Positions 1 to 64,000 of a stretch of DNA of 64,000 bases are shown here, in pieces. Each line of letters begins with the position of its first letter. Position 1 is the first letter of the stretch. The notes beneath the pieces are model-generated. The model ran no database searches. It worked only from the letters and a program-made list of their open reading frames with translations, and had not been told where the DNA came from. The DNA is taken from assembly GCA_026770705.1 (NCBI GenBank), contig JANJGN010000042.1, positions 1,736,001-1,800,000 of the forward strand. Direction: 5' to 3'. The position numbers were made by a program, and so were the translations under genes. The stretch comes from Isurus oxyrinchus. Lineage: Eukaryota.

Positions 1-1149
1 TGTTAAATATGAGACATTTTTCTGTCATTAATGCGTGAACATTTCTATGACTTATTCACGTAATTAAAATATAAAACTATGTAAATACACCTCCGGACCA
101 TGATTGTCCGTGTAGCTCTTTGGATTTGTGCTTGCGAACACTCATCACTGCAGAGATATGGCCCGGTTGAAAAGCTAAACCAAAAAAAGTTGCTTTAAAA
201 GTCCTAACTGGTTTGCATTCTAACCAATAATAATAACAAGCAAAATGTAAGTGTTTGCAGTTTTAAAAATGGAAGCAGATAATAGTTGACTTTAAATGGG
301 GCCCGATGTCTGCTTTGTTCCCCGGACCAACAATTCACTGCCTGTTAATCAGCGTTAGGAAGAATGTGCTAATGTTGACTCATCTGTGGATCGTCACTCG
401 TAATAGCTTAAGCATGGCAGGCACTTCTTGCTATTGTCACACTGAGTGCTGTAAAAAGTGTCTCAAACACAATTTGTTTTTAATACCCCAGAGATGGTGA
501 ACAATACTATAAGATATCTTCTGGAAACTTCATTTAATATAAAGCAGATCAATATTCAAAATTTCACGCGCGTTTTCCAAAATGTACGAAAATATCCTAT
601 ATCCACTCGGTGATATTTCAAATAAAGACATTCTTTTTTAAAAGCCGAACGCTTAGAAATCAAACAGTCCTGATCAATTGTTCCTGCAGTGTGAGCAGAT
701 CAATGAGGAAATTATCATTGAAATAATATATATTATTGATTTTAAGGGAAACACGAGTCTCTTATTGTGATGCGGGTCGAATTTCTGTCACGCTAATGTA
801 TAAAACCTCGGCTGCTGAACCCGCCAGCAATAACCTCGGGGGGCTGTATTTGAGGGCGGCGCTGCACTGAGTATTACTTCCTTTCCTAAATGATGGAACT
901 TACCCTCGTGACCAGCAATGGCGAAGTAACATGCGGGAGAAGCTGTCGGTGCGTTTGATTTTCGGATGTATGAATCAATGAAGCAGGTCCAGCCTATCCT
1001 TTAGTCCCTCTTACATTTCTCTAATTCTGCAACAATACTTTGAGCAGAATCTAGGCCCTTTCAATGCACATGATGCAAGAACATTTCAGATTGATATTAG
1101 TGTCCATTCCAGTCAGTTTTATAACATGTGAGTATTTAAATGTGTAAAA

Positions 1150-2705
1150 CAATACTGACAGAATGTGCAAGATTTTATTACATTTTGTCCCTCCAAATAT
1201 GTAAGCGTAGTTATTACGAACATTATTAATGACCTGGAGTAAATGAAAGTAAATTATACACCCAAGATTGCATATTTAATTAAATTATGTATGTGGCTGT
1301 ATGAGGAAGTTGACGGAATAAATGAATGGATACAATGTGGCAGATTGAGTTTACTGTGTGCAGGTGTGAGGGCTTTCACCCTGAACCTCCAAAACCTAAA
1401 CGTGGAGAAAGGAAGGAATTTAAAGAGACTTAAGTGTCCACTTTTACAATCATTGAAAGCGAGTAGAGGGACAGAAAATACCATCAGAATGGCGAAAACA
1501 AAGTGAGTCCTTATAGAAGGTAACTGGGACATGGAGCAGCAAAAGTTAGACTTCAGTTGTCTGGTCAGACGGTATTTGCATGAATGCATTCAGCTCTCTG
1601 CGCCTCACCAAAGGCAACATTAATTTGCTTCCTAGTTAATACAGCACAGATTCACCAGCAGGATGCAGGAGATATGATATGCAATTATGGGGAAGGGTTG
1701 CAGAATTGTCCGTTGTATTCCATTGACCATCGAGTCTTGAAAGGAGACCTGTTAGAGGTGGTTTACTGTTTAACTGTTTGACAGGGTAGATACAGAAAAA
1801 AAATCTTCTTATAGGAGAATAAAGGACGAGCGTATATAATCTTAAAATTAGAGGTAGGCTATTTTTGAGGGAAAACTGAATTTCTTCCATGGAGAAGGTT
1901 GTGAATCCGAAGCTCTTGACTCCATTCGAAGCGTTAAGTAGTTAGACAGGATATGCAGCGCAGAAACAGGGTGCTCAGCCCAACAAGTCTGTGCATCTGA
2001 TTACGCTAAGTAAGAGAATTCCCGTACAACTCTTCATCTATCTTATATGTATGCTACTACTTCTAGTATCTCCCACAAGTAGAGACGTTTTCCTTATATA
2101 TGTTTTCTCGAATACTTCTGTAACCCAAAGGCTATTATAGGGGCAAAACCCACTTTATTCATTTCTAGATATACGAGACAAATCTTGTCATGGTATCTGG
2201 CCAGTATGATCTCAAAATTCGGGTCATGAGATTAAAAACAAATGCATCGAAATAGAAACTAGAACTTAGGACAGAGATTCACGTGTGACCTAACGAAGTT
2301 CAGTGTATCAGAAAAGCAACTTTTCTGATTTTCAGCTTTCCTCCCTTTAGAAATGAAACCCAGTTTTCTTCTTATGTGCCCAATTGCCTTGATAAACTCT
2401 GTCGCTGCTCATCCTGCAACAGTCCCAGCAGGCTCCCTTGTCCTCTGCCACATTTAGGCTCTATTTTCTCAAGGGGTATCTTACCTCTTTATTAACTCAA
2501 ACAAGAATGAATTACTACACACACAAACACAATTGTTTGTATTTCTTTCGCTATATTTCCAAGAGGTTCCTTAGCTAAGCACAATTACATCATGGGGTAT
2601 TGGGCTAAGGAAAGCAAATAAATTTATGCATCAGACGAAATGATAACTAATTGAATATGGAGCAGGGCTGTAGAGTTGAAAGTCAAACAGCTGCTCCTAT
2701 GTTCT
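1150..2705 (+). mobile_element. Decayed CR1-type LINE (RT C-terminal region plus 3' tail), interrupted by an opposite-strand CR1 fragment
   Basis: Degenerate CR1 RT-like sequence at 1150-1920 (ttattaatgacctgga..., aaggagacctgttagaggtg..., cttaaaattagaggtaggcta). A CR1-like 3' tail at 2560-2705 ends ...ctgctcctatgttct. Confidence 0.6.
1935..2520 (-). mobile_element. CR1-type LINE 3' fragment nested in the + strand copy
   Basis: Resembles the other minus-strand CR1 3' ends in this window (32690-33320, 52815-53500). Confidence 0.45.
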
Positions 2706-2712
2706 GAGATAC

Positions 2713-3029
2713 ATGTTGGGACAGATTAGAGCTGGTGGCTTTGCTCTAGTGATCACTTTGTGTGTTAAATGTAAAGAAGATGTTATACAAATTTATCCAT
2801 TACAGAATCCGGGTGAACAGAAAACGATGTTGATACACTGCTGCAAAACCATCCCATTCTCTGTGATATATTGGTACGTTCAGTCTCCGAACCAGAGCCC
2901 AAAGCTGCTGTTAATGGTGTCGGCAAACAATGACTTTAGAGCCATCATTCGAAGTTTGTTGAAAAGCAACTCCCTGACCATCTCAGCCTTGAGTCTCACA
3001 GACACTGCCACCTACTTCTGTGCTGTACA
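2713..3029 (+). CDS. Germline (unrearranged) T-cell receptor alpha/delta-like variable gene segment, leader contiguous with V
   Basis: The ORF has a hydrophobic leader followed by V-domain hallmarks: Cys (IHCC), WYVQSPNQSPKLLL, SLTISALSLTDTATYFCAV. An RSS follows immediately. There are no stops or frameshifts before the heptamer. Confidence 0.85.
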
Positions 3030-3067
3030 CACAGTGTAGCAAGGAGCGAGAACGCTGTACAAAAACG
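3030..3067 (+). other. V(D)J recombination signal sequence, 23-type (22-bp spacer)
   Basis: Perfect heptamer CACAGTG (3030-3036), 22-bp spacer (3037-3058), nonamer ACAAAAACG (3059-3067, 8/9 match to consensus). Confidence 0.92.
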
Positions 3068-3903
3068 TCATCTTCTATTAATACCCTATCTTTACAAAGA
3101 AGAATTAATGAAGTCGATTTTGGATGATGATGTAAATTAGATTATAAAGAAATTGGTAAGAGGTTTTATGGCTGCCTGTTTATGGTTTTACTCACTTTAC
3201 CACACGGAAAGTTAAACCAACCCACTGAATGTTATTGTTGGCTTAAAACCTCATCTCAGAAAGAAATAGATCATTAAAATAATATAGTCAGCTTTACGAG
3301 CTATAAACGTGGACCCGAAATAAAATATCTTCACTCCTCAGAGTTTTCGAACCAGAAAAATTATACCAGGGTAGAATATTACTACAGGTATATTACAGTA
3401 AGAAAAAAACTCTTTAAACGTTTACCAATATCCGCACTTAGAAAACAAACTTACAATTTCTCTGATATTGTTACTTATATGTGGGTTCGTGAGAATTTCA
3501 GTATGAGGCTACAACTCATATCTATATCAATACTATATCATCGAATATAACCTAGCAGTCCTATGTAAGATAGCATAAAATTATAAATCCACTGCATTGA
3601 ACAATCTGGATATTCAAACAAATATTGATTTGAAGAAGTTATTCTTAAAATCCAATATAATTTCTCAATAGTACAGTGTACATTTGTCTTAACTTTTAAA
3701 GGGAATTCTCTCATAACTCAACCCTTTGTATCCTAAAGATGGCTGAGCTATGTCTCTCTAGTTTTGTGTCTGGGTAATGGCTTTTACAGGGGCATGCGTC
3801 TTGTCTCTGTAGCTTCCTGTACTATCTGGCATTGTTCATTGTATTCTACATATTTTTTTCCCGGAATTAGTTCTCATCAACCTTTGCTTAACTGTCAATC
3901 TTT

Positions 3904-4720
3904 GAGGGTCAGATGTTTACTATGTAGCTTCTACAGGTTTTTGGCTGCGCTCCAATGGCAAGACATTCAAGACTGATTTATGAGTTCCCAGGCGTTCTGT
4001 TTCTTGTGTTGACAGGATTATTGGCAATGATACAGATGCTGCATAGTATAGTTTAATTGTTACTTCAATATTGTAATTTACACCTCAATTTCTTCATTAA
4101 ACGGGTCATTTATTTTAAATGATTAGATATTAATTTACATTGATATCGATGTAAATTTAACTCACGATGGTTGCGGTGTGTACAAAGCTCATCTAATTTG
4201 TTGATGGATCGTGCGAATACAGTTGAATTGACAGGGGGTGACAGCTGATTCGCAGTATTTGTATTTGGGCCTCAGAGTTTCACTGCATTTAGAAGGATCA
4301 AAATGAAGCAACCATAAGTTTTGTATCCAAATTGCTGCCGAAAATAAGCCATGTGGTACAGTCAATAATTTAGAGAAGAACAGGACATTGCGAAGGGTTG
4401 TTGTTGTATAACTGAATGAGCAAACTGTGGGAGAAGGAATACAATTTGTGGAAGAGATTTTTTCTCTGCGCTTTAAGCTTAACCATTGCACGTCACCATA
4501 TTTTCTAATTAGCGTGAAACTATAAATGATAGTGGTAAGTATTTTCCATGTTATTGTTTACCCACCACATGTTTATTGCTGTTCGATTTGCAATGCGTAA
4601 CTTTAACATCAATCATTTCAGTCGATGATCTGTTAATGAGACCATTTTTAACTCCGTTGCTGCGGTTAACAGCTGCATTCAATTCTCTTTAGAAGTGCAC
4701 TTTGTTGTCAAGGCTGTGTG
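3904..4720 (+). repeat. Local direct duplication, copy 1 (~0.8 kb; copy 2 at 5801-6597)
   Basis: Colinear similarity from gagggtcagatgtttact to ttgttgtcaa(g/c)gctgtgt in both copies. Confidence 0.9.
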
Positions 4721-5552
4721 ATAACCTTCGAAGCCGGAATTCATTATGCTCATAGCCACTTTATTTAGCTCAACTAAATTTTGAAACCTCAGTGATCATT
4801 CGGAAAGCCTTGGGTTTGATCCCTACTTCCGATCTCGTGTCCATAGCCGAGCTCCATGCCCCTGAGATTGTCCAGCACTGTCTATTCTGTCGTCCTTCTG
4901 ACGAGGCTCTAAGCCAAGGCCTTGCTGTTTTATCAGTTGAAAATCCACACTACTGCTGCGAGACCTGATCTTCCACTACTGCAATCACTGAACTGCAAAA
5001 AAGCCTCTGATGCGCTTTGACTTGTTTCCACAGGGGCAAAGTCCAAATTTTCTTTTTGATCGTACCTTGGCTCCTTCTGATATTTATTAGGAATTCGTTA
5101 TTACCCATATCTTATGTCCTGTCATTCGATTGCTTTCATTGTTATAGCGGTTTAACGTTTCATAATGTTATTATTTACTGTATTTATAAATGAATAAATG
5201 TACTGAGCTTTTATCTGTATTTTTATGCCATTCTCAGGTTGTCCTTTTGTCAATTTAATGAAGATCAATTCCTTCTACTTCTAGATTACATAAAATTTAC
5301 ATCAGTCGGAAAGTAATGTTTTGTGTCATTTTATATTCCGACTTCCACTTCATCTGCGACAATATAAATAAAAAATGGACCAGCATTAATACATTGGCAA
5401 AGTAATCAGTTCCAGCGTTGAATGAAGTATTGATGGTCCATGTGCCATACCATTCTCCCGCCAAACGGACGTTGTAGCTGGGAGATTCAGCACTAATTCT
5501 TCCCTTCTCTCTCCTCTCTCTCTCTCTCTCTCTCGCTCTCTCTCCCTTACAG

Positions 5553-5705
5553 CTAACTTGTTGACTATCGTGATCCATTCCCGAGGAAGATCTGGTCTTT
5601 CCAGATACGCAGAGTCCATGGCGGTGACAGATCTCCAAGTTATTATCATTACACTGGTATTAAGCCGGTTTACGGCTGTTTATTTTCCAGTCAGTTTCCT
5701 GAGCC
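5553..5705 (+). pseudogene. Truncated exon-2 fragment of a GPR139/142-like GPCR
   Basis: A (CT)n tract and ttacag acceptor precede (A)NLLTIVIHSRGRSGLSRYAESMAVTDLQVIIITLVLSRFTAVYFPVSFLS, homologous to the start of exon 2 of the other copies. It has an internal 12-nt deletion and stops after TM2. Confidence 0.85.
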
Positions 5706-5800
5706 ACTCAAAATACGAAACGGAAACATTCTGAATCTGAATTATACGTTTTGTTTTTCCGGAATTAGGTCTTTTCAATGTTTGTTCAACTGTGAAGCAT

Positions 5801-6597
5801 GAGGGTCAGATGTTTACTGTCTAGCTTCTCCGGATGTTTGGCTGTCCTCCAACAGCAAAACATTCAAGATTGTTCTATGTGTGTCCGCGATTTCTGTGCC
5901 TTGTGTTGACGGACGTTTTGGTAATGATACAAATGCTGCACAATGTAGTTTAATTGTTACTTCAATAATGTCATTAAAACCAGAATTTCTTAGTTAAACA
6001 GGTCATTTATTTTACATGCCTAGATGTTAATTTAAATTGATATCGACATAAATTTAACTCGCGATGGCTGTGGTATGTACAAAGCTCATTTAATTTGTTG
6101 ATCGGTAATGTGAATACAGTTCAATTGACAGGGGTGACAGCTGATTCGCACGATTTGTATTTGGGTCTCAGCTTTTCACCGCATTTAGAAGGCTCAAAAG
6201 GAAGCAACAGTAAGTTTTGTATCCAAAGTGCTGCCAAAAATAAGCCATGTGATACAGTAAATATTTTAGATAAGAAGAGGACAGTGTGAAGGATTGTTGT
6301 TGGATAACTGAAAGAGCAAACTGTGGGAGAAGGAATATAATTTGTGGGAGGGTGTTTTTTTGTGGCGATTTGAGCTTAACCATTACAGATCAGCATATTT
6401 TCTAATTGGCGTGAAACTATAAATGATAGTGGTATGTATTTTTCCATATTTTTGTTTACCCTCCACATGTTTATTCGTAAATTTATCAAATAGTTGCAAT
6501 CGATTAACTGTTATGAAGAGCACTTTTAACTCTGTTGCTGCTGTTAACTGCTCCATTCAATTCTCCTAAGATGCATTTTGTTGTCAACGCTGTGTAA
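5801..6597 (+). repeat. Local direct duplication, copy 2
   Basis: Colinear with 3904-4720. Confidence 0.9.
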
Positions 6598-6859
6598 TGC
6601 CCATCGGAGTTCATGACTGATGTAATCCTGGCCTTAACTCCGTTTTCCTGCCAGACTGAGTAACCATCGGATCTCCTGTGGATCAATAATTTGTCTAACT
6701 ATTCCTTGAATATATTTAGTGCCCCTGCCGTCTCTTGTTTTCTGGAGAAGACAATTCCAAAGTCTCCAGAACCTCCTCATCCCCTGGTACTTTTGCCTAC
6801 GAACCTTCCTTTATCAGTAACAATAGACCTAGATTTTGTCGTGGAAAATCACAATGAAT

Positions 6860-7840
6860 AAAATCTCTCCGGCCGAGAACAGTCTGCACTGAAAATCATG
6901 CTACAGAACTGCAATTACGCAAATTGAATGTAACCTCACTGATCAAGACATCTGCACACGAAGCATAGCTGCTGGGAAATTAAAAGGTTCACAGTGATCC
7001 ATTGGGACTGTCCACCACAGTGAACCACAGAAGCTCAAATTAAAAGTAAGAATGCAGAACTAAACCAGTCCAGTCTGAATGCAAATGTCCATGTACACAT
7101 TTATTAGCACCGAGCAGACTTTCATAAATCTACACGAAACATAACCATGCTCGGCCAGTCCTGTCTCCATCGAATACAGCAGTAATGAAATTGATTATTC
7201 TATATGGAATGTAATCACGCTGAAGTGAAATTTTCCACTGCAAGAAAGAAAGTGTTCACAGCCGGGGCTGTGCACATTGTACGTAGTTGTGTTCCACTGG
7301 GCAAAGTTGACAATAATCGGGCAAAAAGTCGTCCATGTACATTTAGTGTAACAGGATAGAAATTGGCCTGTTCGTACTGAGTGGAGATGTGCACAATTTA
7401 ACCTGAATGCAGTGAATGCAATTTACTGAACTGGACAGTCACACCAGCGTGATAATCCCCTAAACTGGTTTTCCACTAAACAGTGATTGCTAACGAGCTG
7501 AACAGGACTTTCTACATGGCATATAACCATGTTGATTTGGAGTGCTCCATCATTAATTTAATCATGCTCAACAGGAGGTTGTCTTCTCTGAATGTGAGTG
7601 GACTGAGCTTAGACTGAAAGCACCAAGCACACACGTCCTGAACTGGATCTTGCCACACAAAATGTAAATTCACACACCTGTGCACTTTCGTTATTGCCGG
7701 GATTGACATGGCTACACTAACTGAATTGAACTAGTCCACAATGGAAGTAACCATGCCAAACCAGGCATGCGCACAGTGAATATAACCGTGCTGAGCTGCA
7801 CATTTCTACACTGAATGTAAACACCCTGAATGGAATTAAA
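6860..7840. repeat. Highly degenerate tandem array, ~35-bp period
   Basis: Recurrent unit resembling tccacactgaatgtaaccatgctgaactgga; unit starts at 7735, 7770 and 7805 are 35 bp apart. Confidence 0.55.
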
Positions 7841-7849
7841 CAGGAAACG

Positions 7850-9510
7850 ATGGAAATACTCAAGATATCCGGCAGCATGTGACCTTTCATCAGATCAGTC
7901 AAAAGTTACAGATGGAACAGTTTTAATGCAAGTGTAGAGGCAAAAAACGGTTTTGGGGGGAAAAGGTTCAAAAGGAGATGCTTCTGGTAAATGGGAAAAC
8001 AGGAGAAATCAAATGACAAAAGCAGTGATGGTGGAAGTCAAAGTGGAACAAGGAAAAGCAGAAGAGGAATGTCTAAAAGATGGCAAACTGTTTATAACAG
8101 AATCAAAATCAAGAGATGTTTTCCCAACGCAATAACAAAGAGCAAAGAAGGAAGAAAAATCGTGTGATCACGATTGTTGAAATTTATGGAAAATCCAAAA
8201 GCCTAGAAAGTGCCTTAAGGAAATATGAGATTTTACTCCTGGAGCACAGGTTCCATTTCCTTGGAGCAGTAGGAGGGTTCAATGACAGTCATGTCAAAGT
8301 GAGAATGGAACAGATAATTAGGGTGACAAGTGACCAGAAGATCACACTTGTGGACCGAATGGATGTACCTGAGAAATTATCACCAATCTACATTTAACCT
8401 CCAGAATGTGGAGCAGGCTGCATATTGAGCAGTGAACAGGGTATACTCAATGGACAGAAGTTCAAACAAATCGATTTTCCATTTAGAAGCATTGTTTGGG
8501 ACGTAGGACAGAGAGAAGGGCATGGAGACAGGGGCTGGCGTTGCATGTTCATTGCGTGCATGGGAACGTTCTTCAGAAAAGGAAGGGTTGGATTGACTTT
8601 GGAGGAGACAAGTGCAGAGTGGAGCAAAGACCCATTCTCAATGTTAAATAGTAGAAGTGAGTTGGGCATATTGGGCAGTGACAACATGCCGGATGAGTTT
8701 GAAAATGCAGAGGTGGACCAAATGATACAAGAGATGTGTGGAATGGTAGGCAAGGGCAAGGAGAAGCCTACTATGGATCCTGGAGGGGGAGAAGGTGTGA
8801 AAGCAGAAGTGTGAGACATGTTACATGTACTGCACTGGGTTCTGTCAACCACGGTGCGCTGGAAATACTCGGCTGAAGTAATTGGAAGCTCTATTGGAGA
8901 GAGCTAGAAGTGATAATCGAACATATTCAGCAGAAACTGAGATTCTGAGAGAACGGAAAAGTTCCTTTCCAGTAAACGATGTGCATGGATGTGTATTCAA
9001 GATAGCTGGTTGTTGGTGAGCTTCTGTTGAATATTGGGCCATAGCCAATTCCCCGATGTGTCCACATCAAAGCTGCAGAAGGAAATATAAATTTCAAACA
9101 TGGAGCAAGTAAGTGCATGGGGAGGGTTACATTCCAAAGCAAACGTAACCTCATTTTCCAGTTTGGGGGTTGAACGAGATCAATACTGATCTGGTCATGA
9201 ATATACCAGGCAAAAGTGTGATGGAGGTGCTTGAGTGGGACTGGATCAATAATTCTGCTACAAATCCATCCAAAAGCCAAACAGAAATAGGACACAAGCC
9301 AATACCCATAGCATTGGCGTTTCATTTACAGAGTTTTCGTCGTGAGTTGACGTCCAAGCAGGCAGAGAGGCTGATGATGGATGGCTACTGATTGGTTCCT
9401 CATTCCAGAAGGGAAAGGGAGCCACATTAACGTGATCCGTGTTCACACGGGCTGAAAAATGATCAAGAGTGAGAACTTTGTAATGTTTTCCTGCTGAGTT
9501 TAAAGCCATG
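7850..9510 (-). mobile_element. Decayed Penelope-like retroelement (RT and GIY-YIG remnants)
   Basis: Minus strand shows degenerate RT-like and endonuclease-like (GET..RL..R..EH-type, ~8340-8450) sequence. The terminus at ~7850 resembles the gaaaatgctggaaaaactcagcagg motif also at 45140 and 33710-33797. Recognised from memory of shark repeats. Confidence 0.55.
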
Positions 9511-9805
9511 GATGGTCGTGCACAGTGCTCACTTTCACAGTTACAATCGCTTATTTGGCTTGTTATTTAAATTTTAGGCAAAAATGCAACTTGGACCGTA
9601 CTCTCCTGTCGCGCCAATGTCCTTGAAAACAGATTCCATTCCATCAAAAATATAAACGCGAGCGTGGCAGCAGCTGCACTAAAATGTTTTTTTCAGTTAG
9701 TGTAATTAATGTAAAAAGGCAAACCTTCTCATTGTCTCCCTAGAGTCCGACATCATGTATAAATCTAAAAGTCTTTCGGTGTAGCACAGAGCGCACTTGG
9801 AGCTT

Positions 9806-12041
9806 ATGAGAGAAATGCATGGGATACCAAAAGGTCTGGTGTTCGCCATTTACTATCCCGTTCTTGCAGCTATCGGTATTCCAGGTAAAGTATTAGGGTT
9901 AGTTACCAGTTACCAGAATCATTTTTCACTCTATCACTTCTTTAATTTAGCTGTACTGCTTCTCTATGATTCACCCCATTAACAGGATAATTTGTTTTTT
10001 TATAATGTTTTCCCTTTTTTGCAGTATCCTTATCTCCACATTTGGTGCATTCTTCTTTTAAATGAGATTAAACCTTCCCTTTCCTTGCAATATTACTGGT
10101 CATTACTGGTCTCTTTTCTCCACTTTGAGGCTACAATTTCTCCCCTTCACGAGAACAGTTTCTTCCCATTGCCACTATACTTACTTCCATTTCAGGGATT
10201 ACTATGTTTGCTTCGCCAATGCCATTTCATCTCTTTAAATAAAACTTTTCTGCCAACTTAGCAGTGCCGCCTCTCAGTCTAAACGTAATTAGATGTTGTT
10301 ATTGTCATTATTAATGTGGGCGAAGTATTTAGCACACTAATATCACAGTGCAATGTAAATCAATTGTATTACTGACACTGTCACCATGGCTGATTTATCA
10401 CGCTGTAAATGTAGCTCTGTGGTGTTATTGACACAGCTGTTGAATTACCTCACTTTGCCATGTGCATATATTGCTCCTTGCGCTGGAATGTGAATAACAG
10501 CTATTTCTTAAGTAAGATTTTGTATTCACGACCGGTCCTCAGTCTTTTGTTTTAGCTGAAATATAGCATATCGGGCAGTGCAACGTTGCTGAAGTCCAAC
10601 AGTTGGGCTTGAACGCTAAACCTTTTGACTCAAAAGTGAGATTGCTGTAAACAGAGCCATAGTAAGCATGATTAGTTTTACTCGTGGCTGTGAAGCCTTG
10701 TTCCTTTAACTTCGAATTGTTACAACTCAGATGCATCACATCTCCTTCATCTTCTTTTCAGTTAAGTAGTAGCTTTTTTTTTGCTGAACTTTTTTCAAGC
10801 TCTATAATGTATTTGTTAACCTTCGATTTTCCAATGTTTCAGAGTATTGTTATATTTTCCCGTCTCTAAACGTTGAATGAGAACAACATTGACTGTATTT
10901 CAGGGTCACAATGCAGGACGTTCAATGTTCACCTTGGGTTGGCCCTTAGTGTTGCTGACAGTACACAACAGATTGCTGTGTTTTAGGATATTTTCCTCCA
11001 GATCATCTTTCTGACATGCTAACTTGTTCCTCTCTTTTCAACTGCTGCCTGACTGAGAATTTCCAACATTTTATGTTCTAAATTTCTTTCCCAAAATTGG
11101 CTATTTGCTGGCTGCGTTTCGCTGTCACAGCTAATCTGGTCGTGATTGTGATACTGACTCGAGGAAGATGCGGTCTCTCCAAATGTATCACTTACTATTT
11201 GATGTCCATGGCCGTGACGGATCTTCTTGTCGGGATCACAGTTGTGATATTAAACCGGATTATAGGTATTTATTTCCCGTTCAGTCTCCTGGCCATCACT
11301 CCAGTCTTCAGCGTCAGACTTGTGCTAAATTATGGAGTCATCGATTCTTCTGTCTGGGTAACAGTGGCTTTCACCTTTGACCGATTTGTAGCCATTTGCT
11401 GCCAGAAGCTGAAAATTAAATATTGCACTAAGAAAATGGCGGCTGCGGTGATAGCAACTGTCTCTGTACTTAACTGCGTTAAAAGCATTCCCTTGTATTT
11501 TATGTGTGAGCCTGCCTTTATAATTGACAATATACCCTGGCAATGCAATTCAAAATCAATATTTTATACGGCACCTGAATGGGTCGCTTATGAAAGCATA
11601 ATCGCCGTTTTAACCCTTTGCCTCTCCTTCTTCCTTATTTTACTGCTCAATGCTCTGACCATCAGACACATTGTAGTGGCCAGTCGAGCCCGCAGGAGAC
11701 TCCGGATCCAGAGCAACGGAGAGAATCAAAGTGACCCAGAGATGCAGAAAAGAAGGAAGTCCATGGTTTTGCTCTTCTGTATCTCGGGCAGTTTCATCCT
11801 GTTACATTTGTTAAGACTTATAAACTTCCTCTATGTCCGAATTGCGAATCTTAGCTATGCAGACTCTACCAATTTCAATGAATCAAATTTTCTTATGGAG
11901 GAAAGCGCACGTATGCTTCAGCTCCTGAGTTCCTGCGTCAATCCGTTTATTTATGCAGGGACCCAGAGTAAATTCAGAGAAGAGTTAAAGAATGGTGTGA
12001 AATTCCCACTGAATCTGCTTGTTAAATTATTTAAAAGATGA
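9806..12041 (+). CDS. GPR139/GPR142-like class-A GPCR, copy 1; join(9806..9884,11131..12041), 329 aa (alternative start 9815)
   Basis: Exon 1 MREMHGIPKGLVFAIYYPVLAAIGIP ends CCAG|gtaaag; acceptor gctgtcacag|CT; the phase-1 intron restores the frame. Seven hydrophobic segments with MAVTDL, FTFDRFVAIC and NPFIY motifs. Confidence 0.92.
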
Positions 12042-13189
12042 TAACAATAAAATTCAACATGAGTCATAATTTGTGTTCCATCCATTGCTGCTTTTGTTTA
12101 TCTCACACAAAAGTTTTGTCTCCCGGAAGCAGCGTCATTTTCTTTGAGTCCCTTTTCCTCCGTGTGAATTTAACAATGTATAAAGAACGTTGCCTGCTCC
12201 CTGTTAGTTTTTAGATGTCTTCCTCGTGCGAGCAGGGGCCTGGTACATCCACACCAGACGCCAGGGCCTTGGAAATCCATGTAGGAGACAGAGAGTCCGG
12301 CTTAGATCTGATATTGGATACCAAAATTTAACAATTTAACGTAGGAACCTCAATGTTATTGCTTTGTGTGGTTTATACCTTATAGGTAAAAGGCGTTCTG
12401 AAACGGTAACAAATGCTGCTCCCATGCATTGTTCTCAACTCACTAGTCACCGCTTCACACTCGCTAACCCTTGTCATTAAACATAGGAATAAGGGGCAGG
12501 AAAAAATGAACAACAGTAATTCGCCTTCTACACTTTCAACCGGACAATTACGATGACATTTCCAGTATTATCAAACAGCATAAATCGAGTCTAACTACAG
12601 TGTCTTATTTTCAACGGGCATCAATCGTGAACAACAGAATTATTAAAAATCACTCATCAAATGTAATGGCAAATTCAGAATTTTATGGCCCCTCTCGGCG
12701 GCGAGATTTTTTGGTTCTGCCAAAGCCAATGAGCTTTTGAATGACTCGTCACACTTTACAGCACTGCCGCTCCCCACTGACCATGCACAAACACATTTCT
12801 TACCATCCTGATAGCCACAAAATCTCACGCCAGAGAAGTTATTGGCTGCTCATTGCAACAGATCATTATCCCAATCTCGGGTGAGTACTGCACATGCGCT
12901 TGGGGTATGGCAGTTCTCCTGCTCCCCAAATGCAAAATGCGGCACAGGTCTCAATATTTGTCACTGTTGCCAGCGGAAGATCGTGAGTAAGGAAGTAATT
13001 ATTTGTTATACCTCGAAAGGTCTTTCAATGTCGAGGTGGAAACTGATCCATTAGCCTTCGCTTTATATGCCCTTTGTCCAGATTATTAAATAACCCCAGA
13101 TGTGATCAACATCATTAGTAAGAACATAATTGAAATTCTGCTGCTACTTGAAATTTCACGCATCTGTCAGCAATTGAAATGCACGACTG

Positions 13190-13590
13190 AGTCACTCGCC
13201 AACTACATATCATTTGAAAGGTTTTTCCTACGTCTACCTCTTGAACATAACGGACTGTGAGAAGAAGAAACAACTGTTAACATCTTCCCTAATCCATGCA
13301 GCATGTGAACGACTTCTTCTCAGTGGGAATGTATCGATTAATGTGCAGGCAGGCTGAGGAAGCGAGTCCCGTCCTACAGTGTCCTCATTTGCAATGTTTC
13401 GCAGTATACCGCATCCTTGTGCTACTGACGTTGGATGATTTGTTGAAACTTCGTCCAGTCATTGAAAACGTGCAAGACCTCTCCCCACTGTGAATGGTGC
13501 GATGCGTTTATTTATTCATGCTGTGCTAACTAGTTAAAATGTTGTCCACATCCATTGCATTGGAGCACTCTCTGTCCAGTGTGCATCACA
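13190..13590 (-). pseudogene. Decayed C2H2 zinc-finger array remnant
   Basis: Minus strand reads HRTIHSGER near 13478-13504, with further degenerate linker/CxxC traces nearby; many stops. Confidence 0.55.
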
Positions 13591-14019
13591 TTCTTTTTGC
13601 TGTCACACTATTGAAATATAGTCATACTTACTATACTGGCGACCATTTTTCCAATCTGCTTGGTGCTGTTCTACGCCTCCTTGGTCCCTTCTCGCTGCTT
13701 TGCAGAAATTGCTGACTATAGCTGGTTTCTGGTTTCAGTTATGCATTTACCAGTGCAATTTTGGATCCTATCCCGAAGTTGTTGACCCATAGCAAAAGAA
13801 GAAGGATATTCTGGTCCGAGAATCTTCCCTGTCCTTCAATTAGTGCATTGCTAATATGCAGAATGTCTCCATTTGGACACCTTAGTTTAAAGCAGTTGGT
13901 ACCAAATCCTATCAATCTCAGTTTTGATATTTTCAATTGAACCCTAGTCTCTATATCTCGTTGGTAGACAATTGCCTTGGTGTATGTTGGAATAGTGCTC
14001 AGGTTCATGGTTTAGTAAA

Positions 14020-14310
14020 TCTGAAGGCAAGGTTAGTGATTCAGGGACGAAAATCTATATCCCACCACGTCAACTGATGAACATAAATTCAGTTCACGAA
14101 AGTAAGCTGAAAATTAAAAAAGAGCAATTATGAATGATGACCATGAAACTACAGAATTCTCATGAATTAGCACAGTCCGTTTCATTCATTTACTTTCATG
14201 AAGGAATTCAGTTGTCTTTCCCAAGTTTGGCCTCTATGTGACGCTACGCCCAGGGAGATGCAGTGGAGTGACAACTTCCCCCTTAACTGGCCTAGCAAGC
14301 GGGAGAAAAT
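14020..14310 (+). mobile_element. SINE fragment (family also at 24090, 41210, 45400, 45640; minus-strand copies at 38555 and 39000)
   Basis: Shared core gatgaccatgaaacta...gaaggaa(a)tctgccgtcctt...tctggcc...gtgactc. Confidence 0.6.
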
Positions 14311-15749
14311 ATTTGAAAATAGAACCGATGGAACACCCGGCATCGAGCTAAGCACCAGAAACAACAAAAAGACAGTCAGCTCTGTCGATCCTGTAAAGTC
14401 TTCTTCACACACATGCGGATGCATGAGATCTGCCCCAGAGAGCATTCAGGCAACAGGCTGACATAATCATATTTTGAATTGTACCGTTCAGCCAATATTC
14501 CAGGTTTCTATCACCGTTCAGAGTTAGGTTCGGCCATACCACGGAAAAAAAAATCTTAAAATGTTGGGCGTTTTTGTCCGCAACTAGAAAGTGACCTGCA
14601 CCAAACTGGCCCAATGACAATTAAATAATGATTAAGTTCAAATACCTCTTTGATGTTTATTTAGAACAATTAGATCTCCTGACATTAAATAAACTTGTTA
14701 TCTTTAAAAGAGCCGAACCTTTCCACTCAAAATGAATGTCCATATTGATTGGTTAGTTTCTCTGTCATTATCAAACAACCTACCAGTTCCGTTTGCATAT
14801 TTGCTGTTAGTCTTGGAGCCGATGCAATTATGTTGCAGGACACCCATCACAAAACATGTGTCACACTTTGTTACAAATACATAAGTATTTTTTATAAACG
14901 AGAGTTCTGGCGACGGAACAAGAAGCTGAAACTTAAAATAAAAAGTAATTATCCTCTTGGTTGGATTTGTGCATTTTGAGAAATTGCTATTAAAGTGGAG
15001 GTTTGGTTAGCAGTTACATGTAACAATTGTGTTTCACCTCTGAGACGACACATAAACAACAATGCCCGATATCTAGCTTAGTAAACTTACAGATCGACTT
15101 CCATTTCAAAGTATTTTCTTAATTACATGTTCATTTGAACTTTGTGAAATTAAGAAGACTTAATGATTTAAATTAGTGTGTTTTCTATGATCGGCTGGAA
15201 TCTACAAAACAGGGATTGGAAATTATATGTAGAAAAGCAAACACAGGTTAATAAATCAATGAAATAGAATTGCTCTGTTTTAAGCCACACCTTCATCCGT
15301 ATCTCATCTCGGTTAAATGATGTGCTTGAATCCCTGATTACTGTAATTTTTACACTTAAGGTATTTGAACAAAGCGTTGGTTGTAAAAAGTTATACTGTA
15401 ATTAAGCCATTAGAGCCAGTAATCACAAGCTGAAAAAGATGAAAGTAATTCAAAGGCAATAATGTAACATGGAAAGAAATCTGAAAATCTCATAAAGAAA
15501 CAAAAAGAAAAAACGCTGGAAGTTATCAATCGCATCACCAGCTCCTGGACAAAAACATACTCACCGAACTGGGTACAATACACAGGGGCCTGTGACTGTG
15601 CAGAGTCTATTTTAAAATAATTATGTATAAATAACATTTAAAGCAGCGGTAATATGATGCTTTTCTAGTAAACTTCTAAATAATCCCTTGCGGAGCTCTG
15701 ACGAATGTTCCCTGCAGAGAGCGCATTGTTCAATTTATGGGTGAATCAA

Positions 15750-16000
15750 CATTATTTTTAGGGGACAGTGAAGATTGCATTCAGGGGACGTTAATGATTG
15801 AACTTGGGAGAAGATAATCATTGTAGTTAGGGGACATTCAAGGATTGTATTTAGCAGCCAGTGATCATTATGGTTATGGTACAGTGTTCATTGTTTTAGG
15901 GGACAGTGAAAATTGTATTGGGGACAGAGATCATTCCATTTACAGGGCAGAGAGCATTGTATTTAGGGTCAGAGCAGACTATATTCAGGGAGCCATTGTC
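15750..16000. repeat. Degenerate minisatellite, ~23-bp unit (ggggacagtgatcattgtattta)
   Basis: Repeated ggggacag...attgta units. Confidence 0.7.
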
Positions 16001-17150
16001 ATTCGCACCGAACTTCCGAATTCGGTATGTGGGGGTGGGAGGGGTTGTGCACGGGGAGTGCCCAGAAGATGCTCCCGGGGCCCCTACAGGAATTTCTCAT
16101 GTAAACATTACACAGATATTGCACAGGAACTTCAAACTTCCGATGGGAAATTATCCTGGATGCCTTGGAATCATCAGGAAATCAAATTTAAATTGCAGAA
16201 CATACGTAGCTCCACCACTCTGAGCAGAATAGGTATCCAGGAAAAGTTAGGGGATTTGAAATAATTTCCTACTTTCCGATTCCCCACTTGACCCCCAATA
16301 TTCCCCTCCACCATTCCTCACTCGGTTGCCCTGATTATCCTCCTGACAGCCCGACTACCTTCCTACCCCGGACTACAACCCCATCCCCCTGAATAACCCG
16401 ACTAAAAAAACACCACCCGATTATTCCTCCCTCCACAAATCGTCTCGCCCACGCCTCGACTGAAACCCGCAGACACAAAATACCCCTGGACTAATTCTAC
16501 CCCCTCCGACCCATCCTACCTACTCCACCTATCCTAATCCCAAAGTATCCTATTCCCCGGAACGATGCTACCACCCTACCCTTCCTATCCCATTCCACCT
16601 ACCCTAAACCCGGGACCATCCTATGCCCCTGACCCATCCTGCCCCACTCAACTCATCCAACCAGGCAGCCACAGATTACATCACTGAACCATCCTACCAT
16701 ACTCCACCATTCTACCCCTGATCCATCCATCCCGAATGGCACACCCAACCCCACTCGCCCCGTCCTACCTCCAACCCATCATACAGCACTCCAAGTATCC
16801 TACCCTGAAGCACCCAATTCTCCTAGCCCAACCTACTCCCCTCAACTCATCCTGCCTCCAAGGACTATCCTACAGTCTGGACTATTCTAACCCACTCGAC
16901 CTATACTACCCACTCTACATCCCCAACCCAGCAGACAGCCTGAACCAGCCAACCCGCCCGAAGATTTATGCCCCGAGCTATCCTGCCCCACTTGAACTGG
17001 ACTACAAGCCCGACCATTCCTCAACTGCCGACGAAACCTACTCCTGACACAAGTTACACTACGTCAACTGTTCACAACACCTTACACATTCTGTCAGTTC
17101 AAAGCATCCTACCTCACGCTGGCTTTTCTAATCCTGATCTACTCTTCCCC
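16000..17150 (+). repeat. Interspersed element with C-rich low-complexity tail, copy a
   Basis: Head motifs ttcaaacttccga and gcagaataggtatccagga are shared with 20570-21400 (-) and, for the first motif, 21400-22090 (+). Confidence 0.65.
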
Positions 17151-17157
17151 TGACACA

Positions 17158-17800
17158 TCCATTGACTAGAAACTGAACTGGGTTAGCCATCTAAACACTG
17201 TGGCTACAAGAGCAGGTAAGAGGCTAGGCATCCTGCGTCGATTAACTCACCTCCTGATTCCCCAAAGCGTGCCCACCACCTACTTGGTGCAAGTCAAAAG
17301 TGGAATTAAGTACTTCCCACTTGCCTGGAGGAGTGCTGCTCCAACAACGCTCACGAAGCTTGAGACCATCCAGGACAAAGCAACCCGTGGGATTGACCCC
17401 CCATGCACAAATATTCACTCCCTCCACCACCGGTGCACAGTGGCAGCACTATTTGTCATCTACAAGTTGCAATGCAGGAATTCACTTTAGACAGCACCTT
17501 CCAAACTTCCGGCCACTACCTTCTTGAATGACAAGGGCAGCAGATATATGGGAACTCCAACAACTGGAATTTCCCCTCCAAGTCACTCATCATACTGACC
17601 TGGAAATATGTCGCTGTTCCTTCAATGTCCCTGGGTCAATATCCTGGAACTCCCTCCCTAACAGAAACATAGGTGTACCAACACTACATGGACCATAGCA
17701 GTTCAAGAAAGCAGCTCATTAACACCATGTTCTCAAGGGCAATTACGGGTGAGCATTAAATACTGACTGGACCTGGGACACCCATATCCCTGAATGAATA
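17158..17800 (+). mobile_element. CR1/L2-group LINE 3' end
   Basis: ORF2 C-terminal peptide ATRAGKRLGILRR...PLAW...IQDKA...NIHSLHHR, with a conserved 3' tail ending gaatgaataaa. Multicopy in this window. Confidence 0.85.
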
Positions 17801-20569
17801 AAGATACTGTTACAGAAGCATCACTTTACCCTTTGACTTTTTAACTGATATTGTGCCTAATTGTGACGAAGTACTGATATCAGATTCTAACATTGACGGA
17901 GTAAATGATGCTTTGGTCAGTTACGTTGAATGACCACATGTGTTGGGCTCCATATCCTCTTCCAAGTAATTGACCAATTTCCTTTTGAGGGATTTTCTGC
18001 GGAGTGCTCGCACAGATTACCTGAATAAACAAACTTTCCTGATGGAAAGACACGAAGAGTTGGGCTTGTGATTCTTATACAGTTTTCGACATATGCAGTG
18101 TTTACTTGTGCAATTGAATTCATACCAAAGAGCCAAAAGTCGTTTTTTTCTGATCAAGAGGGTTTTCGTTACTCTGAATGGATATGCACAATGTAAATCT
18201 ATTTACTGTACCGTGAACTGAGGCTGTAACAGAAAAGGAGAAAAGCTTTGCTACAGCTGTACAAATCCCTGGTTAGATTACATGCTGGATTACTTGTATA
18301 GTTCTGGGAACAGAACATTAGAAATGATAAACATTGGTCTGGAAACAGGCCGGCACTGATCTACCAGAATGCTTGGAAGGTTTTAATATTTAGACTCAGG
18401 CTCCATGCCAGTTATTACAGCAGGACAACTGTTGGTTTCCGCCTGGTGCCTCAGCTTGTAATGAATTTCAGGATGTTAGAGTCAATGTGCAGCAAATATC
18501 CAAATGTATAACTACTTTTACTCAATCGTTAGTAATACCATGCAAATTCAAACAACTATACTCAGTATCTGTACTATGATTCAATATTTAAAATCAAAGT
18601 TGTAATATTTGTATTCTCATTTTGAAATTAGGCACTCTCCACTTTGCAACACAAAATGAGTTGTAAACCTGGCGGAGTTGCACCATTTTTTGCAGCGAAG
18701 AAACAACTCCGGCCTGGAGTGTTGCTTTCAAAGGTCAGTTGTGATCGGTTGATCAGGAGTAATGTGTGTATCTGTGTAAACAGCAAGCAGAAACATCTGT
18801 CCAATTGCAACCCATATTCAGCCTTACACCACCATCTTTAGTCAGTTAACTTTTTGTGCATTGCGCATTATCAAAGCCCATCTCACCCCTTTCCTTCATT
18901 TCTAATCTCCGCCTCTATAGCTGTTCTTGACCAGTGGACACGTGAATTTTCCAAAACCTGATGCGAAATCTTAACTCTCAGCCCTCGTTTCATTCTTTCA
19001 ATCAAGACGTAATTCATGCTAGTTTTGACAATTCGCATGATATCAAGTGTTGTGACTAGCTAATCTGGTAACTCGTGTTTTCTTTTAGTTTTAGTAATAA
19101 TAATTGATGTGGGGAAGCATGGATTTGTGCAGTGGGTAAACAATAATTACAATTCACTGGATAGTCCATGTCTGCATAAAGAGGCCAGATCTGCCAGTGT
19201 GAAATCCTTAAAGAATAGGCAGCTTTTCATGGTGTGGACGTACTATCTGCAGTTGTCTTCATAAGGGGTTCAAGTAGTCATGCAGCTCCCAGATCAAAGA
19301 AGCTAAAAGTGCCAGAGAAGGCATTAGGGTTTGTGTATTAGAGAGGCCCCGGTTTTTGGGCCACATCACTTTGTTTAGGCTGATTTCCTTTTTGTGTCAT
19401 CGAGGCCCCAATGTCCCACGGGTTCTGCTCCCTCTCAAGCCTGAGGGAATACAAATTCTAGCGAAAGCTTGTAGAATTTCTGTTCAATAGTATGTCTATA
19501 TCAGATCTGCATTGGTCCCAATCTCTCAGAATCGTTCTCATGTTTTTTGCCCGGATCAGCATAAGAGGGCCGACAAGATTTTGTCTCGATGGTGCTTATG
19601 TGCCATATATTTCCCGGCCTCTAGGAATTAGCCTATGGTTGTGCCAACGGCAATGTCAGTGTTATATATCGGCTGTGCAACTGCTCTGCTTTGTAAGTGT
19701 TTAGCCGGACAGTGCGGGGGTGGGGGGGAGGGGGGTGGCGGTGGTGGCGTGGGGGGGAGGCACTTTACTCCGTGCCTAACCAGAGCTGTAGAGGCCTGGG
19801 AATATTTTATGTGATATGTAAAGAACGTATTCTTCCTCAAACATTGTGCTGCATTAACCTCTGAGGAAGAGTGCCTTTATTATTTAGAACGACCCGACGC
19901 TGACTGTGACAGATCAGAGAAGTCACTGAGCTGCTCTTCGCCATTCCATCATTCTGCTTCTGGTTTTTGTCATAAAAGGGAAGGGGTAAACATTTCTTTA
20001 CACGGGTGGGGCGTTGTGTGGTGAATCGTTCTTTGACTGAAGGGCCTCGAGTTCAAACACTTCGCAGACAGGAATCGTGATAAATACCACTCGGGAAAGG
20101 AGGAAAACGTGAAATAGGGAAAATGCAGCCATGTCGATGAAGCAAGGAGAAATGAATTCAGCAAAGTCATACTTGGTGCAATTGTCCTTCAAGATTTATT
20201 AACAAATTCAGAGCATGTTTTGTAGAAATTATTCATTTAAAAGTCACAAAAGTGAATGTATCATTTGAGCGTCACATTGAGACAACCTGATATGCTCTGA
20301 GCTGCCAACTGTAAGTAGAAGTGTAACATAGGCCAGAAAGAGAAAACAGAAATTTAGCATAAAGGGAAGGGGACAACAGCGAAAGAAAAGACATAGTTAC
20401 AAATGCAATTCAAGCTATAGTGAAATTATAAGCTAGTTATTTTAAAATAATAATTATCTCGCGAATTTCAGACAGAAAGGTGGAAATACTGTCCACGAAT
20501 GTCTCAATTACAGATTCAGAATCATAAAATGAAGATTGTCACAGCGCGGAGAGAAGGTCAGTGTGCAAG

Positions 20570-21400
20570 ACAGCAGGGTCAGGTAGTCGGGTGGTAAGTA
20601 TAGGGGTGAGGGATTAGGGTAGGTCGAGGGATATCAGGCAGTTTGAGGTTGTTGACTTTAGTGGGGGAAGGGGGCTAGACAATTGGACGGGGGGGTGGTT
20701 AGCGGGTGGGCGTTGAAGTGCGGAGTAGGCACAGTGGGGTGGGAGGGTGGGTAACGTTTGGGTTATCCGGAGGGTTGTCTGTGGTAGGGGGAGATTCGGG
20801 TGTTCGGGAGGGTAGTCGGGGGTTGGGTGTAATGGGAATGTGGGGGATTAGTTTGGGGATGGGGGTTGTCCCCGTCGTCTCGGCGGCAGTTGAATTTTCA
20901 ATGTATTGGTCAGGGTATGGGTAATTGGATTTTGGATGGTAGTCGGGGTCCTGGGGCACACTCGGGCTGTCTGGACAGTACTTGGGGTGTCCATTTCAGA
21001 GTTGCAGATCTGAATTCTGGTTACCCAGGAGCTGGAACTGGTATTAATCCTTCTCACGTTTCCTGGGTACCTATTCTGCTAAGTATGCCGGGACAATCCA
21101 ACTCCTCCAAATCTAACTCAGGGTTCTGGAATGTTCCAGATGCAGTACTAATTGCCCAAAGGATGTGGAAAATCCGGGGGAAGTTGCCGGGCAGTCCTGA
21201 AGTGGGGAGTTACATGGCATCGAACATCGTACCTCTCTGGTACCTCGGGGTCAGGCCATCTACTGGTCAGAAGATATGGGACATATTGACAATACATTCT
21301 GATCTCCGTAGGGCCGCAGCCATGAGGCACCTCAAAGATGCTGTGGGAGAAGCACAACCTCCACCATCCGCCCCCGGTCCGGAAGCCCCCATATGAGGGC
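20570..21400 (-). repeat. C-rich-tail element, copy b (inverted)
   Basis: tcctgggtacctattctgct (21061-21080) is the reverse complement of the motif in copy a; G-rich tail on the + strand. Confidence 0.65.
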
Positions 21401-22090
21401 TGCACGGGTATTGACCGTAAAATTCAAACTTCCGAAGAACATCAGGGACCATCCAAACCATCCGACACGTGGATTTTAATTGGAAACTTCAGTTCGTTAT
21501 GCCTGTCCCGGGAAAATAGTTTCCCAGGAGGAGTGAGAAGAACGAAAATCACTTCTAACTCCTGGGTCACTATAGAAATGAGAACCCCGACCCCCCACTG
21601 GAAACCTCAACTATATCTCCCACCTCCCCAACTGCCGAAGCACCCCCGCCTATCCTCTCAAACCGCTCCTGACTACGCCCCATTACCTTCCCCAACCCCT
21701 GACAATCCTCCCGCCCCCAGGCTGTCCTCCCAACAATCAACGAACCACAAGCACCCGACTGCACCGTCACCCAGTGAGGACCCAACTGACCTCACGAATA
21801 CCCCTGATAACCTGCCAAACACACTCCCAACACATCGAATATTCGTCAAGCATGACATCGACAATTTCCCTCGATTCCCCAAACACCCTGCAGACCACTG
21901 ATTACCCCATAAGCCTTCCAACTGCCTGAACAGTCCAGGGTATCACTCTAACACCTCGACCACCACCCCAACCACGCCGAATTCTCTCCTGGTATCCAAT
22001 TGTAACAACCCTGGACACACCCGATGATTGCAACACCGCCCTCCCACCCTCTCCTCCAGCGGCCCATCACCTCCATGCCCAATCCTGGAA
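21400..22090 (+). repeat. C-rich-tail element, copy c, abutting copy b head-to-head
   Basis: aattcaaacttccga head followed by a ccccgac/ctaccc-rich tail. Confidence 0.6.
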
Positions 22091-24089
22091 AATTGGATTC
22101 TGGATGTCTGATATCTAATAGCAGTAGTTTTCCTTATCCATGTTTGATTTGATGTTCTCTGATGTCATGAGATTTGATGGATTCCGCAGCAGATTTTGAG
22201 AACTCCAAAGGCCCTCCTTCCAAAATATACACCACTGTACTGGCATCACCGAAAGTTCTAGCCTGTTGGTTTATGTTGCTTCCCAACTCGATTTTTTTCC
22301 AATTATAGCATTCCAAATCATATTTTTTGCAGTAAATTCCATATCTCATGCGCTTGGCATTCCAGCTGTCTTTCCTGAATTATGTCAACTAGCCTGCACA
22401 CAGTTTTCTCCATATCCATGTCTTGCACTATCGGCAAAGCTTAAATTTTTACCCTTTGTTCCCGTGTCCATATGTCTAACAGATATCAGAAATGACAATT
22501 GACTGAACACCAATACTTGTGGGACACTGTGTTAACTTGCTTCACGATGCAAAACCATCGGGACCCACGAATACCATCCCGTCTATTACTTCAGAGAAAA
22601 GTTCCGTCAAGTTTCTCTATTTTGCCTTATTACAAATCCATGTTAGCTGTCGGTTATTAACCGAAAATCTTCCAATTCACCATTAAAATTGCCCCGATTC
22701 TGCTCACTGGACATTCACCTGGCGGCAATGTTACGCTGACTGATTGTAATGCAGCAATGATTTTCACACAGGATAGGAAATGTCTCTGTGGTGAATTTGT
22801 AAGGGGGCTTCTAGATTGTCACGTGACATTCAATGTCAACATGCTTCATTAACATTCAACATCATAACGTGAGAAACGTGTAACTTTTAAAGATATTGTA
22901 AGATATCATGGGGGTAATGTTTCCTGTTGAATAAGTTTTTAAAAAATCTAGTTTGTAAAGGAGAACATGAAAAAATAACGACTGATCTTATTGGGAATTA
23001 CAATGGATTAATTAATGCAACGGAAATAACGAGACAACCCGACTAATAAATTCATCAAATTCTTTCTGTACCTTCCTTTCGAAAGACGAATGTGCTCCTG
23101 AGCAGTGTCAGTGTAATCCAGCATCCACCCAAAATGAAAACGAATGGAACGTCTCGCCAATCAGCTCAAATTGCCGAGTTGTAGGCCCCTACTGCATTAC
23201 AAAGCAACACTGCAGCACCAACATCCTGTTGTTCTCTGGAATCCATTAAGTTTCAACTAAACTCGATTGTGTTTCACGCTATGCACACCCCAAAATCCTG
23301 CCCACCAGATCATTGATAAATGGATCTATTGAGTATTGCGAGAAGATCGAGTGAGTTTGTTAATACTGGTTCATACAATGCAATGGCAACTCCTGCCTCT
23401 GTCAAGGAGCATTAAGGAGTCTGGCTCCAATTCAACAGATTGCATTTGGCAGAGCTTCACCTCTTCATAGCCGACACTGCATTTCAGCTGTAACGTTGCT
23501 GGTCCAGAGGCATCGCAACCGCTGGCCCCGCTATAGCCTTTCCATGGACACATCATCAGATCTGCTGCCTCTCCTTACAGTCTGCAGAACAGTCATCTGG
23601 GAAATCCAGAAACCAACCACAAGGCCTCCAAAAACAAGCCTTAATAACACCAAATAGTTTGTGAGAGGAGAACTCCTCCAAATTAAATTCCATGATATTA
23701 AGGTGCCAAGCCCATCGTGAAACATTGGTGGAGGGTCAGTTTTGCAGAACTAGAGTTTCTGTTTGCCGAATGATGTATTAATGCGTTTTCCAGTCCACAT
23801 TTGGTATACTGCCATCACCTCAGTCGTCAGGATGTGTGACTTCAGTGTAACATCAATTCACCTCTTCCAGGCAAATACGGGGGATACTCCCACAGGCCTC
23901 TTTCACAAATGGAATTCTGGGTCATGGTAGAAGGTGCCTCAGCAAACCACAGCTAAACCTTGGTACCACTGCTGCAAGTAAGTTCGCGCCCCGAATATTG
24001 AAGCTATCAACTGACATTTTAGTTGATCACGTCTGGGCCAGTTGTCGAATAACTGTTAAGATAAATTGGTAGGACCGGTTAACTACTGA

Positions 24090-24375
24090 TGGGAGGTGGT
24101 GGTGTAGCAGCATTATGACCAGGTTAACATTGCATAAGGCCCAATCTAATTCTCTGGGGACCGAAGTTCACATCCCACCATGGAAGGTTGAGCAATTTGA
24201 ATTCAATAAAAATCTTTAATTAAGCGTCTGATGATGATCATGAAACCATTGCTAATTGCTGTAAAAGCCCATTTGGTTTAATTATTTCCTGCAGGAAAGA
24301 GCATCTGCTGTCTGGCCTCTACGTGACTCTTAAATGCTCTCTGAACAAGAGCATTTAGCGATTGAACGAATAAAA
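24090..24375 (+). mobile_element. SINE with tRNA-like head
   Basis: ggtggtggtgtag...gttcacatcccacca head plus the shared SINE core. Confidence 0.6.
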
Positions 24376-24539
24376 AAATCCCTTCTACCTTTATCAACGT
24401 GGCTAACAGGACAGCTGGAAACGAAATCAGCTGAAGATTTATAAATGATAAATGAAGATAATGTCCTTATGCAGTTTTATAACGTTTTTAAAAATTATTT
24501 TGTTGGTCATTTTTGGGGCCCCTTTCGAGATGGGACTCT

Positions 24540-24990
24540 TCCCAATTGGCCAACGGAAAGTGCAGAAGATGAATTGATGGTGTTTTGCCATTGCAATCTC
24601 CCAGTCCGCTGTTTGTATATTTAGGGTCTCAGGTGTTTGCTGTAAAGCGGTGCTTGGTCAGTGGAGAACAATTCCTGAGGATAGTATGTGCATCCATTTC
24701 GAAGCGTATCCAACCATCAAGATCAGAATCATTACTGGGGCAGGACGTGGGGAGATTGTAGTTGCTTTATCTACAGTTCATCTTGGAATGTGGTAACGAA
24801 TCAGATATATGACACTTTGCCGTCCACATGAACGTAGAGATACTACGAGGACTACAAGGACCCTGGATTCTGATGGGAATAAGACAGACCACAGAAAATA
24901 TGGGGAAGAGAACATTTAACTACCAGAGAACAGATACTGACACTTAATTGTGCTCGGATGTATTGCGCCTTTAACAGTCTTATTTTCAAA
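24540..24990 (-). mobile_element. Possible RTE-type LINE 3' fragment
   Basis: Very degenerate match to the RTE C-terminal RW.GH..R..D.RLP region. Confidence 0.3.
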
Positions 24991-25089
24991 CTGAGTGACT
25001 GTTAACTAGAATGGAAAACAATGCGTGGCATCGACAAGAAGGGGAAAGGATGGAATCTTGTGTACAGTTGAAGTTGGATTCTGCTGTCC

Positions 25090-26000
25090 TTATCGTCCAA
25101 ATAATTTAACAATTTCAAGTAGTGGATATTTCACCCCATTCTTTAACTCTTCTCTGAATTTACTCTGGGTCCCTGCATAAATAAACGGGTTGACGCAGGA
25201 ACTCAAAAACTGAAGCATATATGCTTTTTCCTCAAGAATGAATGTTGAAAGATTGATTTCAGAGCTTGAAAAGTATTTAACATTTCCAATTTGCACATAG
25301 AGGAAAGTTATAAAAAGTAACAAGTATAACAGGATGAAACTTCCCGATACACAGAAGAGTAAAATGATGGACATTGTCCGCTTCTCCATCTCAGGGTCAC
25401 GCTGATTGTCTCCATTTCTCCGGGTCTGGTGTCTCCTGCGAGCTCTACTGGCTGCGAGAATGTGTCTAACTGTCAGGACCTTGAGCAGTAAAATCAGAAT
25501 GAATGGGAGACAAGGAGTTAAAATGTGATGAATGCAGTCATAGGTGATCCGTGCAAGTGAGGTATAAAATATCACTTTTACATCGCAGCACCAGGGCACA
25601 TTGTCAATTATGTACAAAGATTCGTATATAAAATACTGGAAGGTGTTTTTGACACAGCTGATTGTGCAGATTGTCCCTATAACCCGTGCCACCGTTTTTT
25701 TGGAACAACATTTTATTTTCAGCTTCTGGCAACAAATGGCCACAAATCGATCAAAGGTGAAAGCTGTAGTTAACCAGGCAGAGCTGTCTATGGCTGAATA
25801 TATTAGGGCTTCACTGAGACTGCATACTGGTGTGATTGACAGGAAACTGAGTGGGAAATAAATACCAGCAATCCGGTTCAATATCACAGCGGTTATAATG
25901 AGCAGGAGATCTGTCACCGCCAGGGATTGTAAATAATAGATTATACAGGTGGAGAGGCCGCATTTCCCTCGAGAAAGGATCACAATCACCGCCAGGTTAG
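25090..26000 (-). CDS. GPR139/GPR142-like GPCR, copy 2, exon 2 (911 nt, open frame); exon 1 not found
   Basis: Acceptor (ct)n-ttattgcag|CT AAC CTG; intact frame with LAVTDL, FTFDRFVAICC, NPFIY. Same length as exon 2 of copy 1. Confidence 0.88.
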
Positions 26001-26539
26001 CTGCAATAAAGAGAGAGAGAGAAAGAGAGAAGGTGGAAAGATACTAAGTTTGTGTGTGTGTGAGTTTGGGAGAGAATGAATACAGGAAGGTTACTGCTCA
26101 AACTATAAACAAATCAACAATTGTGTAGGATTCTGCATGAATTTGTACCTTTAAGATGTCGTCCCCAGTTGCGCAATTGCAATTGGCAAGTGATTCAGCT
26201 TTGAAAATTGAAATCTTAATTCAATATAGGGCAGGTCAAATAGTTTAACAAAAACTAATGGAGAACAAAAGACATCGTTAACACAGAGAAACCAACATAG
26301 AATTTTTGTATAAGCAACAAGAAAGTGTACGCATCTGCAAGGCATTGCAGGAAATAATGACTAAGGTAAGTAACAAGACAAGCAACAAGAAGTGTGGAAA
26401 CTAACAAGGGCGCGGATTATATCTCACTGAGGATCAATATAGTTCCTTTTTCTATATAATAATTGGCAATAATTATTGAAAACTATTCGTTGTTGTGAAC
26501 TTAGGGAATTAAACCTGCTTCTAAATATCGACATACAGC

Positions 26540-26840
26540 GAGGAGTAAAGGGGCAATGAATGATTTCTGATCTTCCAGACAGGGCGTTTGCCTGCATGTG
26601 AAGATACATCCTAGCTCCTCACTTATAGTCAACTGGAAGATCAGTGTCGATCTGAACATTTGGAAATGACGGAAGCTGAAGTCTCCTTCCGAGTGAGGTC
26701 CCTCTTGCAATGCAGCACTGACTCCGTACTGCACTGCACTGTCGGGATCAACTATCAACGTTGTCCTTTAGTGGATATTTCAAATCAAAGCATTGCGCCT
26801 CAGATGTGAAAGACGCAACCAAGTAGGCAGCCTCACTCAA
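26540..26840 (-). mobile_element. DeuSINE/SacSINE1-like fragment in the GPCR intron (related fragment near 4790-4960)
   Basis: gcactgactccgtactgcactg and ...cagatgtgaaag... resemble the tRNA head/Deu domain; recognised from memory. Confidence 0.45.
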
Positions 26841-27179
26841 TGTGAACAAACAGCGGAGACGGGAGAATGTGGGACATTGCCCGCTGATATCAGCAGAAGG
26901 AAATTCTGGCGTCAACAGTGGTCAAGTCGAAGCGTCAGCAGCAGCTCATGAACCAATTAGTTTTGGAGACTGAGAGCAGAAACACATCTCTGTGATTGTG
27001 GTGTTAATATAGAATATTCATCAAACGTCTACTAATACATTGTTTATACATCTGTCAAAAACTGGGTGCTCATGATGTCCTTCCAACAAATTCATTGGGG
27101 GAATATTGAATGTTACAATGCTCTCTATCAGTGAATCATTCGTGGGAATCATTCGATCATTGTCAATGTGAACAACACA

Positions 27180-27560
27180 ACAGATTTACATTTGCACCAT
27201 GAAAACAGTGTGATAGCTCATCCACGGTTAGACTGTCAGTAACAGAACACAATCCCATTCATACTGTGATTAAATTGTGATCACTCAACCACAGTTAGAT
27301 TGTCAGTAACAGAAGGTGATCACATTCACACCGTGATTACAATGTGACAATTCACTTTCAGTTACGATACTGGAAACACAATGGAAAGATATTTAGACTG
27401 TAATGACACTGTTAAAATACAACTGCAGTAACAGAAGACGATCACACTTCCACCGTGATTACAATGTGATAATTCTCCTTCAGCAACAATGCCAGTAACA
27501 GAATGGAAATGCAATTGCACTGTGATAACAGTGTGAAAATACACCAGTACGAAACGGTGC
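27180..27560. repeat. Degenerate ~67-bp tandem repeat, part of the GPCR intron (homologues ~10320-10500 and ~59930-60230)
   Basis: cagtaacagaa occurs at 27237, 27304, 27426 and 27493. Confidence 0.6.
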
Positions 27561-27699
27561 AAAACACCGTTGAAGAGGGTAATGTAATACCACTATAATG
27601 AAACTGAATATCAGGCGTTGCGTTGAATTGGCCACTGATCTCATGCAGCCCATCTTTGGCCAAGGCCAGGGACCATTTTCTAGCTCATTACCTTTATTT

Positions 27700-29280
27700 A
27701 TATTATCTCCCTATTTCACATAGACACAGCCTAGCGCAGTAATAACTGAGACTGGATGTGGCTTAATTTAAGCTAAGGCATGGTCCTCTGAAGTAGTAAT
27801 AGAGATCGGGACTAGTGCAAAAGAATGGAAAAGGAGTCTAGTTTGGTATTTAAAAGGCAGGGTCTAGTGCAATAATAACTGCGGCGCATCTTCTGTAACC
27901 TGTGAGACATGATCTGGTAACGTCCAAACAGAGATAGGGCTAATGCAATATAAGCAGAGACATGTAGTAGTGCAGCAACAACTAAAAAAATGCTTAGTGC
28001 TGTATATAGGCACCATTAATCCAGCGCAGTAAGAACCGGGACTTTGCCGTATGTAATACAAAAAGAGACATGGTATAGTTCCAGAACAACTGAGATGGGG
28101 CCAAGCACTGATATAACTGAGGCAGGAACTGGTGTAATATTATGATAGGATCCATTTGGATATAAACCGAGACAGGGTCAGGTGCAGCAATACTGAGACA
28201 GGGCGGAGTGCACCAAATATTGATACAATATCTTCAATAATTGAAAAGGAAACTGGGTCAAGTTCAATAATTACTGAGACAAGGTCCAGCGTATTAGTAA
28301 TAGATGTGGCCTGGTGTAATATAATCACAGGCATGGTCCGCACTGCATACAAAAAGACAGGGTCTATTTCAATATAAACACATGCAAGGAAACGTCCCGC
28401 AGAATGTTAGCAGAGACGTAACCTAGATTGAGTTGAAAAGAGAGATGATCTAGTGTAACGTAAATAGAAATGTGATCTCGTGCATTATAAAGTGAGGCAG
28501 TGCTGGGTGCAGGAATTGAAGAGGCAGTAGCGTGGGTAATTTGAGCAGAGACATGGACTGACGAAGTAATAAAAGAGACAGAATCTAGTGTAAGGAAACT
28601 GACACAGGGTCTAGTGCAGTTTAACTTGATAAAGGACCTTGTGCAGTATAAATTATAATAAGGCCTAGTGCAATCACTCCCAGCCAATTACCTAGATTAG
28701 CATCAATAGAAACATGGACAAGTGCAGCAATGAGAAAGACATGTTATAGTACAATAGTAACAGAGAAAGGACATTGTGTGATATAAACAGAGAAATTGAT
28801 ATGCACAGCATTATCTGTGAAATTGTCAAGTTTAGTATAAACAGAGCAAAACCTGAGACACAGCCTCGTGTGATGCAAACATGAGCATGTTCTGGTTTAG
28901 TATTGAAAGACACAGGGCCGACTTCAGTAACAATTGAGACATGACCTAATGTCATGTTAGCCGAGAGATAATTCAGTGCAGTCATAACTAAGATATAATA
29001 GAAAGAGGGCCTGGATCAGGTATATCAACAGCAGAGATTGGGCTGAGTAAGGAAACAAATAGACATGATCTGCTGTAAAATGATCAGAAATATGACTCTG
29101 TGATATGATCAGAGATGGGGTCTAGTTTAATTTGAACAGAGATAAAGCCCATTGCGGTAACAATTGACAAAATGACTGTTTAACGTAAAGCAATCTCGGC
29201 TTCACTGCCATCTGCTGGACAAATGCTGCTATAGTCAATGCCGTGTAAATGCCAATTTCAGTTAATGCTTGCGATATAAA
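27700..29280 (+). repeat. Degenerate 27-bp tandem array with conserved tail, block A
   Basis: Unit resembles gcagtaataactgagacagggcctagt; the 3' part is colinear with blocks B and C. Confidence 0.8.
29203..29240 (-). promoter_or_regulatory. Putative CTCF site (block A)
   Basis: Minus strand GTCCAGCAGATGGCAGTG matches the CTCF core; motif evidence only. Confidence 0.55.
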
Positions 29281-29469
29281 TCATTGAATCATGGAATGCT
29301 TGCAGCACAGAAGTAGGCCTGTAAAGCTTAGATTTTGAGATATAAAACCATTTTAGTTAATATATCTACGTTCCGAATTCTTGATTTATATTAATGGAGT
29401 ATTTAATTGTCCCTGACCTAAAAAGTTCCCAATAAGTGGCATTTATGGATCAAGTAAAATTTATGAAGC

Positions 29470-32030
29470 AATATTTCCAGGAAGATAGTTCCAAAGGCTC
29501 ACGACCTAGAGTGAGAAAGAAAAATCGCCTCATCTACGTGTTATGTTTAAACAGTGATCCCCAGTTCCAGATTCTTCCATAAGAGGAAACAGCCTCTGCA
29601 CACCCTCGCTGTCAAGGAGCCCCAGAATCTTACATTTTTCAACCAAGTCGCCTGTAACTCTTCTAAATTCCAGCCTAGCCTGTCTAATCATTCCTCATAA
29701 AACAATCCGCCCATTCCAGGTATGGGTCTCGTAAACCTTCTCTGAACTGATTCTAACGGATTTACATCCTTCCACAAATAAGGCGACCAAAACTGCACAC
29801 TGTACTCCAGATGTGGCCTCACTAGTGCTTTGTGTAACCGAAGAATAGCATCATTACTTTTTATTTCGATTCCCCTTGCAATCAATGATAACTTTCTACT
29901 TACTAATTACTTGCTGTACCTGCATACTAGCGTTTTGTGATTCACACACTAAGACATGCAGATCACTGAATCTCAGAGCTCTGCAATTTCTCACCATTTA
30001 GATAATATGCTTATCTTTTATTCTTCCTGCCAAAATGGACAATTTCAAATTTCCAATATTATACTCCGTTAGCCAGACCTTTGCCCACTCACTTTATCTA
30101 TGTATTTTTGTAGCCTCCTTATGTCCTCTTCACAACTTACTTTCCTACCTATCTTTGTGTCATCAGCAAATTTGGCAACCATCCCTTCCATCCCTTCATA
30201 CAACTCATTTATATAAATTGTAAAGGGTTGAGGTCCTAGCACTGAGTCCTTTGGCACACTACTCGTTACACCTTGCCAACCTTAAAGTTCCATTTTTGCC
30301 TGCTCTCTGCTTCCTGATAGCCAGCCAATCTTCTATCCATACTAATATTTTACGCTATATACCATGGGCTTTTGGCTTCTGTAACAATCTTTGATATGGC
30401 ACATAATCAAATGCCTTCTGACATCCTTACTGCAGTATATCCATCGGTTCCCATTTATCCACAGCCCATGTTACTTCCTCAAAATCATGCTGGCTCTCCC
30501 TGATAAACTTCAACTTATTAAAGTTATCTGCTACAGCTTTTTTCATAGTAGCTTCTAATTTTTTCCCCATAACAGATGTCAAGCTAACTGGCCTGCAGTT
30601 TCCCGCTTTCTGTCTCCTTCCCTTTTCTATCCCAAACTAAAGGGACCTCCGCTGAATCTAGTGAGCTTGGAAAAACATAAAAGCAATGCATCAACTATCT
30701 CACTAGCCACTTCTTTTCGGACCCCAGGATGAAATCCATCAGGATCCGGGCAGTTGTCAGCCCACAGCTCCAACTATTTACTCAGTACCATTTCTCTGGT
30801 GATTGTAATTTTCCTGAGTTCCTCCCTACCTTCCATTTCCTGATTTACAGCTGCCTCTGGAATGTTAATTGTTTCCTCTGTACTAACTACTGATGCAAAG
30901 TACCTGTTCAATTCATCTGCCATTTCCATTGTTTCCATTATCAATTCTTCAGACTCACTTTCTCTGGTGCGAACGCTCACTTTGATAACTTGTTTCTTTA
31001 CAAAAAAATATTCATGGAGCTCTTACTGTCTGTTTTTATATTTGTGGCTAACTTTCTGTCGTATTCTATTTTATTCCCCTCTTTATTAACTTCTGGTCAT
31101 CTGTTGCTGTTCCTTCTCTTCTGCCCTATCTACTGGCATTCCACCTAACATTGCACAATCATATATTTGTTTTCTTTAAGTTTGGTACTCTCGTTCACCT
31201 TTGTAGTTAACCACGGATGGTGTGTTACCCCCTGGACCTTATTTTTTTACTCGCTGGAATGTATCTATCCTGTGTATTTTGATATATCCTCTGAAATGTT
31301 TGCCATTATGTCTCAATGAACCAATCCCTTAACTTAATTTGCCAATTCACTTTAGTCAGTTCTGCTTTCATGCCCTCATAATTGCGCTCATTCAGTCTTA
31401 AAAACATAGTCTCGGACCCACTCCTCTCTCCCTCAAACAGAATGTAAAATTCAATCATACGATAGTCAGTACTACCGAGGGCTGCCTTCACCATGAGGTC
31501 ATTAATTAAATCCATCTCATTGCACAATACCAGGTCTGGTATAGCCTGCTCTCCAGTTTCCTCGAAAACTAAGAAACAATCCTGGAAGCATTCTATCAGC
31601 TCCTCATCTGGGCTACCTTTACCCATCTGACTTTCCCCATCTATATGTAGTTTAAAATCTCCTATGATTATGGTCGTGCCTTTCCGACAAGTTTCCATTA
31701 TTTCTTCCTTCATGTTACCATGTGGTTACTATTAGGAGGCCTGCACACGACTCCTACAAGCGCTGTCTTTACTTTCCTATTTTTCATCTCTATCCAAACC
31801 ATTTGCAGATCCTGGTTTCATGAGTTTGAGTCATCCCTCTCTATTCTGCTAAACCATCATTAACTAGCAGCGCCACCCCTCCGCCATTTCTTCTCTTCAT
31901 GTCCTTCCAAAATACCCTTTGATATTCAAGTCCCAATCCATGTCCTCCTGCAGCCATGTCTGCAATGGCTATCAAATCGTACTTCCTTATTTGTGGATGT
32001 GCTATCATTTGGAAAGAATCAAAATTAACC
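29470..32030 (-). mobile_element. CR1 LINE ORF2 remnant (endonuclease plus RT, internally deleted)
   Basis: Peptides IIIGDF.LHID, DLVLCNE, SVLGPQPFTIYIN, VAKFADDTKIG, ALVRPHLEYSVQFWSP. Confidence 0.92.
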
Positions 32031-32223
32031 TCTTTCATTGGCTTGGGGTGAGGCTCATTTGATGTCACTTCTGTATCTAAAGCCATGAACACTGAGGACA
32101 AATCTGCATCTCTTATTCCCGGGGCTCCCGGATGTATATTCAATTCTGAGTAAATAACACATAATTGTAAATGGAGAGCTATTGCAAACAATGTTACATC
32201 TTCTTATCAATAATACAACTTAC

Positions 32224-32618
32224 CATATATAGCCATGTCCACACTTGTTTTAGCCCCATACCAGAGATACGATACATTATTAGTAAATGTTAATAACACT
32301 TCCTACAGTTATGCAAAGAGGAAGCTGCCCTCCAATACAGTTCTTCTGCTCTACGGACATGGCTCATCAATTGAACCAAACCATAGATCGTTTAGTTTTA
32401 AGATGAGGTGTCATGTTAACTTACACTTGCTGAATTCACCTTTTTTGTTTATCCCTTTGAAACTGACAAAGAATCCCTCAATTTCACAATTCAAATAAAA
32501 CAAATATAATTCATTGAACCTATGCTTCTTGGTACCTTAAAGTAATTAAGGCAATAACACCGGTTCCTGCTCCCAGCCTAAAATCTACATAGCCTCAGTA
32601 GCAGAAACTCAAACTGAG
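32224..32618 (-). pseudogene. Possible decayed Ig V-set-like exon (phase 1/phase 1)
   Basis: Good acceptor (ttatctttacag|) and donor (G|gtaagt), 395 nt apart. It reads (A)QFE...EQEPVLLP* and later RRTVLEGSF..L*EVLLT...YLW, with multiple stops and at least one frameshift. Confidence 0.25.
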
Positions 32619-32689
32619 CTGTAAAGATAACATAAATATTATTTCATATCAACATAAAACCCTATGACATTCGTCGTATTATCACTACG

Positions 32690-33320
32690 AATTATCATTA
32701 AAGGCCATTCCATTTGTTCTTACTGTTCTTGTCCTGTGAATGATTAATTCATCTCCTGCCACTCTCTGTCTGCTCCCCGTGGGCCAGATGTTTCCCTCCT
32801 TTTCATATAATTATCCAATCCCATTTTGAATGGCTCGATTGTCACGGCCTCCACCACATCCTCACGCAGTCCATTCAAGGTCCTATCCACTCTCTACATG
32901 AACAAAAGCGTTTCCTCGTGTCACTAATGCTTATTTTCGCAATTTCCTTAAATCTGTGCCCCTTGCTTCTCGATCCTTCCACTAATTGCACCGTTTTCTA
33001 CTTTCTACTCTGTCCAAACCCATCTAGATTTTGAATACATCTATAACTTCTACCTCAACCTTTTCTTCTCTATGGAAAGCACTCCAGACTCCTCTAATCT
33101 ACCAGTTTAACTGAAGGTCCCCATCCCTAGGACCATTCTCGTGAATCTTTCCTACTCTCTCACTGATACGTTCACACTTTTCCTAAAGTGTAGTGCCCAG
33201 AACTGGACGCAAATGCTCATGTTGAAACTTTAACAGTGTTCGAAAAATTCTTTGCTTTTGAACTCTATGCCCCAATTTATAAAGCCTCAGATACAATATG
33301 CTTTATTAAACAGCCTGTCA
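32690..33320 (-). mobile_element. CR1 LINE 3' fragment
   Basis: gtgcccagaactggacgcaa (reverse of the CVQFW motif) and a typical CR1 tail. Confidence 0.75.
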
Positions 33321-33960
33321 GCACTAACAACAGAGACAGGGCATTGTGTTATATAATATGGACTTGTGAAACATTAACTGTGACCTCCTCTAGCTTAAGA
33401 TAAACATGGCAGGATCAACTCAAGTAATAACTGAGGGAAAGCCTCGTGTAAGGCAAACAGTCACATGTTCCAGTTTAGTACAAAGGGGGACATTGTACAA
33501 GGCAATAACAATTGGGACATGAAGTTTTGTCATATTAGCTGAGACATGGTTCCGTGCAGTCATAACTGAGAGTGTCTCACAGAACAGAAAGAGGGCCTTG
33601 GTTAAGCATGCTAACAGCAGAGATTGGGCCGAATACAGAAATAATTGAGAAATAGACTCCTCTAATATAATCAATGACATGACCGAGTGTTATTGAAACA
33701 GGCACGGGTTCCGCAGATGCTGCCAGACCTGCTGAGTTTTTCCAGGTAATCCTGTTTTTGTTTTGGATTTCCAGCATCCGCAGTTTTTTGTTTTTATAAC
33801 GGGGTCTAGTTTGATATGAGTGGAGACAGGGCCAACGGAGCAACCATTGAGAAATGCCTGCTTCACGCAATTTGAACAATCACGGTTTCGGTTCCATCTG
33901 CTGGACAAACCTTGCTATTGCAGATGTTGTGAAAATGCTGATTTGATTTACTGTTTCTGA
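33320..33960 (+). repeat. 27-bp array block B (truncated), with a Penelope-terminus insert at ~33708-33797 and a CTCF-like site at 33889-33926
   Basis: Colinear with 28750-29280 and 52260-52810. Confidence 0.75.
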
Positions 33961-34559
33961 CATCAATCATAGAATCGAAGAATTTTTACAGAAAAGTAAA
34001 AGGCCATTTCTCTGGCCTGTGCTAACCATCTAAAGGAGAAATTGACCTAGTTCCACACTTTTCCCCCTAGTCCAGCATTTTCCCTTTTCCGAAAATGATG
34101 CAATTTATTTTTGAAAGCATCAATTGAATCTGCCTCCACCACACTCTCAGCCTGTCCACTCAAAATCCTAACCACTCACTGCGCGAAAAAAAGTTTATTT
34201 TTAAATGTCGCCGTTACTTCTTTTCCTGATTATCTTAAATCTGTGCCCACTTGTTCTCGAATCTTCCAGCATTGGGAACACTTTCTCCCTGCCTACTCTG
34301 TCCAGACCATCATGCTTCAGGACAACTTTAACAAATCTCCTTTCAAACAGGGTATGGCAAGGGGTAAAAACGCTAATATATTTTTGCTGTTGTTACAAGA
34401 AAATAACATAGGTGGAGTGCGAAAATATGATCGAGTGAGGGCAACACAACTGATGCGAGCCGGGCTATAATTGCGGTAAACATGTATTTTTGTTTCATCT
34501 TCTATGGAAGAGGGAACAGTTAATATGTACATTTGATGCGCAAATAAGACCATAGGACT

Positions 34560-35460
34560 TTCAGGGGTAAATTGCTACAATTATTACGTTAGCACCAGCC
34601 TGGTTGATGAAGAGCTGTGGAAATTCAGCTGAATCAATCCACGGCCCAGATAAGATGTATCCCAGGATTTTTATGGAAATAAGCGAGAAATCTGCAGGTT
34701 CTCAGTCATAAATCTGTGAAAAATGATTGAATTCTGCAAAGATGTCTGGCGAGCGGATGAAATAAAATGCAGCGTTTATTGTTCTTTGATAAAATATTCA
34801 CAAAAGTGAGTCAGGAAATCACAGATCATGAGTTACCCCTCGTAAACCCGTAAGAAAGGAAGGTTTATGGGGCATGTGGAGAGAAGGAGAACCTTTCATT
34901 GCAGCCAGTAAGTGTCCATGAAGGGAAGGACTCGCTTATCGAGCTGACTGATCACTTTGAACGTGAGCAAAACGAGCTTCATGGGGCAAGAGAGACAGTG
35001 GATGTGATGCATTTGGATTCCTGTCGGCTTTCTAAACAGTTCCTCTGGAAAGGATGGAACCCTGGAAGAAATATCGCCACAATCAGAGGGAGGACTGCAA
35101 GGGAATCGGAATTGGTTGATTGATAGATTCCAGATTGTAATGATACAGGGATTGTATTCGGACTGGAAGAATATGAACGCTGGGATCCCATATTGTTCTG
35201 TTTCATTCCGCATTAGTTTAAGATGATAATAAATGAAGCCAGAAGATCAATGCTTAAAACTGCAGCGAGGGAAAAGGCTACTGAAGATCACAGGTGCACA
35301 TCTGATCAGGGTAAGCTATGGGCGGATTTAAATACGTGAAAAATGGGCAGAAAGGCAATGGATAACATTCCTCGGAGAGGAATTCAAAATTTGTCACATG
35401 GAGATAAGGAATTAAGGAAGGAAAAATCACATATGGAAAAAATAACCTGTATGGGAAAAG
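34560..35460 (+). mobile_element. Decayed CR1 RT fragment
   Basis: Degenerate GPD..YPR, VDVMHLD and W..V..GIP motifs. Confidence 0.55.
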
Positions 35461-35774
35461 AATAAAAACTGACTGACTGTGATGCATTTAGATTCCTGTC
35501 GGCTTTCTAAACAGTTCCTTTGGAAAGGATGGGACCCTGAAAGAAGACTGACAAGATTTGATAATCTTTCAACAATGAGCAAAGCAAACGAGGCCCTGGG
35601 ACGGACACAGATTCCCTCTCTCCACGCTTCCTGACACCTTCCCCGGCATAGTGCCAGCCTTGCCGCCTTCCAGCCTTCCTCTAATGGACCTGGAAATTTC
35701 AGGTTAATATTCCACAGGGTGTTCGATCTACGGTTCAGACTCTTGAAAGCGTGGAAGCCGTTAACATTGATTCT

Positions 35775-36070
35775 TACAGTAACACAAGAATAAGAGCAGG
35801 AGTAGGCCGAATGGCCGACGAACTGCTCTGCCATTCTGAACTTGTGCTTCAACTCCATGTTTCCACCCTTTGCCCATATCACTTAAATCCCAGAGACACT
35901 GTAACTGCCTATCCCGAACTAAAGTGGATGAAGAATCCAGATCTCTCTGCGGTCGAGAGTTCCAAAGGTTCACAACCCTTTGAGTGAAGTAATTTCTCCT
36001 CATCTCAGACCAAAATGTTCGGCCCCTTATACTGAGACAGTTCCCCGTGTTATAGATTCTCTGACCAGGC
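35775..36070 (-). mobile_element. CR1 LINE 3' end
   Basis: MRRNYFTQRVVNLWNS peptide followed by the CR1 tail. Confidence 0.8.
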
Positions 36071-36774
36071 TGTAAAGATGTGAAAATAGTTTCTCTCCCA
36101 TATATTGTTTGTGTTTGATATGTATAATTTCCCCACTAGGACCAAGAATGTGAGAAATGGAGAACATTATCTTGGAGACATAAGTGGTAAAAAAGCTTTA
36201 ACAAGATCCAATGTGTCGGGTTGAACATTGACGATGTATTGCAGAGGAATTACAGAATACAGCAAAGTTTAAATACTCCCATTCTGAATGAGATTAGAGT
36301 CTGATAACTGCACCAAATGTGCACATTGCGGTCTGAAATAACTCGCAACAACCAGCTCCAGCCAATACCTCCAATGGGGTATGATGAGAGAGTTCATGTA
36401 CAGGGTCAGGTGGTAAAAGAGCGAACGCTGCTGAAAACTTCAATCCGACACAGTATTGTTCCATATTCATAATTCATCAATATGTCTTCAAATGCAACCA
36501 TGCAGTAGCCGAACATCAATGAGAGTAGCAAACAGCCCTGCCTGTAGTGGCGGTGAGGTGCCAGCAGAGGAGGGGGGGTGGGGTGGGGGGGGGGGGGGGG
36601 GTGGTTGTTGTATCACTTTAATCAAACACAATGAAACGAGTTTGAGACGAGGCTTTGATCCTATTAATTCATTCATGCGGTACTCTTTGCCACTGAATAA
36701 GTCCATATATCTAAAATTCTTCAGCTGAAACACTTGCATCATATATCATAAATGCATTGTCAGCATTCTGGAAG

Positions 36775-37420
36775 TTACCATTGACTAGAAACTAAACTGG
36801 GCTAACCATATAAGTACTGTAGCCACAAGAGCAGTTCAGAGAGGCTGGGAATTGTGCGACCAGTAACTCCTGACACCCTAAATCCTGTCCACCATCTAAA
36901 GGCACAAATCAGTATAGTGATGGAGTACTCTCCTCTTGCCTGGATGAGTGCAGCTCCTAAATACAAACACACGAAGCTTGAAACCAAAGCATCCGACTTG
37001 ATTGACACCCCATCCACAAACATTCACTCCCTCCACCACCGACGCACAATAGCAGCAGTGTGTACCATCTGCAAGATGCACTGCAGGAATTCACCAAGGT
37101 TCCTTTCACAGCACCTTCCAAACCCATGACCACTACCGTCTAGAAGGACAAGAGCAGCAGGCACATGGGAGCACCACCACCTGGAAATTCCCCTCCAAGT
37201 AAGTCAACATCCTGACTTGGAATTATATCGCCGTTCCTTCAATGTCGCTGGGTCAAAATCCTGAACTCCCTCCCTAACAGCACTGTGGGTGGACCTACAC
37301 CACATGGACTGCAGCGGTTCAAGAAGGCAGCTCATCACCACCCTCTCAGGGGCAACTAGGGAAGGGGAATAAATGCTGGCCCAGCCACTGATGCTCACAT
37401 CCTGGGAAATGAATTAAACA
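36775..37420 (+). mobile_element. CR1/L2-group LINE 3' end
   Basis: MEYSPLAWMSAAP...NIHSLHHRRT; same family as 17158-17800. Confidence 0.88.
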
Positions 37421-38554
37421 TGCCAAAGTACCAATAAATCGACAACTGTCCCAGGTTTATGACTGTTGTTAATGTCACTGCAGTTGCATCCCTGTTAGCA
37501 GGTTAATGCTGTTCCATGTACGAGTCACTGATATTGGACTGCAGTGTGATTAACCAGCAAACTGAGAGCCTGGTCACCCGCAGCTCACTACATGAATATC
37601 AGGATCGCAGCTCCAGTTGACTGAGTATCGATGGGGGTCGGGGGGAGGGGGGGTGGGTGTGCTCAGTGGTGTCCAAAACAGACTGATGGGGATGGGAGGT
37701 TAGCCTGACAGATCACAACCCCCTTGAGAATGAACTCTTTCTCACCCGTGTTCCTCTTTATCAGTGACACGGGCCGATGCCTGGCCAAGAGGACGATCTG
37801 AAGACCAGTGAGCCTCGATTTATCCTGAACGAATGTTTCTGCCGTCTTATTGCCTTCGAATTCATCACCACTCACTTGTGCTTGTACTTTTCCTTTGGCG
37901 CCTGGTGGTGAAATGCAGAATGGAATGTCTTCTGCCCGATAGGCATCCGCCCGCCAACATAAACTGTTCTCAGGCAAATATTGCTAACAGCCGAGCGTTT
38001 GCCAAGTACCATACAATCTCTCCTTAATGCGCTCATGGCTCATATTTGTCACCAGGTCAGTTCATATTTTTTAAAGTTTCTTATATCGCTGCCCTCCATT
38101 TGTCCCTTTTCTATTTTCGGTCAAGTTGACCAGTTGAAATGACTTGAGTGGCGATGGTCTGGTCTGAATGACCATGTCCATCGTTTTTGGTATTGCTCAC
38201 GTGCTCTCTCCCTCTCACGGCCTGAACCTGTTCCCACATTTCCCATTACTGTTGGGCTCATCCTGGGGCACTGTAGCCATTTGAGAGACATGAGAATTTG
38301 AAAATTTTTAAATGTTTTATTATTTTCTAAATATTAAAGATTTTCATTGAAATGTACCCACCACGTGTCTTGTCTTTAGATCCTGAAATGTGTTACTCAG
38401 CGCAATGTTAGCGTGAAATAGTCTGTCAGTCCTTTAAATTATCATGTTAGCATTAGGTATTCTACCGAGGCTGATGTCCAGATTAAAGCTCCACCCTAGG
38501 CCCAATAGGGCTGTGCAGGACTGAGCACTGCACTCTTGCAGGTGCCCCATTTTA

Positions 38555-39250
38555 TTTTGTTTTTCTCTTTATGGTATGTGGGCATTACTGACAAGACCAG
38601 CATTTTCTGTCCATTCCTAATTGCCATTGAACTGAGTGGCCTGCTCGGGCAAATTCCAAGGGGCATTTAAGAGTCAGCCACATTTGCGGTGGTTCTGAGT
38701 CACATGTAGGCCAGACTGGGTAGGGGCAACAGGTTTCTTTCCCGAAAGGACACTAGTGGGTCAGATGGGTTTTTAGAACAATCAATGAGTTTCATCGTCG
38801 CCATTACTGAGACGAGCTCCATTTTCTAGACTTGGCGAATTTAAATTCCGCAAACAGTTGTAGTGGGATTTGAACCAATGAGCATTAGCCTGGCTCTCTG
38901 GATTACTAGTCCCATGAGGTTACCACTAATCCTCCATCTCACCGAGGTGGGATTCAGAGGCGGTTGAATTCAGAACCATGAGGCAGCATAATTTTTGTAC
39001 TTGTTTGCAGGATGTGGGCTTCACTGGCTGGGCCAGCATTTATTGCCCATCCCTAATTGTCCTTCAAGGTGGTGATGAGCTACTGCCTTGAACCAAGGTC
39101 AGCATTTGATGTCCACCACTAATTGTGAGGTCATGTCTTGGGACAGTAAAGTGTCAACCACACTTGCTGTGGGTCTGGGGGTCACATGTCGGCCAGGTGA
39201 GGATAGCAAGTTTCTTTCCCTCAAGGGCAAATTAAATCAATCCATGTGGT
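38555..39250 (-). mobile_element. Two SINE copies sharing the LINE-derived tail
   Basis: ccagcatt...cc.ttcctaattgcc tail plus gtcacatg..ggccag core. Confidence 0.65.
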
Positions 39251-39269
39251 GTATATACACCCACAGAGC

Positions 39270-40630
39270 TATTGGGTAGTTCCGGGATTTTGACCCAGCT
39301 ACACTGCAGGAACAACTATATAATTCCAAGTGAGGATGATGAGAGTCTTGGAGGGGAACTTCCACGTGGTGCTGTCCCCTTGTCTCTGGTGCCCTTGTCC
39401 TCCAAGATGACAGTCGCCGTGTGTTTGGAAGGTGCTATCGAAGGGATTCCTGCAGTGCATCTTGTAGACGGTACACACTGCTGCTATTGTGCGTCGGTGG
39501 TGGAGGTAGTGAATGTTTGTGGATGTGGTGTCGATCAAGTGGCTTCTTTCTCTGGATCGAGTCAAGATTGTTAAGTGTTTTGGGAGATGCACTCATCCAG
39601 GCAAGTGGGAAGTATTCCATCGCACTCCTGACTTGTGCCTTGTAGATGGTGGGCAGGCTCCAGGGAGTCAGGAGGTGAGTAACTTGACGCAGAAGTCACA
39701 GCCTCTGACCTGCTCTTGTGGCGACAGTATTTATTTGGCTAGTCCAGTTCAGTTTCTGGTCAATGGCAACCCCGAGGATGTTGATTAGTGGGGGATTCAT
39801 TGATGGTAATGCCATTGAATGTCAAGGGGCGATGGATGGATTCTCTCTCGTTGGACATGGCCATTATCTGACATTTGTTTGGCGTACCTGTTACTTTCCA
39901 CTTGCCCGCCCAAGCTTGGATTTTGTCCAGTTGTTGCTGCATTTGGACACGGACTCCCTCAGTATCTGAGGAGTCGCGAATGTTGCTGAACATTATGCAA
40001 CCATCAGCGAACATTCCCACTTCTGACCTTATGATGGAAGGAAGGTCATTGATGAAGCAGCTGAAGATGATTGGGCTGAGGACACGACCCTGAGGAACTC
40101 CTGCAGTGATGTCCTGGAGCTGAGATCATTGACCTCCAACAACTACAACCATCTTTCTTTGTGCTAGGTATGACTCCACCCAGCAGAGAGTTTTCCCTTG
40201 ATTCCCATTGACTCCAGTTTTGCTCTGGCTGCCTTCGTGTCAAGGGCAGTCTCTCTCACCCCGCCTCGGGAGTTCAGCTCTTTTGCCCATGTTTCAAACA
40301 AGGCTGTAATGAGGTCAGGAACTGCGTGGCCTGGCAGAACCTGAACTGGGCATCAGTGAGCAGTTTATTACTAAACAATTGCCTCTTGATAGCACTGATG
40401 ACCCCTTCCCGTTACTTTACTGATGATTGAGAGTAGACTGATGGGGTGGAACTGACTGGCTTGGATTTGTCCTGCTTTTTGTGTATTGGGCCAATTTGCC
40501 ATATATCCGGGTAGATACCAGTATTGTATCTCTACTGGAACAGCTTGGCTCGGGGCATAGCGAGTTCTGGAGCACAAGTCTTCAGTACTATTGCCGGAAT
40601 ATTGTTAGGGCCCATAGGCTTTACAGCACC
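39270..40630 (-). mobile_element. CR1/L2-group LINE RT fragment
   Basis: PISLLSIISK, GMFADGC, MEYFPLAWMSA peptides. Confidence 0.88.
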
Positions 40631-41209
40631 CATTGCATCTTGGGTGAGGAATGGCAGTGGAATGGTGAGGTGGGGAGATGAGTGTTTGGACACAGCAAGT
40701 GGTAATGACCTGGAGTTCGCTTCTCACCAGGGTGATCTAAGTGGAAATGATTGATTTCTGAATGAAACTGGTCCCATGAGGCATGGCAGCTCTCCGGGCT
40801 AGAGCGGCTGCATGTGAATCAACGGGAATGAAGTGGGATCTGGCATACAGTGGGCTGAATGGCGTACAGATGGGACATAAAGAACTGACTTCAGGAGGGA
40901 AGATGAGTGTGTGTGGAAGGTTTAAAAATGAACTGATTCTCTGCTGTACTAACTTGGCCTAACACTCGTGCCTTTCTCTGAAGCCAGGAACGATCATTTT
41001 CCCTGGTGAGGGGCCATCGTGTTCGATGTTGGGGACCGGTGAGACCCTAATGTAAGAGTTGGAGTGACCCTGACCTAGAGTCGAAGTCAACAGGGCTGAG
41101 CGACAATGTATGTCGAAATCGATGATTTATTGTACCTAACATTTAGCATGCTGGTGGGTGGGAGGGGTGGGGGAGGGGGAAGTGGGGGAAGAGGTGGGGG
41201 GAGAGAGGG

Positions 41210-41515
41210 TCCTCATGGTAATGTTGCAATTGATTAATACAGCCTGGAATAATAAAGCTAGTCTCCATAATGGTGACCAGAACAATTATAACTAACCACA
41301 ACTTGAAAAGAACCATCAGGTTCACTAATGTCCCTTTCGGGAAGGAAATCTGCCGTCCTTAACTGGTCTGGCCCACAAGTGACTCCAGACCCAAAGCAAG
41401 TGGTTCGGTTTAAATGGCCTCTGGAATGGCCGGGCAGGTCACTTGGTTCGAGGGCAATTAGGGATGGGGATCAAATGTTGGCCTTGCCAGTGATACCCAA
41501 GTCTTGTGGAAAAAT
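41210..41515 (+). mobile_element. SINE with LINE-derived tail
   Basis: Shared core, then agggcaattagggatggg tail. Confidence 0.75.
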
Positions 41516-42604
41516 ATTGGGAGGTTTTGCCATGTCTCTTACAATATATTTGGCTACGCTTAGGATTTAAACCTTCAGAATCTTAAATCTGTTCTAACAC
41601 ATTCCTTTTAATTCTTGCCCCTTCATACTCCCCCTCCCCCCCACACCCCCAAAAACGTGCTGTTTACCCAATAATTGGCAGATTTCCACATCGCCAAGTA
41701 CAAGTCCGTATTAGAAGCTTAAATAATTCAGCACTAAATATATTTTTCATTTGAATACATTGTACTTAGTACACCCGCTGCAAATAAATTACACTGTCTA
41801 GCAACTGCAATTGATAAGTTTTCCCCTTCCAAACCAGTCTCTCATCTTCTTTACAAAGGTTGATTGTATTTGTTGATTTTATTTTGTATCAAAATGAGTT
41901 TGCAGAAACTGCATTGAGAAGCACTTTTAGTTTAATGAGGTGTAAAACTGGATATTAATTTAACTTCAGCTTTATTTCAATGGTCACAGAATCTAACTGG
42001 TGGGACAGATTGTTATTATTGCAGTCAGAAGCAGTTTCAGAAACAATCTGCTGGTGGTAGGTTTCAAGTTATTTTGACTAATTGCTTCCTTACAACACGG
42101 TTTGGAATTGCATTGCAACCTTCGTCTAAGCATAAACACGAGTGGATAATGAGTGTGCAGGGTACAGGTGCAGTACTCAGTTGTGTTTCATCGATGCACG
42201 GCTTTCATGTTGGGACCATCCATCATTCTAGCTTTGGTCTAACAGATGGAAGTGACTTCCTGAATAAATGTCAATCTGTGTAGCAGGGAGCTGACTTAAA
42301 TATTGTCACCTGGAGCGGCTGTCAGTTTTAAGCTCTAAGTACCCATAAACATTCAATCCTCCATCACCGACGCATAGTGTGTACCATCTACAAGATGCAC
42401 TGCAGGAATTCACTACTGACTCTCTTTTGTGTATTAATTAATCATCAGTGCATTCTAATATGTTACTCCCACCTACTGGAAAAACAAACTACAGCATCCT
42501 CTTTCCCCCTTGGAACAAATACATGACTTAGCCCATGGTTCACTGTTCTCAGATCAGTATGTGCTTCCTAACTCTGTTCAGCAGCAATGCCTATGAACTT
42601 TCAT

Positions 42605-42900
42605 ATGTTTTATTCATTCACCGAAGGCGGGCTTCACTGACTGGGTCAGTGTTTATCGCCGATCTCTAACTGCTTTGAAGAAGGTGGTGGTGAGCTGTAG
42701 TCCATGTGGTGTAGGTACACCCACCATGTACTGAGGGAGTTCTAGGGTTCTGACCCAGCGACAGTGAAGGAATGGCCAATATAATTCCAAGTCAGAATGG
42801 TGAGTAACTTGGAGGGGAACTTCTAGGTGGTGGTGTTCCCATGTGTCGGCTGCACTCGTCCTTCTAGATGGTAGCCGTCGTGGGTTTGGAAGGTGCTGTG
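42605..42900 (-). mobile_element. CR1/L2-group LINE 3' tail
   Basis: Reverse complement of the tail at 37110-37420. Confidence 0.8.
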
Positions 42901-43709
42901 TAGACCAGATCACTGGAAGTATTTAAAGAGGAGGTAGATAGATTTCTGAAATATCAGGGAGTTGAGGGCTATGAGGAGACAAGAGACGAGAGGAGGTCGG
43001 AAAGAAAATAGAGAGAAAAGACAGAATATAGAGAGAGAAGGGAAGGAACAGGAAAATGTGTGTGTGTGCATGTGTATGTGCAGTGAACAAAGAGCAGAGA
43101 AAGAGAGAGGGATATCGAAAATCAGACATGGAGATAGAGAGAGGGTGATAGAGGCATGTAACATTTGTGTCCCTGTACGGGATGGACACCTATCACCAAA
43201 TTCAGTAATTAGTGTCACTGCCTTAAGAGGTCCCACATTGGCAAAGTGGATGCTTTTAAACACTGGAAATGACCACCTTGCCAATCTCATTCAACCTTGT
43301 GCTTAAGTGTCCTGGACCACAGCTCACCCTTTCAGCCCAGGTTTTGACTCTAGTGTTTGCAATGCAAGCATCCAAGGCAATTGTTTGTAATGTATGAATT
43401 ATAAGACGCGTTTGCACATGTGAGGAAGGTGACGATGGGCAAAGCAACATTGGCTGGTCCCACCTGCATGTTGGGCAGGCTGGAGGTGCTCACTGTGCCC
43501 TGTGGCACACAAGTGCACCTGGAACAGATGGTGTAACTGAGGGAGACCCACTTTCCTTTCCTGACAAAATGAAATGACCCAGCATTTTATCAATCATTCA
43601 GGAGATCTCATCTGCACCTGCCTACACCCGAGTCATTTAATTCGCCTCACATTTGACTGGTGCTCTGAAGCAGTCTACTGGGCCATGCTGGAGAGGCAGG
43701 ATTAACCCG

Positions 43710-46268
43710 TTATTTGATTAATTGAGCCAGTGGACTGAATGGGTATTGGACAAGGTTCTTCAACTCCTCTCTGAATTTTCTCTGAGTCACCGCATAAATG
43801 AATGTGTTGGTGCAAGAGCTCAAAAGCTGGAGCATATTGGCACTTTCTTGCAGAATGAATTTTGGGTCGCCGAACCCAAGGATCTGATAATCATTCATAA
43901 TTCGCTCGTACAGGAACTGTGCCGTGTATGTCAGCCACAACAGGATGAAGCTGCCAGAGACAGCAAACAGTAAGACGATGGACCTTCTCCGGCTCTCCAT
44001 CTCTGGGTCACTGTACTTCTGGCCATTGATTTGGGTGTGGAGCTTCCTGCGGACTCGGCTTGCCACTAGGATGTGCCTGACGGTAAGAGCATTGAGCAGA
44101 AGGATCAGGAGGAATGGAAGGCACGGTGTCAAGATGCGGTCAAACCAGTCAAATGCTCTCCATGCCAGAGAAGTGTAACGGAGATCCTTCAGGCGGCAGT
44201 ACCAGGGCACATTGTTAATTATGTACACGGGTTCATGTATAAAGTACCATGGGACACTTTTTAAACAGCCCAAGGAACAAACCGTCCCTATTATCACCGC
44301 CGCAGTTTTCTCGGTGCAGTAATTTGTTTTTAACTTCAGGCAACAAATGGCCACAAAACGATCGACGGTGAAAGCAACTGTCAGCCAGACAGAACTGTCC
44401 CTGGACGCATAAATGAAAGCAATGCTCAGACTGCATACGGGAGTAATGGACAGGAAGCTGCCTGGAAAATAAATACCAGGAATCCGGTTCAAAAGCACGG
44501 CGGTGATGATGACCAGGAGATCTGACACTGCCATGGACACTAAGTACCAAGTGATACATCGAGAGAGACCACACCTTCCTCGGGACAGGATCACAATCGC
44601 CACCAAATTAACTGCAAGAAACAGAGAAGGATGTGAAGGAAAATTAGAGGATAAACTCGAAGAAACAGCATTCTATTGATTAGAGTTTACATTTTGCAGT
44701 GTTGATGTTTGAAATAATGAAACCTTTGTTACCATCCAAAGATATAGTAGAATAAGTCTGGGAGCTCGGGTGAAACAAGTTAATATTTAATCATTAATAA
44801 CATTTCGAAGTGAAATCCAAAAGGAAACAAGAAAAGGAAATACGATTCAAGGAACTGTGTGAGTTTCAAATGCATTGCAATAGTCAATTATTCAAATCTA
44901 AATAATAAACATTCAGGAGGAGAAAAGAAGGAAGATGTCTTGAGGAATATTTGATGGAAATCTGTCAGGGGCAGCGAATGTGGAGGGGCAGGAACAGATG
45001 GAATTAATTGAGGAGCTTCAAAATAAGGCAGAAGCCATGAATATTCTTATTCCATTGTTCCAAATTGTCAACAATGCCTCAATCTTTTATTTGAAATAAA
45101 AACAGAACACTACGGAGTCTGGAAACCTGAAACAAAAGCGGAAAATGCTGGAAAAAACTCAGCAGGTCTAAGAACATCTGTGGCGAGAAAAACAGAGTTA
45201 ATGTTTTGAGTCTGTAAGAGTCATGAAACATGGGGTTTTGAAACAAGGGAATAAGTTTTTGGTACAGTGTTCTGTTGCGGTTATCAAATTCTTGTCACTG
45301 AAGGACCAGTGCGGAATCTTACAGCAGGATAGTGTAATTTTGAAGTCCTACCAACATGCACAATCACATTATTAACCTGCAGAGCGCGTTTGGTTCACTC
45401 ATATCCCTTTATGGAAGGAAATCTGCCTTCTTACCGATCTGACCTGCATGTGACTCCAGACCGACGACAATATGGTCGACTCTTAACTGCCCTCTGAAAT
45501 GGCCGAGCAAGATATTCAGCTCCAGGGTATATAAGGATGGGCAGCAAATGTTGGCTCTGCCAGCGACGCCCAGTCCCGAGAAGGAATTAAGAAAAGGGAA
45601 GTGCTCCCTGGCAATTGACATTAAACAGCTTCGCTCCAATTTAAATTCAATTAACAAGCCAAGAATATGAAGCTGGCCTCCGTCATGGTGACCATGAAAC
45701 TATCGGACATTGTTGTAAAAACCCATCGGGTTCACTAATATCCCTTCAGGGAAGGGAATCTGCCGCCCTTAACTGCTCTGCCCAACATGTGACTCCCGAA
45801 CCAGCGCTAATGTGGTTGACTGTTTCAGCTGCCCCCTGAAATGACCCAACAAGACACTCAGTCCTCAAGGGCATTTAGGGAAGGGTGGTATATTCCGGCC
45901 CAGCTGGCTCTGCTCCAATCCTATGATCGAGTAACACTCACAATAATAATGGTAATGACAACGCTATAATTGGTGGCTCTGCAGAATTGACCAGAAACAG
46001 TTCGGTATGAGTGAGGCAGAGCGGTTGGAAAGTTCCCCAGCTCCTCGCAATTCACATGGACAGCAGTGGTTCAAGGAGACGGTCCACCATCACCTTCATT
46101 AGGAATGACCATTACATGGGTGGCCTAGCCAGCAATGCCAAACTCCTGTGATAGAGCAACAGAAACTGAGAAGCGGAGAAATCTGAGACACGTTTTACCT
46201 GGGACTGCGACAGTGGCGAGGGCGGTGTAGTATATGGCATAGAGCGGGCCTCTTGGTGGAAAGTGCAT
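43710..46268 (-). CDS. GPR139/GPR142-like GPCR, copy 3; complement(join(43710..44611,46199..46268)), 323 aa
   Basis: Exon 1 MHFPPRGPLYAIYYTALATVAVP ends CCAG|gtaaaa; acceptor ttcttgcag|TT; intact 7TM with MAVSDL, FTVDRFVAICC, SGSFILLW, NTFIY. A further in-frame upstream ATG exists at 46328. Confidence 0.92.
45400..45930 (+). mobile_element. Two tandem SINE fragments in the intron of copy 3
   Basis: gaaggaaatctgcc...gtgactcc core occurs twice. Confidence 0.7.
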
Positions 46269-46744
46269 CTTCTGAGAGGAGCAGCGGCGAGAAGAACCCA
46301 AGCTGTTTTCGACTATTGAGGTAGGCATTATTATACCAGAGATTTAACAACACGCCACTCCCCCCCCCCCACCCGCCCCCAGAGGCACAATTAGGGAGCC
46401 TAGAATGTGCTTGTCTAACTTTGAACAAACAAGTGAGGTTGCATCACTCATTCATATTAACTACGGCCATTGAACAAACACGGACAAGTGCAGCCCCTTT
46501 GACTGTAGTTTCTGGTGCAGGAGAATGATCTCGGCTGATTCCCACAGAATACTAGAAGGAACAGTTATCCTGTGGTCTGTCCAATCACATTGGAAGCCGC
46601 CGGTATTCCCTAGAACATTTTCTGGGCATAAATTCAAAACACTTGACCCTCTCCCTAAATCTCATTAATTATTGGAATTCTCTCCCCATCTCTGAAAGTA
46701 AACCTACTATTCTAAAACATATGAACATTAGGCACATACAACAC

Positions 46745-47230
46745 AACGTTACTGTTAGACCGAAGTGTCAGGTGCATGTTCAATATTGGATCGGCATATC
46801 AGGTAGAAATTTGTTCTTGGCCTAAAATTAAAGTTAAAGGTGGCTGCTGGACCGGACTGTCAGGTACAGAGTCAACTGTAGATCGTGATATAAGCTACAA
46901 GGTCACTGTTGGACTGGAGTGTCGGGTACAAGGGCAGTAAAACACCACATTTCAATCACATGGTAACATTTTGACGGTGACATCACTTGGACCGGTTCAT
47001 CAAATGGCAAGGCCATTCTTAGAACAGGGCACCATTTCCATGGACACCAATATTCAATAGTTATCAATTGCAATGTTATTGTTACACCGGAGTATCACTT
47101 ACACGGGCAGCTTTAATGTTAAACTAGGTTATCAGCTCAATAATCACTTTCAGACAATTGTCTTAGTTATAAGCCTACTGTTAGAGCTGACAACTGTTTA
47201 AAATTATCAACCTATTATCAATTATGAAGT
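46745..47230. repeat. Degenerate ~31-bp tandem array upstream of copy 3
   Basis: Unit resembles ctgttggaccggagtgtcaggtacaaggtca. Confidence 0.55.
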
Positions 47231-48123
47231 TTCCTTTTTGATCATTAGATAATTAACACTCTTTCATCCTTTTAGGCTGTGACTGCTACGGCCATCCTAT
47301 GCCACTTGTGCTATCTTCATCCCCTGAGAAATGAATTGCTCAATTTGCAGGTGTCATTTTATCTCAGAAATAATCAGAACTCCGGAATCGAAGTTGTTCA
47401 TTTCTGATCAGTGCTGTAAGCCTGCAGGGTTGTATAAGTCTGTTCTTTTTCAAAGTGTAAGATGCTGTATTCAGTTAATATTCAACCACAAATACAAATA
47501 ACTGATTTCTGGAGATTAAGTGCGTTTGGTGGTGTATCTGCCCCATTTTGAAAGGGAGTTTGTGCTTCTGTTGGGCGAATATGACAACCAATAAACTACA
47601 GAAACCCTGCGCAGAGAGTTAGCCAGAGGGACTTGTATTTCAAACGATGTCGCCATGCGGTAGTTCTGGATAATGCTTTGCAGAAATAGAATTGCGGTGG
47701 GATATTTAGAAATACTGTAGAGAAATTGATGGAGCAATGGAATCGTAAAAGTTCACAGCTCATTCGGACCCATCGTGCCCTCGCCAGCCTTTTTCAAAGA
47801 CCTGCCCAGTTAGTCCCAATATCTTTCTGTTTCTTCATAACCCAGCAGCTTTTCCATTTCAAATATTTGTCCAATTCCCTTTTGAAAACTCGGAGTTAAG
47901 AAAAACAATATTGAAAAAGGCGCAGGACATTCAGCAGTGTCCATGCTCAGTCTGTGAAAACTAACTAGGTTTCTCTGGCCCATTGGCGGCATTTTATTTT
48001 ATTCAAAATATATTGCAGTTCATATGATATAACAATTTATTGAGTTCCCGTCGACCAATCTGCCACCAAGGTATCATGTCTAACCCCAGTGATCTGTGAA
48101 AAATGTCACCTGATCAAATGTAT

Positions 48124-48218
48124 CCTCCAGTGTCGCAATCAGTTAGTGCGCGGCTCCTATAAAGCAGTGCAGTTAGAGGGCTATGTTTTGGTTGTGAGTT
48201 CGAGCCTCACCTGTCGCA
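48124..48218 (+). tRNA. tRNA-Ile(TAT) pseudogene retaining its intron
   Basis: CCTCCAGTGTCGCAATCAGTTAGTGCGCGGCTCCTATA-[~20-nt intron]-ATGTTTTGGTTGTGAGTTCGAGCCTCACCTGTCGCA aligns end to end with vertebrate tRNA-Ile-TAT. Acceptor and anticodon stems are mispaired. Confidence 0.8.
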
Positions 48219-48539
48219 CAGGTTTCACTGGCGCTACAACATGTGGAAGCACACATGAATAGTTGATTCTAGAATTACCGGCACCATTTTCAGCAGACAG
48301 CATTATAACAGACCTGCAAGGACAGAGCATATTCGCACCCCCGTCCCTCAGACTGGTTTACTAAATTCTCTTACACAGGCGAGTAAAATAATTCTTGAAG
48401 ATCAACAGCGACTCCTTTACAATCTCTCACTTGTTTGTAACTTGTTATAAATTACGAAAAGCGTGAAGGACACCATGTTTAAATTGCAAGGTGTTGCACT
48501 TCCGCCATTGTTCAAATTCGATGAAAACCGGCTGAAAGA

Positions 48540-49330
48540 CGTCAGTAAATACTGCTCCCCAGGTTCCACGGTGACAGACAGTCTGGTCCTCCTATGTCTG
48601 TTTATGTGTGCCTGCTCCTGATGTGGAAAGTAGATATTATCTGACTAATGAAGCGTGCATGGATTAACATCAAGCTGATCTTTGGGGCCAAGATGATGAT
48701 TTGTTAGGCCTGTGTTCTCAGTAGCTTGTTGTCTGGCTGTGAAACATGGACAACTTACCGCTATCAAGAAAAGAAGCTCCGCAATTTCCATCTACATTGT
48801 GTGCGTGATTATTGGGTATCTCCTGGCGGGACACAATCAGGAATTCGGCAGTCCTTTCAAAGGCAGAGCTCCTAAGACTGGTGAATCCATCAAACGGAGG
48901 AAGCTTAGATGTCTCGGGCCCGTTTACAGGATGGAAGGTGGCCACATAGCTTAGGGCCAGGCGGCCAGTGAGACGCCAAATGTTCCACTTCTAGGACGTT
49001 TCCAAGCGTGATATGATGGCCTTGAATATCGATGATCACACAAGAAATTCACTAGCTGACGAAAGAGGAAGATGCCGACAATTCCTGTGGGCTGCTGCGC
49101 ATCACCATGATGTCCAGTGACTTTAGCACCTTGGCAACAGACGCCAAAAATGGATAGAACAACTCATAACACCACTCGGAGCTTCACGTGAGGCAATTGT
49201 GACAGAAACTGCCTCTCAGGACTTGACCTCCTCAGCCATCAGAAAAGGTGCAGCATGTGGAGAGACCCCATCTGAAATATATTCATCTGTTGTGTGTCCG
49301 TCATCTTTCTTGATTGAAAGGATGACGATG
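48540..49330 (+). mobile_element. RTE-type LINE 3' fragment
   Basis: RRKLRCLGPVYRMEGGHI and KRDMMALNID match the RTE C-terminus. Confidence 0.7.
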
Positions 49331-49369
49331 ATCGTTGTGAAATTCACTTGCATGAAACATGGCGTGTTT

Positions 49370-49575
49370 CACACACACACACACACACACACACAGATAC
49401 ACACGGAGGCACACACATGGATACAAACATTCACAGGCACACACAGAGATACATGCACACACACACAAAGTCACACAGAAACACAGGCATACACACACGT
49501 GCACACACAGACACGTGCACATACACACACACACACACATACACAAACTTACACACACGCAGACACACACAAACA
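49370..49575. repeat. Imperfect (CA)n microsatellite
   Basis: Direct observation. Confidence 0.95.
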
Positions 49576-49819
49576 TGCAAATATGCATCTTGTGCAAAAG
49601 GCCGACATAAATAATTTCAAATTAATATTCCCATCTTGACGACTTGTGTGGCTCCCTCGCAGTTAGGATCAGAGAGAACAACACTCATTATATTTCAGCT
49701 GGTATCATGAGCCAATAGGCACTGGCCCGCTTCCTGTTTGTTGAGGTGTAATCGCTGCAATGGCTGAACAAAGAGGCCACCTGTCATTCAATTTCTAATG
49801 GAGTCGTCTATCATTATTA

Positions 49820-50545
49820 CTTGAAACCCTGTGCCTGTCAGTTTCCGAAGAAAACGTGCTTATTTTGATGCTGAATTTGACGCTGCTGCTGTTGGTCGTT
49901 CACTATGACCTCTTTCATGTTTTATTATGCAAAGCTTTTATTTTCTACTTTGCTGATACAAAGGCTTGCTTCTTTGAATATTTCATCAGGGCCTGTCTCT
50001 CTTATCCCCAAACTTGCCCATATCTCATTTGCATATTTTCTCCAGGGCCAGTTAGTGTTCTCAATGTACAAACTCATGTCTCTCTTTATGTTACAGCAGG
50101 TCCTACCTCTCTTATCACTGGACGAGTCTGCATCACATTTTTATATTAATTCCATTGCCAGTTAGTTTTCTCACTGCACAAGCCCTTATCTCTGTTTATG
50201 CTACAGGAGGCCCGATCTCTCTAATCAATGAACTAGTCCATATTTCTGTTCGTAACTTACCAGCCACTGTTACTGCCTTGACTGCTTTAGGCCATATTTC
50301 TCTCAATATTACACCACATCCTGTCTCTATTATTACTTCACTAGCTCATATCTGTATTTATATTACACGAGATCATGTCTATGTTATTACTGCACAGTTA
50401 ATGTCTCTATTATGACTGTGCTGGGTGGCACCTCTGTTTATATTACAGTAGGGCTCGTCAATGTTTTTGCTGCACTAGCCCATAACTCCTTTTGTATTGC
50501 AGCAGATCGTTTATCACTTTATGCTGCGCCAGGCCCTGACCCATT
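49820..50545 (-). repeat. 27-bp array block D (reverse orientation)
   Basis: Reverse-complement units (..ccctgtctc..ttattactgcactag..). Confidence 0.7.
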
Positions 50546-50899
50546 TCAGATAAGAGTACACACATTCTACAAAATAAAGAGACAGGCAAACGAGTCCAAA
50601 TAAGATTAGAACGGTCGGGTGGAATTTGTAATGCTCACCGTTAAAAACGATAGAAAATAGTAATAACAAAACAACCCCTGGAGAACAACAAATATTTCAA
50701 TCCTTTCCGTCAGTTGGAATAATAAGTCGGATAACTTCACATGTGTCAATCCCATGTCACGTAAATTTACTAGATCAATATTTTTCCATCGCTGGAAAAA
50801 ACCATGATACATTCGAGGGAAATATCACAAGCTTCTGTCAGATGTTGAGCTGATCGTTTGCCAAGAAGCTTCTCGTTATTGGCGATGTGATTCAAACCC

Positions 50900-51375
50900 T
50901 GAGTTCCTCAGGTTAGTGCCCTAGACCCAGCCTTCTTCAGCTGCCTCAACAATGTCCTCCCCTCATTCATAAGGTCAGGAGTGGGAATGTTCACTGATGA
51001 TTGCATAATGTTCAGAACCATTCACAACTCCTCAGATACTGAAGGGGACCTTGTCCAAAAGCCACACAGTCTGGACAAATATCAGGCTTGGACTGATAAG
51101 TGGCAAGCAAAGTTCTCACCACCCAATGCCGGGAAATCAGCAATTCCAACAAATATGGATCCAACCACTTCCCCTTTACATTTAAAGAAATTCGTATCGC
51201 TGAATACCCAGCTATCAACGTTGTGGGTGTTACCATTGAGAGGAAATTGAACTGTACTAGCAATGTAAATACTGTGGCGACAAGAGCAGATCAGTGGCTA
51301 AGATGCTATGGAGAGAAATTCACCTCTGGACTCCTCAGAACCCGCCCACCACCTGCAAGGCCAAAGTCAGAGGCC
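50900..51375 (+). mobile_element. CR1/L2-group LINE RT fragment
   Basis: GMFTDDC and GVTIERKLN...TVATRA peptides. Confidence 0.8.
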
Positions 51376-51419
51376 CATTTCTAGATCAACGCCACCTTAA
51401 AGAGACGTAGAACAGTGCA

Positions 51420-52810
51420 CTAAACACCGGGAGAGTCTGGTGTGCTAATTACTGAGACAGGGCCGAGTGAAATTTAACCAGGGACTTTACGAGTGCAGGA
51501 TGAATAGAGACAGCATCTAATGTTATTTCATCAAAAACGTGTCCTAGTACACTAATATCAGGGACGGGGATGATTGTAATATTAACATAGATAGGACCTA
51601 TTCTTTAATAAAGGAGACGGGGCTAATGCAGTAATTAATGATACAGAGCGTGGATCAAAATAAAGTGAAAGAGGGTATTAATAACAGCACAGGGCATACA
51701 GTAATATCTTCCTAGACAGAGTCTAGGGCCTTAATAACAGAGATGGCCTCAAGTGTAAAAGAGACAGATATGATCTCGTAGAATAAAATCAGGGAAAGGG
51801 AGAGTGGAATAGAAGCAGAGCCAAAGGTACAAAGGCAAAGTCTCTGCAAATCCAGGATCCATTTTATTAAAATGAAGACAGACAAGCTCGAGTGAGATAC
51901 AGGCTGATACAGAGTCTAGTGTAAATTGTTCTGAAATATGGTCTAGCGGAATGCAATTGCAGATATGATTAAATGTGTTTTTAAGCAGGTCCGCGATCTA
52001 GTGGAACATAAAGTGAGGCATTGCCGAGTGCAGGAATAATTGAGGCAAGGTCTGGTGTAATACGAACAGGTCGAGTGTATTAACAACACAGGATCCAGTA
52101 GAAAGAAACACACAAAGGGTCTATTGGAGCTCTACCTAATTCAGGACTCTATAATATAAGCTGACACAGTGCCTGGTGAATTAAATACCGTCAAAAGTAC
52201 TAGGCTAATAAGAACAGAGCCATGGACAGGTACAACAATAACAGAGACTTGGTATTGGGCAACTACAGCAGAAACAGGGCATTGTGTGATATGAATGAAT
52301 ACATGTATTGATGCAGCATTAACTGAGACAGCTTCCAGTTTGGTAGACACGTGGCAGGCGCAGAGTCTGACACAGAGCCTTGTGAAATGCAAATAAAAAC
52401 GTGTTTTCGTTTAGCATAACCATAGACAAGCTCTAGTGCAGTGCCAACTGGGGCATGGACAATTATAATTTTAGCCGAGACCTGCTTCAGTGCAGTCATG
52501 ATTGAGATAGTGCCGACTGTAATACGGCCTTTCTCCAGGATATGAACATCTGAAGTTGAGCCTTTTCCAGAAACAACTGAGAGCTGAGTTTCTTTAATGC
52601 GATCAGAGACATGCCCCAGTGTAATAGAAACAGGATCGGTGTCTAGTTTAATATGAATAGACTAATAATGGGGATAATGGTGGTAAATAGACTAATAATG
52701 GGGATAGAGTTTACTTCCTATAATGTAAACAATCACGGTTTTACTGCCATCCACTGGTCAAACCTTTCTATTGCAGATGTGGTGAAAATGCCGATTTCAT
52801 TCAGTGTTTC
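51420..52810 (+). repeat. 27-bp array with conserved tail, block C
   Basis: Same unit as block A, with a colinear 3' part. Confidence 0.8.
52742..52778 (-). promoter_or_regulatory. Putative CTCF site with upstream motif (block C)
   Basis: Minus strand CTGCAATAGA-AAGGTT-TGACCAGTGGATGGCAGT; motif evidence only. Confidence 0.5.
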
Positions 52811-52814
52811 TGAG

Positions 52815-54055
52815 ATTAATCATAGAATACTTACAGCATTAGATGCCATTCGTCCAGTCGTGCTCGTGCTGGCCCTCTGCAGGAACAATTCATATAGCAC
52901 CGCTCTTTTCCCTGTAGTCCAGCAAATTTCCTTTTCAGGTAATGATATATTTCTCTTTTGAAAGTGTCAGTTCAAGCTACCTCCACCAAACTCTTAGGCA
53001 GTTTCTTCCAAATCCTAACTACTCACTCTGTGAAAAAAGTTTTTCCTCATGCCCCCATTGCTTTTTTTTCCGTCAATTAACTTAAATCTGTAGCCCTTGG
53101 TTCTCGATCCTTCCACCAATGGGAAGAGATTCTCCATTTCTATTCTGCCCAGCCCATCATGGTTTTGAACACCTCTAGCAAAACTCCTCTCCGCATTCTC
53201 TTCTGCATGTACAACAGTCCCGACATCTCCAGTATTTCTATGTAACTGAAATTCCTTACACCTGGAACTGCCTGGTGAATCTTTTCTGCACCAATTCTAA
53301 TGCAGTCACGTCCTTCCTAAAATATCAAGAACAGGACTCAATACCCCAGTTGAGGTCAAACCAGTGTTTTATAGAAGTTTAACATAGCTACTTTGCTTCT
53401 GCATTCTATGCCACTGTTGCTAAAGGGCAGGATGCTGTATGTTTTATTAACACCTCTCTCAACTTGTCCTGCTATCTTCAATTACTAATGCATGTTTGCA
53501 CTTAAGTCGTTCGGCTCCTGCTCTACTTAGTGTTGGGACAATTAATTTTATATTGCTTCGCTCGGAAGTTTCTACAAAAATGAATCAGGTCAAACTCCCC
53601 TGCATTAATTTGCATCTGCCTCTTGTCCCCTCATTCCAACACCCTATCTGTGTCCGCTTGAGGTTCTGCACCATCACCGTCACTTTTCGCAATTATTCCA
53701 AGTTTCGTACCATCCGTAAGTGATGAAATTGTGCTCGGTACACCAAGTTCTTGGGCCTTATTATATCGTGGGGAAAACAGGGGCCCGAACACCAATCCCA
53801 GCAGAACTCCACTATAAATGTTCCTCCAGTCCGAAAAATAACTGTTCATCACTAATGCTTGTTTCCTGACACTAAACCAATTTCGTATCCGTTTGCTGCC
53901 ATCCCTTTTATCCCATGAACTGCAGCTTTTCTCACAAGTGCGTTGTGCAGCTCATTAACAAATGTCTCTTAGAACATTATATACAGTACATCAACAGCAT
54001 TACCCTCATCAAATAACTCTGCTGCCTCATCAAAAAACTCCAGCAAGCTGATTGT
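52815..54055 (-). mobile_element. CR1 LINE RT and 3' fragment
   Basis: FSDWRNIYSGVLLGLVFGPLF and TDGTKLG peptides, with the CR1 tail. Confidence 0.8.
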
Positions 54056-54759
54056 TGCGGGGGAGGAGTGGGGGGGGGGGGGGGGGCGGGGGGGAGGGCG
54101 GGGAGTGGGGGGGGTGGGGTGGTGTGGGGAATGTAGGGGCACAGTAAGAATTTATTGTAAGGAAATTATACTGTTTTATTCTCCAAGCAGCCAGTGCCTG
54201 CGAGTACATAAACAGTTAAAAACCACCACATGAACCTTCTGCACCATCAGGGGTTGTGATCATCAGCAAGGTCCTGGGAGCCAGGCTGGACATGGAGGAA
54301 TGGAAACAAGATAGATTAGGAATCCTAAGAGTCAGACTGGAAACTTAGGTTGAAAAAACACTAAGATTGTGCCTGTTTACAGCAGATAGGGAAAGAACAG
54401 ATGGTCCTAGTTTAGATAGGAAGGGCGGTCCATGCCAGGAAAATAGGGACATATGATGCATGTACCTGTTACCAGGGATGACTGTTTAATGTAAACCAAT
54501 ATAGCGGGGGCGGCGGTTAGGGGGATTGAGTGGGGGTGGGGGGGGTGGGGGGCGGAGGATGGGGGCGGATGGAGTGCGAATATGTGGAGCGGGGTCTCTG
54601 GGTGGATTGGAGAGCTCATTCAAAGGGTTGGAATAGTGTTGAGGAGCTGACCGATCTCCTTCTCAGCTTGGAGCCTAGGGCGATTCTAGAAATCTCTGAC
54701 TTAATGGCTCAATCCAACAGTTATTTTTAGCACCTAGAGTTCAAATACGAAACCAATTT

Positions 54760-55000
54760 TTTTTAAACCCTGCATCTTTCACGATCACACTCCATTTGCT
54801 GGAAATGCGCCAGCCATTTTGCACACAATACCCTCCCACAAGCAGCAAGGTCATAATTAACAGACAATCTATTTTGGAGAATGTGCTTGAGGAATAACGA
54901 TTGGCCAAGACACTGGGGATTACTCCCCTCCCTTCTTCTATGTCGTGCACTGGGATCGTTTACATTCAACTGAGAGGGCAGGCGGCCCCTTAGGTTGGTG
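54760..55000 (-). mobile_element. DeuSINE (SacSINE1/AmnSINE1-like) fragment
   Basis: cagccattttgcacaca...ttggccaagacactgggga is the reverse complement of the Deu domain as recalled. Confidence 0.65.
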
Positions 55001-55024
55001 TCAGAAGGGAAACTGCATTCAATT

Positions 55025-57300
55025 ATAGGCTGTGGGCGTCGCTGGCTAGGCCAGCATTTATTGCTCCTTGCTAGTTTCCCTTGAGAAGGTGCTGATGAGC
55101 TGCCCTCTTGAACCGCTGCAGTCCATGTGGTGTAGATATACCCACAGTGCTGTTAGGGAGGGAGTTCTAAGGTTTGGGCCCTGCTACTGGGAAGCAACGG
55201 TGATATATCCCCAAGTCAGGTTGGTGAGTGGCTAGTAGGGGAACTTCCAGGAGGTGGTGTTCCCATCTATCTGCTGCCCTTGACCTTTAAGATGGTAAGT
55301 GCCCTGGGATTAGAAAGTGCTGTCTAAGGAGGTTTGGTGAGTTCCTGCAGTTCCTTTGTAGATGATAAAATGCTGCCATTGTTAGTCGGTGGTGGAGGAA
55401 ATGAATGATTGTGGATTTGGTGCCAATCAAGTGGGCTGACGTTTCCTGTACGATGTCCAACTTCTTGAATGTTATGGGAGCTGCACACAATCCAGGCAAG
55501 TGGAGAATGTTCCATCACATTCTAGCCTTGTGCCTTGTATGTGGTGGACAGGCTTCGGGGAGTCAGGCAGTGAGTTTCTTGTCACGGGTTTCCTAGCCTC
55601 TGACCTGCTCTTGTAGCTTCAGTATTTATATTGTTAGTCCAGTTCAGTTTCTCGTCAATGGCAATCTCTAGGTTGTGGCAGGCTCAGCGATGATAATGCG
55701 ATTGAATGTCAAGGGGCGACAGTTGGATTCTCTCTTGTTGACGATGACCATTTCATGGCATATGTGTGGCGCGAATGTTACTTGCCACTTGACAGATCAA
55801 ACTTTGATATTGCCCAGGTCTTGCTGCATCTGGACAAGAACTGCTTCAGTAGCTGAGGAGTCGAGAATGGTGCTGAACATTCATCAGTGAACATCCGCAC
55901 TTCTGACCATATGACAGAAGGAAGGTCATTGATGAAGCAGCTGAAGATGGTTGGGCCTTGGACACTACCCCGAAGAACTCCTGCACTGATGTCCTGGAGC
56001 TGAGATGACTGACCTCCAGCAATCACAACCATCTTGTTTTATGCTAGCTGACAATTTTCCGCCGGTTCCCATTGGTTCTAATTGTGTTAGGACTCCTTGA
56101 TGTCACACTCAGTCAAATTCTGCCTTGATGTCAAGGGAAGTGACCGTCGCCTCACCTCGGGAGCTTAGCTCTTTTGTCCATGTTTAAACCAAGGCTGCAA
56201 TGAGGTCAGGAGCTGGGTTGCGCTGGCGGAACCCAAACTGAACCTCAGTGAGCAGCTAATGCTAAGCAGCAATTGGCAGCACTGTTGATGACAAGTTCCA
56301 TTATATTTTGTTGACGGAGTGTAGACTGATGGAGATGTTGGATTTGTCCAGCCCGGTGTGTAGAGGGCATACCGGGTCAACTTTCCACATTTCCCAGTAG
56401 ATTCCAAAGCTGTAGCTGTCCTAGAACAACTTTGCTAAGAGTATGGCACATTCTGCAGCATAGGTCTTCAGCACGATTGCCGAAATATTGTCAGGAGCTA
56501 TAGTTTTTTCAGTATGCAGTGCGTTCAGTCGTTTCTTGATGTCGCGTGGAGTGAATAGAATTGGCTGAAGACTGGTATCTGTGATGCTGAGGATCTCTGG
56601 ATGAAGCCGAGATAGGTCATGCACTCCGCGCCTCTAGCTGAATATTGTTGCAAATGCTTCAGCTTTATCTTTTGCACTGATGTTCTGGACTTCTCCATCC
56701 TTGAGAATGGGGGTATTTGTGGTGCCTGCACCTGCAGTAAGTTGTTATAATTGTCCCCCACCAGTAACGGATGGATGCGACAGGACTGCAGATCTTAATT
56801 CTGATCCTTTGTTTGTGGAATTGCTTAGCTCTGTCTATCGCTTTCTACTGATATTCTTTGGCACGCAAGTAGTCCGGTGTTGTAGCTTCACAAGGCTGAC
56901 AGCTCATTTTAGGCAAGCCTGTCGCAGCTCTTGGCATGCCCTCCTGCACCCTTCATTGAACTCGGATTGATCCCCTTGCTTGGTGATAATGGTAGAGTGG
57001 GGGATACAGCGGGCCATGAGCTACAGATGGTGCTCGAGGATATGTTTGCTGCTACTGTCGTCCCTCAACCTCTCGTGGATGCCCGGTCTTGAGTTGCTAG
57101 ATCTCTACGAAATCTCGCCCATTTACCACTATGAAAATGCCACATAACATGGTGAGGCGCATAATCAATGTGAAGGCGGGATTTTGTCTCCACGAGGGCA
57201 GTGCGGTGATAACACCTACCAATACTGTCATGCACAGGCCCTTGTGCGGCAGGCAAGTTGCTGAGGATGAGGTCAAGTACGTTCTTTCCCCTCCACTTGG
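55025..57300 (-). mobile_element. CR1/L2-group LINE, ~2.3-kb ORF2 remnant plus tail
   Basis: APDNISAIVLKTYA, AGVLRGSVQGPTIFSCFINDLP, MEHSPLAW peptides. Confidence 0.9.
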
Positions 57301-58860
57301 TTCAACGAAGTAATAATATTCTGCAAGCTGCCTTCTGATTTGATGTTCTACATGTTGAAATATGACTTTAGGACAATATACAAAGGTAAAGGAAGTGAGC
57401 AGGCGGGAGGTGGGCAAAACTCACATCATATGTGACGCCAGCACTACCTATTATTTCCAGTGGTGGCGCTGCAGCCGTTCTCTCAAACATTTCAAGTTCA
57501 TATTGACTTAACAAGTACACATGACCATTCAGACATCAAGGCAGCCCAGGACGCAAAACCACTCCGCTTTTCGGCTTAACAATTCAGAAAGCAAACACAC
57601 ATGGTGGTTACATTTCTCTCTTATATGCCTTGTGGTGATGAAAATCAGCATTACACGTTCAATGATTGACGCCATTCTGGAATCCACGCGAGATCTGCCG
57701 GAGTAAGTTCAAGGCTAAACAGACAATTTTTCTTAACCTCTGGAGCTTGATATTTATTGAGGAACCAAACTTGCCATTAGAGCAGGTTAATTTCAGAATC
57801 AATTACATTATTTTCATTGTTGAAGGAATAAAGAACTGAAACCATTTTAAAAGGTGACTATGGCAAAATCCCTGACAGTGAATTCAATTTACAGAAAAAT
57901 AACAGTTAAAAACTCCCATGAGATAAATTTGAAATAGTTCAATAAAATGCCTAAATCTTCAAAAAAAAGTGGACTTTATGTTTCACATTTGTTCTGCTTG
58001 AGATAGTAAAACATTCTCTTTTTGCATTGCATTAAAGGTCAGAACGGTGATGTCTCATTTTGAAGGAGAACTGTCTGGAGCACATGCCGCACATGGAACA
58101 GGTGAAAGGCCTTCCTATGGAATACATATGCAGGTGTTTCACCACGTTGAATGTGAAGGTATATCCCTTACTGCACCCAAACAGGTCAAAGCCCGTTTCA
58201 CCATTGTGTGTGCCGGCTGAAAACCCTGACACATATCAGGCTTGTGTATCCGCTCTCACTCGGGTAGATCCTGTGACACACGAGCGGTGAGCAGAATCAG
58301 GCTCAATCTTAGCCTTAGGTTGGACAAGTGAACGGCCGCTCCTCCGTGTGACTGTGCCGGTGGATCAGCTTGTGGGAGGTACAGTTAACGGCATTGCTGC
58401 ACTTGTAGGAAATAAAGCGCTGTGGAAGTGTGGGTGAGTCAATATGCTGAAGACCTGAATGAACTCCTGCACGCACTGCGTGCAGACTAAAGACGACCTG
58501 AACTCTTGCTTTGATGCCTCGGCAGATTGGGAGACTGAGTGAACCCCCCATGCAGACTGAGCAGAGTAGTGGCTTCGCGTCGAAATGAGCCCAGCTGTGG
58601 TCACCAAGCCGGTGAGCTACATGAAGCTATTCCCAGAGGAAAATGGAGTTAATTTAATGTTCACAATTCTCCATCGCCCTGTACAAGGAGCAGTTCGTGA
58701 TGAAATAGGCCAGGAGTTTACCGGTGGCCACTATGTCCCGATGTCTGTAGTCAAATGAGGTGGAATAACCGCGGGCGCATACGTGGGAAGGCAGCATATT
58801 GAAGGGCGTTTAATTAAGGGCTGATGGATGGAGGAACAGGCCAGCCTGATAGGTTTCTGG
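57300..58860 (-). repeat. Left arm of ~1.55-kb inverted duplication
   Basis: Reverse-complement colinear with 62425-64000 throughout. Confidence 0.9.
58030..58630 (-). pseudogene. C2H2 zinc-finger pseudogene (left arm)
   Basis: CSNAVNCTSHKLIHRHSHTEERPFTC and RPFTCSMCG peptides, with stops and frameshifts. Confidence 0.85.
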
Positions 58861-59446
58861 CATACAAGGGAGTCAAGCTTAATGGGGGGCGGGGCAATGG
58901 AGAAAGTGGAGGAAGACCATAAACAGATCAGTCACGAACTTATTGATTGTTGGAGCAGGTTCGTAGGATGCAACGGCCTATTCCTGCTCTTAATCCTTAT
59001 GTCCCAATGTCTCCACGTGGTTTTCAACCCCGTTGCACCTGTTTATGCATCACATGGACTGAATATTTACCAAGAGCGTAAACGTGGCTGTTTTCCTGGG
59101 GTAATTTTTCTTTTTCCAGTGCGATGAATAGTGCCAAGCAGTGCTTTGGCCTGACCCCAATTGCCATGAAATTACCGTTGTTATAAATGTAACTGGGATC
59201 ATTCTGTAGTCTCTGGGTATTTCAATTCAGAGCCCTGTCAGATCTCATGAAAAACAATTCAGTCTATGAAAACATAAACAGTAGCAATGCAGCAGCTGCA
59301 CGAATCTGTTTGTTACAATTAATGGAATTAATGCAAATTATCAAATCAATTCGTTATCTCCCTGGAGCCTGGCACCAGCTGTAAATTTGAGCATTTTGCA
59401 GTCAATTTCAGAACGCACTTGGAGCTTCTGATGGAAATGCAATGCA

Positions 59447-62316
59447 ATGCCAAAGGGTCTTGTGTTTGCCATTTATTATCCCGTCCTTGCAGCTATCGGC
59501 GTTCCAGGTTAAGTATTGCACTTAGCTTGTATCTGCGTTAATCATTGTTTAGCTGCATCATTTTACCAGTAACGCTTGTTAAATGTTACCTTTCTCCCAA
59601 TCAATGGATGATAGTTTATTCTTCCACCTCTAGAATCTGTTTCGTTTAACTGGTATGGTTTCCCGTCTATTACAGTATATAAATATAAAAAAATGTGTTT
59701 TTTCTACTTTAACGGTATTAACTCTCCATTATGAAATTATGAATTGTGCAACTGTCTGACATAAAATCACGATATACATTTTATAATTTCTCCCCATTAC
59801 ATTATCTTTTCACCTATTTACCAGAATATTTACTTCATATTACCTATTTAATTTGATGTCTTTAACGGTATTCTATCTTCCTGTGACAGGTGCAATTTCG
59901 TCATTTTAACTATATAATTTCTCCCATTTACCACTAACATCACACGATGTAAATGAATTTATAGTGTGCAGTTTGCACTATTACAGCAGGTGAATGAGCA
60001 TACGGTTATCAAGGTGTCAATGCAATCCCATTGTATTATTGACAACACCATTGTGGCTGAATTACAAAAAATGGTGTAAACTGTGCTGTAAATGTTTCTC
60101 TAATGTCGCGTAGAGACTGTCCCTGCTGGTCAATTCTCACAGTGATATCAGCGTAAGTTAAGTTGAATTACATATTGGCACTGTTACTTGAAGTGTATTC
60201 ACAGTGTACTTCTAGATTTTTGTCCTATTGACTTCGACAGCGACAGAATAATTCCCACAAGTAATTTACTGATTGAAAAGATTTGCTTAATCCGAGTAAT
60301 TATAATTAATCAATTTATTTAAATAATGTTATCAGGCAGCGAAATGTTAATAGATATAAAAAGATTTTTATAGATGTCCTTTGATGGATGGTTGCTTAGC
60401 CTTTAATTTAGAGAACTCTTTTTCTGAACTCAGTCTTTAACACTCTCTGCTTCAGTCAGGTTTCCCTCTGCATATTCCGTGCTACTGATGGGTCTAAACT
60501 GATGATTGGTGAGTGTGGGATTATCTTCTGCTACTCGCATCCAGCAATGTCTCGGATTGTTCCAAGCCTCAGTATTTTCTCCAGATAGAGTGAAGCCCCA
60601 TGACTGGTGGCATCTCTCCCTGTTATACAGCAGATTTTTTAAAAATTAAATATCCACTACATGACTTAACTTATCATTTATTCTGACTGAACATTGTAAC
60701 ATGGATGGTCTTTCTTCGAAAGATAACTCATCATCTGCGACTGGATCAGGTTGACAGTGAAGGTCCCAATGATTATCTGATAACGAGCTCCGATTTAACA
60801 ACGTATCATACTCAAAGCGTCCTTCACACAACCGGAAAATTGAGAACTATCCACACCCTGCACACCACCACTCCAACTCCTCCCCCCCAAGCCCCCAACT
60901 CCTGATGATATGTTTGAGCAAGCCGAATATTGAATTTTACAACGGTCAATATTTTTACAACAATTCATTGAAATGAGCCACTAGGATCCTCTGTGAATTA
61001 TCACCTGTGTTTCTGTTTGTTTCCACACGTTTTTTCTAGCTGTTTTGTTACTTACCTACTTCAATATTTTTATATGATTGCTGATGTGATCTTTTTGCGC
61101 ATTCGATGTATCCTGTTTAATTTGATACGTTTTTGATTTCTTCATGTCTTCTGTTATATCTCATTGGAGTATCGTACATTATTATTCCCCTGACTCGCCT
61201 TATGTTGCTTTAATCTGGAAGGATATTTTAAACCCAACAAAAATGTTTCTGTAGCGTCAAAGATAGGTTCAAACTTAAGATCGCATTGCAAATCTTTACA
61301 ATTCACAACGAACTTGAAAAATGAGTGATTTTGTTTGGAGTTCAATCAGTAACGTTCCTATACTCGATCTCCTCTCTCTCTATTACAGCTAACGTGGCAG
61401 TGATTGTGAATCTGTCTCGAAGAACATGTGGTCTCTCCAGATGCATCACTTCTTACTTGGTGCCCATGGCTGTGACGGATTTCCTGGTCATCATCACAGC
61501 TGCAATACTAAACCGGATTGTTGGGATAAATCTCCCATTCACTTTTCTGTCCATCACACTTGTTTGCAGTTTTCGTTCTGCATTAAATATTGCAGCCATT
61601 GATGGCTCCGTCTGGTTAACAGTCGCTTTCACCTTTGATCGCTTTGTGGCCATTTCTTGCCCGAAGCTGAAAGTAAATATTGCACTGAGAAGTTGGCAGC
61701 GGGAGTGAAAGGAATAGTGTCAGCACTGGCCTGTCTAAAGAATATATTCCTCTATTATATTTTTGAAAATATGTAAGCAATTAATGATATACCCTGGTTC
61801 TGCGTCATAAAAGTTACAAATTATACATCACCTGCGTGAACCACATATGACTGGCTCCATTCCATTTTAACCCCGCACCTCCCATTCGTTATGATTTTAC
61901 TGCTCAATGCTCTGACCATCAGACATATTCTAGTGGCCAACAGAGCCCGCAGGAGACTTTGGACCCAATGCAATGGAGAGAATCACAGTGACGTAGAGAT
62001 GCAGAAGCAGAGAAATTCCATCGTTTTACTCTTTGCCATCTCGGGAAGTTTCATCCTGTCATATGTTTTATTCCTTGTAACGGGCCTATATGTTCGAATT
62101 GCGAATGTTCCTTATTTATCAGGTTCCAATTTCAATAATCCAACATCTATCCTCCAGGAGAGTGGGTATATGCTTCAATTATTGAGTCCCTGCATCAACC
62201 CGTTTATTCATGCCTGGACCCAGAGGAAAATCAGATGCAAGATCAAGAATGGGGTGAATCCACTGAGCCTATTTACTACAACTTTTAAGTTTTGCGAACA
62301 GTATAATCGAACATGA
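59447..62316 (+). pseudogene. GPR139/GPR142-like GPCR, copy 4, pseudogene; exons 59447..59507 and 61389..62316
   Basis: Exon 1 MPKGLVFAIYYPVLAAIGVP has a 1-nt insertion after the homologous ATG at 59437. Exon 2 has a 1-nt deletion near 61673, TAA at 61774-61776 and TGA at 61837-61839. Confidence 0.92.
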
Positions 62317-62424
62317 ATTGTACTTTACATTACACTATGTACCCTTCTTGTCAATGTCACATAGGTCTGCTTCCAAGGTACACACGCTTTTAAGATGATA
62401 TCCATAATGCGATATTCTTAGTGT

Positions 62425-64000
62425 CCTGCCCACAACTTCAAGCTCGCCGGTTCGTCCATTTATTGGCCCTTAATTAAATGGCCTGGAGAATAGTACCTTC
62501 CCACTTCTTTACCCCCAGCCATTCCATCTAACTAAAGTTCCAACATCAGGACATTGTGGCCAGTGGTGTAATCCCAGCCTATTTCATCGTGAACTGTGCT
62601 CTCTGCAGGGCGATGGAGAATTGTGAATTTTGAATTAAGTCAACTTTCCTTTCGGAATAGGTTCAAGTAGCTCACTGGCCTGGTGAACAGCTGTTGGGCT
62701 CACATCGAAGCGAGGTTATTCACCCGCGCAGTGTACATGAAGGAAATCAATCAGCCCCCCAATGTGCTGAGGCATCAAAGCACAGGATTGCGTGTTGGTC
62801 TGCTCGCAGTGTTTGCAGGAGTTTATTCAGGTCTTCAACATATTGACTCACCCACACTTACACAGGGGTGGCCAGCCATTTAACTGCTTCAAGTGCAGCA
62901 ATGCCTTTAACTGTACCTCTCACAAGCTGATCCACTGGCACAGTCACACGGAGGAGCGGCCGTTCTCCTGTACAACCTACGGCTAAGGTGTAGCCTGATT
63001 CTGCTCCCTCTTCTTGTGACATAGGAGATACCCGGGTGAGAGCTGATGCATCAGCCTGCCATGTGCCTGGATTTTCAACCTGCACACACAATGGTGAAAC
63101 TGGCTTTGACTTGTTCGGGCACAGTAAGGGATATCACTGCACATTCAACCTGCTGAAACACCTACACGTGCATCCCACAGGATGGCCTTTCACTTGTTCC
63201 ATGTGTGGGAAATGCCCCAGACAGTTCTTCTTGAACATGAGACATCACCATTCTTACCTTTAATGGAGAGTGCAATGAAAAAGGAGAATGTTTTAATATC
63301 TCAAGTAAAAAAAATGTGAAATACAAACTCCACTTTTTATGGATTGAGGCAGACATTTTATTGAACTATATCAAATTTGACTGATGGGAGTTTATAGCTA
63401 TTATTGTGCTGTAAATTAAGCGCACTGTAAGGAATTATGCCGCAGCTACAACTTAAAATCGTTCCTGATCTTTACTGACTGATCACTGAAAATAATAAAA
63501 TTGATTCTGAAATTAACCTGCATTGATGTCAAGTTTGGTACCACAATAAATATCAAGCCCCAGGGGCAACAGAGATTGTCCATTTGACATTAAACTTACT
63601 CTGGCAAATCTCCAGTTGCCTCCAGAGTGACGATAGTCATTGAACATGTAATGCTGATTTTGATAACCATGCGGCATTGAAAAGACAAATGTAACCACCT
63701 TGTGCATTCTTTTTCTGAAATGTTAAGCCGAAAAGCAGAGCCGTCTTGTATCTGGATGCCTTGATGCATGAAGGGTGATGTAAGTTTGTTAATCAATATG
63801 AACTTGAACTGTTTTAGGGGACGTTTGCAGAGCCACCACTGGAGAAAGTAGGTAGTGCGGGCATCTCTTGCTCTGTGAGCTTTGCCCCAGCTACCTCTTG
63901 GTCGCATTCTTTACCCTTGTATACCGACTAAAAGTCCTCCTTGGACTTGTAGAACATAAGAACAGAAGACAACTTGCAGAACATTATTGTATCATTGAAC
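62425..64000 (+). repeat. Right arm of inverted duplication (may continue past the window end)
   Basis: Reverse-complement colinear with 57300-58860. Confidence 0.9.
62660..63263 (+). pseudogene. C2H2 zinc-finger pseudogene (right arm)
   Basis: CSQC...H...HRGGQPFNCFKC...H...HTEERPFSC and HVHPTGWPFTCSMCGK, with stops and lost Cys residues. Confidence 0.85.

What the first reader, a model, noticed from the sequence alone, without database searches (positions are those of the whole stretch)
5553..62316. Birth-and-death tandem cluster of GPR139/142-like GPCRs: a candidate lineage-specific chemoreceptor repertoire
Seen: five paralogues in ~57 kb on both strands (2 intact, 1 orphan intact exon 2, 1 pseudogene, 1 fragment). 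All have, or retain traces of, the same design: a tiny exon 1, a phase-1 intron inside TM1 (IP|ANL, VP|VNL, VP|ANV), a very short N-terminus and a short C-tail. Established: mammalian GPR139 and GPR142 are single-copy receptors activated by L-Trp/L-Phe, GPR139 has the motif YY...LGLP-ANILTV, and sharks have few classical ORs yet respond to amino acids. Inference: clustering, fast turnover and compact structure resemble sensory receptor families, so this may be a little-characterised amino-acid/peptide sensing family (chemosensory or immune).
Basis: partly seen in the sequence, partly recalled or inferred. Interest (0 to 1): 0.82.

Follow-up and report, generated by a model that had tools for sequence, protein, structure and literature searches.

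The report
Expanded orphan GPCR cluster in shark
This shark DNA holds five old copies (one clearly healthy, one intact but odd, three broken) of a receptor gene family that has grown to over a hundred genes per genome in sharks and rays, has not been described in the papers I could search, and is a testable candidate for how sharks smell despite having few ordinary smell receptors.

Summary
Observation confirmed. The window holds five rhodopsin-class GPCR paralogues, all with a 23-codon exon 1, a phase-1 intron in TM1 and a roughly 300-codon exon 2:
- A (9815-12041, +): intact.
- C (46268-43710, -): intact and canonical.
- B (26000-25090, -): open exon 2, no exon 1 anywhere in the window.
- E (59447-62289, +): pseudogene with a 1-nt deletion and two stops.
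- F (5553-5704, +): fragment.

Interpretation partly supported. The genes belong to a very large family, at least 2,133 distinct proteins, and every member I could name is an elasmobranch. At least 109 come from Heterodontus francisci alone. GPR139 is the nearest solved receptor, but only distantly (35-38 bits, about 22% identity), and GPR139's Trp/Phe pocket is not conserved. The family is one clade whose sister is a small salamander clade. The window's copies are old paralogues (dS 0.7-1.4), each with kin in other shark orders, so recent fast turnover is not shown here.

Across subfamilies the ligand-pocket positions are far more variable than other membrane positions (p = 6e-8), while signalling motifs are invariant. 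A and E share a conserved promoter of about 170 bp with homeodomain, O/E-like and TATA sites.

No expression data could be obtained, so a chemosensory role is plausible but untested. The scan noted this family before on other DNA of this genome.

The parts
5553..5704 (+). Copy F: 5' fragment of exon 2 (about 50 codons, TM1-TM2) with an internal deletion. The acceptor (polypyrimidine tract + CAG) is kept at 5537-5552. It has no exon 1.
   Evidence: tblastn E 7e-11; reading frame and acceptor; no exon 1 upstream
9647..9814 (+). Copy A proximal promoter and 5'UTR block shared with copy E: CAGCTG 9671-9676, AATTAAT 9704-9710, O/E-like TCCCTAGAG 9737-9745, TATAAAT 9758-9764.
   Evidence: 75% identity over 249 nt with 59269-59517, while the introns are unalignable; alignment; motif coordinates; composite pattern expected 0.00 times by chance
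9815..9884 (+). Copy A exon 1: ATG plus 23 codons (MHGIPKGLVFAIYYPVLAAIGIP) plus the first base of the split codon. Donor is GTAAAG.
   Evidence: matrix score +83.6 bits; tblastn E 2e-16; junction
9885..11130 (+). Copy A intron, 1246 nt, GT..AG, phase 1. It lies between TM1 positions 1.48 and 1.49, one residue before N1.50.
11131..12041 (+). Copy A exon 2: open to the TGA stop, covering the rest of TM1 to the C-terminus. It is intact but strongly derived (R3.36I, W5.43S, P5.50L, H at 6.48).
   Evidence: ORF; Pfam 7tm_1 E 4e-19; pocket table
25090..26000 (-). Copy B: open exon 2 (303 codons) with a good acceptor but no exon 1 in the window. It uniquely has W5.38R and W5.43C. Probably a recently disabled gene.
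   Evidence: branch 0.24 against 0.084 for its sister
43710..44611 (-). Copy C exon 2: open, with the canonical family pocket. It is 84% identical to a Heptranchias perlo protein.
44612..46198 (-). Copy C intron, 1587 nt, phase 1. It carries very high-copy interspersed repeats at about 45074-45785.
   Evidence: junctions; contig depth
46199..46268 (-). Copy C exon 1: ATG plus 23 codons (MHFPPRGPLYAIYYTALATVAVP) plus 1 base. Donor is GTAAAA.
   Evidence: matrix score +64.0 bits
59269..59437 (+). Copy E promoter block, homologous to that of A: CAGCTG 59293, AATTAAT 59317 and 59326, TCCCTGGAG 59359-59367, TGTAAAT 59380-59386.
59447..59507 (+). Copy E exon 1: the canonical start is lost (CNAM... 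where relatives have MH...) and an internal ATG lies at 59447. Donor is GTTAAG.
   Evidence: matrix score +62.8 bits
61389..62289 (+). Copy E exon 2, a pseudogene: 1-nt deletion at 61675 and in-frame stops TAA 61774-61776 and TGA 61837-61839.
   Evidence: two tblastn frames; three-frame reading; coordinates

Best explanation
The window is a stretch of an old tandem array from a large expansion of orphan class-A GPCRs found, as far as sampled, only in elasmobranchs.

Shown: each gene has a 23-codon exon 1, a phase-1 intron just before N1.50 in TM1, and one exon for the rest. The protein is a compact seven-helix receptor of about 323 residues with intact signalling motifs (D2.50, DRF, F6.44, N7.49, Y7.53). 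The family descends from one ancestral jawed-vertebrate gene. That gene survives at low copy in salamanders and is a distant relative of GPR139. In sharks and rays it has multiplied to over a hundred copies per genome. Subfamilies keep their own ligand pocket across species, but pockets differ sharply between subfamilies. In this window only C is canonical. A is intact but derived. B (no exon 1), E (frameshift and stops) and F (fragment) are dead or dying.

Inferred: the family works as a ligand-diversified receptor repertoire. The most likely reading is that it detects varied external or environmental small molecules in a chemosensory epithelium. Transcription would start from a short proximal promoter carrying homeodomain-type, O/E(EBF)-like and TATA sites. 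The anatomy and evolutionary history are about 0.9 sure. The chemosensory role is about 0.4.
For: - Five copies and their gene design.
- Family size and range: 2,164 and 2,133 hits, all named ones elasmobranch; 114 clusters at 50% identity reach E<=1e-30; members down to 42% identity are all sharks, skates or rays.
- At least 109 distinct Heterodontus francisci proteins, mostly on one 59.5-Mb contig.
- Deep tree: elasmobranch clade 93/81; with the salamander clade 100/100; coelacanth/teleost and amphioxus genes outside.
- GPR139 is the best solved match for the window proteins (E 7e-8 and 8e-9). It leads by 4 to 12 orders of magnitude for the salamander, coelacanth and amphioxus relatives.
- Pocket entropy against other TM positions: 2.55 vs 1.40 bits, p = 5.5e-8. 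Within the extracellular half, p = 1e-5 (57 unbiased representatives). Within one recently expanded subfamily: 1.07 vs 0.57 bits, p = 1.5e-5. R3.50, N7.49, Y7.53 and F6.44 are invariant.
- dN/dS is 0.20-0.40.
- The A and E promoter block is as conserved as the coding sequence, while the introns are unalignable. Its cores match the published OR-promoter consensus (PMC3247239).
- Catshark has only 5-8 genes in each of the OR, ORA and TAAR families (PMC6368271).
Against: - There is no expression evidence. No RNA run holds the gene, and the runs that do hold it are genomic DNA.
- The catshark sensory-organ study found no GPCR among the 50 genes most specific to its 'brain & olfactory epithelium' library (PMC11979771).
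- Any paralogous GPCR family with different ligands would show pocket-focused variation, so that test shows ligand diversity but does not show chemosensation.
- Within C's subfamily the pocket is strongly conserved and charged, which would also suit a conserved endogenous ligand.
- An O/E (EBF) site plus an E-box is also a lymphoid signature, and the scan's notes place these genes in antigen-receptor loci.
- Three of the five copies here are not functional.
Confidence: 0.55

Rival explanations
1. An immune-cell receptor repertoire. The family would encode leukocyte chemoattractant or pattern-sensing GPCRs, functionally like the chemokine or formyl-peptide receptor expansions, expressed in lymphoid cells. 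That would fit their position inside antigen-receptor loci.
For: - A germline V segment with a 23-RSS lies 2.5 kb from copy F.
- The scan's own unchecked notes place the same family among TCR V arrays and Ig relics elsewhere in this genome.
- The conserved promoter block has an E-box (CAGCTG) and an EBF-type site, both used by lymphoid factors.
- CXCR2 and GPR15 appear among the weaker solved-structure matches.
Against: - Physical interleaving with V arrays need not mean shared function. In mammals ordinary olfactory receptor genes flank the TRA/TRD locus (own knowledge).
- There is no expression evidence.
- More than 100 copies with a diversified pocket is far more than any known leukocyte GPCR family.
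- The E-box is not kept upstream of C.
Confidence: 0.15
2. Receptors for endogenous ligands (neuropeptides or metabolites). The family would be a diversified set of internal-signal receptors in brain, gut or endocrine tissue, continuing the role of GPR139/GPR142 and their invertebrate relatives.
For: - The nearest characterised receptor is GPR139, and neurotensin, TRH, CCK and neuromedin-U receptors follow it in the match lists.
- C's subfamily keeps an identical charged pocket (R3.36, D3.37, D5.42, R5.46, E7.36, N7.39) across sharks and rays. That is how a receptor for one conserved ligand behaves.
- dN/dS of 0.2 indicates real constraint.
Against: - Over a hundred copies per genome, large species-specific bursts, many pseudogenes and pocket hypervariability between subfamilies are unusual for endogenous-ligand receptors, because these need matching ligand genes.
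- GPR139's agonist pocket is not conserved.
Confidence: 0.2
3. Mostly genomic debris. The array would be carried along by segmental duplication in a repeat-rich region, with most copies non-functional, and would have no organism-level role as a repertoire.
For: - Three of the five copies here are disabled.
- A and B exceed all 83 subfamily members in departures from columns that are at least 90% conserved: 15 each, against a median of 5 and a maximum of 14.
- B's branch is three times longer than its sister's.
Against: - dN/dS is 0.20-0.40 even between old copies.
- Hundreds of full-length open models exist in many species, with invariant signalling motifs.
- C is 84% identical to a Heptranchias protein.
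- The promoter is conserved as well as the coding sequence.
Confidence: 0.07

Closest known systems
GPR139 (and its paralogue GPR142), vertebrate orphan or aromatic-amino-acid class-A receptors
   Same: - GPR139 is the best solved-structure match for the window proteins and for their salamander, coelacanth and amphioxus relatives.
- Both have a two-exon gene (PMC7318219).
- Both have a short N-terminus and a TM1 motif of the form YY...(G)(L/I/V)P-xN.
- W6.48 and N at 7x38 are kept in copy C.
   Different: - The match is only 35-38 bits and about 22% identity, while GPR139 is 70% identical between human and zebrafish.
- The agonist-pocket residues E108, H187 and R244 are replaced by I, D and Y in copy C.
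- The CWxP proline is usually absent: 6.50 is T in 68 of 104 sequences.
- There are hundreds of copies where GPR139 is a single gene.
- The position of GPR139's intron, and the tree position relative to GPR139 and GPR142, were not testable here.
Unnamed salamander genes (Pleurodeles, Ambystoma, Lissotriton, 'probable GPR139') and the coelacanth/gar/teleost group called GPR210A/B in PMC6504862
   Same: - These are the closest relatives outside elasmobranchs: 36% and 31-33% identity, 75-137 bits.
- They share the N-terminal and TM1 design.
- The salamander clade is sister to the whole elasmobranch family, 100/100 together.
   Different: - They are low-copy as far as the representative search shows. 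The elasmobranch branch alone expanded.
- I did not verify that the coelacanth protein found here (XP_005988539) is one of the paper's GPR210 entries.
Vertebrate chemoreceptor multigene families of class-A type (OR, TAAR, ORA/V1R)
   Same: - Compact genes with nearly the whole receptor in one exon.
- Tandem arrays on both strands with pseudogenes and fragments.
- Species-specific bursts.
- Variation focused on the ligand pocket, with constant signalling motifs.
- A proximal promoter with homeodomain, O/E-like and TATA cores.
   Different: - There is no specific sequence kinship to these families.
- A coding intron lies in TM1.
- There is no N-terminal glycosylation site, because the N-terminus is very short.
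- Sensory expression is not shown.

Membership tests
Class A (rhodopsin-like) GPCR | Match to the 7tm_1 profile over all seven helices, above the curated cut-off | tested here: met
   A, B and C score 69-74 bits against a cut-off of 30.5, covering profile positions 2-260, 14-260 and 4-260 of 260
Class A (rhodopsin-like) GPCR | Signalling micro-switches: D2.50, D/E-R-Y/F at 3.49-3.51, NPxxY in TM7 | tested here: met
   D2.50, D3.49, R3.50 and N7.49 are invariant and Y7.53 is present in 103 of 104 sequences. A and B read NPFIY. C's subfamily reads NTFIY, with T at 7.50
GPR139/GPR142 subfamily | GPR139 or GPR142 is the nearest characterised receptor | tested here: met
   GPR139 is the top solved match at E 7e-8 and 8e-9, with a small margin over CXCR2, TRHR and 5-HT2C. 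The margin is 4-12 orders of magnitude for the intermediate relatives. GPR142 was not available for comparison
GPR139/GPR142 subfamily | Orthology-level conservation (GPR139 is 70% identical between human and zebrafish) | tested here: not met
   About 22% identity and 35-38 bits to human GPR139, compared with the figure in PMC7318219
GPR139/GPR142 subfamily | Agonist pocket E108(3x32), F109(3x33), H187(5x43), W241(6x48), R244(6x51), N271(7x38) | tested here: not met
   Copy C has I/Y/D/W/Y/N, copy A has N/Y/E/H/R/R and copy B has I/Y/D/Y/L/Y. These come from the HMMER alignment and helix anchors
GPR139/GPR142 subfamily | Two coding exons | tested here: met
   A small exon 1 and a large exon 2 in A, C and E. 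GPR139 has two exons (PMC7318219). Whether its intron sits at the same TM1 position was not checked
GPR139/GPR142 subfamily | Falls inside the GPR139+GPR142 clade in a tree with other class-A receptors | not testable with these tools
   No true GPR139 or GPR142 sequence could be obtained by reference. The word search with the amphioxus relative returned only amphioxus paralogues
Chemosensory receptor multigene family (OR/TAAR/V1R type) | Large copy number that varies between species, with species-specific bursts | tested here: met
   At least 2,133 proteins at E<=1e-30. At least 109 distinct proteins in Heterodontus francisci. Species-specific clades in Hemitrygon, Rhinoraja and Heterodontus
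Chemosensory receptor multigene family (OR/TAAR/V1R type) | Tandem arrays with pseudogenes and fragments | tested here: met
   Five copies in 57 kb on both strands, three of them disabled
Chemosensory receptor multigene family (OR/TAAR/V1R type) | Sequence variation concentrated in the ligand pocket | tested here: met
   p = 5.5e-8 family-wide and p = 1.5e-5 within a recent subfamily. No enrichment within C's own subfamily. The pocket positions were chosen beforehand from general class-A knowledge
Chemosensory receptor multigene family (OR/TAAR/V1R type) | Expression in chemosensory neurons | not testable with these tools
Chemosensory receptor multigene family (OR/TAAR/V1R type) | OR-type proximal promoter (homeodomain and O/E sites near the transcription start) | tested here: inconclusive
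   AATTAAT, TCCCTRGAG and a TATA box sit within 62 nt upstream of A and E and are conserved between these old paralogues. C keeps the block only in part. The transcription start is not mapped. The motif cores match PMC3247239

The most novel reading that the evidence does not exclude
This family is the missing main odorant-receptor repertoire of sharks and rays. It would be a further vertebrate chemoreceptor family, unrelated to OR, TAAR, V1R or V2R, expressed one gene per olfactory neuron under Lhx2/Ebf-type promoter control. That would explain how elasmobranchs smell well with only a handful of classical ORs.
Probability: 0.25. Interest if true: 0.9.

Novelty: new variant of a known kind. 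Interest (0 to 1): 0.64.

Why it matters
Published shark genome papers stress a paucity of GPCRs and olfactory receptors in cartilaginous fishes (PMC8455134, PMC6368271), even though elasmobranchs are known for acute olfaction. This family has over a hundred class-A receptor genes per genome. It has diversified ligand pockets, intact signalling motifs and a conserved short promoter. In public annotation it sits under unstable automatic names (GPR139, GPR15-like, capa-receptor-like, vasopressin-V2-like and others), and I found no paper that discusses it.

If it is chemosensory, it fills a long-standing gap and adds an independent origin of a vertebrate odorant-receptor family. If it is immune or endocrine, it is still one of the largest unstudied vertebrate GPCR radiations. 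Either way the question can now be tested directly with tissue RNA-seq or in situ hybridisation in catshark or skate.

Tried and rejected
1. A, B and E as recent local duplicates. The first tree grouped them. With 83 more A-like sequences they separate and each joins genes of other shark orders, so the grouping was a sampling and long-branch artefact.
2. A and B as decaying because they lack R3.36 and W6.48. I3.36 and Y6.48 are the norm in their subfamily. Only the TM5 changes, and H6.48 and L5.50 in A, are unique to them.
3. The first pocket-variability test was negative, p = 0.07. That sample was the top hits to C, so it covered one subfamily. The unbiased sample reversed the result.
4. Expression. 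The one run search found no RNA holder. Laying contigs showed coverage across the intron and the intron/exon boundary, so those runs are DNA.
6. Fetching true GPR139 and GPR142 through the amphioxus relative failed, so there is no tree that includes them.
7. Supplements of the catshark sensory paper are not held.
8. Other ORFs between the genes have no Pfam match.
9. No structure prediction was run. The Pfam and PDB matches and the helix anchors were enough.

Spliced models were not joined or sent to any tool. Exon 1 and exon 2 were analysed separately by reference, and only the three-base split codon was read across the junction. Pseudogene E was read through with X at its breaks, inside scripts only.
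Full report
THE OBSERVATION

A self-tblastn with the three long GPCR-like ORFs finds exactly five related loci:
- F: 5553-5704, + strand
- A: exon 2 at 11131-12041, + strand
- B: 26000-25090, - strand
- C: 44611-43710, - strand
- E: 61389-62289, + strand, in two reading frames

The three open exon-2 products match Pfam 7tm_1 over the whole profile, at 69-74 bits against a cut-off of 30.5.

Full-length relatives begin with 23 residues that the window's ORFs lack. Searching for this piece with a regex, tblastn and a position matrix built from 122 known exon-1 peptides gives three sites at +63 to +84 bits. The next best window in all six frames scores -28. The sites are 9815-9884 (A), 46268-46199 (C) and 59447-59507 (E). 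Each ends CCA G|GT. All five exon-2 starts keep a polypyrimidine tract and CAG|.

The intron is phase 1 and sits one residue before N1.50 of TM1. Intron lengths are 1246, 1587 and 1881 nt.

E has a 1-nt deletion at 61675 and stops at 61774 and 61837, and it has lost the canonical initiator. B has no exon 1 by any method, including nucleotide comparison with its relatives' exon-1 regions. F is a stub of about 50 codons.

The exons were analysed apart, and only the split codon was read across the junction.

WHAT FAMILY IT IS

Word-index searches with C and with A return 2,164 hits (E<=1e-5) and 2,133 hits (E<=1e-30). Every named protein in the two top-120 lists is from a shark, skate or ray.

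The exhaustive representative search gives 114 clusters (50% identity) at E<=1e-30. Ten of the most divergent full-length ones, at 42-50% identity, are again all elasmobranch where a name exists.

Heterodontus francisci alone contributes at least 109 distinct proteins to the two lists, most of them on one 59.5-Mb contig. I saw no chimaera sequence, but I did not test for absence.

The automatic names are unstable: GPR139, GPR15-like, TRH-receptor-like, capa-receptor-like, vasopressin-V2-like, FMRFamide-receptor-like, sex-peptide-receptor-like. This shows that nobody has curated the family.

Seven literature searches found no paper on it. The catshark sensory-organ paper does not mention it. 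The whale-shark genome paper speaks of a relative paucity of GPCRs in cartilaginous fishes.

RELATION TO GPR139

Human GPR139 is the best solved-structure match, but only at 35-38 bits (E 7e-8 and 8e-9). That is barely ahead of CXCR2, TRH, CCK and 5-HT2C receptors.

Below the elasmobranch family, the representative search shows a tier of much closer relatives:
- salamanders, 36% identity
- coelacanth, 31%
- two teleosts
- amphioxus

For these proteins GPR139 is the top solved match by 4 to 12 orders of magnitude, yet none is a GPR139 orthologue. So the kinship to GPR139 is real but distant. GPR139 itself is 70% identical between human and zebrafish and has two exons (PMC7318219).

The coelacanth/gar/teleost genes may be what PMC6504862 calls GPR210A/B. 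I did not verify that.

GPR139's mapped agonist pocket (E108, F109, H187, W241, R244, N271) corresponds to I/Y/D/W/Y/N in C and N/Y/E/H/R/R in A. The step from GPR139 to an amino-acid-sensing role therefore has no support in the sequence.

I could not obtain true GPR139 or GPR142 sequences by reference. Placement inside or outside their clade remains untested.

EVOLUTIONARY HISTORY

A careful mixture-model tree of 40 sequences, rooted on amphioxus, gives this picture:
- The elasmobranch genes form one clade (93/81).
- Their sister is the salamander clade, and the two together have 100/100 support.
- The coelacanth/teleost group lies outside.

So the expansion is specific to the elasmobranch lineage, and it grew from one ancestral jawed-vertebrate gene.

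Within the family, C belongs to a subfamily with members in many sharks and rays, and is 84% identical to a Heptranchias perlo protein. My first tree joined A, B and E. With 83 added A-like sequences they separate:
- A joins whale-shark and white-shark genes.
- B is sister to a Heterodontus gene (99/86).
- E joins whale-shark and zebra-shark genes.

Pairwise dS is 0.71-0.77 among A, B and E, and 1.27-1.38 against C. The window's copies are therefore old paralogues kept side by side, and recent births are not shown here. Birth-and-death evolution holds over the long term, and species-specific bursts exist elsewhere in the family. Fast turnover is not shown in this window.

STATE OF THE COPIES

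- dN/dS is 0.31 for A-B, 0.36-0.40 against pseudogene E, and 0.20-0.25 against C. Constraint has therefore acted over most of their history.
- C has the canonical residues of its subfamily.
- B has the same pocket as its Heterodontus relatives, except W5.38R and W5.43C. These replace residues kept in 81 and 80 of 83 relatives. Its branch is three times longer than its sister's (0.24 vs 0.084) and it lacks exon 1. I read it as recently disabled.
- A is structurally complete, with promoter block, exon 1, splice sites and an open exon 2. It differs from all its relatives at R3.36, W5.43, P5.50 and 6.48. It may have changed function or may be drifting, and I cannot tell which.

HOW THE FAMILY BEHAVES

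I numbered helix positions from the anchors D2.50, R3.50, P5.50, W6.48 and N7.49. I then compared 32 canonical class-A pocket positions, chosen beforehand from general knowledge, with the other positions of TM2, 3, 5, 6 and 7.

- In the sample biased to C's subfamily there is no enrichment (p = 0.07). The pocket there is conserved and charged: R3.36, D3.37, D5.42, W5.43, R5.46, Y6.51, E7.36, N7.39.
- In the unbiased sample of 57 cluster representatives, pocket positions carry 2.55 bits against 1.40 (p = 5.5e-8). Within the extracellular half alone the values are 2.76 and 1.87 (p = 1e-5). Meanwhile R3.50, N7.49, Y7.53, F6.44 and W6.48 are nearly invariant.
- Within the recently expanded A-like subfamily (median identity 76%) the values are 1.07 and 0.57 bits (p = 1.5e-5).

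This is what a repertoire of receptors with different ligand specificities looks like. It does not show which tissue uses them.

PROMOTER

A and E share 249 nt at 75% identity, covering exon 1 and about 170 nt upstream. That is as conserved as their coding sequence, while their introns and other flanks are unalignable.

The block holds, in order, CAGCTG, AATTAAT, TCCCT(A/G)GAG and T(A/G)TAAAT, about 50 nt before the ATG. The cores fit the published OR-promoter matrices for Lhx, O/E and TATA (PMC3247239). C keeps only part of the block.

Two earlier follow-ups of this scan reported the same layout on other DNA of this genome, and my result agrees with them. The evidence is suggestive only. The transcription start is unmapped, and an EBF site with an E-box is equally a lymphoid signature.

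EXPRESSION

The single run search found no RNA holder. The chemosensory claim is therefore untested.

VERDICT

The cluster, the gene design and the lineage-specific expansion are real, and family-level variation is receptor-repertoire-like. The GPR139/142 label holds only as a distant kinship, the amino-acid-ligand idea is not supported, the window's copies are old, and the tissue of expression is unknown.

My best reading is a ligand-diversified receptor repertoire, most likely chemosensory (about 0.4). The rivals are endogenous-ligand receptors (0.2), immune-cell receptors (0.15) and debris (0.07). The scan has noted this family before on other DNA of the same genome.

Noticed in passing
window 2713-3065 (+): A germline antigen-receptor V segment (WYVQ...DTATYFCA) followed by CACAGTG, a 23-nt spacer and ACAAAAA at 3030-3065. 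It is the only one in the window and lies 2.5 kb from GPCR fragment F. Other scan notes report the same GPCR family interleaved with TCR V arrays elsewhere in this genome. In mammals, olfactory receptor genes flank the TRA/TRD locus (own knowledge), which is a curious parallel.
   Followed up: partly
window 45074-45251, 45430-45518, 45697-45785: Very high-copy interspersed repeats inside the intron of gene C. Contig depth there is hundreds of times that of the flanks in four DNA runs.
   Followed up: no
window 27209-27543; 28500-29300 vs 51995-52828 and 33423-34005: A 67/122-nt tandem repeat and a dispersed repeat occupy the region upstream of copy B where its exon 1 would be expected. An insertion or deletion there may have removed the exon.
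   Followed up: partly
window 9671-9676 and 59293-59298: An E-box (CAGCTG) is conserved in the promoter block of A and E, next to the EBF-like site. The E2A/EBF combination is typical of lymphoid genes as well as olfactory ones.
   Followed up: no
proteins P0225, P0271, P0274 (salamanders): Pleurodeles, Ambystoma and Lissotriton keep the only close non-elasmobranch relative of the family (36% identity), on a very long branch. No other tetrapod appeared among the listed representative hits.
   Followed up: partly
public annotation: One family carries at least eight different automatic names in NCBI annotation: GPR139, GPR15-like, TRH receptor-like, capa receptor-like, vasopressin V2-like, FMRFamide receptor-like, sex peptide receptor-like and PrRP receptor-like. 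Name-based gene-family counts would therefore miss it.
   Followed up: no
window 5500-5552, 26001-26050 (-), 61350-61388: The polypyrimidine tracts before the exon-2 acceptors of F, B and E are (CT)n-like microsatellites.
   Followed up: no
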